Positions 1 to 36,959 of a DNA stretch of 36,959 nt are shown in pieces. A model generated the notes under the pieces. The model searched no databases. It saw only the letters and a list, made by a program, of their open reading frames with translations, and was not told the origin of the DNA. How positions within the stretch are numbered: the stretch's first letter is position 1; each line of letters opens with the position of its first letter. The DNA lies in IMG/VR virus record IMGVR_UViG_3300045132_000109, positions 1-36,959 of that record, one strand, 5' to 3'. The DNA comes from a virus. Lineage: Duplodnaviria > Caudoviricetes. A program made the position numbers and the translations under genes.

Positions 1-1194
1 TTACCGCTTCATTTCGCGCGCCTTAACTCTTGCGTCAGCAAAGCGGCGAGAAGCTTCCAAATTTGCCCTGTCATACCGCTCAGCTGTCGTCCGCGTCGAG
101 GCGTGTCCGGCCACTTTGGCGGCGTCATCTGTGGATACCCCGCCCTCGCGAGCCTCGCTGATTCCGCTGGCTCGCATGTCACGGACCCATACATTCGTCG
201 GTATGCCGGCAGCCTTGCGATCCGCCCGCCACCACTTCGTGAACATCTTGGCGGGATATGGCAATCCTGTGACTTCGTTAACGATCACAGGGCCGACACG
301 GCGATCATCGGGCCAGTGCGCCAACTCATCCATAACCATTGGCGCAGCGGTGAGCGGATACGTCACAGACGCTCCGGTCTTCTCCGATGTCTTGCTCGGC
401 GTGTATCGCAGGACAAGATTGTCGTCGATGTCATCCCATCGCAGCCCGGACCACTTGCCGCGCCTTGGGTCAACTACATCCGAAATGAAGTCGGCGTCGA
501 TCTCTTGCCACTGGCCGATGATGTCCCATAGTCGTAGCGTGCTTTCAAAGGCGATCGCATAAGCCAGCGCAGACGAAGGGCGCCCCGCTGCATGCGCGGC
601 TTTGCGCGCCGCCACCACTTGCGCAGCCGTCAATGTGGCCTCACGCGGTTTTGGAAGCGGCAGTTTTTTCTTGGTCTCGCGAAGGACGTGTTGAAACTCC
701 GCGCAGCCCGGCAAGCGGCACGTCACGCCGTATGTGACGGCGGCGTCGAGGATCGCACGCTGCATCGCGGCGGCGGCGAGATGCTTCCCGCCGTCCGACC
801 ACGCATTGTGCCAGCGCCTTATGTCGGAGCCGGTGATTTCGTCAATGCGCAACTTCCCGATGCCTGCCTCCAATTTGGCCAGATAGTGCTTGTACGGCAC
901 CAACGTGCCGGGGCGCAGCGCCTGAAACGGACTTTCCGGGTCTTTCTGATAGCGGCGCAAGAGCACGCCTAGCGTGCCATTGAACGCCTCTTGGTCGCGT
1001 CGGTAGCCGGTGCGCCATAGATCCATATCGGCCTGGTAAGAGACGCACCTCGCGGCGATGATGTCAGGTGAATCGATGTGCTCCGAGAGGTTGGCCGTCT
1101 TGGGCGTGTAGCCCTGCTTGACTAAAACCTCGTCCGCAACCCAATAGGGCTTGCCTCTGATCCATTTCAGGCCCGGCGCTTTGATCTTTTCCAT
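1..1194 (-). CDS. int: Phage integrase (tyrosine recombinase)
   Basis: Catalytic-type motifs STLR...SKT...RDMRAS...AGH...ERY; likely start MEKIKAPG at 1194 with GAGGAG upstream. Confidence 0.9.
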   Translation of the reverse strand: MEKIKAPGLKWIRGKPYWVADEVLVKQGYTPKTANLSEHIDSPDIIAARCVSYQADMDLWRTGYRRDQEAFNGTLGVLLRRYQKDPESPFQALRPGTLVPYKHYLAKLEAGIGKLRIDEITGSDIRRWHNAWSDGGKHLAAAAMQRAILDAAVTYGVTCRLPGCAEFQHVLRETKKKLPLPKPREATLTAAQVVAARKAAHAAGRPSSALAYAIAFESTLRLWDIIGQWQEIDADFISDVVDPRRGKWSGLRWDDIDDNLVLRYTPSKTSEKTGASVTYPLTAAPMVMDELAHWPDDRRVGPVIVNEVTGLPYPAKMFTKWWRADRKAAGIPTNVWVRDMRASGISEAREGGVSTDDAAKVAGHASTRTTAERYDRANLEASRRFADARVKAREMKR

Positions 1195-1478
1195 ACGCCC
1201 AGGTTCTCCTCGCCACTCGGCGCCCACCCATGATGCGCTCCGGTAAGCCCGATGTAGCTTGCGTAGAATCGACGGACCAGTTCAACCGACCTCCCGCCGT
1301 GGAACGAATCCACCGGCGGGAAGCCCGATTTCGCTGAAATCATCGGGAAGCGGTCGGCAAGCCACTGCTTCGCGCGCTTGCTGCCGACGATCGCGGCAGC
1401 AAGTTCGGCATCCGTCGCAAACATCGGCAGGTTGTCCAGCGGGCGGAACGGCTGGCTGTTGTCATTGGCTGGTTTCAT
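1167..1478 (-). CDS. Putative excisionase / small DNA-binding protein
   Basis: Immediately upstream of and overlapping int; start MKPANDN with ATGA overlap and GGAGG RBS. Confidence 0.6.
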   Translation of the reverse strand: MKPANDNSQPFRPLDNLPMFATDAELAAAIVGSKRAKQWLADRFPMISAKSGFPPVDSFHGGRSVELVRRFYASYIGLTGAHHGWAPSGEENLGVWKRSKRRA

Positions 1479-1696
1479 GTCCCGCCTCCCTTGCTTGCGA
1501 GGGCTTGGCGTCCGGCTGTGGTCCAGCGGAACTCGCGATTGCGACCATCGCCACGATATTCCAGCCAACCCTTGCGTACGAATCGGTCGTAAGATTTCCG
1601 CAAGAAAGGCGGATCGAAGCTCGCCCACTTGTTCGGGCTGCCCGGATCGGCTTCCATCTCCGCGATGAATTCGCCTTCGTGTTCGGTCAGCTTCAC
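1475..1696 (-). CDS. Small winged-helix-like hypothetical protein
   Basis: Coupled start/stop overlaps; wing-like end FRWTTAGRQAL. Confidence 0.65.
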   Translation of the reverse strand: MKLTEHEGEFIAEMEADPGSPNKWASFDPPFLRKSYDRFVRKGWLEYRGDGRNREFRWTTAGRQALASKGGGT

Positions 1697-1932
1697 GGCT
1701 TCTCTCCCTCTGAAAGAGCGGCGCGGCCGGCGGGGGTGATCTGCCAGCCCTTAGGCTCACGGCGCTTCCCACGCCATCCACCGACATATTCTGCAAAGCC
1801 AAGACGTTTGCATGTCTGCCGAACGCGGTCTTCTTTTCGGTCGGCGAGCGGCAATAGAGATCGCGGCGCGGGGCCGGCATGCGTGGCAAGGATGCGCTCC
1901 AACGCACGGCGCTGGTTCCATGTCAGCTTCAT
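1693..1932 (-). CDS. Small winged-helix-like hypothetical protein
   Basis: Start MKLTWNQ at 1932 after GGAGGAAGG; ends WQITPAGRAAL. Confidence 0.65.
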   Translation of the reverse strand: MKLTWNQRRALERILATHAGPAPRSLLPLADRKEDRVRQTCKRLGFAEYVGGWRGKRREPKGWQITPAGRAALSEGEKP

Positions 1933-2369
1933 GCCTTCCTCCCGATGGCGCGGATAGCAGCGGCGATAGGCTGTAAAACTTCGGCGGGGAGATTGAAGAA
2001 GCCGAGTTGGCCTCTGCACGGAATCAGCGGTAGTGCGAACGCATCGCGCAGCACGAAGCCGTAGCGCCCGAAAAACCAGTTGCTGTCCATTTCGGTCACG
2101 CAATCAACAATACGCGCCATGCCGACGACGCCGCCGCGCGGGAGTGCTTTGTCTCGGTCGTCCTCCATATCGAGTTCCGACTTCGAAACTCCGGCGTGAA
2201 CGATAAACCAGCCTCGGCCTTTGGTTGGCCAATCGCGGTTCTCGACATCCTTCCCATCATGGAAAATATGATGCGGGTACGGCTGCTTGATGCTCAGGGC
2301 CTTAATGTCTCCGCGCTCGACACGATCCGCCAGCGGTCGGAGATCAATAGCCTCTCGTGCGTCACTCAT
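1929..2369 (-). CDS. ASCH domain protein
   Basis: KALSIKQPY...GKDVENRDW...GGVVGMA...PCRGQLGFF ASCH signature; start at 2369. Confidence 0.85.
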   Translation of the reverse strand: MSDAREAIDLRPLADRVERGDIKALSIKQPYPHHIFHDGKDVENRDWPTKGRGWFIVHAGVSKSELDMEDDRDKALPRGGVVGMARIVDCVTEMDSNWFFGRYGFVLRDAFALPLIPCRGQLGFFNLPAEVLQPIAAAIRAIGRKA

Positions 2370-3120
2370 GGCGGCCTGCCTCCATCGCGGCCTTGAGGGC
2401 GTCCAGAAGCCGTGCCTCATTGTCGGACCAGTCACGATCTCCGGGGCTATCGGTGTATCCGCATGAGTAGGCCAGCCGCAGAACATCGACCATCGCCTCC
2501 GTCACCGCCTGTTCTGAGGGGCGGAGGAAAAGGGGGCGCTCCTCGGCCTCGTAGTTCGCAACGCGAAAGAACGGCGCACGGCCTTCGGACCAGTCGCTCC
2601 ACGTACCTTTTCGCCCACTGGTCTTGTAAACAGGGCGCGACCGCCATTGCCACGCGGCTGGCTGCTGGCCTTCCGGTGCGGCTGGCTCGACCATCTTCCC
2701 GGCGTCGGCAATATGGTCTGCGGCTGGCTCAAGGGCGGAGAGGGCGGTTTCGATTGCCGCAATGGCAGGCGAGATCAGACCGTCAGCGAAAGTTACTTGA
2801 TCCACCACGCCGTCTGCCTTCAGGTGGCTGTAGGCGTGTCGAAGCTGGGCAAGGTGGTATTCGAGCGCCTTCACCTTCACCGCGCCTGTGCGGGAGAGGG
2901 ATGCGGCGGCGCGGACATGCTCTCCAAGACGATCTAGGGTGGCGTCGTGTTCCTTTCGGAGAAAGCGAAGTTCCTTCGTCAGCCGCTCGTTCTCTGCCTC
3001 CAGTTCGGCAAAGAGGTCGGCGCAGATGTATTCGGTCCAGCCGAAGACGGATTCACTGAGGCAGACAATTCGCCTATCGTCGTATGTGGCCCAAATCTTT
3101 TCAGGTGTATCGTTGCTCAT
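2362..3120 (-). CDS. Phage hypothetical protein (mosaic, coiled coil)
   Basis: Start MSNDTPEKIW at 3120, coupled to neighbours. Confidence 0.7.
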   Translation of the reverse strand: MSNDTPEKIWATYDDRRIVCLSESVFGWTEYICADLFAELEAENERLTKELRFLRKEHDATLDRLGEHVRAAASLSRTGAVKVKALEYHLAQLRHAYSHLKADGVVDQVTFADGLISPAIAAIETALSALEPAADHIADAGKMVEPAAPEGQQPAAWQWRSRPVYKTSGRKGTWSDWSEGRAPFFRVANYEAEERPLFLRPSEQAVTEAMVDVLRLAYSCGYTDSPGDRDWSDNEARLLDALKAAMEAGRHE

Positions 3121-3221
3121 GATTTTCTTCCGCTGACGGCAAGAATTGAAACAATGGCGATGAATGGAAACACCAAAACGGCGACCATCGCCACATCGGG
3201 CCAAGTAGCGCAGGTATTCAT
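3117..3221 (-). CDS. 34-aa single-TM peptide
   Basis: MNTCATWPDVAMVAVLVFPFIAIVSILAVSGRKS; ATGA overlaps at both ends; not in the ORF track. Confidence 0.55.
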   Translation of the reverse strand: MNTCATWPDVAMVAVLVFPFIAIVSILAVSGRKS

Positions 3222-3415
3222 TTCTTATTATCCAAACGTATCTTGTGCCAACTGCGATGGACAGTATCCCATGCGTCAGCCCAGGCGTCTTTTGGGCTAG
3301 CAAAACTAATGTCGTTAAGCTCTCCGTATTTTTCGCTCAGAACAATCCATCCCGTCTTAACTTTGCGAATACGTGCGTCAGGAACTTCGATAAGGACGTG
3401 TGCTTTATTGCTCAT
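3218..3415 (-). CDS. Hypothetical protein (AT-rich)
   Basis: GGAGGG RBS; coupled to neighbours. Confidence 0.65.
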   Translation of the reverse strand: MSNKAHVLIEVPDARIRKVKTGWIVLSEKYGELNDISFASPKDAWADAWDTVHRSWHKIRLDNKK

Positions 3416-3926
3416 GATCTATCGTCCCTCCTGTCTGTGCGCGGCGGGCGTCTTCTGCAGTACGTCGCATGTCATCGACTTTAGACGACCCAATGCGAGG
3501 ATCGCTGTGGCTTCGCTTTATGATATGTCCCAGCGCCTTCAACGCTTCGTCGCGTCGGGCTTCGACGCGCTGGTTTTCTCCTCGAAGAACCTCGTTTGTT
3601 CCTTCGGCATATTCCAGCGCCTGTTGCGTCTCTGCATGGGCGGCGCGTTCGGTGGCGAGGGCGGTGGCGATGACTTTGGTTCCGAACCGCTCGACGTGTT
3701 CGGCATCCATATTCCCGATCACGCCGGATGCGATCTTGAGCGCGATCGCTCGCGCCTCTGTCTGCGCATCCACCAGCCCGCCGACTTCGGCTGGCGTTAT
3801 GGCGCACTGTTGCGCGGCAACAGTCGGGGCGGTGTCGGTGAAGTAAGGCCCATGATCCTCGCCGGTTAGGGCGGCTAGCTTTTCTCCATCAGCAATAAGG
3901 GCGGCCTGCATCTCTTTATCCATCAC
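3405..3926 (-). CDS. Hypothetical coiled-coil protein
   Basis: AGGAGG RBS; fits operon tiling. Confidence 0.7.
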   Translation of the reverse strand: MMDKEMQAALIADGEKLAALTGEDHGPYFTDTAPTVAAQQCAITPAEVGGLVDAQTEARAIALKIASGVIGNMDAEHVERFGTKVIATALATERAAHAETQQALEYAEGTNEVLRGENQRVEARRDEALKALGHIIKRSHSDPRIGSSKVDDMRRTAEDARRAQTGGTIDHEQ

Positions 3927-4174
3927 GCCGCCACCCTCCTATCGCCGCGCTTGCGCCGCCGATTGTCATTGGCAACACGTCTTGCCGCTTCCCGCGCCTG
4001 CGTAACTGCGCCAGGTATCTGCATGCTATCGCCCGTAAGCGACGCCACGGTGCGCGCGATTTCGATTAACTCCCGGCGTGCCGGCGAGGAGCCAGCCATG
4101 CTGACGATCTGATAGGCGCGCGTGCCTTGGGCGATAAACTCGTGGGCGGTTAGGATGTTATGCTGCGATGTCAT
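3923..4174 (-). CDS. Hypothetical protein ending in an ssrA-like tail (ANDN...VAA)
   Basis: GAGGAG RBS at 4182-4187. Confidence 0.7.
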   Translation of the reverse strand: MTSQHNILTAHEFIAQGTRAYQIVSMAGSSPARRELIEIARTVASLTGDSMQIPGAVTQAREAARRVANDNRRRKRGDRRVAA

Positions 4175-4216
4175 TGGTAGTCTCCTCTATTGTGGTGGTG
4201 CGGCTGGTGAGGCCGG

Positions 4217-4456
4217 TTAGGTGCAGGCTGTGTCGTCGGTGGGCCGCATATGCTCAAAGAGCACCCGCCATCGTTCTTCTTCCGACAAGCTCATGAACTG
4301 TCCGAAGGGGCTTTCTTCGTAAGCCTGCCTCTCCATCCATTCAGCGCGCTCCCGCTCGGCGCGCTCCTCTGCGCCGCATGCCGAGCAGATGCTGGATGAG
4401 ATAGGGTTCGTATGCTCTACGCCGCAAACGCGGCAGGGCGACCAGTGCCTTCTCAT
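4217..4456 (-). CDS. Zn-ribbon protein
   Basis: CRVC...CSAC; start at 4456 with ATGA overlap. Confidence 0.65.
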   Translation of the reverse strand: MRRHWSPCRVCGVEHTNPISSSICSACGAEERAERERAEWMERQAYEESPFGQFMSLSEEERWRVLFEHMRPTDDTACT

Positions 4457-4572
4457 GTCGCAGCCGCCATCAGCACGGCAAACATGCCGACGACGAACGC
4501 GGCCATGACAAGGCCGCTGATAAGGGCATGGGCGAGGTTGGCGAGGTGGCCATAAGGCTGGTGGTGGTTCAT
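4453..4572 (-). CDS. 39-aa membrane peptide
   Basis: MNHHQPYGHLANLAHALISGLVMAAFVVGMFAVLMAAAT; coupled at both ends. Confidence 0.5.
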   Translation of the reverse strand: MNHHQPYGHLANLAHALISGLVMAAFVVGMFAVLMAAAT

Positions 4573-4850
4573 GGCCGGCCCTCCGCCTTGGCGATGGCGT
4601 CATTGACGATGTCCCATTCCTCATCGACAAAGCAGCGCCAGTTGTCGCCGCCAGCTACAACCCTCATAGCCTCCAGCAACACAGGTGCGGCGGCTATCAG
4701 GCGGGCCGTTTCTTGCCGGTGCGTGGCCGCAACTTCGTGCCCTCGCTCGTCGAGCACCACATACCGCTCGTAGCCGTACTGGTGCACGGTCCAATCCAGT
4801 GCCCCATTGCGCCCCGCGCAATCTGGCACGGCGTGCTGATGGTCAGTCAT
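4569..4850 (-). CDS. Phage hypothetical protein
   Basis: ARLIAAAPVLLEA...DAIAKAEG motif common in phage early proteins; AGGAGG RBS. Confidence 0.7.
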   Translation of the reverse strand: MTDHQHAVPDCAGRNGALDWTVHQYGYERYVVLDERGHEVAATHRQETARLIAAAPVLLEAMRVVAGGDNWRCFVDEEWDIVNDAIAKAEGRP

Positions 4851-5044
4851 GCCGCCCTCCTGTCGTGGGCGTTCCACGCCGCCTCAATCTCGGCGTTCTT
4901 GTTCGCGTATCCTTCGCGCTCGTTAATGGCGCGGCAGAACAACTCCGCCGCGGCTTTACTGTGCAACGCCCCGATGGCGCGCCCGTTTTCGAGTATCTGG
5001 TAGCCTCCGCGAAACAGCGGGCGGCAGGTCATGAGGCCGCTCAT
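4847..5044 (-). CDS. Hypothetical protein
   Basis: ATGA-coupled on both sides. Confidence 0.6.
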   Translation of the reverse strand: MSGLMTCRPLFRGGYQILENGRAIGALHSKAAAELFCRAINEREGYANKNAEIEAAWNAHDRRAA

Positions 5045-5214
5045 GCCGCCGTCTCCACGCTAACGGTGCGCGGGTCGAAATCCCAATCTTCCTCATGCGC
5101 AGACAGCACCCGCTGGCGCAGCATCCGGTTAATGCGCGCAAGCTGTTGCACAAGGGCCGCGCGTTCGCGCTCAAGGCGCTGCCGCTGGCCGGGGTCAAGG
5201 TTGGTGGTGCGCAT
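5041..5214 (-). CDS. First gene of the PL operon, small coiled-coil protein
   Basis: GAGGAG RBS 7 nt upstream of the ATG at 5214. Confidence 0.6.
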   Translation of the reverse strand: MRTTNLDPGQRQRLERERAALVQQLARINRMLRQRVLSAHEEDWDFDPRTVSVETAA

Positions 5215-5245
5215 GGCGACTCTCCTCATGTGGTGTTCGGTCGCC

Positions 5246-5310
5246 TATCTATGCGTAAACGGGTAAATATGTCAACCGTAGACGCATAACAAAAATCCCG
5301 ACTGCGCATA
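5246..5310 (-). promoter_or_regulatory. PL promoter with three CI operators
   Basis: Minus-strand TTGAC-N17-CATAGAT; 15-bp sites TATGCGTAAACGGGT (5250-5264), TATGCGTCTACGGTT (rc 5274-5288), TATGCGCAGTCGGGA (rc 5296-5310). Confidence 0.75.
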
Positions 5311-5322
5311 TGAGAATCATTA

Positions 5323-5337
5323 GTTCTTGATTTGTTC
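5323..5337 (+). promoter_or_regulatory. Alphaproteobacterial LexA (SOS) box
   Basis: GTTC-TTGATTT-GTTC matches GTTC-N7-GTTC, ~50 bp upstream of the gene at 5386. Confidence 0.75.
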
Positions 5338-5385
5338 TATAATTGGAGTCACGTTGCGGCACCTCAGGCAATGAAGGAGGGCGCA

Positions 5386-5652
5386 ATGAGCGGTGCGGTG
5401 TATGTAATTCAGAGTTTCACACGCGGCGGGAAAGGGGCCTTGCGCGCCGACGCGCCGCTACAGGCGCAGAGCGTCGACCAAGCCCGTCGGCTAGCCGAGC
5501 GGCTGGCCGCGCAGAAGGCGCTCGTCGTCGCAATTGCGCGGCGTGGGGATCCATCTACTGGCGACTACGACGAGGTGGGGCTTATTGCGGCCTTCGGCGA
5601 CGTGCCGGACGAAGTGCGGGAGATGCCGCTATTTGAGGCGGCGGCTGGTTAG
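5386..5652 (+). CDS. SOS-regulated small hypothetical protein
   Basis: AAGGAGG RBS, start MSGAVYVIQSF; convergent with cI. Confidence 0.75.
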   Translation: MSGAVYVIQSFTRGGKGALRADAPLQAQSVDQARRLAERLAAQKALVVAIARRGDPSTGDYDEVGLIAAFGDVPDEVREMPLFEAAAG

Positions 5653-5673
5653 CGTGACGGCCCTACGCAGCGG

Positions 5674-6327
5674 TCAGCGCGCCTCGTACTTGCCGACGAT
5701 CCGGTGGCAGAAAGGCCAGTCTGCGCGGGTTTCCGTAAACTCACGCTCCGGGTTGTACTGCTTCAGGAACCAATCCTGGTCATTGTATCGAACGAGGCGC
5801 TTGACGATTGCCTCCGCTTCGTTCGAGCCCAGCGGCGGTACGTGATACAGCACCACGTTCTTATCGCGTGCGGGCGGCAGGTGGGGGTGAACCAGCGCCA
5901 TGTCGCCGGGTTCGAAAGCCGGGGACATCGATTCCCCGACGATATAAACGCCGTAAGCGTCCTTCACGCTTTCAAGGATAGCGGGGCGCTTCACGTAGTC
6001 GATCGCCTCAAACGTCACGATCTGATGGCCGTCCCCGCCCATCGCGGCGGCATAAACCGGGAAGTTTCGGTCTCCGACAAGCTCGGCACCGGGCACAATC
6101 TCCGGCTTGAACGGTTCAGACAAGGGGACTGGCGTCCGCATCAAAAGAGATTTGGCCGCCGGCACCGTGTCGGCCAGCGCAACAAGACGCATCAGGTTCT
6201 CGCCCCGCGTCTTGCCGCCATGCACCCAGCGGTTCACGGAAGATTGCGTAACTCCCAGCTGGGCGGCAAGGGCTTCCTCGCCGCCGAAGTGGTCAACCAG
6301 AATTTTTGTTAGTGCCGACGTGTCCAT
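5674..6327 (-). CDS. cI: CI-like repressor (XRE HTH + S24 peptidase)
   Basis: HTH LAAQLGVTQSSVNRW; cleavage region AAAMGG; catalytic GESMSP and IVKRL; ATG at 6327 has no RBS (possibly leaderless). Confidence 0.9.
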   Translation of the reverse strand: MDTSALTKILVDHFGGEEALAAQLGVTQSSVNRWVHGGKTRGENLMRLVALADTVPAAKSLLMRTPVPLSEPFKPEIVPGAELVGDRNFPVYAAAMGGDGHQIVTFEAIDYVKRPAILESVKDAYGVYIVGESMSPAFEPGDMALVHPHLPPARDKNVVLYHVPPLGSNEAEAIVKRLVRYNDQDWFLKQYNPEREFTETRADWPFCHRIVGKYEAR

Positions 6328-6362
6328 GAAGAAAGCGCTAACGCATAGCGCGCCGCATGTAA

Positions 6363-6414
6363 AATGCATATACGGGTAAAATTGCTTGACTTGTCCACCC
6401 GTGCGCGCATATAT
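6363..6414 (+). promoter_or_regulatory. PR promoter with two CI operators
   Basis: CTTGAC(6385-6390)-N17-CATATAT; operators AATGCATATACGGGT (6363-6377) and rc TATGCGCGCACGGGT (6397-6411). Confidence 0.75.
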
Positions 6415-6474
6415 GCCATTAACCTTAACGATTAAGGTTACCGATTCGCAAACAGGAAGGGTCAATAGGGCCGC

Positions 6475-6736
6475 ACGCCGCCACCAACGACGTCACCACA
6501 AATGGGGCTGGTTATCCTAAGCGGGCAACCAGCCCACCAAAAAGCAAACGGGGCCTATTGTGCTCGACACCACTCGTTAGCACGGCCCCGTTCTGCGTAA
6601 TGGGCAGGGGGAGGAGATGTTGCCACCTATGACCCCTACCGGTCCGACTTCCCTACCAAGGCAACAATGACATGGCGTCTCACCAGCGCCATGTCAAGCG
6701 CCGCCACACCAGCGGCAACCACGAAAGAGGAGAATC
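6475..6736 (+). ncRNA. Structured PR leader RNA with multiple ACCA/ACCAC-loop hairpins
   Basis: Stems at 6475-6493, 6505-6535, 6547-6592, 6618-6666, 6668-6696 and 6700-6716; no convincing ORF. Confidence 0.55.
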
Positions 6737-6985
6737 ATGAAGCAGGGAATCAGGAAATTGCGAGCGGGCGGCGGGTCCATCCGCCAGATCGCGGCAGCAC
6801 TCGGCATCAGTTACGGTGGCGTATGCCACCATATTTACGGCAGTCGCGGGCGTAAGCGGCCGCGCGCTACGCACAACAGCGTCATCCGGCGCGTCCCGGT
6901 ACTCGGCGCTCAGGGCAGCATGTCTTGCTACGACGTTTTCGTCAGCCTGCCGCGTGTTTCGATTTTGGAGGCGGCACATGCCTAA
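6737..6985 (+). CDS. HTH protein (Cro position)
   Basis: GGSIRQIAAALGISYGGVCHH helix-turn-helix; GAGGAG RBS; first gene of the PR operon. Confidence 0.75.
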   Translation: MKQGIRKLRAGGGSIRQIAAALGISYGGVCHHIYGSRGRKRPRATHNSVIRRVPVLGAQGSMSCYDVFVSLPRVSILEAAHA

Positions 6986-7262
6986 ACCCGACGAAGACTT
7001 CATCGGCATCGGCGATGTCGTCGAGCACAAGATGAACACTAACGTCTTCGGCATCGTGATCGGCTTTGCCGGTAGCGTTGTGTACCTGCGACTGTCGCCC
7101 AGTTTGCGAGTGGCTTCCTTCCACGAATGGGAGCTGCGGCTGCTGGACGACGATGGCGGGCCCGAGCCTGACGAGCCAGCAAGGGCGGATAACGTCGTGC
7201 CGGTGGATTTCACGCGCGGCGTCAAGCTGACCAAGAACACTAAGACCAAGGGCGCGGCGTAG
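6978..7262 (+). CDS. Small SH3/KOW-like protein
   Basis: IGIGDVVEHK...GIVIGF pattern; GGAGG RBS; start at 6978. Confidence 0.65.
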   Translation: MPKPDEDFIGIGDVVEHKMNTNVFGIVIGFAGSVVYLRLSPSLRVASFHEWELRLLDDDGGPEPDEPARADNVVPVDFTRGVKLTKNTKTKGAA

Positions 7263-7312
7263 TGCCCGTAACGGCTGGCTACCAACCAGCGCAACCACAA
7301 GAGGAGATTACC

Positions 7313-8308
7313 ATGAAACTTGAAGTTGGAATGAGGGTGCGGGCGACGTACGGCGGGCTGGATCTCACGAAGGGCAGGGAATACGAGATCGTTGCAGTCG
7401 ACCCCGATGATGTAGACCTGCCAATTCGTATCCGCGACGATGCAGGTGATGTACGGTGGCTCTTTGCTGATAGCTTCGAGCCCCTCACCGAACCCACCAG
7501 CGCCGCCATAACCAACGCGCAGGACGACAAGCCGAAGTTCAAGGTGGGCGATAGGGTGCGCGCCATAAGAAGCACCGACAACGTTGAAAAGGGCGAGACG
7601 TATACCGTACTGGGTTACGCGCGCCCGACCGGTGTCGACCTCTGGGTGATGCTTGATGGTATCCGAGGCTGGACTGACGATGGATCCTACCTTGAGCAGT
7701 ACTTCGAGCCTGCCGGCCTCACCATCCAGCCGGGCAAGCACTACATCACCCGCGACGGGCGGAAGGTGGGGCCAGCAAGGCCAAGCGTCGGCACCGACTA
7801 TCCGTGGTGGGTCGGCGAGTCTACCTACACCGATAGCGGCGAGTGGCTTGATGGCTGCGAAGATGACAACGACCTCGTCGCGGAGGCGGACGAGCCCGCC
7901 AAGGCAGACAACGATTACGGTAGGTCGGTCCTAAAATTCAAGGATGGACGCCTTATCCCTGAATCATCGTCTTTCAGGATGGTCTCCGGTCCAACTCCCC
8001 GCAAGGCCATCGTTTGCCTGATCGAAAGCGGCCAGCCGAAGCCTGCGAACCTGCCACACGTTCATGCATCCACAGCAGCGGCAGAGCGTGAAGCCGCCCG
8101 CCTTGCCTCACGCCACAAGGGCAGAGAGTTCGGTGTCTACGAACTCGTTTCCAGCAAGCGCGAGGAGCCGGCGTACGAGCATGAATGGCAGCGACTAGCC
8201 GCGCGTGGAGAAAAGATCGCTGCGATCCTCCAGCTTCGGCGAGACCACAACTTCCTAAGTCTCCGCTCCGCCAAGGGCTTCGTCGAAGACTTCCTCGACG
8301 CCGCCTAA
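7313..8308 (+). CDS. Multi-domain protein: repeated SH3/KOW-like units plus a C-terminal L7/L12-CTD-like segment
   Basis: KLEVGMRVRA and KFKVGDRVRA repeats; C-terminal GEKIAAILQLR...LSLRSAKGFVE; start at 7313. Confidence 0.75.
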   Translation: MKLEVGMRVRATYGGLDLTKGREYEIVAVDPDDVDLPIRIRDDAGDVRWLFADSFEPLTEPTSAAITNAQDDKPKFKVGDRVRAIRSTDNVEKGETYTVLGYARPTGVDLWVMLDGIRGWTDDGSYLEQYFEPAGLTIQPGKHYITRDGRKVGPARPSVGTDYPWWVGESTYTDSGEWLDGCEDDNDLVAEADEPAKADNDYGRSVLKFKDGRLIPESSSFRMVSGPTPRKAIVCLIESGQPKPANLPHVHASTAAAEREAARLASRHKGREFGVYELVSSKREEPAYEHEWQRLAARGEKIAAILQLRRDHNFLSLRSAKGFVEDFLDAA

Positions 8309-8379
8309 CCAGCCCCACCAAGGCTAGCCACCACCACGGTTAGTGCGCAGCGCGCACTAGCGAGAGGAGACATGACCCT

Positions 8380-8583
8380 ATGGCTAATCACGCCAGCAAT
8401 AACGCGCACCCATACGCCACGGCGTTTACGCGCACCGGCAAACACAACATGCTCAACCGCAAGCCGTACCGCACGGCAAGCCAGAAGGCGCGGGCGCGAG
8501 CCACTGCCCGCCTTGTTGATGGGCGATATGTGTCCAGCGCGCCCGTTTCGTACCATGCCGCGCCGCGCAGGAGGGAGGGATGA
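8380..8583 (+). CDS. Basic hypothetical protein
   Basis: GAGGAG RBS; coupled to the next gene. Confidence 0.55.
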   Translation: MANHASNNAHPYATAFTRTGKHNMLNRKPYRTASQKARARATARLVDGRYVSSAPVSYHAAPRRREG

Positions 8584-8777
8584 GCAAGACCAAGATTGAC
8601 CTGCCGCTCGGCTGCTTCCTGCCGTTCCTAGCGCTCATGCTGTCTACAATCCCGGCGTGGCTGACGCATATCTACGTGTGCTTCACGACGGAGGCGTGGG
8701 GCTTTCTGATCGCAGGCGCAATCTTCGCGCCCGTCGCCGTGGTTCACGGCTGGGGCATTTGGTTGGGGGCGTGGTGA
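8580..8777 (+). CDS. Small membrane protein
   Basis: Two hydrophobic segments; GGAGGG RBS. Confidence 0.7.
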   Translation: MSKTKIDLPLGCFLPFLALMLSTIPAWLTHIYVCFTTEAWGFLIAGAIFAPVAVVHGWGIWLGAW

Positions 8778-8977
8778 TGAATGTCCACGTCAAACCTCCA
8801 GCGTCCCCATGGTCCAACTACCCACCCGACTACGCCACCAACGACGTACCTCCGGAGGAAGATCACGACGAGCCGTACAGCAGCGGCTTGTGGGCGGGTG
8901 TCGCGCTAACTGGCGCGTTCGTCGTGCTGGTGCTGGCGGCGTTTGCAATCAAGGAGATGATGACATGGGTGATTTGA
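8777..8977 (+). CDS. Small membrane protein
   Basis: C-terminal TM helix; TGATG coupling. Confidence 0.6.
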   Translation: MNVHVKPPASPWSNYPPDYATNDVPPEEDHDEPYSSGLWAGVALTGAFVVLVLAAFAIKEMMTWVI

Positions 8978-9180
8978 ACAGCGGTGTGGCAGGCTTGACC
9001 GCCGAAGAACGCGAGTTCCGGGACGATGCGGCGTTGGCGGCTTTGTCTGGATTGTTGGCCGGTAGGGATACGGGCAAGACCGCACCGTCGCCGGAAACCT
9101 ACGCCGTAGCGTCTTACGCGGTCGCCGACGCCATGCTCGCCGCTCGCGTTGCTACCAGTGGCAGCGGTAGCAACCAATGA
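8965..9180 (+). CDS. Phage hypothetical protein
   Basis: RDDAALAALSGLLA...SYAVADAMLAAR motif; AAGGAG RBS. Confidence 0.7.
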   Translation: MGDLNSGVAGLTAEEREFRDDAALAALSGLLAGRDTGKTAPSPETYAVASYAVADAMLAARVATSGSGSNQ

Positions 9181-9266
9181 CCGCGCCCGACGATCCAGAC
9201 ATCAACCTCATCATGTTCGCGACGCTGTTGCTCGTCGTCTGCATGATGGTGGCCCTAGGAGGGTAA
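9177..9266 (+). CDS. 29-aa TM peptide
   Basis: MTAPDDPDINLIMFATLLLVVCMMVALGG; ATGA overlap. Confidence 0.45.
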   Translation: MTAPDDPDINLIMFATLLLVVCMMVALGG

Positions 9267-9269
9267 ACA

Positions 9270-9449
9270 ATGACAGCACTAGCAATCGGCGCACCGCAGA
9301 TCATCTGGATTTCGCTTGCCGCAATGGGCGTGGGCATCTCCATCGTCAAGCATGGCGAGCCACGCAGCCCGCATAGCATGTGGGCGTCCATCATCGGCAC
9401 GCCGCTGGCAGTCGCGCTTCTTTACTGGGGCGGCTTCTTCACCGCCTAA
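9270..9449 (+). CDS. 59-aa two-TM protein
   Basis: AGGAGG RBS; PQIIWISL...KHGEPR...LLYWGGFF. Confidence 0.65.
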   Translation: MTALAIGAPQIIWISLAAMGVGISIVKHGEPRSPHSMWASIIGTPLAVALLYWGGFFTA

Positions 9450-9488
9450 CCGGCCTACCAAGCCGGCACCACAACAAGAGGAGATACT

Positions 9489-10265
9489 ATGGCTATCAGC
9501 CTTAGCAGCCTGAAATCCACCAAGCGAAACGACCCGCCCGTTATGCTTTTGTATGGCGTGGACGGCATAGGCAAGACCAGCCTTGCCGCCGAGTTCCCGA
9601 ACCCGATCTATCTCGGCACGGAAGGCGAGCGCCCACCGTCCGACATTGAACTTGCCACGCCGGGCGTCATCACCGATCTGAACGACGTTTTCGGCGTGTT
9701 CGAGGAACTGCTAACCACGGAACACGGGTTTCAGACCGTCATCATTGACTCGCTAGACGGGCTGGAGCCGCTGGTTTGGCGGGCGACGTGCGCCAGGCTC
9801 GGCGTCAACAGCATTGAAGAACCGGGATACGGTCGCGGGTACATCGAGGCCGATGCCGAGTGGTCGGAATACCTGTCGGCGGTTGGCGCGCTGGCCGTGG
9901 CGGGTATCAACGTCGTGCAGCTGGCCCATCCGGAAATCGTGCGGTTCGACTCGCCAACCAGCGACCCATACAGCCGCTACACCGTCAAACTGAACAAGCG
10001 CGCCAATGCGCTCGTCCGCGAGCGGGCCGATATTGTCGGCTTTCTCAACTACCGCATTTCGCTGAAGGAAAAGGAGGTCGGCCACAAGAAGACCGTCACC
10101 CATGCCGAGGGGGGCAAGGAGCGGCAGATCCACCTGAATGAAGGCGCCGGCTTCGTGGCGAAGAATCGCTTTTCCATGCCGGACACGGTCACTTACCGCA
10201 AGGGCAAGGGGTACGAGGAGCTTTCCAAATACTGGCTGCCGGCGGAAGCGAAGGAGGCGGCGTGA
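9489..10265 (+). CDS. Sak4-like AAA_24 ATPase (ssDNA annealing/recombinase)
   Basis: Walker A YGVDGIGKTS, Walker B VIIDSLD, GYGRGY, AKNR. Confidence 0.85.
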   Translation: MAISLSSLKSTKRNDPPVMLLYGVDGIGKTSLAAEFPNPIYLGTEGERPPSDIELATPGVITDLNDVFGVFEELLTTEHGFQTVIIDSLDGLEPLVWRATCARLGVNSIEEPGYGRGYIEADAEWSEYLSAVGALAVAGINVVQLAHPEIVRFDSPTSDPYSRYTVKLNKRANALVRERADIVGFLNYRISLKEKEVGHKKTVTHAEGGKERQIHLNEGAGFVAKNRFSMPDTVTYRKGKGYEELSKYWLPAEAKEAA

Positions 10266-10597
10266 TGGGCTGGTTCAAGCCGAGTCCTATGACGCTGGAA
10301 TACGGCGAGCCCGCACACCAGATGGTCGCCCGCGCGTTTCTCCACAACGCAATCCGCTTCGGTGGCGACATCCTAGTCGACGCCAAATATCACTTCGTCG
10401 GCCCGCACGGCATTGAATATCGCGGGACTGATGAAATTTGGAAGCGCAACACCAAGACAGTTGCGCAGGGCGTCGCGCAACTGTGCGAGGAAATCCAACA
10501 GGATTTCAATGAGCGTATCGCGGCAATGTCCAAGGCTCGCGAGTACGCCCGCGATCAGTTGGCCGTACCGCCACTGTTCGCGTCTGCCGCCGACTAA
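10262..10597 (+). CDS. Hypothetical protein
   Basis: Coupled to the ATPase; AAGGAGG RBS. Confidence 0.7.
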   Translation: MMGWFKPSPMTLEYGEPAHQMVARAFLHNAIRFGGDILVDAKYHFVGPHGIEYRGTDEIWKRNTKTVAQGVAQLCEEIQQDFNERIAAMSKAREYARDQLAVPPLFASAAD

Positions 10598-10649
10598 CCC
10601 ACCACCCGCGCTGCACCAGCAGCACCACCACCACAGCAGGAGATGACTA

Positions 10650-11246
10650 ATGGCCAAACTGGCTACCCGATTCAATGCGCAGGACCATGATACCGAGCAG
10701 CGCGATTACGAAGAACTCCCGAACGGCACTTACGAACTTGAAGTCGAGGCGTCCGACGTCACGCCCACCAAGGACGGACGCGGCACCATCCTGAAAACCA
10801 CGATGGTCGTGCTGCGGCCCGAGGAATACGAAAAGCGCAAGCTGTTCAACAATTTCAACCTCGAAAACCCGAACGTCCAAGCGCAGGAGATCGGTCAGCG
10901 GCAGTTCGCCAGCCTGTGCCGCGCCATCGGCGTGCAGGAAGTGGAAGACAGCGAGGAGCTGCACTTTAAAGCGTTCACCGCCAAGATCGGCTTGGGGCGC
11001 CCAAGCAAGGACGGGCAGTATCCGGCCCGTGCCGAGATTAAGAAGTATTTCTTCCCGGATCAGGGCGACGTGCCGGAGCCCGCAATCGACGCTGATCAGC
11101 CCAAGGCTGCCAACGACAACCGCCCTGCTGCGCGGCAGGCCGCAAACAGCAATAGCCGCGCGACCCCGGCGCGCGCTGCTGCTGGCGGTAAGTCTCGCCC
11201 ATGGGGGCAGAGAAGCAACACGGTCGACGACGACATTCCGTTCTGA
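10650..11246 (+). CDS. ssb: Single-stranded DNA-binding protein (DUF669-like)
   Basis: Follows the Sak4-like gene; LPNGTYELEV N-terminus; acidic DDDIPF tail. Confidence 0.8.
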   Translation: MAKLATRFNAQDHDTEQRDYEELPNGTYELEVEASDVTPTKDGRGTILKTTMVVLRPEEYEKRKLFNNFNLENPNVQAQEIGQRQFASLCRAIGVQEVEDSEELHFKAFTAKIGLGRPSKDGQYPARAEIKKYFFPDQGDVPEPAIDADQPKAANDNRPAARQAANSNSRATPARAAAGGKSRPWGQRSNTVDDDIPF

Positions 11247-11305
11247 CGCCATCCAAGGGCCGTCGTTACCGCGGCGGCCCACTTCCGCCACAAGAGGAGA
11301 TAACC

Positions 11306-11722
11306 ATGAAGAAGCTTTTGCTCGCCGCCATGCTCGCGGTCACCGCAGCAGTTGCGGGCTGTTTCAGCGATGCAACGGTCGCCACTGAGAATATCAAACG
11401 CGCCGCCGACAACTTTGAGATTACGCGGCGCGTAGTTTTCTACAACGGCATCACGGATAGCTACATGCTGTCGGTGGAAGGCCGCTGTTCGATGGACCTC
11501 AACTCCAGCGGCACGGCGTTCAACGTCATCTGCAAGACCGGCCCAAGCGACTACAAGCGCCACACGCTGGTGCTGTCCGACAATACCAGCGCCTTCGTGG
11601 AGCAGTTGGAAAGCGCGAATGTCAGCGCCTACCACTACCGCGTGATCTTCAAGCCGCAAACCATCCTGCCGGACATCGACTTCCGGGGCGGCGCTGGCGA
11701 ACTGACGACGAACCGCAACTAA
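11306..11722 (+). CDS. Phage lipoprotein
   Basis: Signal peptide with lipobox VAGC; ADNFEITRRVVFYNGITD conserved-looking block. Confidence 0.75.
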   Translation: MKKLLLAAMLAVTAAVAGCFSDATVATENIKRAADNFEITRRVVFYNGITDSYMLSVEGRCSMDLNSSGTAFNVICKTGPSDYKRHTLVLSDNTSAFVEQLESANVSAYHYRVIFKPQTILPDIDFRGGAGELTTNRN

Positions 11723-11776
11723 CACACCAACGGCGGCTGGTTGCTACCCGCAACTGGCCGCCAGTCGGAGGATGAT

Positions 11777-11950
11777 ATGGACGAAAGAAAGGACGTGTGG
11801 CTGCTCGACGTTAAGCGCGAGTCCACGCTGAAAGTTGTGTTCGGGGAGCCGCTTACGAAAGCGGAAGCTATCGCGGCATTCGACGCTGACGAGCATGAAG
11901 ACGTTCTCGATGAAGAAGACTTCGGCACCGAGGTAGTCGGCGCTCGCTAA
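11777..11950 (+). CDS. Small acidic protein
   Basis: GGAGG RBS; start MDERKD at 11777. Confidence 0.6.
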   Translation: MDERKDVWLLDVKRESTLKVVFGEPLTKAEAIAAFDADEHEDVLDEEDFGTEVVGAR

Positions 11951-12033
11951 CACCACCAGCTGCCCCTTGTTGCCCCGCAACATCGGGCAGCCACCGCCCC
12001 ACCAAGGCGACCACCACATAGAGGAGACACACC

Positions 12034-13086
12034 ATGCGCCTATCCTTGCCCCGCCAAGACCTGACGCGGCTGCTGACCGCCGTGACCAAGGTTGTCGAAG
12101 CACGCTCAACGATTCCAATTCTCGGCAACGTGCTGCTGTCCGTCCAAGACGGCCAGTTTAGCGCCCGCGCGACCGACCTCGATATTGAAGTGTCCACCAG
12201 CATTCCCGTACTCGACGCCACGAACGGCAGCACGACCGTCAACGCCAAGCTGCTGGCCGACATTGCCAAGCGTGCGGCGGGCGACGTTTCGCTAGAGCTT
12301 GCGGACGGCACCCTGACGGTGAAATCTGGCCGCTCCCGCTTCAAACTGGCCACGCTGCCCGTCGAGGACTTTCCGTCGTTTTCCGCTGGCGACTTCACCG
12401 CCAGCTTTGACGTCGATCTGGCGGCGCTGGTTGCACCGTGCGCGTTCGCGATCAGCACAGAGGAAACCCGCTATTATCTCAATGGCGTCTATTTCCACAC
12501 CGCCGAAGGCCGGCTTGCGGCGGTTGCGACGGATGGCCATCGGCTTAGCCGTCACTATGGAGACCCGCTCGACCATTTCGACGGCGTCATCCTCCCACGC
12601 AAGCTGGTCAGCATCCTGCCGAAAGGCAACGTCCACGTGTCATTGTCGACCACAAAGGTCCGCATCGCCACACAAGACACCGTAATCACCTCCAAACTGA
12701 TCGACGGCACGTTCCCCGACTATCAGCGCGTTATCCCCACCGCCAACGACAAGATCGTGCTGGCTTCCATTGCCGACCTTCGCAGCGCAGTCGAGCGCGT
12801 GTCGACCGTCGCCACAGAGCGCGGGCGTGCGGTCAAACTGGACATTGCGCCGGGTCAAATCGGGCTGTCTGTGCGCGGCGACGCCGAGGCAACTGACGTG
12901 GTGGAGGCTGACTACAGCGGTGAGCCGATAGAAATTGGCTTTAACGCGGCTTACATCAGCGAACTGCTGGCGAACCTGGCCGGCGACACTGTGCGGATTG
13001 CGCTGAACGATGGTGGCTCGCCCACGATATTTACGGGCGGGGATGACGGGGTGTTGGTAGTGTTGATGCCCATGCGGGTCTCGTGA
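12034..13086 (+). CDS. dnaN: DNA polymerase III beta sliding clamp (phage-encoded)
   Basis: TIPILGNVLL, ATDLDI, STEETRYYLNGVYF, VATDGHRL, SKLIDGTFPDYQRVIP, IGFNAAY, LMPMRV. Confidence 0.95.
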   Translation: MRLSLPRQDLTRLLTAVTKVVEARSTIPILGNVLLSVQDGQFSARATDLDIEVSTSIPVLDATNGSTTVNAKLLADIAKRAAGDVSLELADGTLTVKSGRSRFKLATLPVEDFPSFSAGDFTASFDVDLAALVAPCAFAISTEETRYYLNGVYFHTAEGRLAAVATDGHRLSRHYGDPLDHFDGVILPRKLVSILPKGNVHVSLSTTKVRIATQDTVITSKLIDGTFPDYQRVIPTANDKIVLASIADLRSAVERVSTVATERGRAVKLDIAPGQIGLSVRGDAEATDVVEADYSGEPIEIGFNAAYISELLANLAGDTVRIALNDGGSPTIFTGGDDGVLVVLMPMRVS

Positions 13087-13352
13087 TGGCGTGGCCACCC
13101 GAAGACGGCAAGCCGTACACGCCGAGCAACAGCACCGAGTTCGATTTCTTCTACGGTCGTTGGTGCGCACGTTGCACCAACGACGACCCTGACGGTGATA
13201 GTTGCGACATCATCGGCAAGTCGATGTTCGGCGAACAGCCCACAGAGTGGACGTGGAAGTCTCGCGCGCCCCATTGCTCGGAATTCCACTCTTTCGATGA
13301 CATGCAGCCACTCCCAGAACCGCGCTGCCCTGAAACGATGGAGATGTTTTGA
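13083..13352 (+). CDS. Cys-rich hypothetical protein
   Basis: PSNSTEF...WCARC...CDII...PHCSEF; coupled to neighbours. Confidence 0.7.
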   Translation: MMAWPPEDGKPYTPSNSTEFDFFYGRWCARCTNDDPDGDSCDIIGKSMFGEQPTEWTWKSRAPHCSEFHSFDDMQPLPEPRCPETMEMF

Positions 13353-13621
13353 TGCGCTTCGATGGACATCGTTACGTTGACTGCCGTTGGTGCGGCGGTC
13401 GTGGCTGCCTCCAGTGCGAGGGGGAGTTTAACAAGGCATACGAGCGCGCGTTCCCCGATGGGCCGAAGCCGATTGCGACGTTCAAACTGGATACGCCGGA
13501 GGGCACGGAGCGCGCCCGCCGCGCCATCGGGGTCGAGGCTTTGCAGAAAGCGTTCGGCCCCGACGGAGGAGGCATGTCGGAGTTCATGGCTAACTTGGAG
13601 CGCGATGGGGCGGGGCAGTAA
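13352..13621 (+). CDS. Zn-finger hypothetical protein
   Basis: CRWCGGRGCLQC. Confidence 0.7.
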   Translation: MRFDGHRYVDCRWCGGRGCLQCEGEFNKAYERAFPDGPKPIATFKLDTPEGTERARRAIGVEALQKAFGPDGGGMSEFMANLERDGAGQ

Positions 13622-14553
13622 TGGCCCCAATTCCGAAGCCCCGAGCCTCCACCGTCGCCGCCATTTACCGCGCTTACGAGGAGGCCAACGAGCATTATGA
13701 CAGCCTCGGCATAAGCGTCGGTCTGGCGGCGACTGAATGCGACCGCAGCTTGTGGTACACATTCAGATGGGCATCCCACCAGAAGCCCATTCCGGGGCGC
13801 AACCTGTCGATCTTCCGTACAGGCGACGTGTGGGAGGATCGGCTTGTCGCGGACCTCGAACGCATCGGCGTCGAAGTCTACGGCCAGCAGGACCGCATCC
13901 GGCTTGTGGGCGGGCACGTTCGCGGCAAGTGCGACGGCAAGGGAATCGGAGTGCCGGAGGCTCCGAAGACCGAACACCTGTTTGAGTTCAAGTCCTCCAA
14001 CGACAAGGGCTTCAAGGAGATCACCAAGCACGGCTGCGCCAAGACTCGCCCGCTGCATTTCGGGCAAGTGCAGTTGGGTATGCACCAATTCGGGCTGACC
14101 CGCGCGGGCTACCTGGTCGTGAATAAAAACGACGACGAACGGTATTTCGAGCGCATCGAATACGACGCGGAATGGTGCATCCGGCTACTAGCGAGGCTGG
14201 AGCGCATTATCAACGCGCCGGAGCCGCCTAGTCGCATTTCGGACAACCCGGAGTTCTTCGGCTGCCGCTTTTGCGACCATCGCGAGATTTGCCAAGAGGA
14301 CGGCTGGTCGCGCGTGTCGTGCCGATCGTGCCTGCATAGCACACCGGAAATGCACGGTGATGCGCACTGGTCTTGCGCCCGCTGGGCCAAGCCGTTGAGT
14401 GTCGATGAGCAGAAGGCCGCTTGTCCTGCGCATCTGCATATCCCGGCATTGGTTCCGGGGGAGTTGGTGGATTCGGATGAGGATGCGGAGACGGTGGCCT
14501 ATACGCTGCGCAGCGGCAAGACGTGGGTGGATGGAGACGGGGATGCGGCTTAG
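13621..14553 (+). CDS. Cas4-like PD-(D/E)XK exonuclease
   Basis: ECDRSLWYTFRW, GKCDG, FEFKS, QVQLGM, CRFC...C Fe-S-type cysteines. Confidence 0.85.
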   Translation: MAPIPKPRASTVAAIYRAYEEANEHYDSLGISVGLAATECDRSLWYTFRWASHQKPIPGRNLSIFRTGDVWEDRLVADLERIGVEVYGQQDRIRLVGGHVRGKCDGKGIGVPEAPKTEHLFEFKSSNDKGFKEITKHGCAKTRPLHFGQVQLGMHQFGLTRAGYLVVNKNDDERYFERIEYDAEWCIRLLARLERIINAPEPPSRISDNPEFFGCRFCDHREICQEDGWSRVSCRSCLHSTPEMHGDAHWSCARWAKPLSVDEQKAACPAHLHIPALVPGELVDSDEDAETVAYTLRSGKTWVDGDGDAA

Positions 14554-14556
14554 GAG

Positions 14557-15183
14557 CTACACCAAGTCGGGCATGAACTGGCGGAGGAAATCCTTTCGTT
14601 CGTTTATAGCTTTCGCTAGATCACGGGCGGCACGCGCCTTGTCATCCCCCATCAATGGATGGCCTTCAATTACCCAATCTAATAGCCCTCGATTCCCACC
14701 ATCTTCGGGGTACTTCGTGCCGTCGTTAACAACCGAACTAAGGACGTGGAAGGCATCGATGATATGTGGGCTTTTTGATTTGGCCACAGCCTCGATATCG
14801 TTGGCGGAAATCTTACGACGGCCGGAGCCAAGGATAAAATCGTACAATCCACCGTGCCGGTAGGAGTTGGCGATTTCCGTCGCGACCTGAAGTCCTTCGA
14901 GTTCATCCCGGAAATTCAACTTCATGGTAGCGGCGTGCTGGCGCCGAGACTCGTTGACTTGGCCCACCGCTACCGCGACAGCAAATATTACGAATCCGCT
15001 TCCGATTAGGGTCTGATACCGCTCAATCCAATAGTCATAAGCGCCATGAGGCGCCTCAATGTTTTCGTTGGGCTTGGTCCCCCATATTGAACCAAGAACT
15101 GAAGCGAGGATGAACGTGTAGATCACTAGCGCCATAGTAACCACTGCGCTCGATCGTTCACCACTCATCGGAAATAATTTCAC
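14557..15183 (-). CDS. Membrane-anchored moron protein
   Basis: Antisense to the operon, AT-richer, two TM segments; GTG start with GGAGGG RBS. Confidence 0.7.
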   Translation of the reverse strand: MKLFPMSGERSSAVVTMALVIYTFILASVLGSIWGTKPNENIEAPHGAYDYWIERYQTLIGSGFVIFAVAVAVGQVNESRRQHAATMKLNFRDELEGLQVATEIANSYRHGGLYDFILGSGRRKISANDIEAVAKSKSPHIIDAFHVLSSVVNDGTKYPEDGGNRGLLDWVIEGHPLMGDDKARAARDLAKAINERKDFLRQFMPDLV

Positions 15184-15196
15184 GGAGCCCCCTCCA

Positions 15197-16855
15197 ATGC
15201 TAAAACTGCGCCCGTACCAACGACAAGCCGTAGACCAGCTTTACGCCTACTGGCAAGACAAAGCCGGTTCGCCGTTGCTGGTCCTGCCGACCGGTGCTGG
15301 CAAGTCGCTGGTGCTGGCCACGGTATGCAAAGAGCTTATCGAAAACTACCCGGACATGCGCATCCTGATCGTGACGCATGTGCGCGAGCTGATCCTGTCC
15401 AACTTTGGCGAACTGCTGAACATCTGGCCGTTCGCGCCGGCAGGCATCTTCAGTGCCGGCGTTGGCAGGCGGGACGCCCATGCGCAAATCATCTTTGGCG
15501 GCGTCCAGACCATCGCGAGCAAGACAGACCTGATCGGGCATATCGACCTTGTGATGGTCGACGAGGCACACCTGATGCCGCGGAAATCGGAGACCCAATA
15601 CGGCAAGCTGCTGGACGGTCTGCGCGCGATCAATCCTGACCTGAAGCTGGCTGGGCTCACCGCGACGCCATATCGACTAGGTGAGGGCAGCCTACATGAA
15701 GGCGAGGGCGCACTGTTCGATGACATTGCCTATGACCTGCCGATTTCGGATCTGATCGATAGCGGGTTTCTGGTGCGACCTATCAGCAAAGGCATGGCCA
15801 CCACCTATGACGTGTCCGGCGTTGGCAAGCTGGGCGGCGACTATAAGCAAAACGCGCTACAGGCAGCCGTTGACCATGACGACCTGACGCGCGCCGTGGT
15901 GGACGAAATTGTTGCTTATGGGCAGGACAGGCGCGCATGGCTGGCCTTCTGCTCCGGCGTCGACCACGCCTTCCATATGCGCGATGAAATCCGCGGTCGC
16001 GGGTTCACCTGCGAAACCATCACAGGCGAAACGCCTGCCAGTGAGCGCGACCGTATTCTAGAGGACTTCAAGGCAGGACGACTGCGGGCTCTGACAAACA
16101 ATTCAGTTCTGACCACCGGGACGAATCTGCCGATCATTGATCTGGTGGCGTTCTGCCGGCCGACTCAGTCAGCGGGACTTTATGTCCAGATGGCGGGACG
16201 GGGACTGCGGCTCTATCCGGGCAAGCAGGACTGCTTATTTCTCGACTTCGCTGGCATCGTACGTAAGCACGGGCCGATCGATGCGGTCACACCACCAGCC
16301 ATGCGCGCCGGCACGGGCGAAGCGCCGGTCAAGCAGTGCCCGCAGGACATGGGTGGATGCAGGTCGCTGGTACATGCCAGCGCGCGAGAGTGCCCGGATT
16401 GCGGCTACGAGTTCCCGATTGACGACACGCCGAAAATCCAAAAGCAGGCCGACGATGTTCCGATGCTTTCCAAGGGCGAAGCCACATGGCGGCCCATCAC
16501 CCGCCGCAGATTCGCGTTCCACGAAGGAAAAGGAAATAAGCCGCCGTCCGTCAAGGTGACCTACGCACAAAGCCTGACAACCTTCAATGAATGGCTTTGC
16601 TTTGAACACAGCGGCTACGCGCAATCCAGGGCACACCGCTGGTGGTCACAGCACGGCGGGAAGCGGCCGTTTCCTAAGACGGTGCTGGAAGCGCTGGAGC
16701 GGCAGAACGAGTTGAAGGAAACGGCCGAGATTTCGGTAAGGCCCGACGGGCGTTACTGGTCCGTCGTGGGGCACCGCGTTGCCGACAACGACAATGTGCC
16801 CTCGGGAGAGAATGACAACTACGCCGAACTTCTGGACGACAGCATACCTTTCTAG
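15197..16855 (+). CDS. SF2 DEAH helicase (RadD/YejH-like) with Zn ribbon
   Basis: LRPYQ, PTGAGKS, VDEAH, GLTATP, QMAGRGLR, CPDCG. Confidence 0.92.
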   Translation: MLKLRPYQRQAVDQLYAYWQDKAGSPLLVLPTGAGKSLVLATVCKELIENYPDMRILIVTHVRELILSNFGELLNIWPFAPAGIFSAGVGRRDAHAQIIFGGVQTIASKTDLIGHIDLVMVDEAHLMPRKSETQYGKLLDGLRAINPDLKLAGLTATPYRLGEGSLHEGEGALFDDIAYDLPISDLIDSGFLVRPISKGMATTYDVSGVGKLGGDYKQNALQAAVDHDDLTRAVVDEIVAYGQDRRAWLAFCSGVDHAFHMRDEIRGRGFTCETITGETPASERDRILEDFKAGRLRALTNNSVLTTGTNLPIIDLVAFCRPTQSAGLYVQMAGRGLRLYPGKQDCLFLDFAGIVRKHGPIDAVTPPAMRAGTGEAPVKQCPQDMGGCRSLVHASARECPDCGYEFPIDDTPKIQKQADDVPMLSKGEATWRPITRRRFAFHEGKGNKPPSVKVTYAQSLTTFNEWLCFEHSGYAQSRAHRWWSQHGGKRPFPKTVLEALERQNELKETAEISVRPDGRYWSVVGHRVADNDNVPSGENDNYAELLDDSIPF

Positions 16856-16918
16856 GGCCGACCAACTGGCCACACCGCCGGGCAACCAACCCGGATAACC
16901 ACGAAGAGGAGATGAAGC

Positions 16919-17314
16919 ATGACGACAGCAAGCGCACTATTCCCTGCGCAGTACGTTTCCAAGACGGCGTCCGAGCGCATCAAGTGCGTTGAGCGGCAAC
17001 GTTCTGAGGCGCGCGAAGAGCGCATTAAGAAGATAATGGAAACGCCAATAATCAGCGGTTTCCTATGGTGTAGAAAGGAGCGATTGCCGTCGCGAGAGAA
17101 GGCGGAGGCCATCTACGTGACTCCGATACATTACTTTTCGCCCAAGCAGCATGTGGAGCGCGACCACAACTTCACTCTCAGCAAGTTGCGTCCGCTTCTT
17201 CGGCTTTCGCGGGCGGCGGAAGAAGCCAATCCAACGGCGGCAACATTTGTTTCGCTAACCGCAGCAGACTGCCGCGTCCTTGACATTCCGTCCAACTTGG
17301 GAGTCTCGGCATGA
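16919..17314 (+). CDS. Hypothetical protein
   Basis: GAGGAG RBS; coupled to the next gene. Confidence 0.7.
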   Translation: MTTASALFPAQYVSKTASERIKCVERQRSEAREERIKKIMETPIISGFLWCRKERLPSREKAEAIYVTPIHYFSPKQHVERDHNFTLSKLRPLLRLSRAAEEANPTAATFVSLTAADCRVLDIPSNLGVSA

Positions 17315-17823
17315 CAAACCAAAACTACCTCGCCTACGACGTCACCGTCCTCGAACGCGAGTTCGCGGACCTGCTGGCCGCGTATCCCGAGCTAGCCGAA
17401 GACGAAGAACTGCGCGCCGATACCATCGAAGGCGAAACCGACGCGCATCGCATCCTTGCCCGCATCGTTGCTGTAGAGCGGGATGCCGACAGCATGGCGA
17501 AAGCAATAGCGGATCGCGCACGCGATCTTGCCGGCAGAAGGGCCCGCCACGAGCGCAAGAAGGAGGCGATGCGAGTACTGCTGCTGCGCCTGCTGAAAGC
17601 CGCTGGGCTGCCCAAGGTTGCACTGCCAGAGGCTACAGTGTCCGTCAGCAAGGGTAGGGACAGTGTGGAGATTGTGGACGCGGATGCGTTGCCTGCCGAG
17701 TTGGTGCGTGTTGAGCGTATTCCGGACAAAAAAGCCATTCTGGATGTCGTGAAGGGCTGCGGCGAGATACCCGGCGCGCGGCTTGTTACAGGCGGTGAGA
17801 CGCTGACCGTCCGCGCAGCATAG
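17311..17823 (+). CDS. Siphovirus Gp157 family protein
   Basis: DTIEGET, coiled coil, PDKKAI...IPGARL C-terminus. Confidence 0.85.
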   Translation: MTNQNYLAYDVTVLEREFADLLAAYPELAEDEELRADTIEGETDAHRILARIVAVERDADSMAKAIADRARDLAGRRARHERKKEAMRVLLLRLLKAAGLPKVALPEATVSVSKGRDSVEIVDADALPAELVRVERIPDKKAILDVVKGCGEIPGARLVTGGETLTVRAA

Positions 17824-17894
17824 CACCCGCCTAGTTGTGCCCCGCACAACCACCATACACGGCTACCAACCATGCACCACAATGAGGAGATGAT

Positions 17895-18713
17895 ATGCGC
17901 ATTGAACGCATTGGCGATACCGTTTTGTACAACGGCGATTGCCTTGAGGTTATGGCGACGTTGGAACCTGTGGATCACGTCATAAGTGATCCGCCGTATG
18001 AAGAAAGCCTTCACGCATCGAAGAATAGCCTGCGCGGACGGGTCCGCGCAGATAAGGGTCCAGATCTGAAAGGGCTGGATTTTTCGTCCATCAATGACAT
18101 TCGGGCCGACGTTGTGTCTGCCGCCGAGCGTATTTGCGAAGGCTGGTTCATCGCCTTCTGCACTATTGAGGGTGTCGCCTATTGGGCCGAAGCCATCAAC
18201 GCATCGCCCATGAAATACAAGCGCGGCTGCCTATGGGTAAAGCCCGACGCAACGCCACAACTTAATGGGCAGGGGCCAGGTCAGGGCGCGGAGTGCTTCG
18301 TCACAGCATGGAACGGCAAAGGCCACGCGCGCTGGAACGCGGGTGGCAAGCGTGGCGTCTATACGCACCTGACCAATCAGCGCGACCGTGATGGTAGACA
18401 TCCGACCGAAAAGCCAATCCCGCTCATGGCGGAGCTGCTGGCCGACTTCACTAATGCCGGCGACACCATTCTAGACCCGTTCATGGGCTCCGGCACAACC
18501 GGCGTCGCCTGCGCACGAATGGGGCGAAAGTTCATCGGCATCGAGTTGGATCCGCGCTATTTCGACATCGCCTGCGTGCGTATCGAAAAGGCTTATGCGC
18601 AGGGCGATATGTTTGTGGAGCGGCCCAAAAAGGAAAAGCCTGCGTCGCTCTTTGGGGATAACGACAATTCTGCTCCCGGGCAAGCAGGTGCGGCAGACGG
18701 GCGGGCAGCCTAA
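17895..18713 (+). CDS. DNA N6-A/N4-C methyltransferase, beta class
   Basis: GDCLEVM, DPPY, HPTEKP, LDPFMGSGTTG, FIGIELD. Confidence 0.92.
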   Translation: MRIERIGDTVLYNGDCLEVMATLEPVDHVISDPPYEESLHASKNSLRGRVRADKGPDLKGLDFSSINDIRADVVSAAERICEGWFIAFCTIEGVAYWAEAINASPMKYKRGCLWVKPDATPQLNGQGPGQGAECFVTAWNGKGHARWNAGGKRGVYTHLTNQRDRDGRHPTEKPIPLMAELLADFTNAGDTILDPFMGSGTTGVACARMGRKFIGIELDPRYFDIACVRIEKAYAQGDMFVERPKKEKPASLFGDNDNSAPGQAGAADGRAA

Positions 18714-19535
18714 TGGCCAAGCTCACCAGAGCCCAAGCCAAGTCGCACGCGGCCGCCGTAGAGCGTCTTCAGCAAGACCACCTGACCGAAGATGACAAGG
18801 AATTCGTTTATCGAAACTGGAACGAAGGCGCGAACCATGTCAACGGTGCGGCTGGTGCGTTCTTCACACCGTTCGACATGGCGTTCGACTTCGCGATCGA
18901 TGCTGGAGGCGGGGCGAGTAATCGACCTGTGTTCCGGCATTGGCATGCTGTCGTATGCAGTTTGGCAACGCAGCCGGTTCAACCACCGCAGACCACAGAT
19001 TACCTGTGTCGAGCGTAACGCGGATTACGTCGAGGTCGGCCGCAAACTGCTGCCAGAAGCAACGTGGATCTGCGCGGATGTTCTGGGCGTGCTCGACATG
19101 CGTCTGGGCCACTTCGACTCTGCGATCAGCAACCCACCTTTCGGTAACATTCGCCGCACCAAAAACAGTCCACGCTACGCAGGCAAAGACTTCGAGTTTC
19201 ACGTCATCGACATAGCGGCGCACCTTGCCGACTACGGAACGTTCATCGTCCCGCAGATGTCGGCTGGCTTCAACTTTTCGGGGCGGCCAAACTATGAGCG
19301 CCAAACAGGCGGGCGTGCCGTGGCCTTCCAGGAACTGACCGGCCTTCACTTTGATGCTGGCTGTGGCGTCGATACGGCGCTCTACAAGGACGAGTGGAAG
19401 GGGGTGTCGCCTATTTGCGAGATCGTCTGCGTCGACTTCACCGAAGCGCGGCCTGTTGCTGCCAAACAACCCGCTGCTGCAAACGACAATCAGCCGCAGG
19501 CCGACCTATTCGGAGCTACCCATGGCGCAGCATGA
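18713..19535 (+). pseudogene. N6-adenine methyltransferase (NPPF) interrupted by a frameshift near 18911-18914
   Basis: GAFFTP in the frame starting at 18713; VIDLCSGIG and NPPF in another frame; removing one G from GGGG joins them. Confidence 0.8.
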
Positions 19536-19848
19536 ACCGACAACCTGCCACGTCTGCGGCCGCCACGCCATAGGCATTGGCGTAGGCAAACCACCCAACG
19601 ACCCCCGGTGGCTGTGCGCCGAATGTGTACCGCTGCTGGAATACGTCAAGTCGGTGCGCCGATGGGATGCCTATGAGGTGAAGGCGCTTGACGCAGTGGA
19701 TGACGCCACGGGCGACTTTGCCGCCGAGCACGGCACGGACATTGCGGCCTATGACGATGTAACCCGCCGCGCCCTATGGCGGTGCGCGATACAGGCGCAT
19801 CAGGACGGTATTCGGCGGCTGATAACGGATGGGGATGCCCCCTTCTAG
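19522..19848 (+). CDS. Zn-finger hypothetical protein
   Basis: CHVC...CAEC; ends DGDAPF; GGAG RBS. Confidence 0.7.
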   Translation: MAQHEPTTCHVCGRHAIGIGVGKPPNDPRWLCAECVPLLEYVKSVRRWDAYEVKALDAVDDATGDFAAEHGTDIAAYDDVTRRALWRCAIQAHQDGIRRLITDGDAPF

Positions 19849-20093
19849 TCGGCAAGTATGCCCGCCTCTTTCGCCACAGCCGCAAACGCCTTGCGGGCCT
19901 TGTAGAGCAGCGCAGGGTCATCGGCCCCACCCTCCAGCGCGGCGAGCAACACCTCACGCGCGGCCAGCGTGTCCGTAACTGGCCACAGTTCATCGTCGAG
20001 CAGAAGGCGTGCCGCCTCCTCGGCCGACGACACAACCTGCCTGGCGTTGCTGCCAACCCAGATCGAGACAGGAGTTTTGAACCAATGACGCAT
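19845..20093 (-). CDS. DUF982 family protein
   Basis: WFKTPV...SSAEEAARLL..WP...ARKAFAAVAKEAGIL pattern. Confidence 0.7.
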   Translation of the reverse strand: MRHWFKTPVSIWVGSNARQVVSSAEEAARLLLDDELWPVTDTLAAREVLLAALEGGADDPALLYKARKAFAAVAKEAGILAD

Positions 20094-21440
20094 CGCGAAA
20101 GTGTGCCACGGGGAGCGGCGAACGACAATCACACCGGCCCGCGCGTCCTCGACCTGTTCAGCGCTGCCGCTGGTGGGTGGTCACTGGGCATGCACCGCGC
20201 CGGATTCCACACCATAGCGGCGTGCGAAGTCATCCCCTGGCGGCGCGCCCTCTATTCCCAGAACAACCCCGGAGTGCATGTCTATGACGACGTCACAACC
20301 CTTACCGCAGACCGACTTGTTCGGGACGGTATTGGGCTTCCCGACATCATCGTCGGGTCGCCGCCCTGCCAAGACATCGGCAGCGCGAACACCAAAGGCA
20401 AGGGCGTCGACGGCGAGCGCAGTGGCCTCTATTTCGAGGCCGTCCGACTTATCGACGAATGCCAGCCTCGTTGGTTCGCTCTTGAGAATAGCGCTAATCT
20501 CCGAACTAGAGGCGCAGACAGGGTCATCGATGCGCTGGAGGCCATCGGCTACACCTGCTGGCCGTTTGTGGTCAGTGCTGGAGACATCGGGGCCAACCAC
20601 GAGCGCAAGCGAAGCTGGCTCACTGGGTTCAAGGTTAGCGACGCCAACGACCAAGGGAAACTTCGCGGCGGATTCCATGCAGAAGTGGGATTCGTGCAGA
20701 CCGTGGAATGTGATGATCGGAACGCCGACAAAGAAGTCAGCACCGCGGTCAGAGGACTTTGCGAGAGGCAGGTCGCCGACGATCGTCGAGGCATTACTTC
20801 CGACACCCACGGCGACGCGGTACGGCTCGCAGAGCTACCCGAACGATCCAAGCCGCAAGCGCCCATCACTGGAAACGCTGCTGAAGCCGCAGATGATGCC
20901 AACGCCGGTGAAGCCGAACGGCGGTCGGACGCTGTCCAAGGAAGCAATCGAGACGGGCAAGCGTGCGAACGGACAGAAGGCACAGATCGATACGCCGAAC
21001 CTGCTGCGCTATGCACTCGAAACCCTCCCCACCCCGACGAAGCGGGACAAGCGGCTGGACTCCTGGAGTCCAGCCTACGATCGGCGCAAAAGCCCGACTA
21101 TGGATGCTGTGATGGATGGAGCGATAACGGGCCGTGCGTCGGACAAATGGGCGGGAGCGCGAGCCCTAGCCCAACTCCTGCGGAGCCATGGGCTGACTGG
21201 AACGGCGGCCTTGCCCGTCACCTACGGCTGGATGATGGGCTTTCCACCTGGGTGGCTGGCACGCGCATTGCGCTCGGCAGTCGCAAAGGGACTGCTGCGG
21301 CCAGCCTGATCGTCGAGGCGTTCGGCGACGCAGTCGTTCCGCAGATACCCGAAGCGATCGGCCGCGCCATCCTAAGGGTGGAGGCGGCTTTGGCCTTGAT
21401 TGCCAACGACAACAAGCAGGAGGCCAGCATTGCAGCCTAA
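20085..21440 (+). CDS. C5-cytosine DNA methyltransferase, alpha polypeptide
   Basis: Motif I VLDLFSAAAGG, IV GSPPCQD, VI LENS, VIII HERKR, X GDAVVPQ; CAGGAG RBS before ATG 20085. Confidence 0.9.
   Translation: MTHRESVPRGAANDNHTGPRVLDLFSAAAGGWSLGMHRAGFHTIAACEVIPWRRALYSQNNPGVHVYDDVTTLTADRLVRDGIGLPDIIVGSPPCQDIGSANTKGKGVDGERSGLYFEAVRLIDECQPRWFALENSANLRTRGADRVIDALEAIGYTCWPFVVSAGDIGANHERKRSWLTGFKVSDANDQGKLRGGFHAEVGFVQTVECDDRNADKEVSTAVRGLCERQVADDRRGITSDTHGDAVRLAELPERSKPQAPITGNAAEAADDANAGEAERRSDAVQGSNRDGQACERTEGTDRYAEPAALCTRNPPHPDEAGQAAGLLESSLRSAQKPDYGCCDGWSDNGPCVGQMGGSASPSPTPAEPWADWNGGLARHLRLDDGLSTWVAGTRIALGSRKGTAAASLIVEAFGDAVVPQIPEAIGRAILRVEAALALIANDNKQEASIAA
20284..21309 (+). CDS. Overlapping alternative-frame ORF: putative beta polypeptide (TRD repeats + motif IX) of the C5 methyltransferase
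   Basis: GGAG 9 nt before ATG 20284; five (L/M)xTP(T/V) repeats; GWMMGFPPGW motif-IX-like block. Confidence 0.7.
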   Translation: MTTSQPLPQTDLFGTVLGFPTSSSGRRPAKTSAARTPKARASTASAVASISRPSDLSTNASLVGSLLRIALISELEAQTGSSMRWRPSATPAGRLWSVLETSGPTTSASEAGSLGSRLATPTTKGNFAADSMQKWDSCRPWNVMIGTPTKKSAPRSEDFARGRSPTIVEALLPTPTATRYGSQSYPNDPSRKRPSLETLLKPQMMPTPVKPNGGRTLSKEAIETGKRANGQKAQIDTPNLLRYALETLPTPTKRDKRLDSWSPAYDRRKSPTMDAVMDGAITGRASDKWAGARALAQLLRSHGLTGTAALPVTYGWMMGFPPGWLARALRSAVAKGLLRPA

Positions 21441-23643
21441 CCCCGCACCCACAGACCCCATGCTCGACCTCGCCCTGCACTATGCCGCGCAGGGCTGGCC
21501 GGTATTCCCCTGCCGTGCCGCCGACGATTATGACCCCGAAACCGGCGAAGTCCTGCCGGAGAAGGCACCGCTTATCAGCAACGGCTTCCGCGGCGCCACG
21601 CTTTCGGAGAGGATCATCCGCGAGCTTTGGAAGCGCAACCCCGGCGCTCTCGTTGGCATCCCGACCGGTGAGCGCACTGGTGTTTGGGTGTTGGACCTGG
21701 ACATCAAGGCAAGCGCCAACGGCCACGAATGGCTTGCCGCGATGGAGGCCGCCCACGGCGACCTCCCAAACAGCGCCCGCGTCCAGACGGCCAATGGCGG
21801 CACGCATATCTTCTTCCGGCACGTTGAAGGCGTCCGTAACCGCGGCAAGCTTGGTGATGGCGTCGATGTTCGGGGCGAGGGTGGCTTTGTCATTGCGGGT
21901 GGCAGCTCTATGGCGGATGGCCGTGCCTATCATTGGCTCGGCGACACCGGCCCGGACGACACAGTGGGCGCGCCGCAATGGTTGCTCGATCTTGTTTTGC
22001 CGCCTGTCCACACCCATCATGCGGGCGATTGGCATTACGAGGCGGGTAGCAATGACCGGTATGTCAATCGCGCCATGGAGTCGGAACTGTCCGAACTGGC
22101 AGGCACGCCGCCGGGCAATCGCGGCTACCAGCTCAACGCTTCGGCATTTGCGCTCGGGCAACTGGTGGGAGCGGGGGCCATCCACCGTAGCGAGGCCGAA
22201 CATGGTCTATACGCGGGAGCCGTGACATGCGGCGTTGCGCAGGCGGACGGTGAGCGCGAGACGTGGGCGAAAATCCGCCGCGGTCTTGATGCGGGCGAAA
22301 AGCAGCCGCGGCATATCCCGACTCCGCAGGCGGAAAACGACAACACACGCTTGGTCGACATCAAGAAGATGCTGGAACGGGCGCGTGAAAAAGCCGCGAA
22401 GAAAGCAGCCAAGGGACCGGCCGATGACGAGCCAGAGGTTGCGGTAGAGCCCACGCCTGCACCTGCGGACCCCACGCTGCCCGTCACCGAGGACGACACA
22501 CCCTTCCGTTTCACACCCTTTTCGTGGAAAGACCCCGCAAGCTTGCCGCGGCGCGAGTTCGCGTTCGGCAAGCATTACATTCGCAAATACGTGTCGGTGA
22601 CGGTCGCGCCGGGCGGTTTGGGCAAAACCAGCAACAGCGTCGTCGAGGCATTGTCCATGGCGTCCGGGCGCGACCTGACGGGCGACAAGCCGCCCAAGCG
22701 TCTCAAGGTGTGGCTGTTCAATGCGGAAGACCCTCGCGATGAAATGGACAGGCGGATCATGGCTGCGTGCCTGCACTATGGTCTATCGCCTGCCGACATC
22801 GAGGGGCATCTGTTTCTCGATACCGGGCGCGAGCAGGAGCTTATCGTCATGCACGAGGACCGAAAGGCCGGCGTGACGGTCAATGTGCCTATCGTGGAGG
22901 CCGTGGCAGAGCAAATCCGCCGCAACAAGGTCGATGTGCTGATCGTAGATCCGTTTGTTTCGACGCACCGCGTCAACGAGAATGACAACGGCGCAATCGA
23001 CAAGGTTGCAAAACTCTGGGCGCAGATCGCCGATGACACCAACTGCGCAATCGACGTGGTGCATCATCTGCGGAAACTCGCCGATCGTGAGGCAACCGTG
23101 GAAGACGCCCGCGGCGCTATCTCGCTGATTGGTGCGGCTCGTTCGGTGCGCGTGCTGAACCGCATGTCTGTCGAAGACGCCAATGCTGCGGGCATCGACG
23201 TTAAGGACCGCTACAGTTACTTCCACATTCATTACGGCAAGCAGAACCTGACCCGCATGGATACGACGCAACATTGGCGGAAGATGGTATCGGTCGGGCT
23301 GGGCAACGGCGGAAAAGGGCTTCTGGCGAAAACGCAGCAGGACACCGCTGGCGTTGTGACGGCGTGGAAGTGGCCGACAACCGAAGAAATAGTTAGCGAT
23401 CTGACTGCCGAGCAGATCGACAACATCAAGTCGGTGTTGCGCGGGCAGGCGTACAAGGCAGCCCCGCAGGGCAAGCCGTGGGCGGGTGAGGCGATAGCCT
23501 ATGTGTTGGGCGAGGACGCCGCGGACAAGGCCACCAGAAAGCGCGTAGGGTCGCTCCTGAAGGCCCTTATGAAAGAGGGCATTTTGGAACAGGTAGAGGA
23601 CCGTGATCCGGTCAGCCGGTCGGCCATGAAAGTGGTCAGATAA
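21430..23643 (+). CDS. Bifunctional primase-polymerase fused to an AAA_25 helicase
   Basis: GWPVFPC, LDLD, GGTHIFF, DVRGEGGFV; Walker A APGGLGKT, IVDPF, VVHH; TTG start with AGGAGG RBS. Confidence 0.9.
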   Translation: MQPNPAPTDPMLDLALHYAAQGWPVFPCRAADDYDPETGEVLPEKAPLISNGFRGATLSERIIRELWKRNPGALVGIPTGERTGVWVLDLDIKASANGHEWLAAMEAAHGDLPNSARVQTANGGTHIFFRHVEGVRNRGKLGDGVDVRGEGGFVIAGGSSMADGRAYHWLGDTGPDDTVGAPQWLLDLVLPPVHTHHAGDWHYEAGSNDRYVNRAMESELSELAGTPPGNRGYQLNASAFALGQLVGAGAIHRSEAEHGLYAGAVTCGVAQADGERETWAKIRRGLDAGEKQPRHIPTPQAENDNTRLVDIKKMLERAREKAAKKAAKGPADDEPEVAVEPTPAPADPTLPVTEDDTPFRFTPFSWKDPASLPRREFAFGKHYIRKYVSVTVAPGGLGKTSNSVVEALSMASGRDLTGDKPPKRLKVWLFNAEDPRDEMDRRIMAACLHYGLSPADIEGHLFLDTGREQELIVMHEDRKAGVTVNVPIVEAVAEQIRRNKVDVLIVDPFVSTHRVNENDNGAIDKVAKLWAQIADDTNCAIDVVHHLRKLADREATVEDARGAISLIGAARSVRVLNRMSVEDANAAGIDVKDRYSYFHIHYGKQNLTRMDTTQHWRKMVSVGLGNGGKGLLAKTQQDTAGVVTAWKWPTTEEIVSDLTAEQIDNIKSVLRGQAYKAAPQGKPWAGEAIAYVLGEDAADKATRKRVGSLLKALMKEGILEQVEDRDPVSRSAMKVVR

Positions 23644-23696
23644 ACACCAAAAAAACAGGCCAGAAAACACCCCAAAACCGGTCAACCGTACTGCTG

Positions 23697-23823
23697 AGTT
23701 CTGCGCAGAGTTTGCGCAAAGTTCTCGAAATCGGACATGCACAACTTTGCAGACTTATACCCTTATATGGGTAAGTCTGCGGTGTTGTCTGCGGCAGTGT
23801 AGAAGTCTGCAAGAACTCTGCAC
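23697..23823. repeat. Clustered (A)GTCTGC/TTTGC repeats, putative replication origin
   Basis: TCTGCGCAGA and TTTGCGCAAA palindromes; inverted GCAGACTT (23749-23756) / AAGTCTGC (23773-23780) around an AT-rich core; further copies to 23822. Confidence 0.45.
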
Positions 23824-23846
23824 TCAACTAAAAAATGGAGGTCCAT

Positions 23847-24353
23847 TTGGTACCCAAAAACACCACCACTCAAACAGTGCGCATCGCCGGCGTGCGCACC
23901 AAGCTGACAACCCGCAATGGGCGCGTCACCGCCAAGTCCGTCGGCGAGGTTGAATGGAAGCTACAAGCCGCTGCCGTTCGCGCGCTCCGCGCCATGCCGG
24001 AATTTGGTCGACAGTTCCTGTTGGCTGGAGACATGGCCAGCGGGAAGCGTGGTCCCAAAGCGCAGATGCAGGCGCTGGCAACAGGGCTGACGCCGGGCGA
24101 CCCGGACCTTAGGGTCTATCTACCGGCGGGCCGGGTCGCGTTCATCGAGTACAAGACTAGCACTGGCCGTCTGTCGCCGGTGCAGAAACAGCGACATGCC
24201 GATATGGAGCGGCTGGGCCACGCCGTCGAGGTGGTGGCGACTGTTACCGAGGAAGAGTGCGCCGCTGCTACGGTTGCGCTGGTGCGCGGGTGGTTGGCAG
24301 GCAACAGCAACCAGCAGAACGCCGCCCATAGCGAAATAACGCTTGCATCATGA
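23847..24353 (+). CDS. VRR-NUC domain nuclease (Holliday junction resolvase-like)
   Basis: PGDPDL...FIEYKTSTGRLSPVQ; TTG 23847 after GGAGG (ATG 23835 is the alternative). Confidence 0.85.
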   Translation: MVPKNTTTQTVRIAGVRTKLTTRNGRVTAKSVGEVEWKLQAAAVRALRAMPEFGRQFLLAGDMASGKRGPKAQMQALATGLTPGDPDLRVYLPAGRVAFIEYKTSTGRLSPVQKQRHADMERLGHAVEVVATVTEEECAAATVALVRGWLAGNSNQQNAAHSEITLAS

Positions 24354-24400
24354 GGCCGAAATAATCCTTATAAGCTATCGGCCATTGCACCGATTCACTA

Positions 24401-24467
24401 CGGCCTACCAAGCCGAATGGCCTACCAAGCCGAACCCCGCTTACCAGGCGGACACCACTTAGAGGAG
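24401..24467 (+). repeat. Tandem GGCCTACCAAGCCGAA hairpin repeat plus a third ACCA hairpin before the RBS
   Basis: Direct repeats at 24402-24417 and 24419-24434; the same 14-mer occurs at 9452-9465. Confidence 0.8.
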
Positions 24468-24473
24468 ATGCCC

Positions 24474-25445
24474 TTGACCACCTACAAATCCTTCGCCGAT
24501 GCCCTGTCGGCCCCGCGCACTACGACACCGCGCCCCGCACCCGCGGCCGCCAATGACAACAAGCCACGCAAGGCCCCTCAGCCACGCTATCGCGGGACGC
24601 TGCCGGCGCTGCGCTGGCTGTACGACAACCACCCTGACCTGGCAGAACCGATGGCCCGTGCGGTGCGGTCGCTGTCAGCAACGACATGGGATGCGGACGC
24701 GGCCGATAACGATCAGAAGATTCGCCCAACCGTTGGCGAGCTTGTGAAGGCGGCGACTGATCCCAAAACGGGCGAGTGGCTACAACCGACAATCGAAACC
24801 GACAAAGACGGCAATACCAGTGTTCGGCTCGGGGCTCTGAAGTTTGTTCGCGGCGAGCTCGTCGAGTGCGGCGAGACCAAGAAAGGCCGCAAGCTGAGCC
24901 CGCGTGATAGGGTTGTTTCGAGGGACGAGGCTCCCGCAGATGCGCGCAACCCGTACCTGTACGTGTTTGGAACCAAGGCGACTACGCAGTCACCGCTTCA
25001 TGCTGAGCCCTACAGCCGCGCGTTATCCGGCGAGCCGGCACTTGCGCCGATGTATGCACCGCTTTCGGGTGTTGAGGAGGGGCGCGCCGAACTGGTCGCG
25101 CTTGGTGTCGATGGTTCTGTACCGTTCGACAAGCTGCCGTTCCCCGCAACGAAGGGCATGTCGGCTATTGCATCTGGCGCTGACTTCCTTGGTGGTATCG
25201 TCGGGTCCAGCGGTACAGCGTCCAGCGGCGCGGTGAACATGGGCGACTTGCCCGACGCGCCGAGGGGCGAGGCGAGGCTGGTCGTCGAGGCTGTCGCATC
25301 TGGCGCAACGTTGAAGGACATCGGCGAGCGGATGGGGCTCGATGGCGCGCGCGTAGATCGGGCGGCAAAGGACGCCCTTGTCAACGCTGCTCGCGCACTG
25401 GTTGCCTCGAACGATAACAGCCCGCGAAAGAAGAAAGTGGCGTAG
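24474..25445 (+). CDS. Putative late-gene regulator with C-terminal HTH
   Basis: GATLKDIGERMG HTH; Q-like position at the end of the replication module; TTG start 6 nt after GAGGAG. Confidence 0.65.
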   Translation: MTTYKSFADALSAPRTTTPRPAPAAANDNKPRKAPQPRYRGTLPALRWLYDNHPDLAEPMARAVRSLSATTWDADAADNDQKIRPTVGELVKAATDPKTGEWLQPTIETDKDGNTSVRLGALKFVRGELVECGETKKGRKLSPRDRVVSRDEAPADARNPYLYVFGTKATTQSPLHAEPYSRALSGEPALAPMYAPLSGVEEGRAELVALGVDGSVPFDKLPFPATKGMSAIASGADFLGGIVGSSGTASSGAVNMGDLPDAPRGEARLVVEAVASGATLKDIGERMGLDGARVDRAAKDALVNAARALVASNDNSPRKKKVA

Positions 25446-25483
25446 CGTCCATTTCGTGGCGAGTTATAGGGTATGTATATGAA

Positions 25484-25740
25484 GGGGTGATGTTTGCGAA
25501 CATCGCCCCACGCCCGGCCACCATCAGGCGAGACGCCCCGCGGGGTAATTGGCTCGTGTGAGCCGGGCGAAACTACAACGACAAGCAGACCAACGCGGCA
25601 GTCCTGTGCAATGCGCATGGCAACGGCGCTGCTTGTCTTTGCATCGCCAGTGGCGCGCCTCCTCCGCGACTCTGGCGTATCGGCGGCGGGTTGAGCAACG
25701 GACAGATAAACCGGGCCTTATGGGCTGCTCCCCGCCGCTT
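25484..25740 (+). ncRNA. Structured ncRNA upstream of the tRNA array
   Basis: Consecutive stems at 25484-25509, 25512-25569, 25580-25637, 25645-25677 (CCUCCUC loop) and 25682-25739. Confidence 0.5.
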
Positions 25741-25749
25741 TCGTTATTC

Positions 25750-25822
25750 GGGCTGCGCTCAGGGTAAGCGCGCGATCCTTGCAAGATTGCTGAGTTGGGT
25801 TCGAGTCCCAGGCGGTCCACCA
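25750..25822 (+). tRNA. tRNA-Ala(UGC), atypical D-arm (possibly pseudo)
   Basis: GGGCTGC/GCGGTCC acceptor with G3:U70, anticodon loop CTTGCAA, TTCGAGT T-loop, ACCA end; U8-A9 connector missing. Confidence 0.65.
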
Positions 25823-25826
25823 GTTC

Positions 25827-25900
25827 GCGGATATAGCTCAGAGGCAGAGCAGTCTGCTTCCACCCGATGCGCGGGATTTCGATATTCCCTATCCGCGCCA
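25827..25900 (+). tRNA. tRNA-Gly(UCC), imperfect
   Basis: GCGGATA/TATCCGC acceptor, GCTC/GAGC D-stem, loop CTTCCAC; mismatches in the anticodon and T stems; G discriminator. Confidence 0.7.
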
Positions 25901-25904
25901 ATCC

Positions 25905-25980
25905 GCCCGTGTAGCTCAGTTGGTAGAGCGCCTGCCTTGTAAGCAGGATGTCCGGGGTTCGATCCCTCGCTAGGGCACCA
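25905..25980 (+). tRNA. tRNA-Thr(UGU)
   Basis: Canonical D, anticodon (CTTGTAA) and T arms, ACCA end; two acceptor-stem mismatches. Confidence 0.85.
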
Positions 25981-25985
25981 ATCAC

Positions 25986-26062
25986 CTGGGTGTAGCTCAG
26001 TCGCGCAGAGTGCCGGCCTTGGAAGCCGGAGGCCGCTGGTTCGAGTCCAGCCTCCCAGACCA
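25986..26062 (+). tRNA. tRNA-Pro(UGG)
   Basis: CCGGC-CTTGGAA-GCCGG anticodon arm, GCTGG-TTCGAGT-CCAGC T arm, ACCA end; D-loop lacks GG. Confidence 0.85.
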
Positions 26063-26071
26063 GACTATGCC

Positions 26072-26362
26072 TCATAATCCTAGCAGATCGTCTCGCCCTT
26101 CGCGCCCAAGTTGGTCAGACACGAGCTTCCCGGCTTTGCCTACTGTCTCCCATGACCCCATGGGGATGATTGCCACGTCGCGTTTCTCGACGGCAATCTT
26201 GATGAGCGCCATCTCGCCCGCAATGCGGTGGATTGGTCGATACTTCGTGCGCCCGGCCTCGATGTCTTCATATGTTCGGAGCGGGAGTCCCATCTCCTCC
26301 GCCATTCTGGCTTGCGTCACGCCGGCCATATGTCTCATGTAAGACAGTCCGTTCGTTGCCAT
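26072..26362 (-). CDS. XRE-family HTH regulator
   Basis: GVTQARMAEEMGLPLRTYEDIEAG; GGAGG RBS before ATG 26362. Confidence 0.8.
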   Translation of the reverse strand: MATNGLSYMRHMAGVTQARMAEEMGLPLRTYEDIEAGRTKYRPIHRIAGEMALIKIAVEKRDVAIIPMGSWETVGKAGKLVSDQLGREGRDDLLGL

Positions 26363-26431
26363 TGAAGCGACCTCCGTGATTTGATACATTCTTGGGAGCC
26401 GGAGAGGTGGCTAGACCCCTCCGGCCCCCGG

Positions 26432-26500
26432 TTACCGGCTAATCGAGACTGTCAGTCTCCACTTGCCGATCCGGACTTGGAAGGTGAGCTTAGCGCTCAT
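26432..26500 (-). CDS. 22-aa peptide MSAKLTFQVRIGKWRLTVSISR
   Basis: AGGAGG RBS, own promoter, followed by a GC hairpin at 26394-26429. Confidence 0.6.
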   Translation of the reverse strand: MSAKLTFQVRIGKWRLTVSISR

Positions 26501-26544
26501 GGTTGCCTCCTAGTCCTGCCGAAGCGGGATTGCTTCGGTGATTT

Positions 26545-26596
26545 GTTATCCCACGAAAATCGTGGGCATGCAAGCAAAAACCACGAAAATCGTGGG
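26545..26596 (-). promoter_or_regulatory. Promoter with two palindromic operators CCACGA-AAA-TCGTGG
   Basis: Identical 16-mers at 26551-26566 and 26581-26596; minus-strand TTGCAT-N17-GATAAC. Confidence 0.7.
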
Positions 26597-26605
26597 TTAT
26601 TTTTA

Positions 26606-26637
26606 GGCCGTCCGACTTATCACCGGACGGCTTTTTT
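26606..26637 (+). terminator. Rho-independent terminator
   Basis: GGCCGTCCG/CGGACGGCT stem followed by a T-tract. Confidence 0.65.
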
Positions 26638-26672
26638 GCACACTTGGTGTGCCCGCCTGCTAGGTGCATCAC

Positions 26673-26981
26673 ATGGCAAGACCCGACCAGCGAAGTGAAT
26701 GCGCCGCTGAATACCGACGCCTCTATAAGACCGCCCGCTGGCGGAGGGTGCGCGAGGCTAAGCTATCGCAGGATCCATTGTGCGAGTGGTGTTTGGAGCG
26801 CGAAGACGTAACGGTAGCGACAGAGGTTCACCACGCCGACGGGGGGCACAAGGGCGATGAGACCAAGTTCTGGTCTGGTCCTTTTGTTTCTACCTGCGCT
26901 CCGTGTCACTCGTCGCGGGGGCAGCGTGAAGACCTCGGACAGACTGTCGTCCGGTTCGGGCCTGACGGATGGCCTATTTAG
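26673..26981 (+). CDS. HNH endonuclease (packaging-associated)
   Basis: PLCEWC...EVHH...CAPCHS; located upstream of terS as for HK97 gp74. Confidence 0.85.
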   Translation: MARPDQRSECAAEYRRLYKTARWRRVREAKLSQDPLCEWCLEREDVTVATEVHHADGGHKGDETKFWSGPFVSTCAPCHSSRGQREDLGQTVVRFGPDGWPI

Positions 26982-27039
26982 GCCGTGCCACAGTAAGAAA
27001 TATCGGCCACTAAACGCCCATTACCACACAAGTTTCGAT

Positions 27040-27180
27040 TCACGAGTCGGGTCCGTCAAAATTTTTCCGAGTATGGGGCGGGGGCGGTCGAAAACTCGAC
27101 GACTGCTCGCCCCGCGGACCAGCGCCCCCGCATCGCGCGCACGTCCACAATTCAGAATATGACCCCTGCAACGAGGATTG
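27040..27180. other. Probable cos region
   Basis: Intergenic DNA between HNH and terS with GGGGCGGGGGCGGTCGAAAA; inferred from position only. Confidence 0.35.
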
Positions 27181-27184
27181 AGCC

Positions 27185-27580
27185 ATGGCGAGGCCTAGAA
27201 CGCCTCTTGCCAAGGCGGCAGTAGAGGCCAGCGACAAAAAGAATCCGCAGCGCTTCAAAAAGCGCACCGAGCCCAAGGCTAACGGGCCTCTCGGCGCTCC
27301 GCCGAAGTGGCTGGTGGATACCGATACGAGCAAGGCGAAGTCTGCCTGGCTGCTTTTTCAGAAAGAGATTCCTTGGCTGACGGAGTCGCACCGGATGCTA
27401 GTCGGCATGGCCGCCAACATTCAGGGGCGCATCATGGCCAATCAGGACGTTGGCGTTCAGGCGATGAATCTCCTGAGGCAATGCCTCGGGCAGATGGGTG
27501 CGACGCCTTCCGACGCCAGCAAGATTACGGTGCCAGAAGGTGACGAGGAAGACCCAGACGACGCCCTGTTCAACAGGTAG
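27185..27580 (+). CDS. terS: Terminase small subunit
   Basis: MARPRTP...PPKWL...GQMGATPSDASKI P27-like pattern; GAGGA RBS. Confidence 0.85.
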   Translation: MARPRTPLAKAAVEASDKKNPQRFKKRTEPKANGPLGAPPKWLVDTDTSKAKSAWLLFQKEIPWLTESHRMLVGMAANIQGRIMANQDVGVQAMNLLRQCLGQMGATPSDASKITVPEGDEEDPDDALFNR

Positions 27581-29432
27581 CGCCCTTGCGCGCGTGAACG
27601 CATATGCGCAGGCTGTTCTCGATGGTGATATTATCGCCGGCCCCCATGTGCGCAATGCCTGCCGACGTCACTTTGACGATCTGGAAAAGGGTGGCGAGCG
27701 CGGCCTTTGGTTTGATGAAGACGCCGCCGAGCATGTGTTCCGGTTTTTTGAGCAGGGCCTGAAGCTATCCGAGGGCCAGTTTGATGGTGTGCCTTTCAAC
27801 CTGCATCCTTCGCAAGCATTCAAGCTTGGATCGATATTCGGCTGGAAGCGCGAGGGCGGCAGTCGCCGCTTCCGCACGGTCTACATCGAGGAAGGTAAAG
27901 GCAACGGAAAGTCGCCTTTTGCTGGTGGTGTCGGTCTGTATGGCCTGACTGCTGACGGGGAGGCCGGTGCACAGATTTACGCAGCGGCCGCTAAGAAAGA
28001 ACAGGCTGCGATCCTTTTTCAGGACGCCTGCAAGATGGTCCGGCAGTCGCCGGCGCTGTTGAAGCGCGTTAAGTTCAGCGGCGGCATCGGCAAAGAGTTC
28101 AACATCGCGCACCACGCGTCGCAGTCGTTCTTCAGGCACATCTCGAAAGAGGCAGGCAAGACTGGTTCTGGTCCGCGCCCGCACTTCGCCCTTTGCGACG
28201 AGGTGCATGAGCACCCTGATCGCGGTATCATGGAGATGTTGCAGCGCGGCTTTAAATTTCGCCAGCAGCCGCTGCTTTTGATGATTACGAACAGCGGCAG
28301 CGACAGGAACTCAGTCTGCTGGGAGGAGCGCGAGCGCGCGGTTCGGGTTGTTGCCGGCACTAAGACGCCGGACGACGACTTCACCTATGTCGGAGAGACG
28401 TGGGAAGGGAGCGACACTGTCTTCGCTTACGTCTGCTCACTCGACAAGGATGACGATCCGCTTGAGGATCCGTCATGCTGGGTGAAGGCGAACCCGCTTC
28501 TCGGCACGATCCTGACCGACGAGTATCTGGCGGGCGTTGTGGCGGAGGCAAAGGAAGTCCCCGGCAAGCTGAACAACGTGTTGCGCCTGCATTTCTGCGT
28601 CTGGACAGACGCCGACAAGGCGTGGATGCCGCGTGCGACCGTCGACAAGGTGATGTCCGACTGGGATTTGCCCTCCGACGGCCCGCTGCTCTTGGGTGTC
28701 GACCTTTCCGGCACGAAGGACATGACTGTCGTGGCCTGCGTGCAGCCGACCGGGTTTAAGACGGTAACGCGCGAGGGCGGTGAAACCACCGAATTGCCGA
28801 CCTACGACGCATGGATTGAGGCGTGGACGCCCGGCGATACGCTTGCGGCGCGCGTTCTGGCCGATAAGCAGCCATACGATGTGTGGGTTCGGGATGGCTA
28901 TCTGAATGCTCCCGAAGGTCCGCGCATCCGTTTCGACATCGTCGCGGCGCGCGTGGCAGAACTTGACCGCCAATACGACATCCAGTCGATCGCATACGAC
29001 AACTACGCCTATTCGGCCTTCAAGGACGAACTGGACGTGTTTGGTGTAGATGCCGAGCAGTTGCCGCACCCTCAAGGTGGCAAGGTGCGAGCCAGGTCGT
29101 CTGAAGAAAAGATCGAGGCGGCGAAAGCCGCAGGCGAGAAGCCTCCATTGGGGCTGTGGATGCCCGGGTCAGTCACTGAGCTTGAAAACCTCATCATCGA
29201 TGGGCGCATTCGGCTTCGGTCAAATCCGGTCTTGATGACCGCCCTGATGGGCTCGACGTTCAACCACCCGCCCGACCCTCACGGCAATCGCTGGTTTGTA
29301 AAGACGCGCGCCAGCGTGCGTATCGACGCTGCCGTGGCTTTGGCAATGGCGGTTGGGGCTGCGGCGGACAAGCCCACGCAGAAGCAAGATATCGACGATT
29401 TCGTGAACAACATCGTCACCGTCACATGGTGA
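27540..29432 (+). CDS. terL: Terminase large subunit
   Basis: Walker A GKGNGKS, Walker B LCDEVHEH, nuclease GVDLSGTKD and RIDAAVA; start uncertain (GTG 27540 or 27594). Confidence 0.93.
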   Translation: MTRKTQTTPCSTGSALARVNAYAQAVLDGDIIAGPHVRNACRRHFDDLEKGGERGLWFDEDAAEHVFRFFEQGLKLSEGQFDGVPFNLHPSQAFKLGSIFGWKREGGSRRFRTVYIEEGKGNGKSPFAGGVGLYGLTADGEAGAQIYAAAAKKEQAAILFQDACKMVRQSPALLKRVKFSGGIGKEFNIAHHASQSFFRHISKEAGKTGSGPRPHFALCDEVHEHPDRGIMEMLQRGFKFRQQPLLLMITNSGSDRNSVCWEERERAVRVVAGTKTPDDDFTYVGETWEGSDTVFAYVCSLDKDDDPLEDPSCWVKANPLLGTILTDEYLAGVVAEAKEVPGKLNNVLRLHFCVWTDADKAWMPRATVDKVMSDWDLPSDGPLLLGVDLSGTKDMTVVACVQPTGFKTVTREGGETTELPTYDAWIEAWTPGDTLAARVLADKQPYDVWVRDGYLNAPEGPRIRFDIVAARVAELDRQYDIQSIAYDNYAYSAFKDELDVFGVDAEQLPHPQGGKVRARSSEEKIEAAKAAGEKPPLGLWMPGSVTELENLIIDGRIRLRSNPVLMTALMGSTFNHPPDPHGNRWFVKTRASVRIDAAVALAMAVGAAADKPTQKQDIDDFVNNIVTVTW

Positions 29433-29450
29433 CGTGAACAAGGAGCGGCC

Positions 29451-30701
29451 ATGGGCCTTTTGACCTGGCTGGGGAAGCCGTTCGGTCTGCTTTCCGGCCC
29501 GTGGCGCGCGTTCTTCGGGATGTCGACGCCCAGCGGGGAGACCGTCACATATGACCATGCGCTACAGCTCGATGCTGTCTGGGCGTGCGTGAACCTGATT
29601 TCCAACGCCGTGAAGACGCTGCCTTGCAATGTCTACAAGGGCGACGGCGTGATCATGGACATAGGAAACCCGCTGTATGAATTGCTACACGACATGCCGA
29701 ATCTGGACGACAGCGCGTCCGATTTCTGGGGCATGGCGGCGCTTTGTCTTTGTCTGGACGGGAACTTTTTCGCGGAGAAGAGGCGGGTAGGTGAGCGGCT
29801 GGTTGCGCTTAATCCGTTGAACCCGCTTTCCGTTGAGGTGAAGCGCGACTCGCGCGGCCGTCGCGTTTACGAGGTGACTGAGCAGTACGAGAACGGCAAG
29901 AAGGGCGGTGTCCGCAAGATTGCTGAAGACAACATGCTGCATGTCCGCGGCATGGTTATGCCGGGGCAGGATCGTGGTCTGTCGCCAATCGCCGCGCAGC
30001 GGAATGTCATCGGCAACGCGATGGCGGGAGAGAAGTCGGCGGGGCGGCTCTACAAGAGCGGTCTTATTTCAACGACCTTCCTCATGTCCGACCAGACGCT
30101 GAAGCCTGAGCAGCGCAAACAGATCGCGGATTCACTCGGTGCGTTCGCTGGCGCAGATAAGGCAGGCGGCATTGCGGTCCTGGAGGCCGGGCTCACGCCG
30201 CACTCGTTGAACATCAACCCGAAAGACGCGCAGCTTCTGGAGGCGCGGCAGTATTCGGTTGAGCAGATTTGCCGAATTTTTGGCATCCCCCCAGTGATGA
30301 TTGGTCATGCGGCCAATGGCACGACAACGTGGGGGAGTGGGATTGAGCAACTGATCCTGCAATTCACGAAAACCTGCCTGACGCCGCTGCTGCGCTCTAT
30401 CGAAAGCGCGATCTATCGCGACTTGCTGGATACGAAAACGCGCAAAACGACCGTCGTCAAATTCAATATGGAAGGGCTCCTGCGGGGTGACAGCGCCGCG
30501 CGGGCGGAGTTCCTGTCCAAGATGGTTACGAACGGCATCTACACGCCGGACGAGGCGCGTGCCTACGAAAACAAGGCTCCAGAACCCGGCGGCGCTCGCC
30601 TGATAGTGCAGGGCGCGATGGCCCCGCTTGAAACGCTGGGCCATAACGGTGGCCCACTCCTGGATACGCCGACGGCCGATCCCGACAAACGCGCCGCTTA
30701 A
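29451..30701 (+). CDS. HK97-family portal protein
   Basis: AVWACVNLIS, GLSPI, ICRIFGIPP, LLRGD, TPDEAR. Confidence 0.93.
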   Translation: MGLLTWLGKPFGLLSGPWRAFFGMSTPSGETVTYDHALQLDAVWACVNLISNAVKTLPCNVYKGDGVIMDIGNPLYELLHDMPNLDDSASDFWGMAALCLCLDGNFFAEKRRVGERLVALNPLNPLSVEVKRDSRGRRVYEVTEQYENGKKGGVRKIAEDNMLHVRGMVMPGQDRGLSPIAAQRNVIGNAMAGEKSAGRLYKSGLISTTFLMSDQTLKPEQRKQIADSLGAFAGADKAGGIAVLEAGLTPHSLNINPKDAQLLEARQYSVEQICRIFGIPPVMIGHAANGTTTWGSGIEQLILQFTKTCLTPLLRSIESAIYRDLLDTKTRKTTVVKFNMEGLLRGDSAARAEFLSKMVTNGIYTPDEARAYENKAPEPGGARLIVQGAMAPLETLGHNGGPLLDTPTADPDKRAA

Positions 30702-30709
30702 GGAAAATC

Positions 30710-31825
30710 ATGAAATTTGAAAACCTGATGGCCGCCTTTGAGGCGGAGCCTTGGGCTATTCAGCGCGAAAAGCTTGGCTTGCTGGCTGATGTTATCGTAG
30801 CGCGCGCTCAGGGCGAGAAGTTGGTGGACTCGGAAGTCGCTACGGCCATTTCCGACGCTCGCGCCCGCGAAGTCGCCAGTATCGACGGTGCGGTGGCTGT
30901 TGTTCCGGTCTATGGCGTTCTGGCGAACAAGATGGACGCTTTCTCCGCCATGAGCGGCGGCACGTCCTATGCCGGCATCAAGAAGGCCCTGCACGCTGCG
31001 CTGTCTGATGACGACGTGAAGGCCGTCGTTCTGGATATCGACAGCCCCGGCGGCTCGGTGCCCGGCACGGAGGAACTTTCCAACGAAATTCGTAGCCTGC
31101 GTGGCGGCGAGAAGCCGATCATTGCGCATGTCAATTCGCTGGCTGCAAGCGCAGCCTACTGGATTGCGGCGTCTGCGGACGAGATAGTCGTAACGCCTTC
31201 CGGGCGAGCCGGTTCCATCGGCGTCTATACAGCGCACGACGACATTTCGGTTGCGTTGGAAAAGCGCGGCATCAAGCGCACCTACATCAGCGCCGGCAAA
31301 CACAAGGTCGAGGGCAATGAAACCGAGCCAATCGGCAAGGACACGCTCGCGCACATTCAGGATGGCGTGAATCGGTCTTATAGCCGCTTCGTTGCGGCCG
31401 TTGCTGAAGGTCGCGGCACGACAGTCGGCAAGGTCGAGGACGGCTACGGGCAGGGACGGACCTTCTTTGCGGAAGCCCTGATGGACCGCGGCATGGTGGA
31501 TCGCATCGCGACGCTGGAGCAAACCCTTGAGCGTTTCGGTGCAGAGACGCAACCAGCTGCCGTTCGGCGCATCAAGGCCTCCAATCAGGCTAGGCGCGAG
31601 GCCGCAGAAACGCTGGCCGCAAAGATGACGGCGGGCGAACAGATTACGAAACGCGAGTTTGAGCATGGCATCAGGGGACTGATGGGCTTGAGCGGAGCAG
31701 AGGCAGAGCGGGCCGCTCGGCTCTACCTCAAGAAGGATCAGGGGGAACCTGATGTCGATGCGGAGGCTGCCGCTTTGGCAGCGGTCGAAAGGCTTCTGAC
31801 CGAAGCAAAATCCTTCCGCGTCTGA
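30710..31825 (+). CDS. S49 (SppA/ClpP-like) prohead protease
   Basis: LDIDSPGG, AASAAYWIA, GSIGV, ISAGKHK. Confidence 0.9.
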   Translation: MKFENLMAAFEAEPWAIQREKLGLLADVIVARAQGEKLVDSEVATAISDARAREVASIDGAVAVVPVYGVLANKMDAFSAMSGGTSYAGIKKALHAALSDDDVKAVVLDIDSPGGSVPGTEELSNEIRSLRGGEKPIIAHVNSLAASAAYWIAASADEIVVTPSGRAGSIGVYTAHDDISVALEKRGIKRTYISAGKHKVEGNETEPIGKDTLAHIQDGVNRSYSRFVAAVAEGRGTTVGKVEDGYGQGRTFFAEALMDRGMVDRIATLEQTLERFGAETQPAAVRRIKASNQARREAAETLAAKMTAGEQITKREFEHGIRGLMGLSGAEAERAARLYLKKDQGEPDVDAEAAALAAVERLLTEAKSFRV

Positions 31826-31885
31826 CGCGGTTCCTTGCCGCCTGCGGGCGGCCCATCCAAACATTTTTCGAAAGGAGATTGGCTC

Positions 31886-33103
31886 ATGGCCGATCCGAAT
31901 ACGCTTGTCGAGCGCATTGGCGAGCTGGGCGAGTCCCTCGCCACCATCAAGGAAACCGTTGGCAACCTCGCCTCCGATTTCACCGCGAAGCTTGCTGCTT
32001 CCGGCGAGGTTTCCACCGAACTGACTGGCAAGGTCGACAAGGCGCTCAACGAGCTTGGCGAGGCCACCACGCGCCTTGGCGAGCTTGAGAAGCGCGCTGC
32101 GCGTGAGCGCGAAGACGTTGCGGCGGGTCCGCGCGACATCGGTGACATTGTTGTCGGTTCCGAGAAGTTCAAGGCAACCGACGTTTCCGGTGGCTGGCGC
32201 GGTTCGATCCGCGTGGGCATGGAGCGCGCAGACATCACTTCGGGCAACACCACTGTTGGCGCTGGTCGCTCGGCTGGTACGTCTCTGGTCCCGGGTGCCC
32301 GCGTTCCGGGTATCGTTGCCCCACCGAACCGCCAGTTCACCATCCGCGACCTGCTCGCGCCGGGCCGCACTTCGGCGTCGAGCGTCGAATTCGTCAAGGA
32401 AACCGGCTTCACCAATGCCGCCGCCCCGGTTGCGGAAGGCGCTCAAAAGCCGAAGTCGGACCTGCAATTCAATCTGTTCACCACGCCGGTGCGTACCATT
32501 GCGCATATCTTCAAGGCGTCGCGACAGATTCTCGACGACGCTCCCGGCCTTGCGAGCTACATCAACGCGCGCGGCACTTACGGGCTGAAATTCGTTGAAG
32601 AGGGCCAGATCCTCAACGGCGACGGCGCGGGCCAGAACCTTGACGGCATCCTGAACCAGGCCACCGCATTTGCGCCGGCCTTCAGCGTCGCCAACGAGAC
32701 CGGCATCGATCGTCTGCGCCTGGCGATTCTGCAGGTCATTCTGGCCGAATACCCGGCGAGCGGCTTTGTGCTGCACCCGACCGATTGGGCCAAGATCGAA
32801 CTGACCAAGGACCTCGGCGGCAACTACATCGTCGGCAACGCCCAGTCGCCGATCGGTCCGACCCTGTGGGGCCTCCCGGTCGTCCAGACCCAGGCAATGG
32901 CGGCTGGTGAGTTTCTGACCGGCGCGTTCAACCTTGCTGCGCAGATTTTCGACCGCATGGACGTGGAAGTTCTTCTGTCGAGCGAGAACGTCGACGACTT
33001 CGAGAAGAACATGTTCACGATCCGTATCGAGGAGCGTCTTGCGCTGGCGGTTTACCGCCCCGAGGCGTTCGTCGCGGGCGACGTCGAGGCCAGCGGCTCG
33101 TAA
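31886..33103 (+). CDS. Major capsid protein, HK97 fold
   Basis: N-terminal coiled-coil delta domain; VAEGAQKP, ASRQILDDAP, ILNGDG, EERLALAVYRPEAF; AAGGAG RBS. Confidence 0.95.
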   Translation: MADPNTLVERIGELGESLATIKETVGNLASDFTAKLAASGEVSTELTGKVDKALNELGEATTRLGELEKRAAREREDVAAGPRDIGDIVVGSEKFKATDVSGGWRGSIRVGMERADITSGNTTVGAGRSAGTSLVPGARVPGIVAPPNRQFTIRDLLAPGRTSASSVEFVKETGFTNAAAPVAEGAQKPKSDLQFNLFTTPVRTIAHIFKASRQILDDAPGLASYINARGTYGLKFVEEGQILNGDGAGQNLDGILNQATAFAPAFSVANETGIDRLRLAILQVILAEYPASGFVLHPTDWAKIELTKDLGGNYIVGNAQSPIGPTLWGLPVVQTQAMAAGEFLTGAFNLAAQIFDRMDVEVLLSSENVDDFEKNMFTIRIEERLALAVYRPEAFVAGDVEASGS

Positions 33104-33112
33104 TTCATGGAA

Positions 33113-33132
33113 GGGGCGGCTTCGGCCGCCCC
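33113..33132 (+). terminator. UUCG hairpin after the capsid gene (weak terminator or stabiliser)
   Basis: GGGGCGGC-TTCG-GCCGCCCC with a short U-tract. Confidence 0.5.
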
Positions 33133-33149
33133 GTTCACATGAGGCAATC

Positions 33150-33362
33150 ATGAAAATCAGGGCGTTGAAAACGCTGGTCGGCGAGTACGGCCGGCTGGCG
33201 AAGGGCGACATTGTCGAGATGCCAAACTGGCAGGCGAAGCCGTTGCTGGCGCTTGGATATGTCGAGGTTGCTGCGGAACTCATCAACGTTGAGGCGCCAG
33301 TTGCGCCGCGCAAGAGGGCCAAGCATGGCAAATCCAAAAACAAACAAGCGGCGGATGGCTAG
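33150..33362 (+). CDS. Small head-associated hypothetical protein
   Basis: MKIRALK...GDIVEM...LLALGYVE; GAGG RBS. Confidence 0.7.
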   Translation: MKIRALKTLVGEYGRLAKGDIVEMPNWQAKPLLALGYVEVAAELINVEAPVAPRKRAKHGKSKNKQAADG

Positions 33363-33705
33363 CTACATCGGCGCGGACGTTGTCGACCCGGACGAATGGC
33401 CTGTTGCTCGTCCGCATCTCGTGGACGCGCCGACAGTGAGCGGTGTGGCGAAGGTCGGGGAAACTCTGACGGCAACGCCGGGAATATGGCAGGGAAGTCC
33501 GACGTTCGCGTACCAGTGGCTTGCTGACGGCGCTGCGATACCTGGCGCTACTTCTGCTTCATACGAGGCGGATGGGGGCGACGAGGGCAAGGTGCTTTCC
33601 GTTCGCGTGACGGCGACGAACGCTGGAGGCTCTGTGGTCGCGATGAGCGACGCCACCGCGGAGGTTGAGCCTGCTGGTGATGTCGAACAGGGTGATGAGC
33701 CGTAA
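33325..33705 (+). CDS. Ig-like virion decoration protein
   Basis: PTVSGVAKVGETLTATPGIW...YQWLADGAAIPGATSASY...SVRVTATNAGG. Confidence 0.7.
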   Translation: MANPKTNKRRMASYIGADVVDPDEWPVARPHLVDAPTVSGVAKVGETLTATPGIWQGSPTFAYQWLADGAAIPGATSASYEADGGDEGKVLSVRVTATNAGGSVVAMSDATAEVEPAGDVEQGDEP

Positions 33706-34037
33706 TGGCGTTGGTCGATTTCGCCCTCGTCAAAAAGCACCTCAGGGTCTTTCATGACGACGATGATGACACCATCGCGGCCTATCAGGCTGCAGCGGAG
33801 AACATCGTCGTCGAGTATCTTGACCGGGAAATAGTACCGACTGGTGGCGCGGTAGAAGGCGACGCCATAGAAGTGACGCCGGCCATTACGGCTGCGGTGT
33901 TGCTCGTGACGGGGGACCTTTACGAGGTTCGCGAGCCGGACCAGAAACAAGAAGGCGCGATGCTGCCGCGCGCCGTGCGCGCGCTACTGGCACCGTATCG
34001 CGTGTGGCGCACCCATGACCCCGACATGGTATCCTGA
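33705..34037 (+). CDS. Head-tail connector (HK97 gp6-like)
   Basis: VKKHLRV..DDDD...AVLLVTGDLYEVRE...ALLAPYR. Confidence 0.88.
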   Translation: MALVDFALVKKHLRVFHDDDDDTIAAYQAAAENIVVEYLDREIVPTGGAVEGDAIEVTPAITAAVLLVTGDLYEVREPDQKQEGAMLPRAVRALLAPYRVWRTHDPDMVS

Positions 34038-34626
34038 CTGGCACGGTCAGCGCGCCGTCATCGTCGCCAGCGGCCCGAGCGCGGTAGAGCAGCCTATTGA
34101 CTTAGTGCATGGCCGAGCCCGATGCGTCGCCATCAACAACAGTTGGCGGCTCGCGCCGTTCGCGGACGTGCTTTACGCCAGCGATGAAGCATGGTGGCGC
34201 GAAAACGACCATGCCGGCTTCGCTGGACTTCGTGTGAGCCGAAGTGACGTTGATGGTGTTCTGCGGGTGGCTATCCGCGACAGGGGGCGCCCGCGTCGCG
34301 ATGAAATGCAGCTCGATACACCCGGTCTGATTGGGGCGGGTGGCTGCTCTGGATTTCAGGCGCTCAATCTCGTTGCTCAGTTCGGCGCGACGGACATTGC
34401 CTTGGTTGGCTTCGATGCCCGAGTCGACAATGGTGTGCATTGGCACGGCAAGCACAAGCGCACCGGCAATCCTACGCGCTGGACTGCCGCAGCTTGGGTG
34501 GCAAATCTTGATGCCGCAGCTTCGGCATTGTCCGCCCGGGGTATCCGCGTTGTGAACTGTTCGCCGGTTAGTGCGCTAACGGCATATGAGAAGACGGGGC
34601 TTGAGGAATGGCTTGGATACGAGTGA
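34015..34626 (+). CDS. MptE/Maf/sialyltransferase-like (DUF115-type) nucleotide-binding protein
   Basis: AVIVASGPS, AINNSW, SGFQALNLVAQFGATDIALVGFD, VVNCS. Confidence 0.7.
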   Translation: MTPTWYPDWHGQRAVIVASGPSAVEQPIDLVHGRARCVAINNSWRLAPFADVLYASDEAWWRENDHAGFAGLRVSRSDVDGVLRVAIRDRGRPRRDEMQLDTPGLIGAGGCSGFQALNLVAQFGATDIALVGFDARVDNGVHWHGKHKRTGNPTRWTAAAWVANLDAAASALSARGIRVVNCSPVSALTAYEKTGLEEWLGYE

Positions 34627-34874
34627 CCGAACCGTGGGAATGGTCGCCTAAATATGGGGTGACCATGGTCTACAAGCCGGGCACATATAATGTGCCATCG
34701 GCATGCGCCACGCTTGCGGTAGCCGCTGGTAAAGCCGTTCGGATGCGGAAGCCCAGCCGGGATGAGGAGCCGACATGCGCCCATGTTGAAACGCGCGAAA
34801 GCGCTGAGGATGGTTGGGCAAAGGTCGAGCGCGTTGGTGAACCTGCCTTTCTGATCGAGGCCCCCGGTGGGTAG
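34608..34874 (+). CDS. Hypothetical virion-region protein
   Basis: MAWIRVTEPWEWSP...YKPG...AVAAGKA; overlaps its neighbours. Confidence 0.65.
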   Translation: MAWIRVTEPWEWSPKYGVTMVYKPGTYNVPSACATLAVAAGKAVRMRKPSRDEEPTCAHVETRESAEDGWAKVERVGEPAFLIEAPGG

Positions 34875-35205
34875 CGGCGACCTCCACGAAAAATTCACCA
34901 TCCGCCGCGCAACGCTTGTTGACGACGAATGGGGTGGCCAGACAGAAACATGGGCCGACTACCTGACTTGCGCTGCGTCCATCACGTTCAGTCGCGGTGG
35001 CGAGGCTGTCATTGCGGCCCGCCTCCAAGCCCAGCAACCGGCGATCCTACGCATTCGCACCAGCGCTGCGGCACGCGACATCAAGCCCACCGACAAAGCC
35101 GTGAATGCGCGCACGGGTGAGGTGTTCAATATTCGTGAGGATCCGCGCGAGGCGCGGGATTCGCGGGGGTATCTGGAGTTTCTGATACAGGCGGGCATCC
35201 CATGA
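34867..35205 (+). CDS. Head closure protein (SPP1 gp16-like)
   Basis: GDLHEKFTI...DDEWGG...W...GGEAVIAARL; GTG start. Confidence 0.85.
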   Translation: MGSGDLHEKFTIRRATLVDDEWGGQTETWADYLTCAASITFSRGGEAVIAARLQAQQPAILRIRTSAAARDIKPTDKAVNARTGEVFNIREDPREARDSRGYLEFLIQAGIP

Positions 35206-35621
35206 AAATTCTGAACATGGAGCGCCTCAAGCGCAAACTGGCGCGCATACCTGACAAGGTGAAGCAGCGCGCGCAGGCTGACCTCATGCTGGCCGGGCGA
35301 GAGATCAACATGCTCCAGCGGTCGCTTGCGCCATTCGAGGATGGAACGCTGCGTGCATCCATCAGGACCGAGCCGCTTACGGACGGCACTGTCGGCGTTG
35401 AGATTAAGGCCGGCGGCCCGACAACGACGAAGTCGGTGCGCAACAGCGAGAAAGGCAACGCCCCGCAGTACGACTATGCTATCGGGCAGGAACTAGGCAC
35501 AAAAGACATGCCGCCGAATCCGTTTTTCTGGCCCGGCTACAAAGCCCGAAAGCGGCGCGCATTGAGCCGCGTCCGGCAAGGTTGGAAGCGATCTTTGAAA
35601 GAGGCGGCGTCCGATGGGTAG
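35202..35621 (+). CDS. HK97 gp10-family tail component
   Basis: APFEDGTLRASI...ELGTKDMPPNPFFWPG. Confidence 0.85.
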   Translation: MKILNMERLKRKLARIPDKVKQRAQADLMLAGREINMLQRSLAPFEDGTLRASIRTEPLTDGTVGVEIKAGGPTTTKSVRNSEKGNAPQYDYAIGQELGTKDMPPNPFFWPGYKARKRRALSRVRQGWKRSLKEAASDG

Positions 35622-36006
35622 CCCCAACCTCCCGCTACAAGCCTCGTTGGTGTCGACCATCCGCGGACTCAACACGGCAGCCGGCCAGCGTGTCTACAGC
35701 GCAATCTCTGAAGGATCGCAGGCCTACCCTTACGTGCAGGTCTGGCCGGGATTTGAGAATCCGATTGACGAGGATTGTTGGGACCGCACCGAGTCGACCA
35801 TGCAGGTTGATGTGTGGGCGGACACCACGACTTACATCACCACGAAATCTATTGCCGCGGCGATCCGCAATGCCCTGCATGAGCAGAGTCTGACGATCGC
35901 CGGCCACACAGTCGACCGCATCCGCGTCGAGTCCATCACTTACAGCAACGACCCGCCGCTTTACCGCGCGCGCATGTCGATCAGCATCGAAACGCAGCCG
36001 TCGTAA
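35614..36006 (+). CDS. Tail completion/terminator protein (DUF3168-like)
   Basis: RVY...YPYV...QVDVW...IAAAIRNALH. Confidence 0.82.
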   Translation: MGSPNLPLQASLVSTIRGLNTAAGQRVYSAISEGSQAYPYVQVWPGFENPIDEDCWDRTESTMQVDVWADTTTYITTKSIAAAIRNALHEQSLTIAGHTVDRIRVESITYSNDPPLYRARMSISIETQPS

Positions 36007-36059
36007 GCGGCTTCCCACTACATAGGCTGCCATGAGCGGCCATTTTTATGGAGGCTGCC

Positions 36060-36149
36060 TTGGCGGTCACGAAGCAATTGCTCATTCAATTCTCCGATGG
36101 CGCAAGCCCGGAGGTGTTCACTCACTCTTGCACCATCAATCCGTGCTGA
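36060..36149 (+). pseudogene. Truncated major tail (tube) protein, 5' fragment
   Basis: GGAGG RBS + TTG; MAVTKQLLIQFSDGASPEVFTHSCTIN then an early stop; sits at the expected tail-tube position. Confidence 0.65.
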
Positions 36150-36523
36150 TTTACAAGCCGGATGAGCCTCGCGTCGGTGAATACATAATGACCGCATATT
36201 GGTGCCATGAGCGCGATGGGTTTGTACCGGTCGGCGGCATCCATAAGCAGGGCTACTATTCAGAGTGGGCAGGGTGCGATCAAGGCTATCCAACCCACTG
36301 GATGCCGCTCCCTGCTGCGCCAGCAGATAAGGCGCCAACCGACTGGATTGAATGGAAGGGCGGCGAGTGTCCTGTGTCCGAGGACACGGTTGTTGAAATC
36401 CATCTGCGCTGCGACGAGCGAAATGAAGGCCCTGCGCGCGGCTTTGAATGGAGCCACGACATAGCGCGTTTCGGCTACGAGGGTGACGACGACATCATCG
36501 CCTACCGCGTGGTGCAGTCGTGA
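36141..36523 (+). pseudogene. 3' fragment of a DUF551-like phage protein
   Basis: SVLIYKP...AYW...PTHWMPLPAAP and WIEWKGGECPV...DDDIIAYRVV; no own start or RBS. Confidence 0.55.
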
Positions 36524-36684
36524 AGCCCGACCAGCAACCCGCCTTCTGGAACGAATACACGCCGCCGGCAAGTGCTGTCGCGGAACTGGTCCAGCGGCCC
36601 GCGCACACAGTCGACGGCTACGCCTTAGCCGCAGCGTACATACGCGATGCTCGGTGGGCCAATAAAGAGGACACTAAAACTTGA
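36520..36684 (+). CDS. Small hypothetical protein
   Basis: GTGA overlap with the previous ORF and TTGA overlap with the next. Confidence 0.4.
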   Translation: MKPDQQPAFWNEYTPPASAVAELVQRPAHTVDGYALAAAYIRDARWANKEDTKT

Positions 36685-36959
36685 CCCCCACCAACCTACA
36701 ACTCGCCGTCGAGGCTTACCGTACCCACAAATCCAAACAAGCCGCCGCCGACTCCTTGGGCTGGACGCGAAGCAAGATGCGCCGGCATTTGCACCGGGCG
36801 GCGGAGCGCGGGCTTATGGGGCCTGCGGAGACGCTGCCGGGGTATGCGATACGGCAGATGACCAGCAAGATGCCGGACGGCACGATTGTGCAGCAGCGCA
36901 AGGCGGCTGGCCCGGCTTACGAGCCGCTTGAAGGCATGGCGCTGAAAGGGCGCACGACT
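36681..36959 (+). CDS. HTH-containing phage protein, runs off the window end
   Basis: AGAGG RBS + TTG; AVEAYRTHKSKQAAADSLGWTRSKMRRHL; open to 36959. Confidence 0.6.
   Translation, partial: MTPTNLQLAVEAYRTHKSKQAAADSLGWTRSKMRRHLHRAAERGLMGPAETLPGYAIRQMTSKMPDGTIVQQRKAAGPAYEPLEGMALKGRTT

Follow-up and report, generated by a model that had tools for sequence, protein, structure and literature searches.

The window, i.e. the whole 36,959-nt stretch analysed, is a 16-3-like provirus of the rhizobial prophage type, carrying the integrase, repressor, Sak4-SSB-clamp-Cas4-helicase-primase module and HK97-type head genes that mark 16-3-like temperate Rhizobiales phages; its nearest prophages are carried by Aquamicrobium, Tianweitania and Borborobacter. 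The provirus record, with an estimated completeness of 57%, is without tail genes, and its gene set comprises 61 called genes (46 early, 15 late); ARAGORN found no tmRNA gene in the window. The tripeptide NDN occurs 13 times, every copy being in coding frame, spread over 9/46 early genes. It is preceded by Ala in seven cases, Glu in three, Asp in two and Ser in one, and the 6/13 sites without Ala ahead of NDN count against the reading that we favor below. The tyrosine integrase (1..1194, minus strand) and the repressor (5674..6327, minus strand) have neither the motif nor an AA end.

Two NDN copies, starting at 1466 and 3970, lie on the minus strand in the reading frames of real genes. The first is in a 103-residue protein (1167-1478) that adjoins the integrase and is, by its position, the excisionase; its ANDN (1458..1469) forms residues 4-7, the 16-3 xis likewise bearing an N-terminal ANDN, and it ends RRA. 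The second is in the tail (ANDN...VAA, 3923..3973) of an 83-residue protein of unknown function (3923-4174), the end of which overlaps the ribosome-binding site (RBS) and start of the next gene. The plus-strand copies start at 11112, 16787, 16811, 18660, 19482, 20121, 21405, 22336, 24552 and 25410, with a further one at 22981. The SSB (DUF669; 10650-11246) has ANDN in its tail (11109..11120), 44 residues ahead of its DDDIPF end, whereas the helicase (15197-16855) has two tail copies, ADNDN and ENDNYAE (16781..16819), and ends DDSIPF, not AA. NDN is present in 42/43 members of the SSB family and in 45/49 members of the helicase family; that these most consistently marked families finish with DDxIPF or with another tail lacking AA also counts against the favored reading.

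Three methyltransferases follow, all on the plus strand. DNA methyltransferase 1 (17895-18713) has the tail DNDN...RAA (18657..18713), with NDN in 29/29 members of its family and an AA end in 22/29; DNA methyltransferase 2 (18713-19535), the gene of which is frameshifted near 18910, has the tail ANDN...GAA (19479..19535), and all nine members of its family have both NDN and AA. The cytosine methyltransferase (20085-21440) bears an N-terminal ANDN (20118..20129) and a C-terminal ANDN-x6-AA (21402..21440), which has no downstream RBS overlap, equals the host tag in length and is identical to it at 8/13 residues. The primase/helicase (21460-23643, plus strand) has ENDN (22333..22344) in the linker between its primase and helicase domains, predicted as coil with pLDDT <50 at residues 289-308, in a model that has low confidence over the whole C-terminal domain, is poor across the C-terminal half and supports the linker site only. 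A 323-residue protein for which no family was found (24474-25445), encoded on the plus strand by the last gene before the tRNAs, has an N-proximal ANDN (24549..24560) and a C-terminal SNDN-x6-VA (25407..25445) with tag-length spacing. NDN sites lie at or past profile edges, and their flanks lean to disorder.

Each motif position listed in the initial annotation was present and in the frame of a real gene. The 13th NDN, absent from that list, lies within ENDNG (22978..22992, plus strand) in the AAA_25 core of the primase/helicase; since it is invariant in 14/14 aligned relatives and kept in RHph_X2_26, a relative without other copies, we regard it as incidental and not as a mimic.

Terminal AA is found in 11/46 early genes, as first estimated, and in 1/15 late genes, where ∼0.8 would be expected in all. 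Four of the nine NDN carriers end AA and one ends VA, the SSB, helicase, primase and the protein at the excisionase position being without such an end. AA ends without NDN occur in two small minus-strand genes (4847..5214), both overlapping the RBS and start of the next gene, and, on the plus strand, in genes 6978-7262 and 7313-8308, the latter with NDN in 22/33 relatives. The Sak4-like annealing protein (9489..10265, plus strand) ends EAA without NDN, with 19/42 relatives having NDN directly ahead of that end, and the Cas4-domain exonuclease (13621..14553, plus strand) ends DAA without NDN, with NDN tails in 7/47 relatives. The Gp157/Gam-like protein (17311..17823, plus strand) ends RAA, N-terminal NDN occurring in 15/32 relatives, and the portal (29451..30701, plus strand) ends RAA without NDN, the 16-3 portal ending ANDN-x6-AA.

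The supposition that the motif exceeds background was borne out. Among the 61 called genes the 13 NDN compare with a shuffle mean of 0.66 (maximum 4 in 2000 shuffles), making NDN the most over-represented tripeptide (log10 p −12.3; runner-up −5.0), and the ∼20-fold enrichment is restricted to the coding frame, six-frame counts of the permuted controls being NND 2, DNN 1, DND 7, NDD 3 and DDN 2. The host chromosome is sparser: ANDN-coding 12-mers number ∼3-4 per Mb outside prophages versus seven in 37 kb here, and the motif is ∼50-fold less dense in the chromosomes of the hosts of close relatives. The 30 loci around non-prophage matches in genomes G001 and G003 are mostly inside long ORFs, distant from their ends, with three in a second mobile element, and most of 121 phylum genomes have 0-5 [AP]ANDN-coding sites, with a tandem repeat gene accounting for the single outlier; a host-wide motif was therefore rejected.

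Both codons occur at each N and D, near background ratios in context, which argues for selection on the peptide and not the DNA. A DNA repeat was rejected as an explanation because codons vary and a repeat search found no motif family apart from one loose three-copy match; direct capture of ssrA DNA was rejected because the 25 best peptide matches have only 19-28/39 DNA identity to tag-coding DNA. Together, these data establish the motif as genuine, under selection at the peptide level, and restricted to the prophage as opposed to the chromosome of the host. It is very unlikely that the pattern is a by-product devoid of peptide function, whether of a motif in the DNA, of linker composition, of common descent or of overlaps with an RBS or between stop and start. 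NDN flanks are indeed low in order-promoting residues (23% versus 31%), and AA is commoner in coupled than uncoupled genes without NDN (28% versus 17%), but NDN is always in frame with synonymous codons free, recurs in 49 unrelated families and is not accompanied by enriched permutations. This explanation is largely refuted for NDN, although it may account for some AA ends.

With respect to the AA ends, the initial caveat that some could arise from RBS overlap holds for 5/11 early cases and does not account for the excess. Overlapping genes of five motif-free comparator loci end AA in 1/42 cases. Where a downstream RBS and start are present, AA ends 53/74 proteins with and 90/318 without a C-terminal NDN; where they are absent the counts are 36/96 and 68/409, and by family they are 17/26 and 71/365. 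Of the proteins with N-terminal NDN alone, 24/41 end AA or VA. RBS overlap, then, accounts for only part of the AA ends, which are associated with NDN tails. Terminal AA is more widely distributed, occurring in 96/710 genes of nine temperate or integrase-bearing phages versus 12/623 in eight others, and lambda, P22 and Bcep176 are rich in AA ends without NDN, so that the excess is not peculiar to the 16-3-like group. Terminal AA is the key ClpXP determinant (PMC7652416), although by itself it is insufficient (PMC10862746).

The consensus drawn from 50 related loci is AANDN (A51-A68-NDN). At positions that played no part in choosing the matches, the phage sites agree with the tag, residue −1 being Ala in 279/411 distinct sites and residue −2 in 210/411, against a flank background of 15%. 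NDN occurs in 49/391 families, which are unrelated and include low-copy enzymes. The motif was absent from three short relatives (L014, L072 and L076), and phiLM21, a temperate Sinorhizobium phage, has just two ANDN. Within families it has been gained or lost repeatedly, frequent loss implying that single copies are dispensable. In the Cas4 family, NDN copies vanish where a gene is inserted downstream; we do not claim seven independent gains, because every copy is at one position, and recurrent loss, or the exchange of tails, would explain this equally well. Tandem NDN copies occur, and DDxIPF ends and QxDLF-like clamp motifs share NDN tails.

Comparison with the host tmRNA tag, as proposed at the outset, identifies AANDN as the conserved head of alphaproteobacterial tags: 28/31 start ANDN and 31/31 finish AA, with a variable middle, the conserved parts being those that the phage retains. 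The Caulobacter tag is AANDNFAEEFAVAA (PMC9393093), and SspB is present in that organism (PMC8138137). The tag in three bacteria with close prophage relatives is (A)ANDNYAEARLAA, to which one phage tail is identical at 11/13 residues. The distance from head to end in phage tails has a mode of 11, with 77/135 within 9-14, and the tag mode is also 11; the family median is ∼12 whether or not the tail ends AA, and hence spacing is not specific. Tag residues 6-8 are not copied, being at background in the phage (Tyr in 10/411 sites), and leucine at −3 is found in 2/89 phage tails versus 14/28 host tags.

Alphaproteobacterial SspB is expected to read N-D-N. It is encoded in 3/3 bacteria bearing close relatives and in 39/41 sampled genomes of the class, mostly beside ssrA; the G001 protein matches PDB 2QAS/2QAZ/2NYS. 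No phage-encoded SspB was found in five phage records. Co-folding of a methyltransferase tail with G001 SspB, run without controls, gave a score of 0.00 and weighs neither way. The mimicry first suggested thus appears well supported at the level of sequence, in that AANDN is the tag head, 7/13 sites here being ANDN, AA ends go along with it and the probable hosts have SspB; delivery to ClpXP by SspB would be its expected consequence. It is not a general phage strategy, as lambda, P22, D3, Bcep176, F116 and BcepC6B do not repeat the tag head of their own hosts, and ANDE/ANDD repeats, looked for in phages of gamma- and betaproteobacteria, did not turn up in the 24 records scanned, a total over all hosts.

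We consider it somewhat probable that the motifs act as weak degrons for ClpXP, dependent on SspB, by which temperate phages dispose of their lytic-cycle proteins, and that they serve lysogeny clean-up rather than lytic timing. The host adaptor would grip NDN and hand its carriers to ClpXP, with the AA/VA end, mostly without the leucine at −3 of the tag, being a weak entry point for ClpX, such that turnover would rely on SspB, as with the engineered DAS+4 tag; N-terminal and linker NDN would act in tandem with a distant AA or other loose end. Excisionase, recombination, replication, methylation and portal proteins would so be kept short-lived and removed once lysogeny is chosen or induction aborts, whereas the unmarked integrase and repressor would persist.

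The initial proposal, a lytic-cycle timer acting through SspB/ClpXP on early replication and methylation proteins, appears too narrow and is improbable. All 13 NDN in the window are in early genes and the methyltransferases are the most complete mimics, but early and late genes contrast only weakly (Fisher test: p 0.26 for AA ends, 0.10 for NDN genes and 0.026 per residue). The motif is borne by the portal and the tape measure of 16-3 and by a portal-position gene of the G001 prophage, while RHph_X2_26, an integrase-less Sinorhizobium phage with homologous Sak4, SSB, Cas4, helicase and primase, has no ANDN. These two observations suggest that the motif goes with a temperate way of life and not with the timing of lysis, a link drawn from few, partly related phages.

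Alternatively, SspB might bind NDN without destruction of the carriers being the selected effect: many abundant copies would titrate or tether the adaptor, thereby blocking the tag-dependent quality control of the host or protecting phage proteins. The non-AA tails of the SSB and helicase families and the tandem copies would suit such a decoy, as would Pseudomonas phage pf16, which engages the SspB pathway by encoding its own SspB, a proposed competitor (PMC5587285); the phages here encode no SspB, copying the client motif instead. We judge titration unlikely on sequence grounds, because a decoy has no need of the NDN-AA tie, seen with or without RBS overlap, and would be expected as one abundant protein rather than in dozens of families including low-copy enzymes. 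Docking of NDN to another reader, be it a hub of the phage (its own beta clamp, for example) or a different protease or a chaperone of the host, with tag likeness secondary, seems similarly unlikely. QxDLF-like clamp motifs in 24/214 NDN tails versus 4/897 others, the DDxIPF ends, the lack of both motif and detectable clamp gene in RHph_X2_26, and the single C-terminal ANDN retained in epsilon15 and phiV10, though the E. coli tag starts AANDE, are in keeping with it; against it, the AA ahead of NDN and the terminal AA each match the tag, the carriers have no common function, and the second mobile element in G001 (L103) has the motif on small regulators.

The closest known system is the alphaproteobacterial tmRNA tag/SspB/ClpXP pathway, which is alike in ANDN head and AA end, the similar spacing being non-specific. 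The tag proper is added by trans-translation, whereas the phage motifs are gene-encoded, do not copy its middle, lack whole-tag sequence (residues 6-8 at background) and ssrA-derived DNA, and often have the head N-terminally or in a linker with AA distant. Natural ClpXP substrates with ssrA-like Ala-Ala C-degrons are single host proteins with the ClpX end alone; the phage set repeats the adaptor-side head in dozens of unrelated families. The SspB site of E. coli RseA is not known to be tag-like and requires prior cleavage. Its N-terminal fragment is likewise a genome-encoded SspB client for ClpXP (PMC5587285), though one regulator versus many phage proteins here. The engineered DAS+4 tag combines an SspB site with a weakened ClpX end to give adaptor-dependent degradation (PMC9382460, PMC8138137); it is synthetic and based on the E. 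coli tag, and the phage tails would be its natural counterpart.

A bolder and rather doubtful extension of the clean-up reading is that one host adaptor governs the whole lytic program through natural DAS+4-like tags, with SspB occupancy sensing translation stress for the decision between lysis and lysogeny. Host proteins tagged by tmRNA would compete for SspB, so ribosome stalling would jointly stabilize excisionase, replication and late-control proteins, in parallel to repressor cleavage.

Eukaryotic viruses are well known to mimic host pathways by means of short motifs; to our knowledge, such mimicry has rarely been shown proteome-wide in phages, and we found no published report of phage ANDN tag mimicry in the literature searched. 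If the proposal is correct, a phage labels dozens of its own proteins for the adaptor of a host protease, and alphaproteobacterial SspB has natural clients besides tmRNA-tagged proteins, which may help explain its wide retention. Phage 16-3 and Sinorhizobium meliloti are a classical pair allowing direct test. The frequency of AA-ended proteins in temperate phages, lambda and P22 among them, suggests that proteolytic control extends more widely than has been noticed.

NDN occurs 13 times in the window on a six-frame scan; every copy is in frame within a gene, and seven follow Ala. Per-protein shuffles of the 61 called genes gave a mean of 0.66 and a maximum of 4 copies. NDN is the most over-represented tripeptide in these proteins, and the recurrence of the motif in early proteins proposed in the initial annotation is borne out. 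The gene calls agree with a hand-made list at 56 of its 59 stops. The copy at 22981 lies in the AAA_25 core, where it is invariant, and should be discounted. As anticipated, NDN carriers and AA ends are more frequent in early genes (9/46 and 11 genes, respectively) than in late genes (0/15 and one gene), but the contrast is weak (by gene, p 0.10 for NDN-bearing and 0.26 for AA; by residue, 0.026), and the tail genes are missing from the window.

The window, an IMG/VR provirus with an estimated completeness of 57%, extends from an integrase through an early region to the genes for head and neck. Matches to PHROG and Pfam assign an integrase, repressor, Sak4, SSB, beta clamp, Cas4-domain exonuclease, helicase, Gp157, three methyltransferases, primase, terminase, portal and capsid. 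Of the named relatives, phages of Rhizobium and Sinorhizobium rank first, 16-3 among them, and related prophages are present in Aquamicrobium soli, Tianweitania sp. and Borborobacter arsenicus (helicase identity 73-78%); we infer that the host is a Rhizobiales bacterium. Three tRNA genes (Gly, Thr, Pro; 25827-26062) separate the early from the late region, and a glycosyltransferase-like gene (PHROG 4603; 34015-34626) lies among the head-tail connector genes. A frameshift near 18910, where there is a G-rich run, interrupts the second methyltransferase gene (18713-19535) and reflects either a sequencing error or a broken gene. A 341-residue ORF with its own RBS and no PHROG match (20284-21309) is nested in another frame of the cytosine methyltransferase gene. 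A loosely repeated intergenic element ending CACCAC...AGAGGAGAT (9450-9485, 16878-16913, 17864-17892 and 24442-24470) precedes several early genes.

The excess of the motif holds against the host background as well as against shuffles. Three bacterial genomes of about 5 Mb with close prophage relatives contain 32, 28 and 33 ANDN-coding 12-mers (12, 21 and 9 for an ANND control), of which 17/32 and 14/33 lie inside the prophage in two of the three; the 37-kb window has 7 and 0, respectively. ANDN is thus far denser in prophage than in the rest of the chromosome. The non-prophage matches (30 loci from G001 and G003) are mostly within long ORFs, with three in a second mobile element; this element (G001:C12:716000-725500) encodes small proteins with N-terminal ANDN and AA ends. 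A DNA-repeat origin was considered and rejected, the window holding no repeat family behind the motif. In the relatives, codon use at NDN (first Asn, AAC 298, AAT 157; Asp, GAC 368, GAT 87; last Asn, AAC 285, AAT 170) approximates the same-context background (for Asp before AA, 967 versus 281). What is kept is accordingly the peptide and not the DNA.

Searches with the helicase, two in viral contigs and one in bacterial genomes, yielded, with the window, 90 loci, which were cut to 56; removal of seven loci with 0-2 NDN (L014, L019, L021, L022, L023, L072 and L076) and addition of the right half of 16-3 left 50 loci, with 1311 proteins in 391 families, 49 of which carry NDN. The motif is real, strong and lineage-wide. 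It is not universal, since three of the seven removed loci, all short fragments, come from relatives that are fairly close (helicase identity 51-67%). Phage 16-3 has 22 NDN in six frames; xis, SSB, the helicase, methyltransferases, the portal and the tape measure are among its carriers. Within families the motif, a short stretch at the terminus, appears and disappears: five changes are required on the Sak4 tree, at least four of them forced, and seven on a quick Cas4 tree with seven carriers among 46 rows, changes which gain, loss and tail swapping would explain alike. An opposite-strand gene without family match (14557-15183) is inserted between the Cas4 and helicase genes of the window, and the Cas4 NDN tail is absent in relatives with inserts of this type.

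The three bacteria with close prophages share the tag (A)ANDNYAEARLAA, the first Ala of which is carried by the tmRNA, and each has an SspB gene; the SspB of G001 matches structures solved for alphaproteobacterial proteins. Among 31 tmRNA loci (those of the three hosts and 28 from 41 genomes sampled across the class, excluding G152), 28 tags start with ANDN, three start otherwise, and all 31 end in AA, with a variable middle. SspB is present in 39 of the 41 genomes, G152 included. In most sampled alphaproteobacterial genomes sspB directly adjoins ssrA (e.g. G001:C22), and G001 also has a second, partial tmRNA-like match (G001:C19:5217-5545, 70 bits). Ala occupies position -1 at 279/411 phage sites and position -2 at 210/411 (flanks, 15%), and tag residues 6-8 are at background; the phage therefore retains only what host tags conserve, i.e. 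the ANDN head and AA end, in line with the proposed likeness to the host tag. The best single matches to the tag are 11/13 (in one relative, L059) and, for 21402-21440 of the window, 8/13. The spacing from NDN to the end has a mode of 11 in both phage and host sets, and is not specific to AA-ended tails.

The initial annotation cautioned that AA ends might arise from overlap with ribosome-binding sites, and of the 11 AA ends in early genes of the window, five do overlap a downstream RBS and start. However, AA ends are commoner where the last 30 residues include NDN, both with such overlap (53/74 versus 90/318 without NDN) and without it (36/96 versus 68/409); by family, the values are 17/26 with C-terminal NDN and 71/365 without. 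An AA excess is also seen more widely than in the 16-3-like group: lambda (8/55 called genes), P22 (6/62), Bcep176 (7/65), phiLM21 (9/77) and Yong-M3-232 (10/78) have AA-ended proteins at 6- to 13-fold above composition prediction, without NDN (L159-L164, L168-L173, L186-L188). D3 has only 3/97, and eight other phages have 0-4 each. Pooled, AA ends number 96/710 in temperate or integrase-bearing phages and 12/623 in others, with lifestyle labels partly provisional, integrase tested in five records, lambda under-called and three members of the first set related.

Other tail motifs neighbour NDN. SSB, the helicase and a 108-residue protein end in DDDIPF (11229-11246), DDSIPF (16838-16855) and DGDAPF (19831-19848), respectively, resembling the bacterial SSB C-terminal tip; PF ends occur in 45/49 helicase relatives and 40/44 members of the 108-residue protein's family. 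QGDMF (18600-18660) and QADLF (19497-19511), in methyltransferase tails beside NDN, resemble beta-clamp-binding motifs, and the phage encodes a beta clamp (12034-13086).

The analysis shows the enrichment, reading frame, consensus, coupling to AA, evolutionary turnover of the motif and host SspB. The SspB of alphaproteobacteria is expected to read the N-D-N residues of the tag, and the phage motif quite probably binds it. The AA end would then serve as a weak ClpX entry point, giving SspB-dependent breakdown by ClpXP. Leu at -3 occurs in 2/89 phage NDN plus AA tails versus 14/28 host tags (Leu, Val, Ala, Ile or Met, 38/89 versus 28/28), a scarcity that fits weak, SspB-dependent degrons. In published work, terminal Ala-Ala is the principal determinant for ClpXP, one that further substrates in the cell also carry (PMC7652416), AA by itself is frequently too weak, with an upstream Leu helping (PMC10862746), an SspB site with a weak end confers adaptor-dependent degradation (PMC8138137, PMC9382460, PMC3064785), and in Caulobacter a tagged protein turns over more slowly after sspB deletion (PMC9393093). 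The motif most likely acts like an ssrA degron, yet is no ssrA tag. Searches of the literature outside subscription journals turned up no account of phage proteins that mimic the tag head; the main text of a sinorhizobial prophage survey does not mention ssrA, ClpX or ANDN (PMC5537653), and the closest phage precedent is the pf16 SspB homologue (PMC5587285).

The presence of NDN in early genes agrees with the original proposal of a timer for early proteins, but RHph_X2_26, a Sinorhizobium phage with counterparts of the window's Sak4, SSB, Cas4, helicase, primase, terminase and portal, lacks ANDN and has no tyrosine integrase match, and the portal and tape measure of 16-3 are marked. Agrobacterium phage 7-7-1 likewise has no ANDN. 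Among the non-alphaproteobacterial phages checked, repeated ANDE or ANDD was not seen; epsilon15 and phiV10 share one conserved C-terminal ANDN, in a protein that ends with this motif followed by IWG or IWEG. The integrase and repressor of both the window and 16-3 have neither NDN nor AA ends, and this, together with the integrase-less RHph_X2_26, is why clean-up is preferred to a lytic timer; temperate phiLM21, with only two ANDN, runs counter to a simple lifestyle rule. The evidence, from a small sample, thus favours clearance of lytic proteins in the temperate cycle, and we lean slightly towards the full explanation, in which the tails may be weak SspB-dependent ClpXP degrons that would clear lytic-cycle proteins in temperate phages.

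Follow-up and report, generated by a model that had tools for sequence, protein, structure and literature searches.

What does it mean that the early genes of a temperate phage are preceded by one recurrent leader, and which molecule reads it? The window analysed here, 36,959 nt with 62 proteins scored for families, is a 37-kb portion of the genome of a 16-3-like rhizobial temperate phage. It encodes a CI-like repressor (5674-6327, minus strand) and carries four ACCCGT-N4-GCATA-type sites at about 5250, 5275, 6364 and 6397. These putative operators overlap the likely promoters PL (-35 at 5275) and PR (-35 at 6386), the latter being annotated as such in 16-3.

Standardised leaders of the early genes

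A sequence-only reading had described a short hairpin with an ACCA loop in front of many early genes, and all 12 sites that it listed read as claimed, with an ACCAC-type box and (G)AGGAG(A) between hairpin and start codon. On the plus strand, the first rightward gene (6737-6985, a weak HTH protein) is preceded by a CACACCA hairpin, a box and GAGGAGAA (6700-6733), gene 7313-8308 by a CTACCAA hairpin, a box and GAGGAGAT (7274-7307), and gene 8380-8583 by a CCACCAA hairpin, a CACCACCAC box, a second hairpin and GAGGAGAC (8311-8370). Further leaders lie before the Sak4-like gene 9489-10265 (9450-9484), the SSB-like gene 10650-11246 (10610-10643), the beta-clamp gene 12034-13086 (11995-12027), gene 16919-17314 (16878-16912) and the DNA methyltransferase gene 17895-18713 (17858-17890). 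Gene 24474-25445 has a triple-hairpin leader (24401-24468), with a possible promoter of its own upstream at 24343; its product ends in a sigma70-region-4-like HTH (E 0.022) and is possibly a late activator. In the leftward operon, on the minus strand, gene 3923-4174 follows a CTCACCA hairpin, a box and GAGGAGAC (4182-4215), and the first gene, 5041-5214, has a box and Shine-Dalgarno sequence without a hairpin (5221-5236). The two sites described as TACC-loop variants do contain ACC and lack an ACCA loop: one has a TTACC loop, before gene 11306-11722 (phrog_478; leader 11257-11300), and the other a TACCC loop without a box, before gene 11777-11950 (leader 11732-11771), the weakest predicted target.

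The hairpins clearly exceed chance. Strict forms, with a CNACCAA loop and at least four closing Watson-Crick pairs, number six on the plus strand and none on the minus strand, against a mean of 0.065 and a maximum of 1 in 200 dinucleotide-shuffled sequences. With a wider range of loops, picked post hoc from the data, the count is 10 hairpins against 1.0 (maximum 4), and the sole minus-strand copy sits in the leftward operon. When the 13 leaders themselves are shuffled, keeping local composition, YACCA-loop hairpins fall from eight of the 13 to 0.17 (maximum 3). Among the 27 junctions of the rightward operon the motif occupies every gap of 39-120 nt (10/10) and none of the 14 coupled starts (gap of 3 nt or less); three starts behind gaps of 204-643 nt lack it, and it also marks the operon's first gene. 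As the sequence-only reading held, the element stays on the mRNA strand, flipping in the leftward operon, and its loops are fixed while the stems are unrelated in sequence from site to site. A DNA-level signal, Chi-like or operator, is ruled out, because the element tracks the mRNA strand and always precedes a Shine-Dalgarno sequence.

The motif was said to be absent before structural genes. That holds for every structural-gene start in the window and fails for the box alone in two relatives: the major capsid leaders of 16-3 and RHph_TM3_3_14B, and the major tail leader of the latter, carry CACCAC boxes and a TGGAGAC Shine-Dalgarno sequence without a hairpin, so that the box by itself is not strictly early. 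The covariation sought in the leader hairpin did not emerge at the orthologous Sak4 leader, because the hairpin is not conserved there; most relatives retain only an A/C-rich box and the Shine-Dalgarno sequence. Across 82 loops the base 5' of ACCA is C in 61, T in 12, A in 5 and G in 4, which fits what pairing with G allows. The motif belongs to no known Rfam family, the window yielding only tRNAs at E up to 1.

In five host genomes the motif leader is confined to prophages and stands at background level elsewhere, which rules out a host regulon in these genomes. The hosts use GAGGAGAC and GAGGAGAT equally before their start codons (208 and 198 starts in the five genomes). In G002, nine of ten ACACGAGGA starts fall inside the prophage. 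The restriction to prophages and the strand flip both back an RNA-level signal common to the early genes.

A predicted small RNA opposite the rightward leader

This part of the earlier interpretation is supported; the protein readers proposed with it are not. The ASCH candidate (1929-2369) has no Pfam match and its gene occurs in one of 35 loci, and the SH3/KOW-like proteins encoded at 6978 and 7313 are also present in four and eight of the ten loci that lack the RNA described below and are almost without hairpins. None of 11 window proteins traced by tblastn across the 35 loci follows hairpin presence. Judging from sequence, the reader is likely to be a small RNA instead.

Its predicted gene, of about 126 nt, lies on the minus strand (6664-6539), inside the interval that the sequence-only reading had marked. 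It would be antisense to the leader that begins the rightward transcript of early genes, with ends placed by promoter spacing and a U-run. The predicted promoter (6669-6697, minus strand) consists of TTGACA at 6697-6692, a 17-nt spacer and CATGTC at 6674-6669, and is embedded in an opposite-strand ACCA-loop hairpin (6668-6696). TTGACA recurs in 76 of the 77 copies in which a -35 was located; a strict promoter scan listed no promoter anywhere in 5200-6800, this one included. Three minus-strand stem-loops follow. SL1 (6649-6664) has the loop UUGGUAG, the complement of CUACCAA. SL2 (6603-6640) combines a GCAA tetraloop with the anti-Shine-Dalgarno word AUCUCCUC (6618-6611), whose CCUC is unpaired. 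SL3 (6544-6596) is a terminator-like stem capped by CGA-GUGGUG-UCG (loop 6573-6568) and followed by U5. The RNA thus displays complements of all three leader parts, UUGGUAG for the loop, AUCUCCUC for the Shine-Dalgarno sequence and GUGGUG for the CACCAC box. Since it was found by seeking leader complements, there is some circularity in ranking its duplexes within the window, and most of the control starts have weak Shine-Dalgarno sequences.

A strict pattern finds the gene in 79 of 103 loci, and HMM and covariance model add further copies; the 16-3 counterpart, leftward and about 130 nt long, is predicted at about 37020-36890 of NC_011103. A pattern scan of the viral collection returned 119 loci, mostly by chance, with about 15 true copies; a covariance-model search of 151 host-order genomes gave zero matches and is uninformative, having no working positive control (the centre genome carries the permuted form). 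UUCG or GNRA tetraloops close 28 stems on the minus strand against four on the plus strand in 29 representatives. SL3 covaries (0.354 against 0.231 shuffled), with compensatory changes in both variable pairs beneath an invariant loop, and SL1 keeps its UGGU loop while its stems vary. Folded singly, the sequences give modest z-scores (-0.6 to -2.9), and the anti-Shine-Dalgarno word is only about half unpaired (0.47). In its standard form the RNA is not collinear with the leader; in a permuted form (L049, L056 and L059) the order of the three words is exactly antiparallel to that in the leader. When the small-RNA regions of L014, 16-3 and the window were compared with Rfam at E up to 10, nothing but sub-threshold chance matches appeared. 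RNA libraries yielded no sign of expression: for part of a relative (L083:7000-8600) 24 runs were listed, all as contigs, and the four sets compared with it convey neither ends, strand nor level, one contig entering the small-RNA promoter.

Covariation of RNA and leaders, and competing readings

In 24 representative loci, RNA and leaders differ together. Pairing between an RNA and its own leaders lies above row/column expectation in all 24 (permutation p 1e-5), and in the 16 non-Brucellaceae-type loci taken by themselves (p 2e-5), pooled values that overstate the case because each trait offers only one to three phylogenetically independent contrasts (3, 1 and 3 on starred branches), none significant. 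The form CACGAGGAG, with CACGA before GGAG, occurs in 40 of 49 leaders of phages with a CUCCUCGUG RNA against 2 of 156 elsewhere, and in the former the SSB leader retains ACACGAGG while the rest of its Shine-Dalgarno sequence decays. GGAGAT and GGAGAC stand at 13:3 in 28 leaders facing an AUCUCC RNA, against 6:83 in 116 facing GUCUCC. On the Sak4 tree the neighbours of the window phage and L035 are of G type or GUG type, and even so both match their own RNAs. A GGUA rather than GGUG loop goes with more TACC in the leaders (median 0.27 against 0.07, p 0.002), and 23 of 25 loci with the RNA have ACCA-loop hairpins, against one of ten without it. The fit has exceptions: L035 and L046 have the RNA and no counted hairpin, the leaders of L034 and L085 do not match their own RNA 3' of GGAG, the G-type prophage of host genome G001 has seven AC and five AT starts, and the RNA-lacking phages L063, L075 and L105 retain A/C-rich ACCAC leaders. 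In leader stems, G-U exceeds A-C only by 7 to 3.

These leaders, the conserved RNA-like gene, their complementarity and their covariation across phages lead us to conclude that translation of thirteen independently started early genes is probably blocked by base pairing of the small RNA to the three leader parts, ACCA loop, CACCAC box and Shine-Dalgarno sequence. We infer the following steps. Transcribed from its TTGACA promoter, the RNA would make first contact through exposed UGGU loops, the invariant GUGGUG of SL3 meeting YACCA loops or boxes and SL1 meeting a box or a loop. The anti-Shine-Dalgarno word of SL2 would next cover GAGGAG, and silencing would be relayed to 14 translationally coupled genes.

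P4 CI RNA and lambda OOP act by RNA cleavage or transcription termination, and the RNA studied here might pair with the leaders and work in one of those ways, or be confined to cis action on the PR transcript. It is perfectly complementary to the putative PR leader, and hairpins 5' of each Shine-Dalgarno sequence could shield processed 5' ends. We consider this unlikely: pure cis action needs no match at distant leaders, yet these track the RNA, and the part that covaries is the Shine-Dalgarno sequence itself.

It is quite improbable that a phage or host protein binds ACCA, with 6539-6664 serving on its plus strand as a decoy of ACCA and GAGGAG words. Protein sites typically show a constant loop on variable stems, as these leaders do, and CsrA/RsmA sites and Csr/Rsm sponge RNAs, with their GGA loops, resemble them further in having a second site near the Shine-Dalgarno sequence. 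ACCA is repeated in loop and single strand, the plus strand of the element also folds (z -2.1), and the tblastn comparison covered 11 window proteins, leaving room for undetected small proteins or host proteins. However, promoter, U-run and tetraloops are all on the minus strand, the loop is of YACCA type rather than GGA, and outside prophages host genomes hold the leader at background only. No protein that we tested tracks the hairpins, whereas a complementary RNA does. A CsrA-like protein would leave unexplained an RNA that complements all three leader parts and covaries with them, base for base in the changes that flank the Shine-Dalgarno sequence.

An equally small chance attaches to a reading in which the leaders are translation enhancers, A/C-rich and unstructured, that recombination between gene junctions has made uniform within each genome, with the RNA-like element as a by-product. 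In its favour, A/C-rich boxes occur without the RNA, the Sak4 leader hairpin comes and goes among relatives, and the genome is a mosaic with a Sak4 recombinase gene and with the leaders at its junctions. Against it, local shuffles do not reproduce the hairpins, stems without common sequence are poor recombination substrates, and the RNA has its own conserved opposite-strand fold, with the three words reordered and placed in loops.

A possible second repressor system and its relatives

When the small RNA acts is the part of our proposal of which we are least sure. With no repressor-type ACCCGT-N4-GCATA site in its window promoter, it would be produced in the lysogen, where it could form a second lock beside CI and hold the CI-independent 24474 gene as well. 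On induction it would be titrated by its full-length complement, the convergent PR transcript. The small-RNA promoter of 16-3 has a TTGACAAATTTG element that recurs in seven internal promoters, and this would suit an RNA that instead acts as a damper while infection proceeds. Somewhat short of an even chance, in our estimation, is the wider picture in which 16-3-like phages possess a second, RNA-based repressor system: through its three seeds one RNA would act on leaders made uniform across the genome and silence all early genes that are translated independently, immunity types would arise as RNA and leaders evolve together, and on induction all targets would be freed by the convergent PR transcript. 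The small-RNA locus may be among the loci behind the two-locus virulence genetics of 16-3 (avirC, avirT).

By analogy and from its sequence, the RNA would work like the c4 antisense RNA of P1, on some 13 targets. The c4 RNA of P1/P7 (RF01695) is described as pairing through loop words around the ribosome-binding site of a phage mRNA and as controlling the antirepressor operon (PMC12197685). Our candidate is likewise, in silico, a structured phage-encoded RNA whose short loop-exposed words complement phage ribosome-binding regions, and sequence differences between phages could here too give heteroimmunity. Unlike c4, it has matches in some 13 leaders spread over both early operons and consists of three separate stem-loops, with a predicted convergent promoter and terminator of its own. 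The RF01695 model found no match in the window, 16-3 or L014 regions (E up to 1-10), and no antirepressor family appeared among the 62 proteins of this 37-kb part of the genome.

Lambda OOP and aQ are small cis-antisense RNAs of the lysis-lysogeny region with promoters convergent with an early transcript (PMC12197685). Our candidate, with its conserved TTGACA and U-run, would resemble them in being made from a promoter convergent with an early transcript, here the putative PR transcript. P22 Sar is of the same cis-antisense type as OOP and aQ; each of these has one overlapped mRNA, whereas the candidate is also matched in trans by covarying leaders up to 18 kb away.

The leaders themselves recall the SAS (13-bp consensus) and ESAS (conserved 17-bp inverted repeats) of cluster K mycobacteriophages, standardised strand-specific extended Shine-Dalgarno sequences before many non-structural genes that are rare in the host, whose reader, RNA or protein, was left open by the authors (PMC3203893). 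Ours share the strand specificity, the placement before non-structural genes and the rarity in the host. They differ in sequence and in having variable stems with fixed loops, and they have a candidate reader that covaries with them. The SAS/ESAS consensus and 17-bp repeats are absent from 56 start regions of the window. The Rhizobiales-1 and Rhizobiales-2 motifs were set aside, the heads of their alignments differing by eye (PMC2864571) and RF01723 giving no match.

Like several host RNAs, the candidate would join many targets to a single RNA through G/U-rich and CUCC seeds. GcvB silences C/A-rich enhancers through a G/U-rich seed, and AbcR and the cuckoo RNAs are anti-Shine-Dalgarno sRNAs of alphaproteobacteria. 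Those are host RNAs acting on unrelated host leaders, whereas the phage has apparently standardised its own, and Rfam gave no match to these families. A literature search that stopped short of the older subscription papers on 16-3 found no account of this RNA or leader.

As a classic system of genetics, 16-3 and Sinorhizobium meliloti 41 permit a direct test of the proposal, and the natural seed and leader types are candidate orthogonal riboregulators for rhizobia. It also hints where the reader of the mycobacteriophage SAS elements might be sought. To our knowledge, phage antisense RNAs directed at phage genes each control one target or operon. If our reading is true, a single RNA would be a master translational switch with targets evolved to fit it, the RNA counterpart of a repressor and its set of operators, and would add a new layer to the control of lysogeny.

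Leaders of the early genes

The complete 36,959-bp record (G000) is a fragment of a temperate siphophage whose genes run integrase, leftward operon, CI-like repressor (5674-6327), rightward early operon, tRNAs and head genes. The rightward early operon encodes Sak4 (sharing 72% identity with its counterpart in Rhizobium phage 16-3), SSB, a beta clamp, a Cas4-like nuclease, a helicase, methyltransferases and a primase. We compared it with relatives, taking about 10 kb either side of Sak4, at 80 loci from viral contigs and 27 from named genomes (Ochrobactrum-type Brucellaceae, Agrobacterium, Rhizobium, Shinella, Devosia and others).

All 12 sites listed in the sequence-only reading are present, and the hairpins are enriched: there are 6 strict CNACCAA hairpins, each of them on the mRNA strand, where 200 shuffles give 0.065, and YACCA-loop hairpins occur in 8 of 13 leaders against 0.17 after shuffling the leaders themselves. 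In the rightward operon the motif stands at the first gene and at all 10 starts with a preceding gap of 39-120 nt, and at none of 14 coupled starts or of three behind long gaps: it picks out genes whose translation starts independently. CCACCAA (45) and CTACCAA (21) are the hairpin loops met most often in the 1050 distinct SD-start regions of L001-L082. The orthologous Sak4 leader keeps only the A/C-rich box and Shine-Dalgarno sequence across relatives, while its hairpin comes and goes. Five host genomes show the pattern clustered inside prophage and at background level outside. A/C boxes also precede capsid genes in 16-3 and TM3_3_14B, and such boxes persist in phages lacking the RNA described below.

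The window has several further features. Window leaders at 11732-11762, 11969-11983 and 17833-17849 share another kind of hairpin, GTTG(C/TG)-pyrimidine loop-(G)CAAC; its homolog in the RNA-lacking locus L105 carries a different loop. Opposite-strand genes at 14557-15135 (-) and 19845-20090 (-) interrupt the early operon and are followed by starts without the motif, the former occupying the position of sigma-70-like genes in 16-3 and TM3_3_14B. The methyltransferase phrog_3820 (18713-19535, +) is broken into overlapping frames (18713-19018 and 18792-19535) by a frameshift that is either real or an assembly error, and a phrog_4603 match annotated as alpha-2,3-sialyltransferase (34015-34626, +) sits amid head-tail connector genes. 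The tRNA cluster (25750-26062, +) holds tRNA-Gly(TCC), tRNA-Thr(TGT), tRNA-Pro(TGG) and a weak tRNA-like element (25750-25819, +; Rfam 26 bits) left out by ARAGORN. In the non-coding gap ahead of it, a hairpin at 25650-25681 (+) whose loop region contains CCTCCTCC has no Rfam match; we take it to resemble anti-SD 'cuckoo' loops.

A predicted small RNA complementary to the leaders

A search for strands that bear the leader complement but do not serve a gene returned a single recurrent element, in the stretch that separates the repressor from the first rightward gene (minus 6664-6539 in the window). Of 103 loci, 79 match a strict pattern for it, with 54 distinct sequences, and many of the remaining loci are truncated; a -35-like hexamer lies upstream in 77 copies, TTGACA in 76. 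HMM and covariance-model searches add L035 (weak), L036, L046, L102, L168, L188 and L134, and detect no RNA in L047, L050, L055, L063, L069, L071, L072, L075, L105 and L106. The predicted fold comprises SL1, with UGGU in its loop; SL2, with an outer stem, a small capped hairpin and an exposed CUCCUC; and SL3, whose long stem carries a 3-bp helix and GUGGUR loop at its top and often runs on into Us. UUCG or GNRA stem closures (28 on the minus strand, 4 on the plus, in 29 representatives) agree with promoter and U-run in placing the RNA on the minus strand. SL1 stems vary freely around the loop, and six of seven pairs in the SL3 top show two-sided changes. Covariation there is 0.354 against 0.231 shuffled, a test inflated by relatedness, and at most 0.168 slid, in an alignment where only 80% of cells pair. 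In L049, L056/L097 and L059 the RNA is permuted, with anti-SD, GUGGUG and SL3 in the leader's antiparallel order. Rfam contains no match to it.

Related elements occur elsewhere. Two differently organised elements carry, at L134:2544-2735 (genome G006) and G007:15717-15909, a 95%-identical 192-bp cassette that comprises the RNA gene, its promoter and the leader that comes next. G007 has a few ACGAGGA leaders and no match to the window's Sak4 or repressor; in G006 the cassette adjoins head-tail genes, with almost no other target there. It is possibly a mobile immunity cassette or remnant. L105 (minus 6790-6680) and L050 (minus 6780-6670), which lack the three-domain RNA, still carry in its position a TTGACA pointing leftward, UGGU words and a hairpin of terminator type; these perhaps represent reduced RNAs without anti-SD.

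Covariation of RNA and leaders, and the candidate protein readers

We tested 24 loci in which each RNA type is represented once or a few times; to count as a leader, a site needed AGGAG, an ORF and, outside the positions under test, an A/C-rich stretch. In phages whose RNA has CUCCUCGUG, CACGAGGAG is present in 40 of 49 leaders, against 2 of 156 elsewhere, and the bases 3' of GGAG are free. With GUCUCC-type RNAs, 83 of 116 leaders end GGAGAC and 6 GGAGAT; with the AUCUCC-type RNAs of the window, L035 and L102, 3 of 28 end GGAGAC and 13 GGAGAT. Duplexes of each RNA with its own leaders exceed row/column expectation in 24 of 24 loci (permutation p 1e-5, or 2e-5 once the GUG type is removed). The match is loose in L034, L085 and the G001 prophage. 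Hosts do not explain the leader types, because five host genomes, prophages included, hold 208 GAGGAGAC and 198 GAGGAGAT starts, and in G002 nine of ten ACACGAGGA starts lie inside prophage. In the Sak4 tree the neighbours of the window are G-type (L009/L107) and those of L035 are GUG-type phages, yet the leaders of the window and of L035 each follow their own RNA. TACC in leaders has a median of 0.27 with SL1 GGUA loops against 0.07 with GGUG (11 vs 12 loci, L035 left out; p 0.002), L089 and L011 running contrary. Of the 25 loci that bear the RNA, 23 have ACCA-loop hairpins in their leaders, against 1 of the 10 that lack it. Independent contrasts on starred branches go the expected way (hairpins on average 2.5 of 3), but at 3, 1 and 3 are too few to reach significance, and they rest on one gene of a mosaic genome, Sak4.

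The sequence-only reading had proposed a regulon read by an ACCA-binding protein. Its RNA-level element is supported; its protein readers are not. Of 25 RNA-bearing loci, 19 have the SH3/KOW-like product of 6978 and 18 that of 7313, but so do 4 and 8, respectively, of 10 RNA-lacking ones. The supposed ASCH product (1929-2369) has no Pfam match and is found in 1 of 35 loci, an absence that partly reflects locus cover at the far left, and its gene is also missing from two whole genomes. Most likely the regulon works by RNA-RNA pairing and not through a protein.

Proposed silencing and its precedents

The leaders, the RNA-like gene, their complementarity and their covariation are shown by the sequences. 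The phenomenon is real, and it is absent from Rfam and from the literature searched, in which we found no description of RNA or leader (older 16-3 papers lie outside that search). Pairing of some kind between the two is highly probable, and translational silencing of the leaders by the predicted RNA rather likely. Once opening costs are taken into account, net seed binding has a median of -12.1 kcal/mol in the 13 leaders with the motif, compared with -1.8 in the 43 other starts, a partly circular ranking in which kissing geometry plays no part. Computed opening costs are 0.1 kcal/mol for the SL3 loop and 5.9 for the anti-SD. Loop contacts may nucleate pairing; the anti-SD would then cover GAGGAG and block initiation, and translationally coupled genes would fall silent.

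Four repeated sites overlap the inferred early promoters PL and PR, and none lies on the RNA promoter or on a possible promoter at 24343. The latter precedes a triple-hairpin leader, whose gene has an end weakly resembling sigma70 region 4. This arrangement fits a lock in the lysogen, where the full complement of the RNA, made by PR transcription, would release silencing. In 16-3 the RNA promoter, which comes after HTH gene p070, has TTGACAAATTTG in common with seven others, fitting co-regulation with internal early promoters. Promoters sharing it lie at 21503, 33887, 37056, 37779, 48798, 48949, 57198 and 57756 in NC_011103 and at 8484, 23058, 23751, 33316, 41168 and 41462 in MN988496. This family, unannotated in both records, includes the promoters of p070 and of the RNA and is a candidate second repressor regulon. 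Virulence of 16-3 is cited in PMC11292799 as requiring mutations at avirC and avirT.

The closest system in working is c4 RNA of P1/P7, whose loops pair around the ant ribosome-binding site and give heteroimmunity (PMC12197685); the RNA predicted here, however, fails the c4 family test, and a term search of that paper's supplement returned no rhizobial names. In anatomy the leaders most resemble SAS/ESAS, whose reader is left open in PMC3203893, and they differ from the Rhizobiales-1/-2 motifs as given in the alignment heads of PMC2864571. The AP-16-3 genome paper (PMC10460002), by term search, nowhere mentions a hairpin, a motif, a small RNA or a promoter. The most likely reading, an RNA-RNA regulon, would make this an unusual, genome-wide form of antisense control by a phage.
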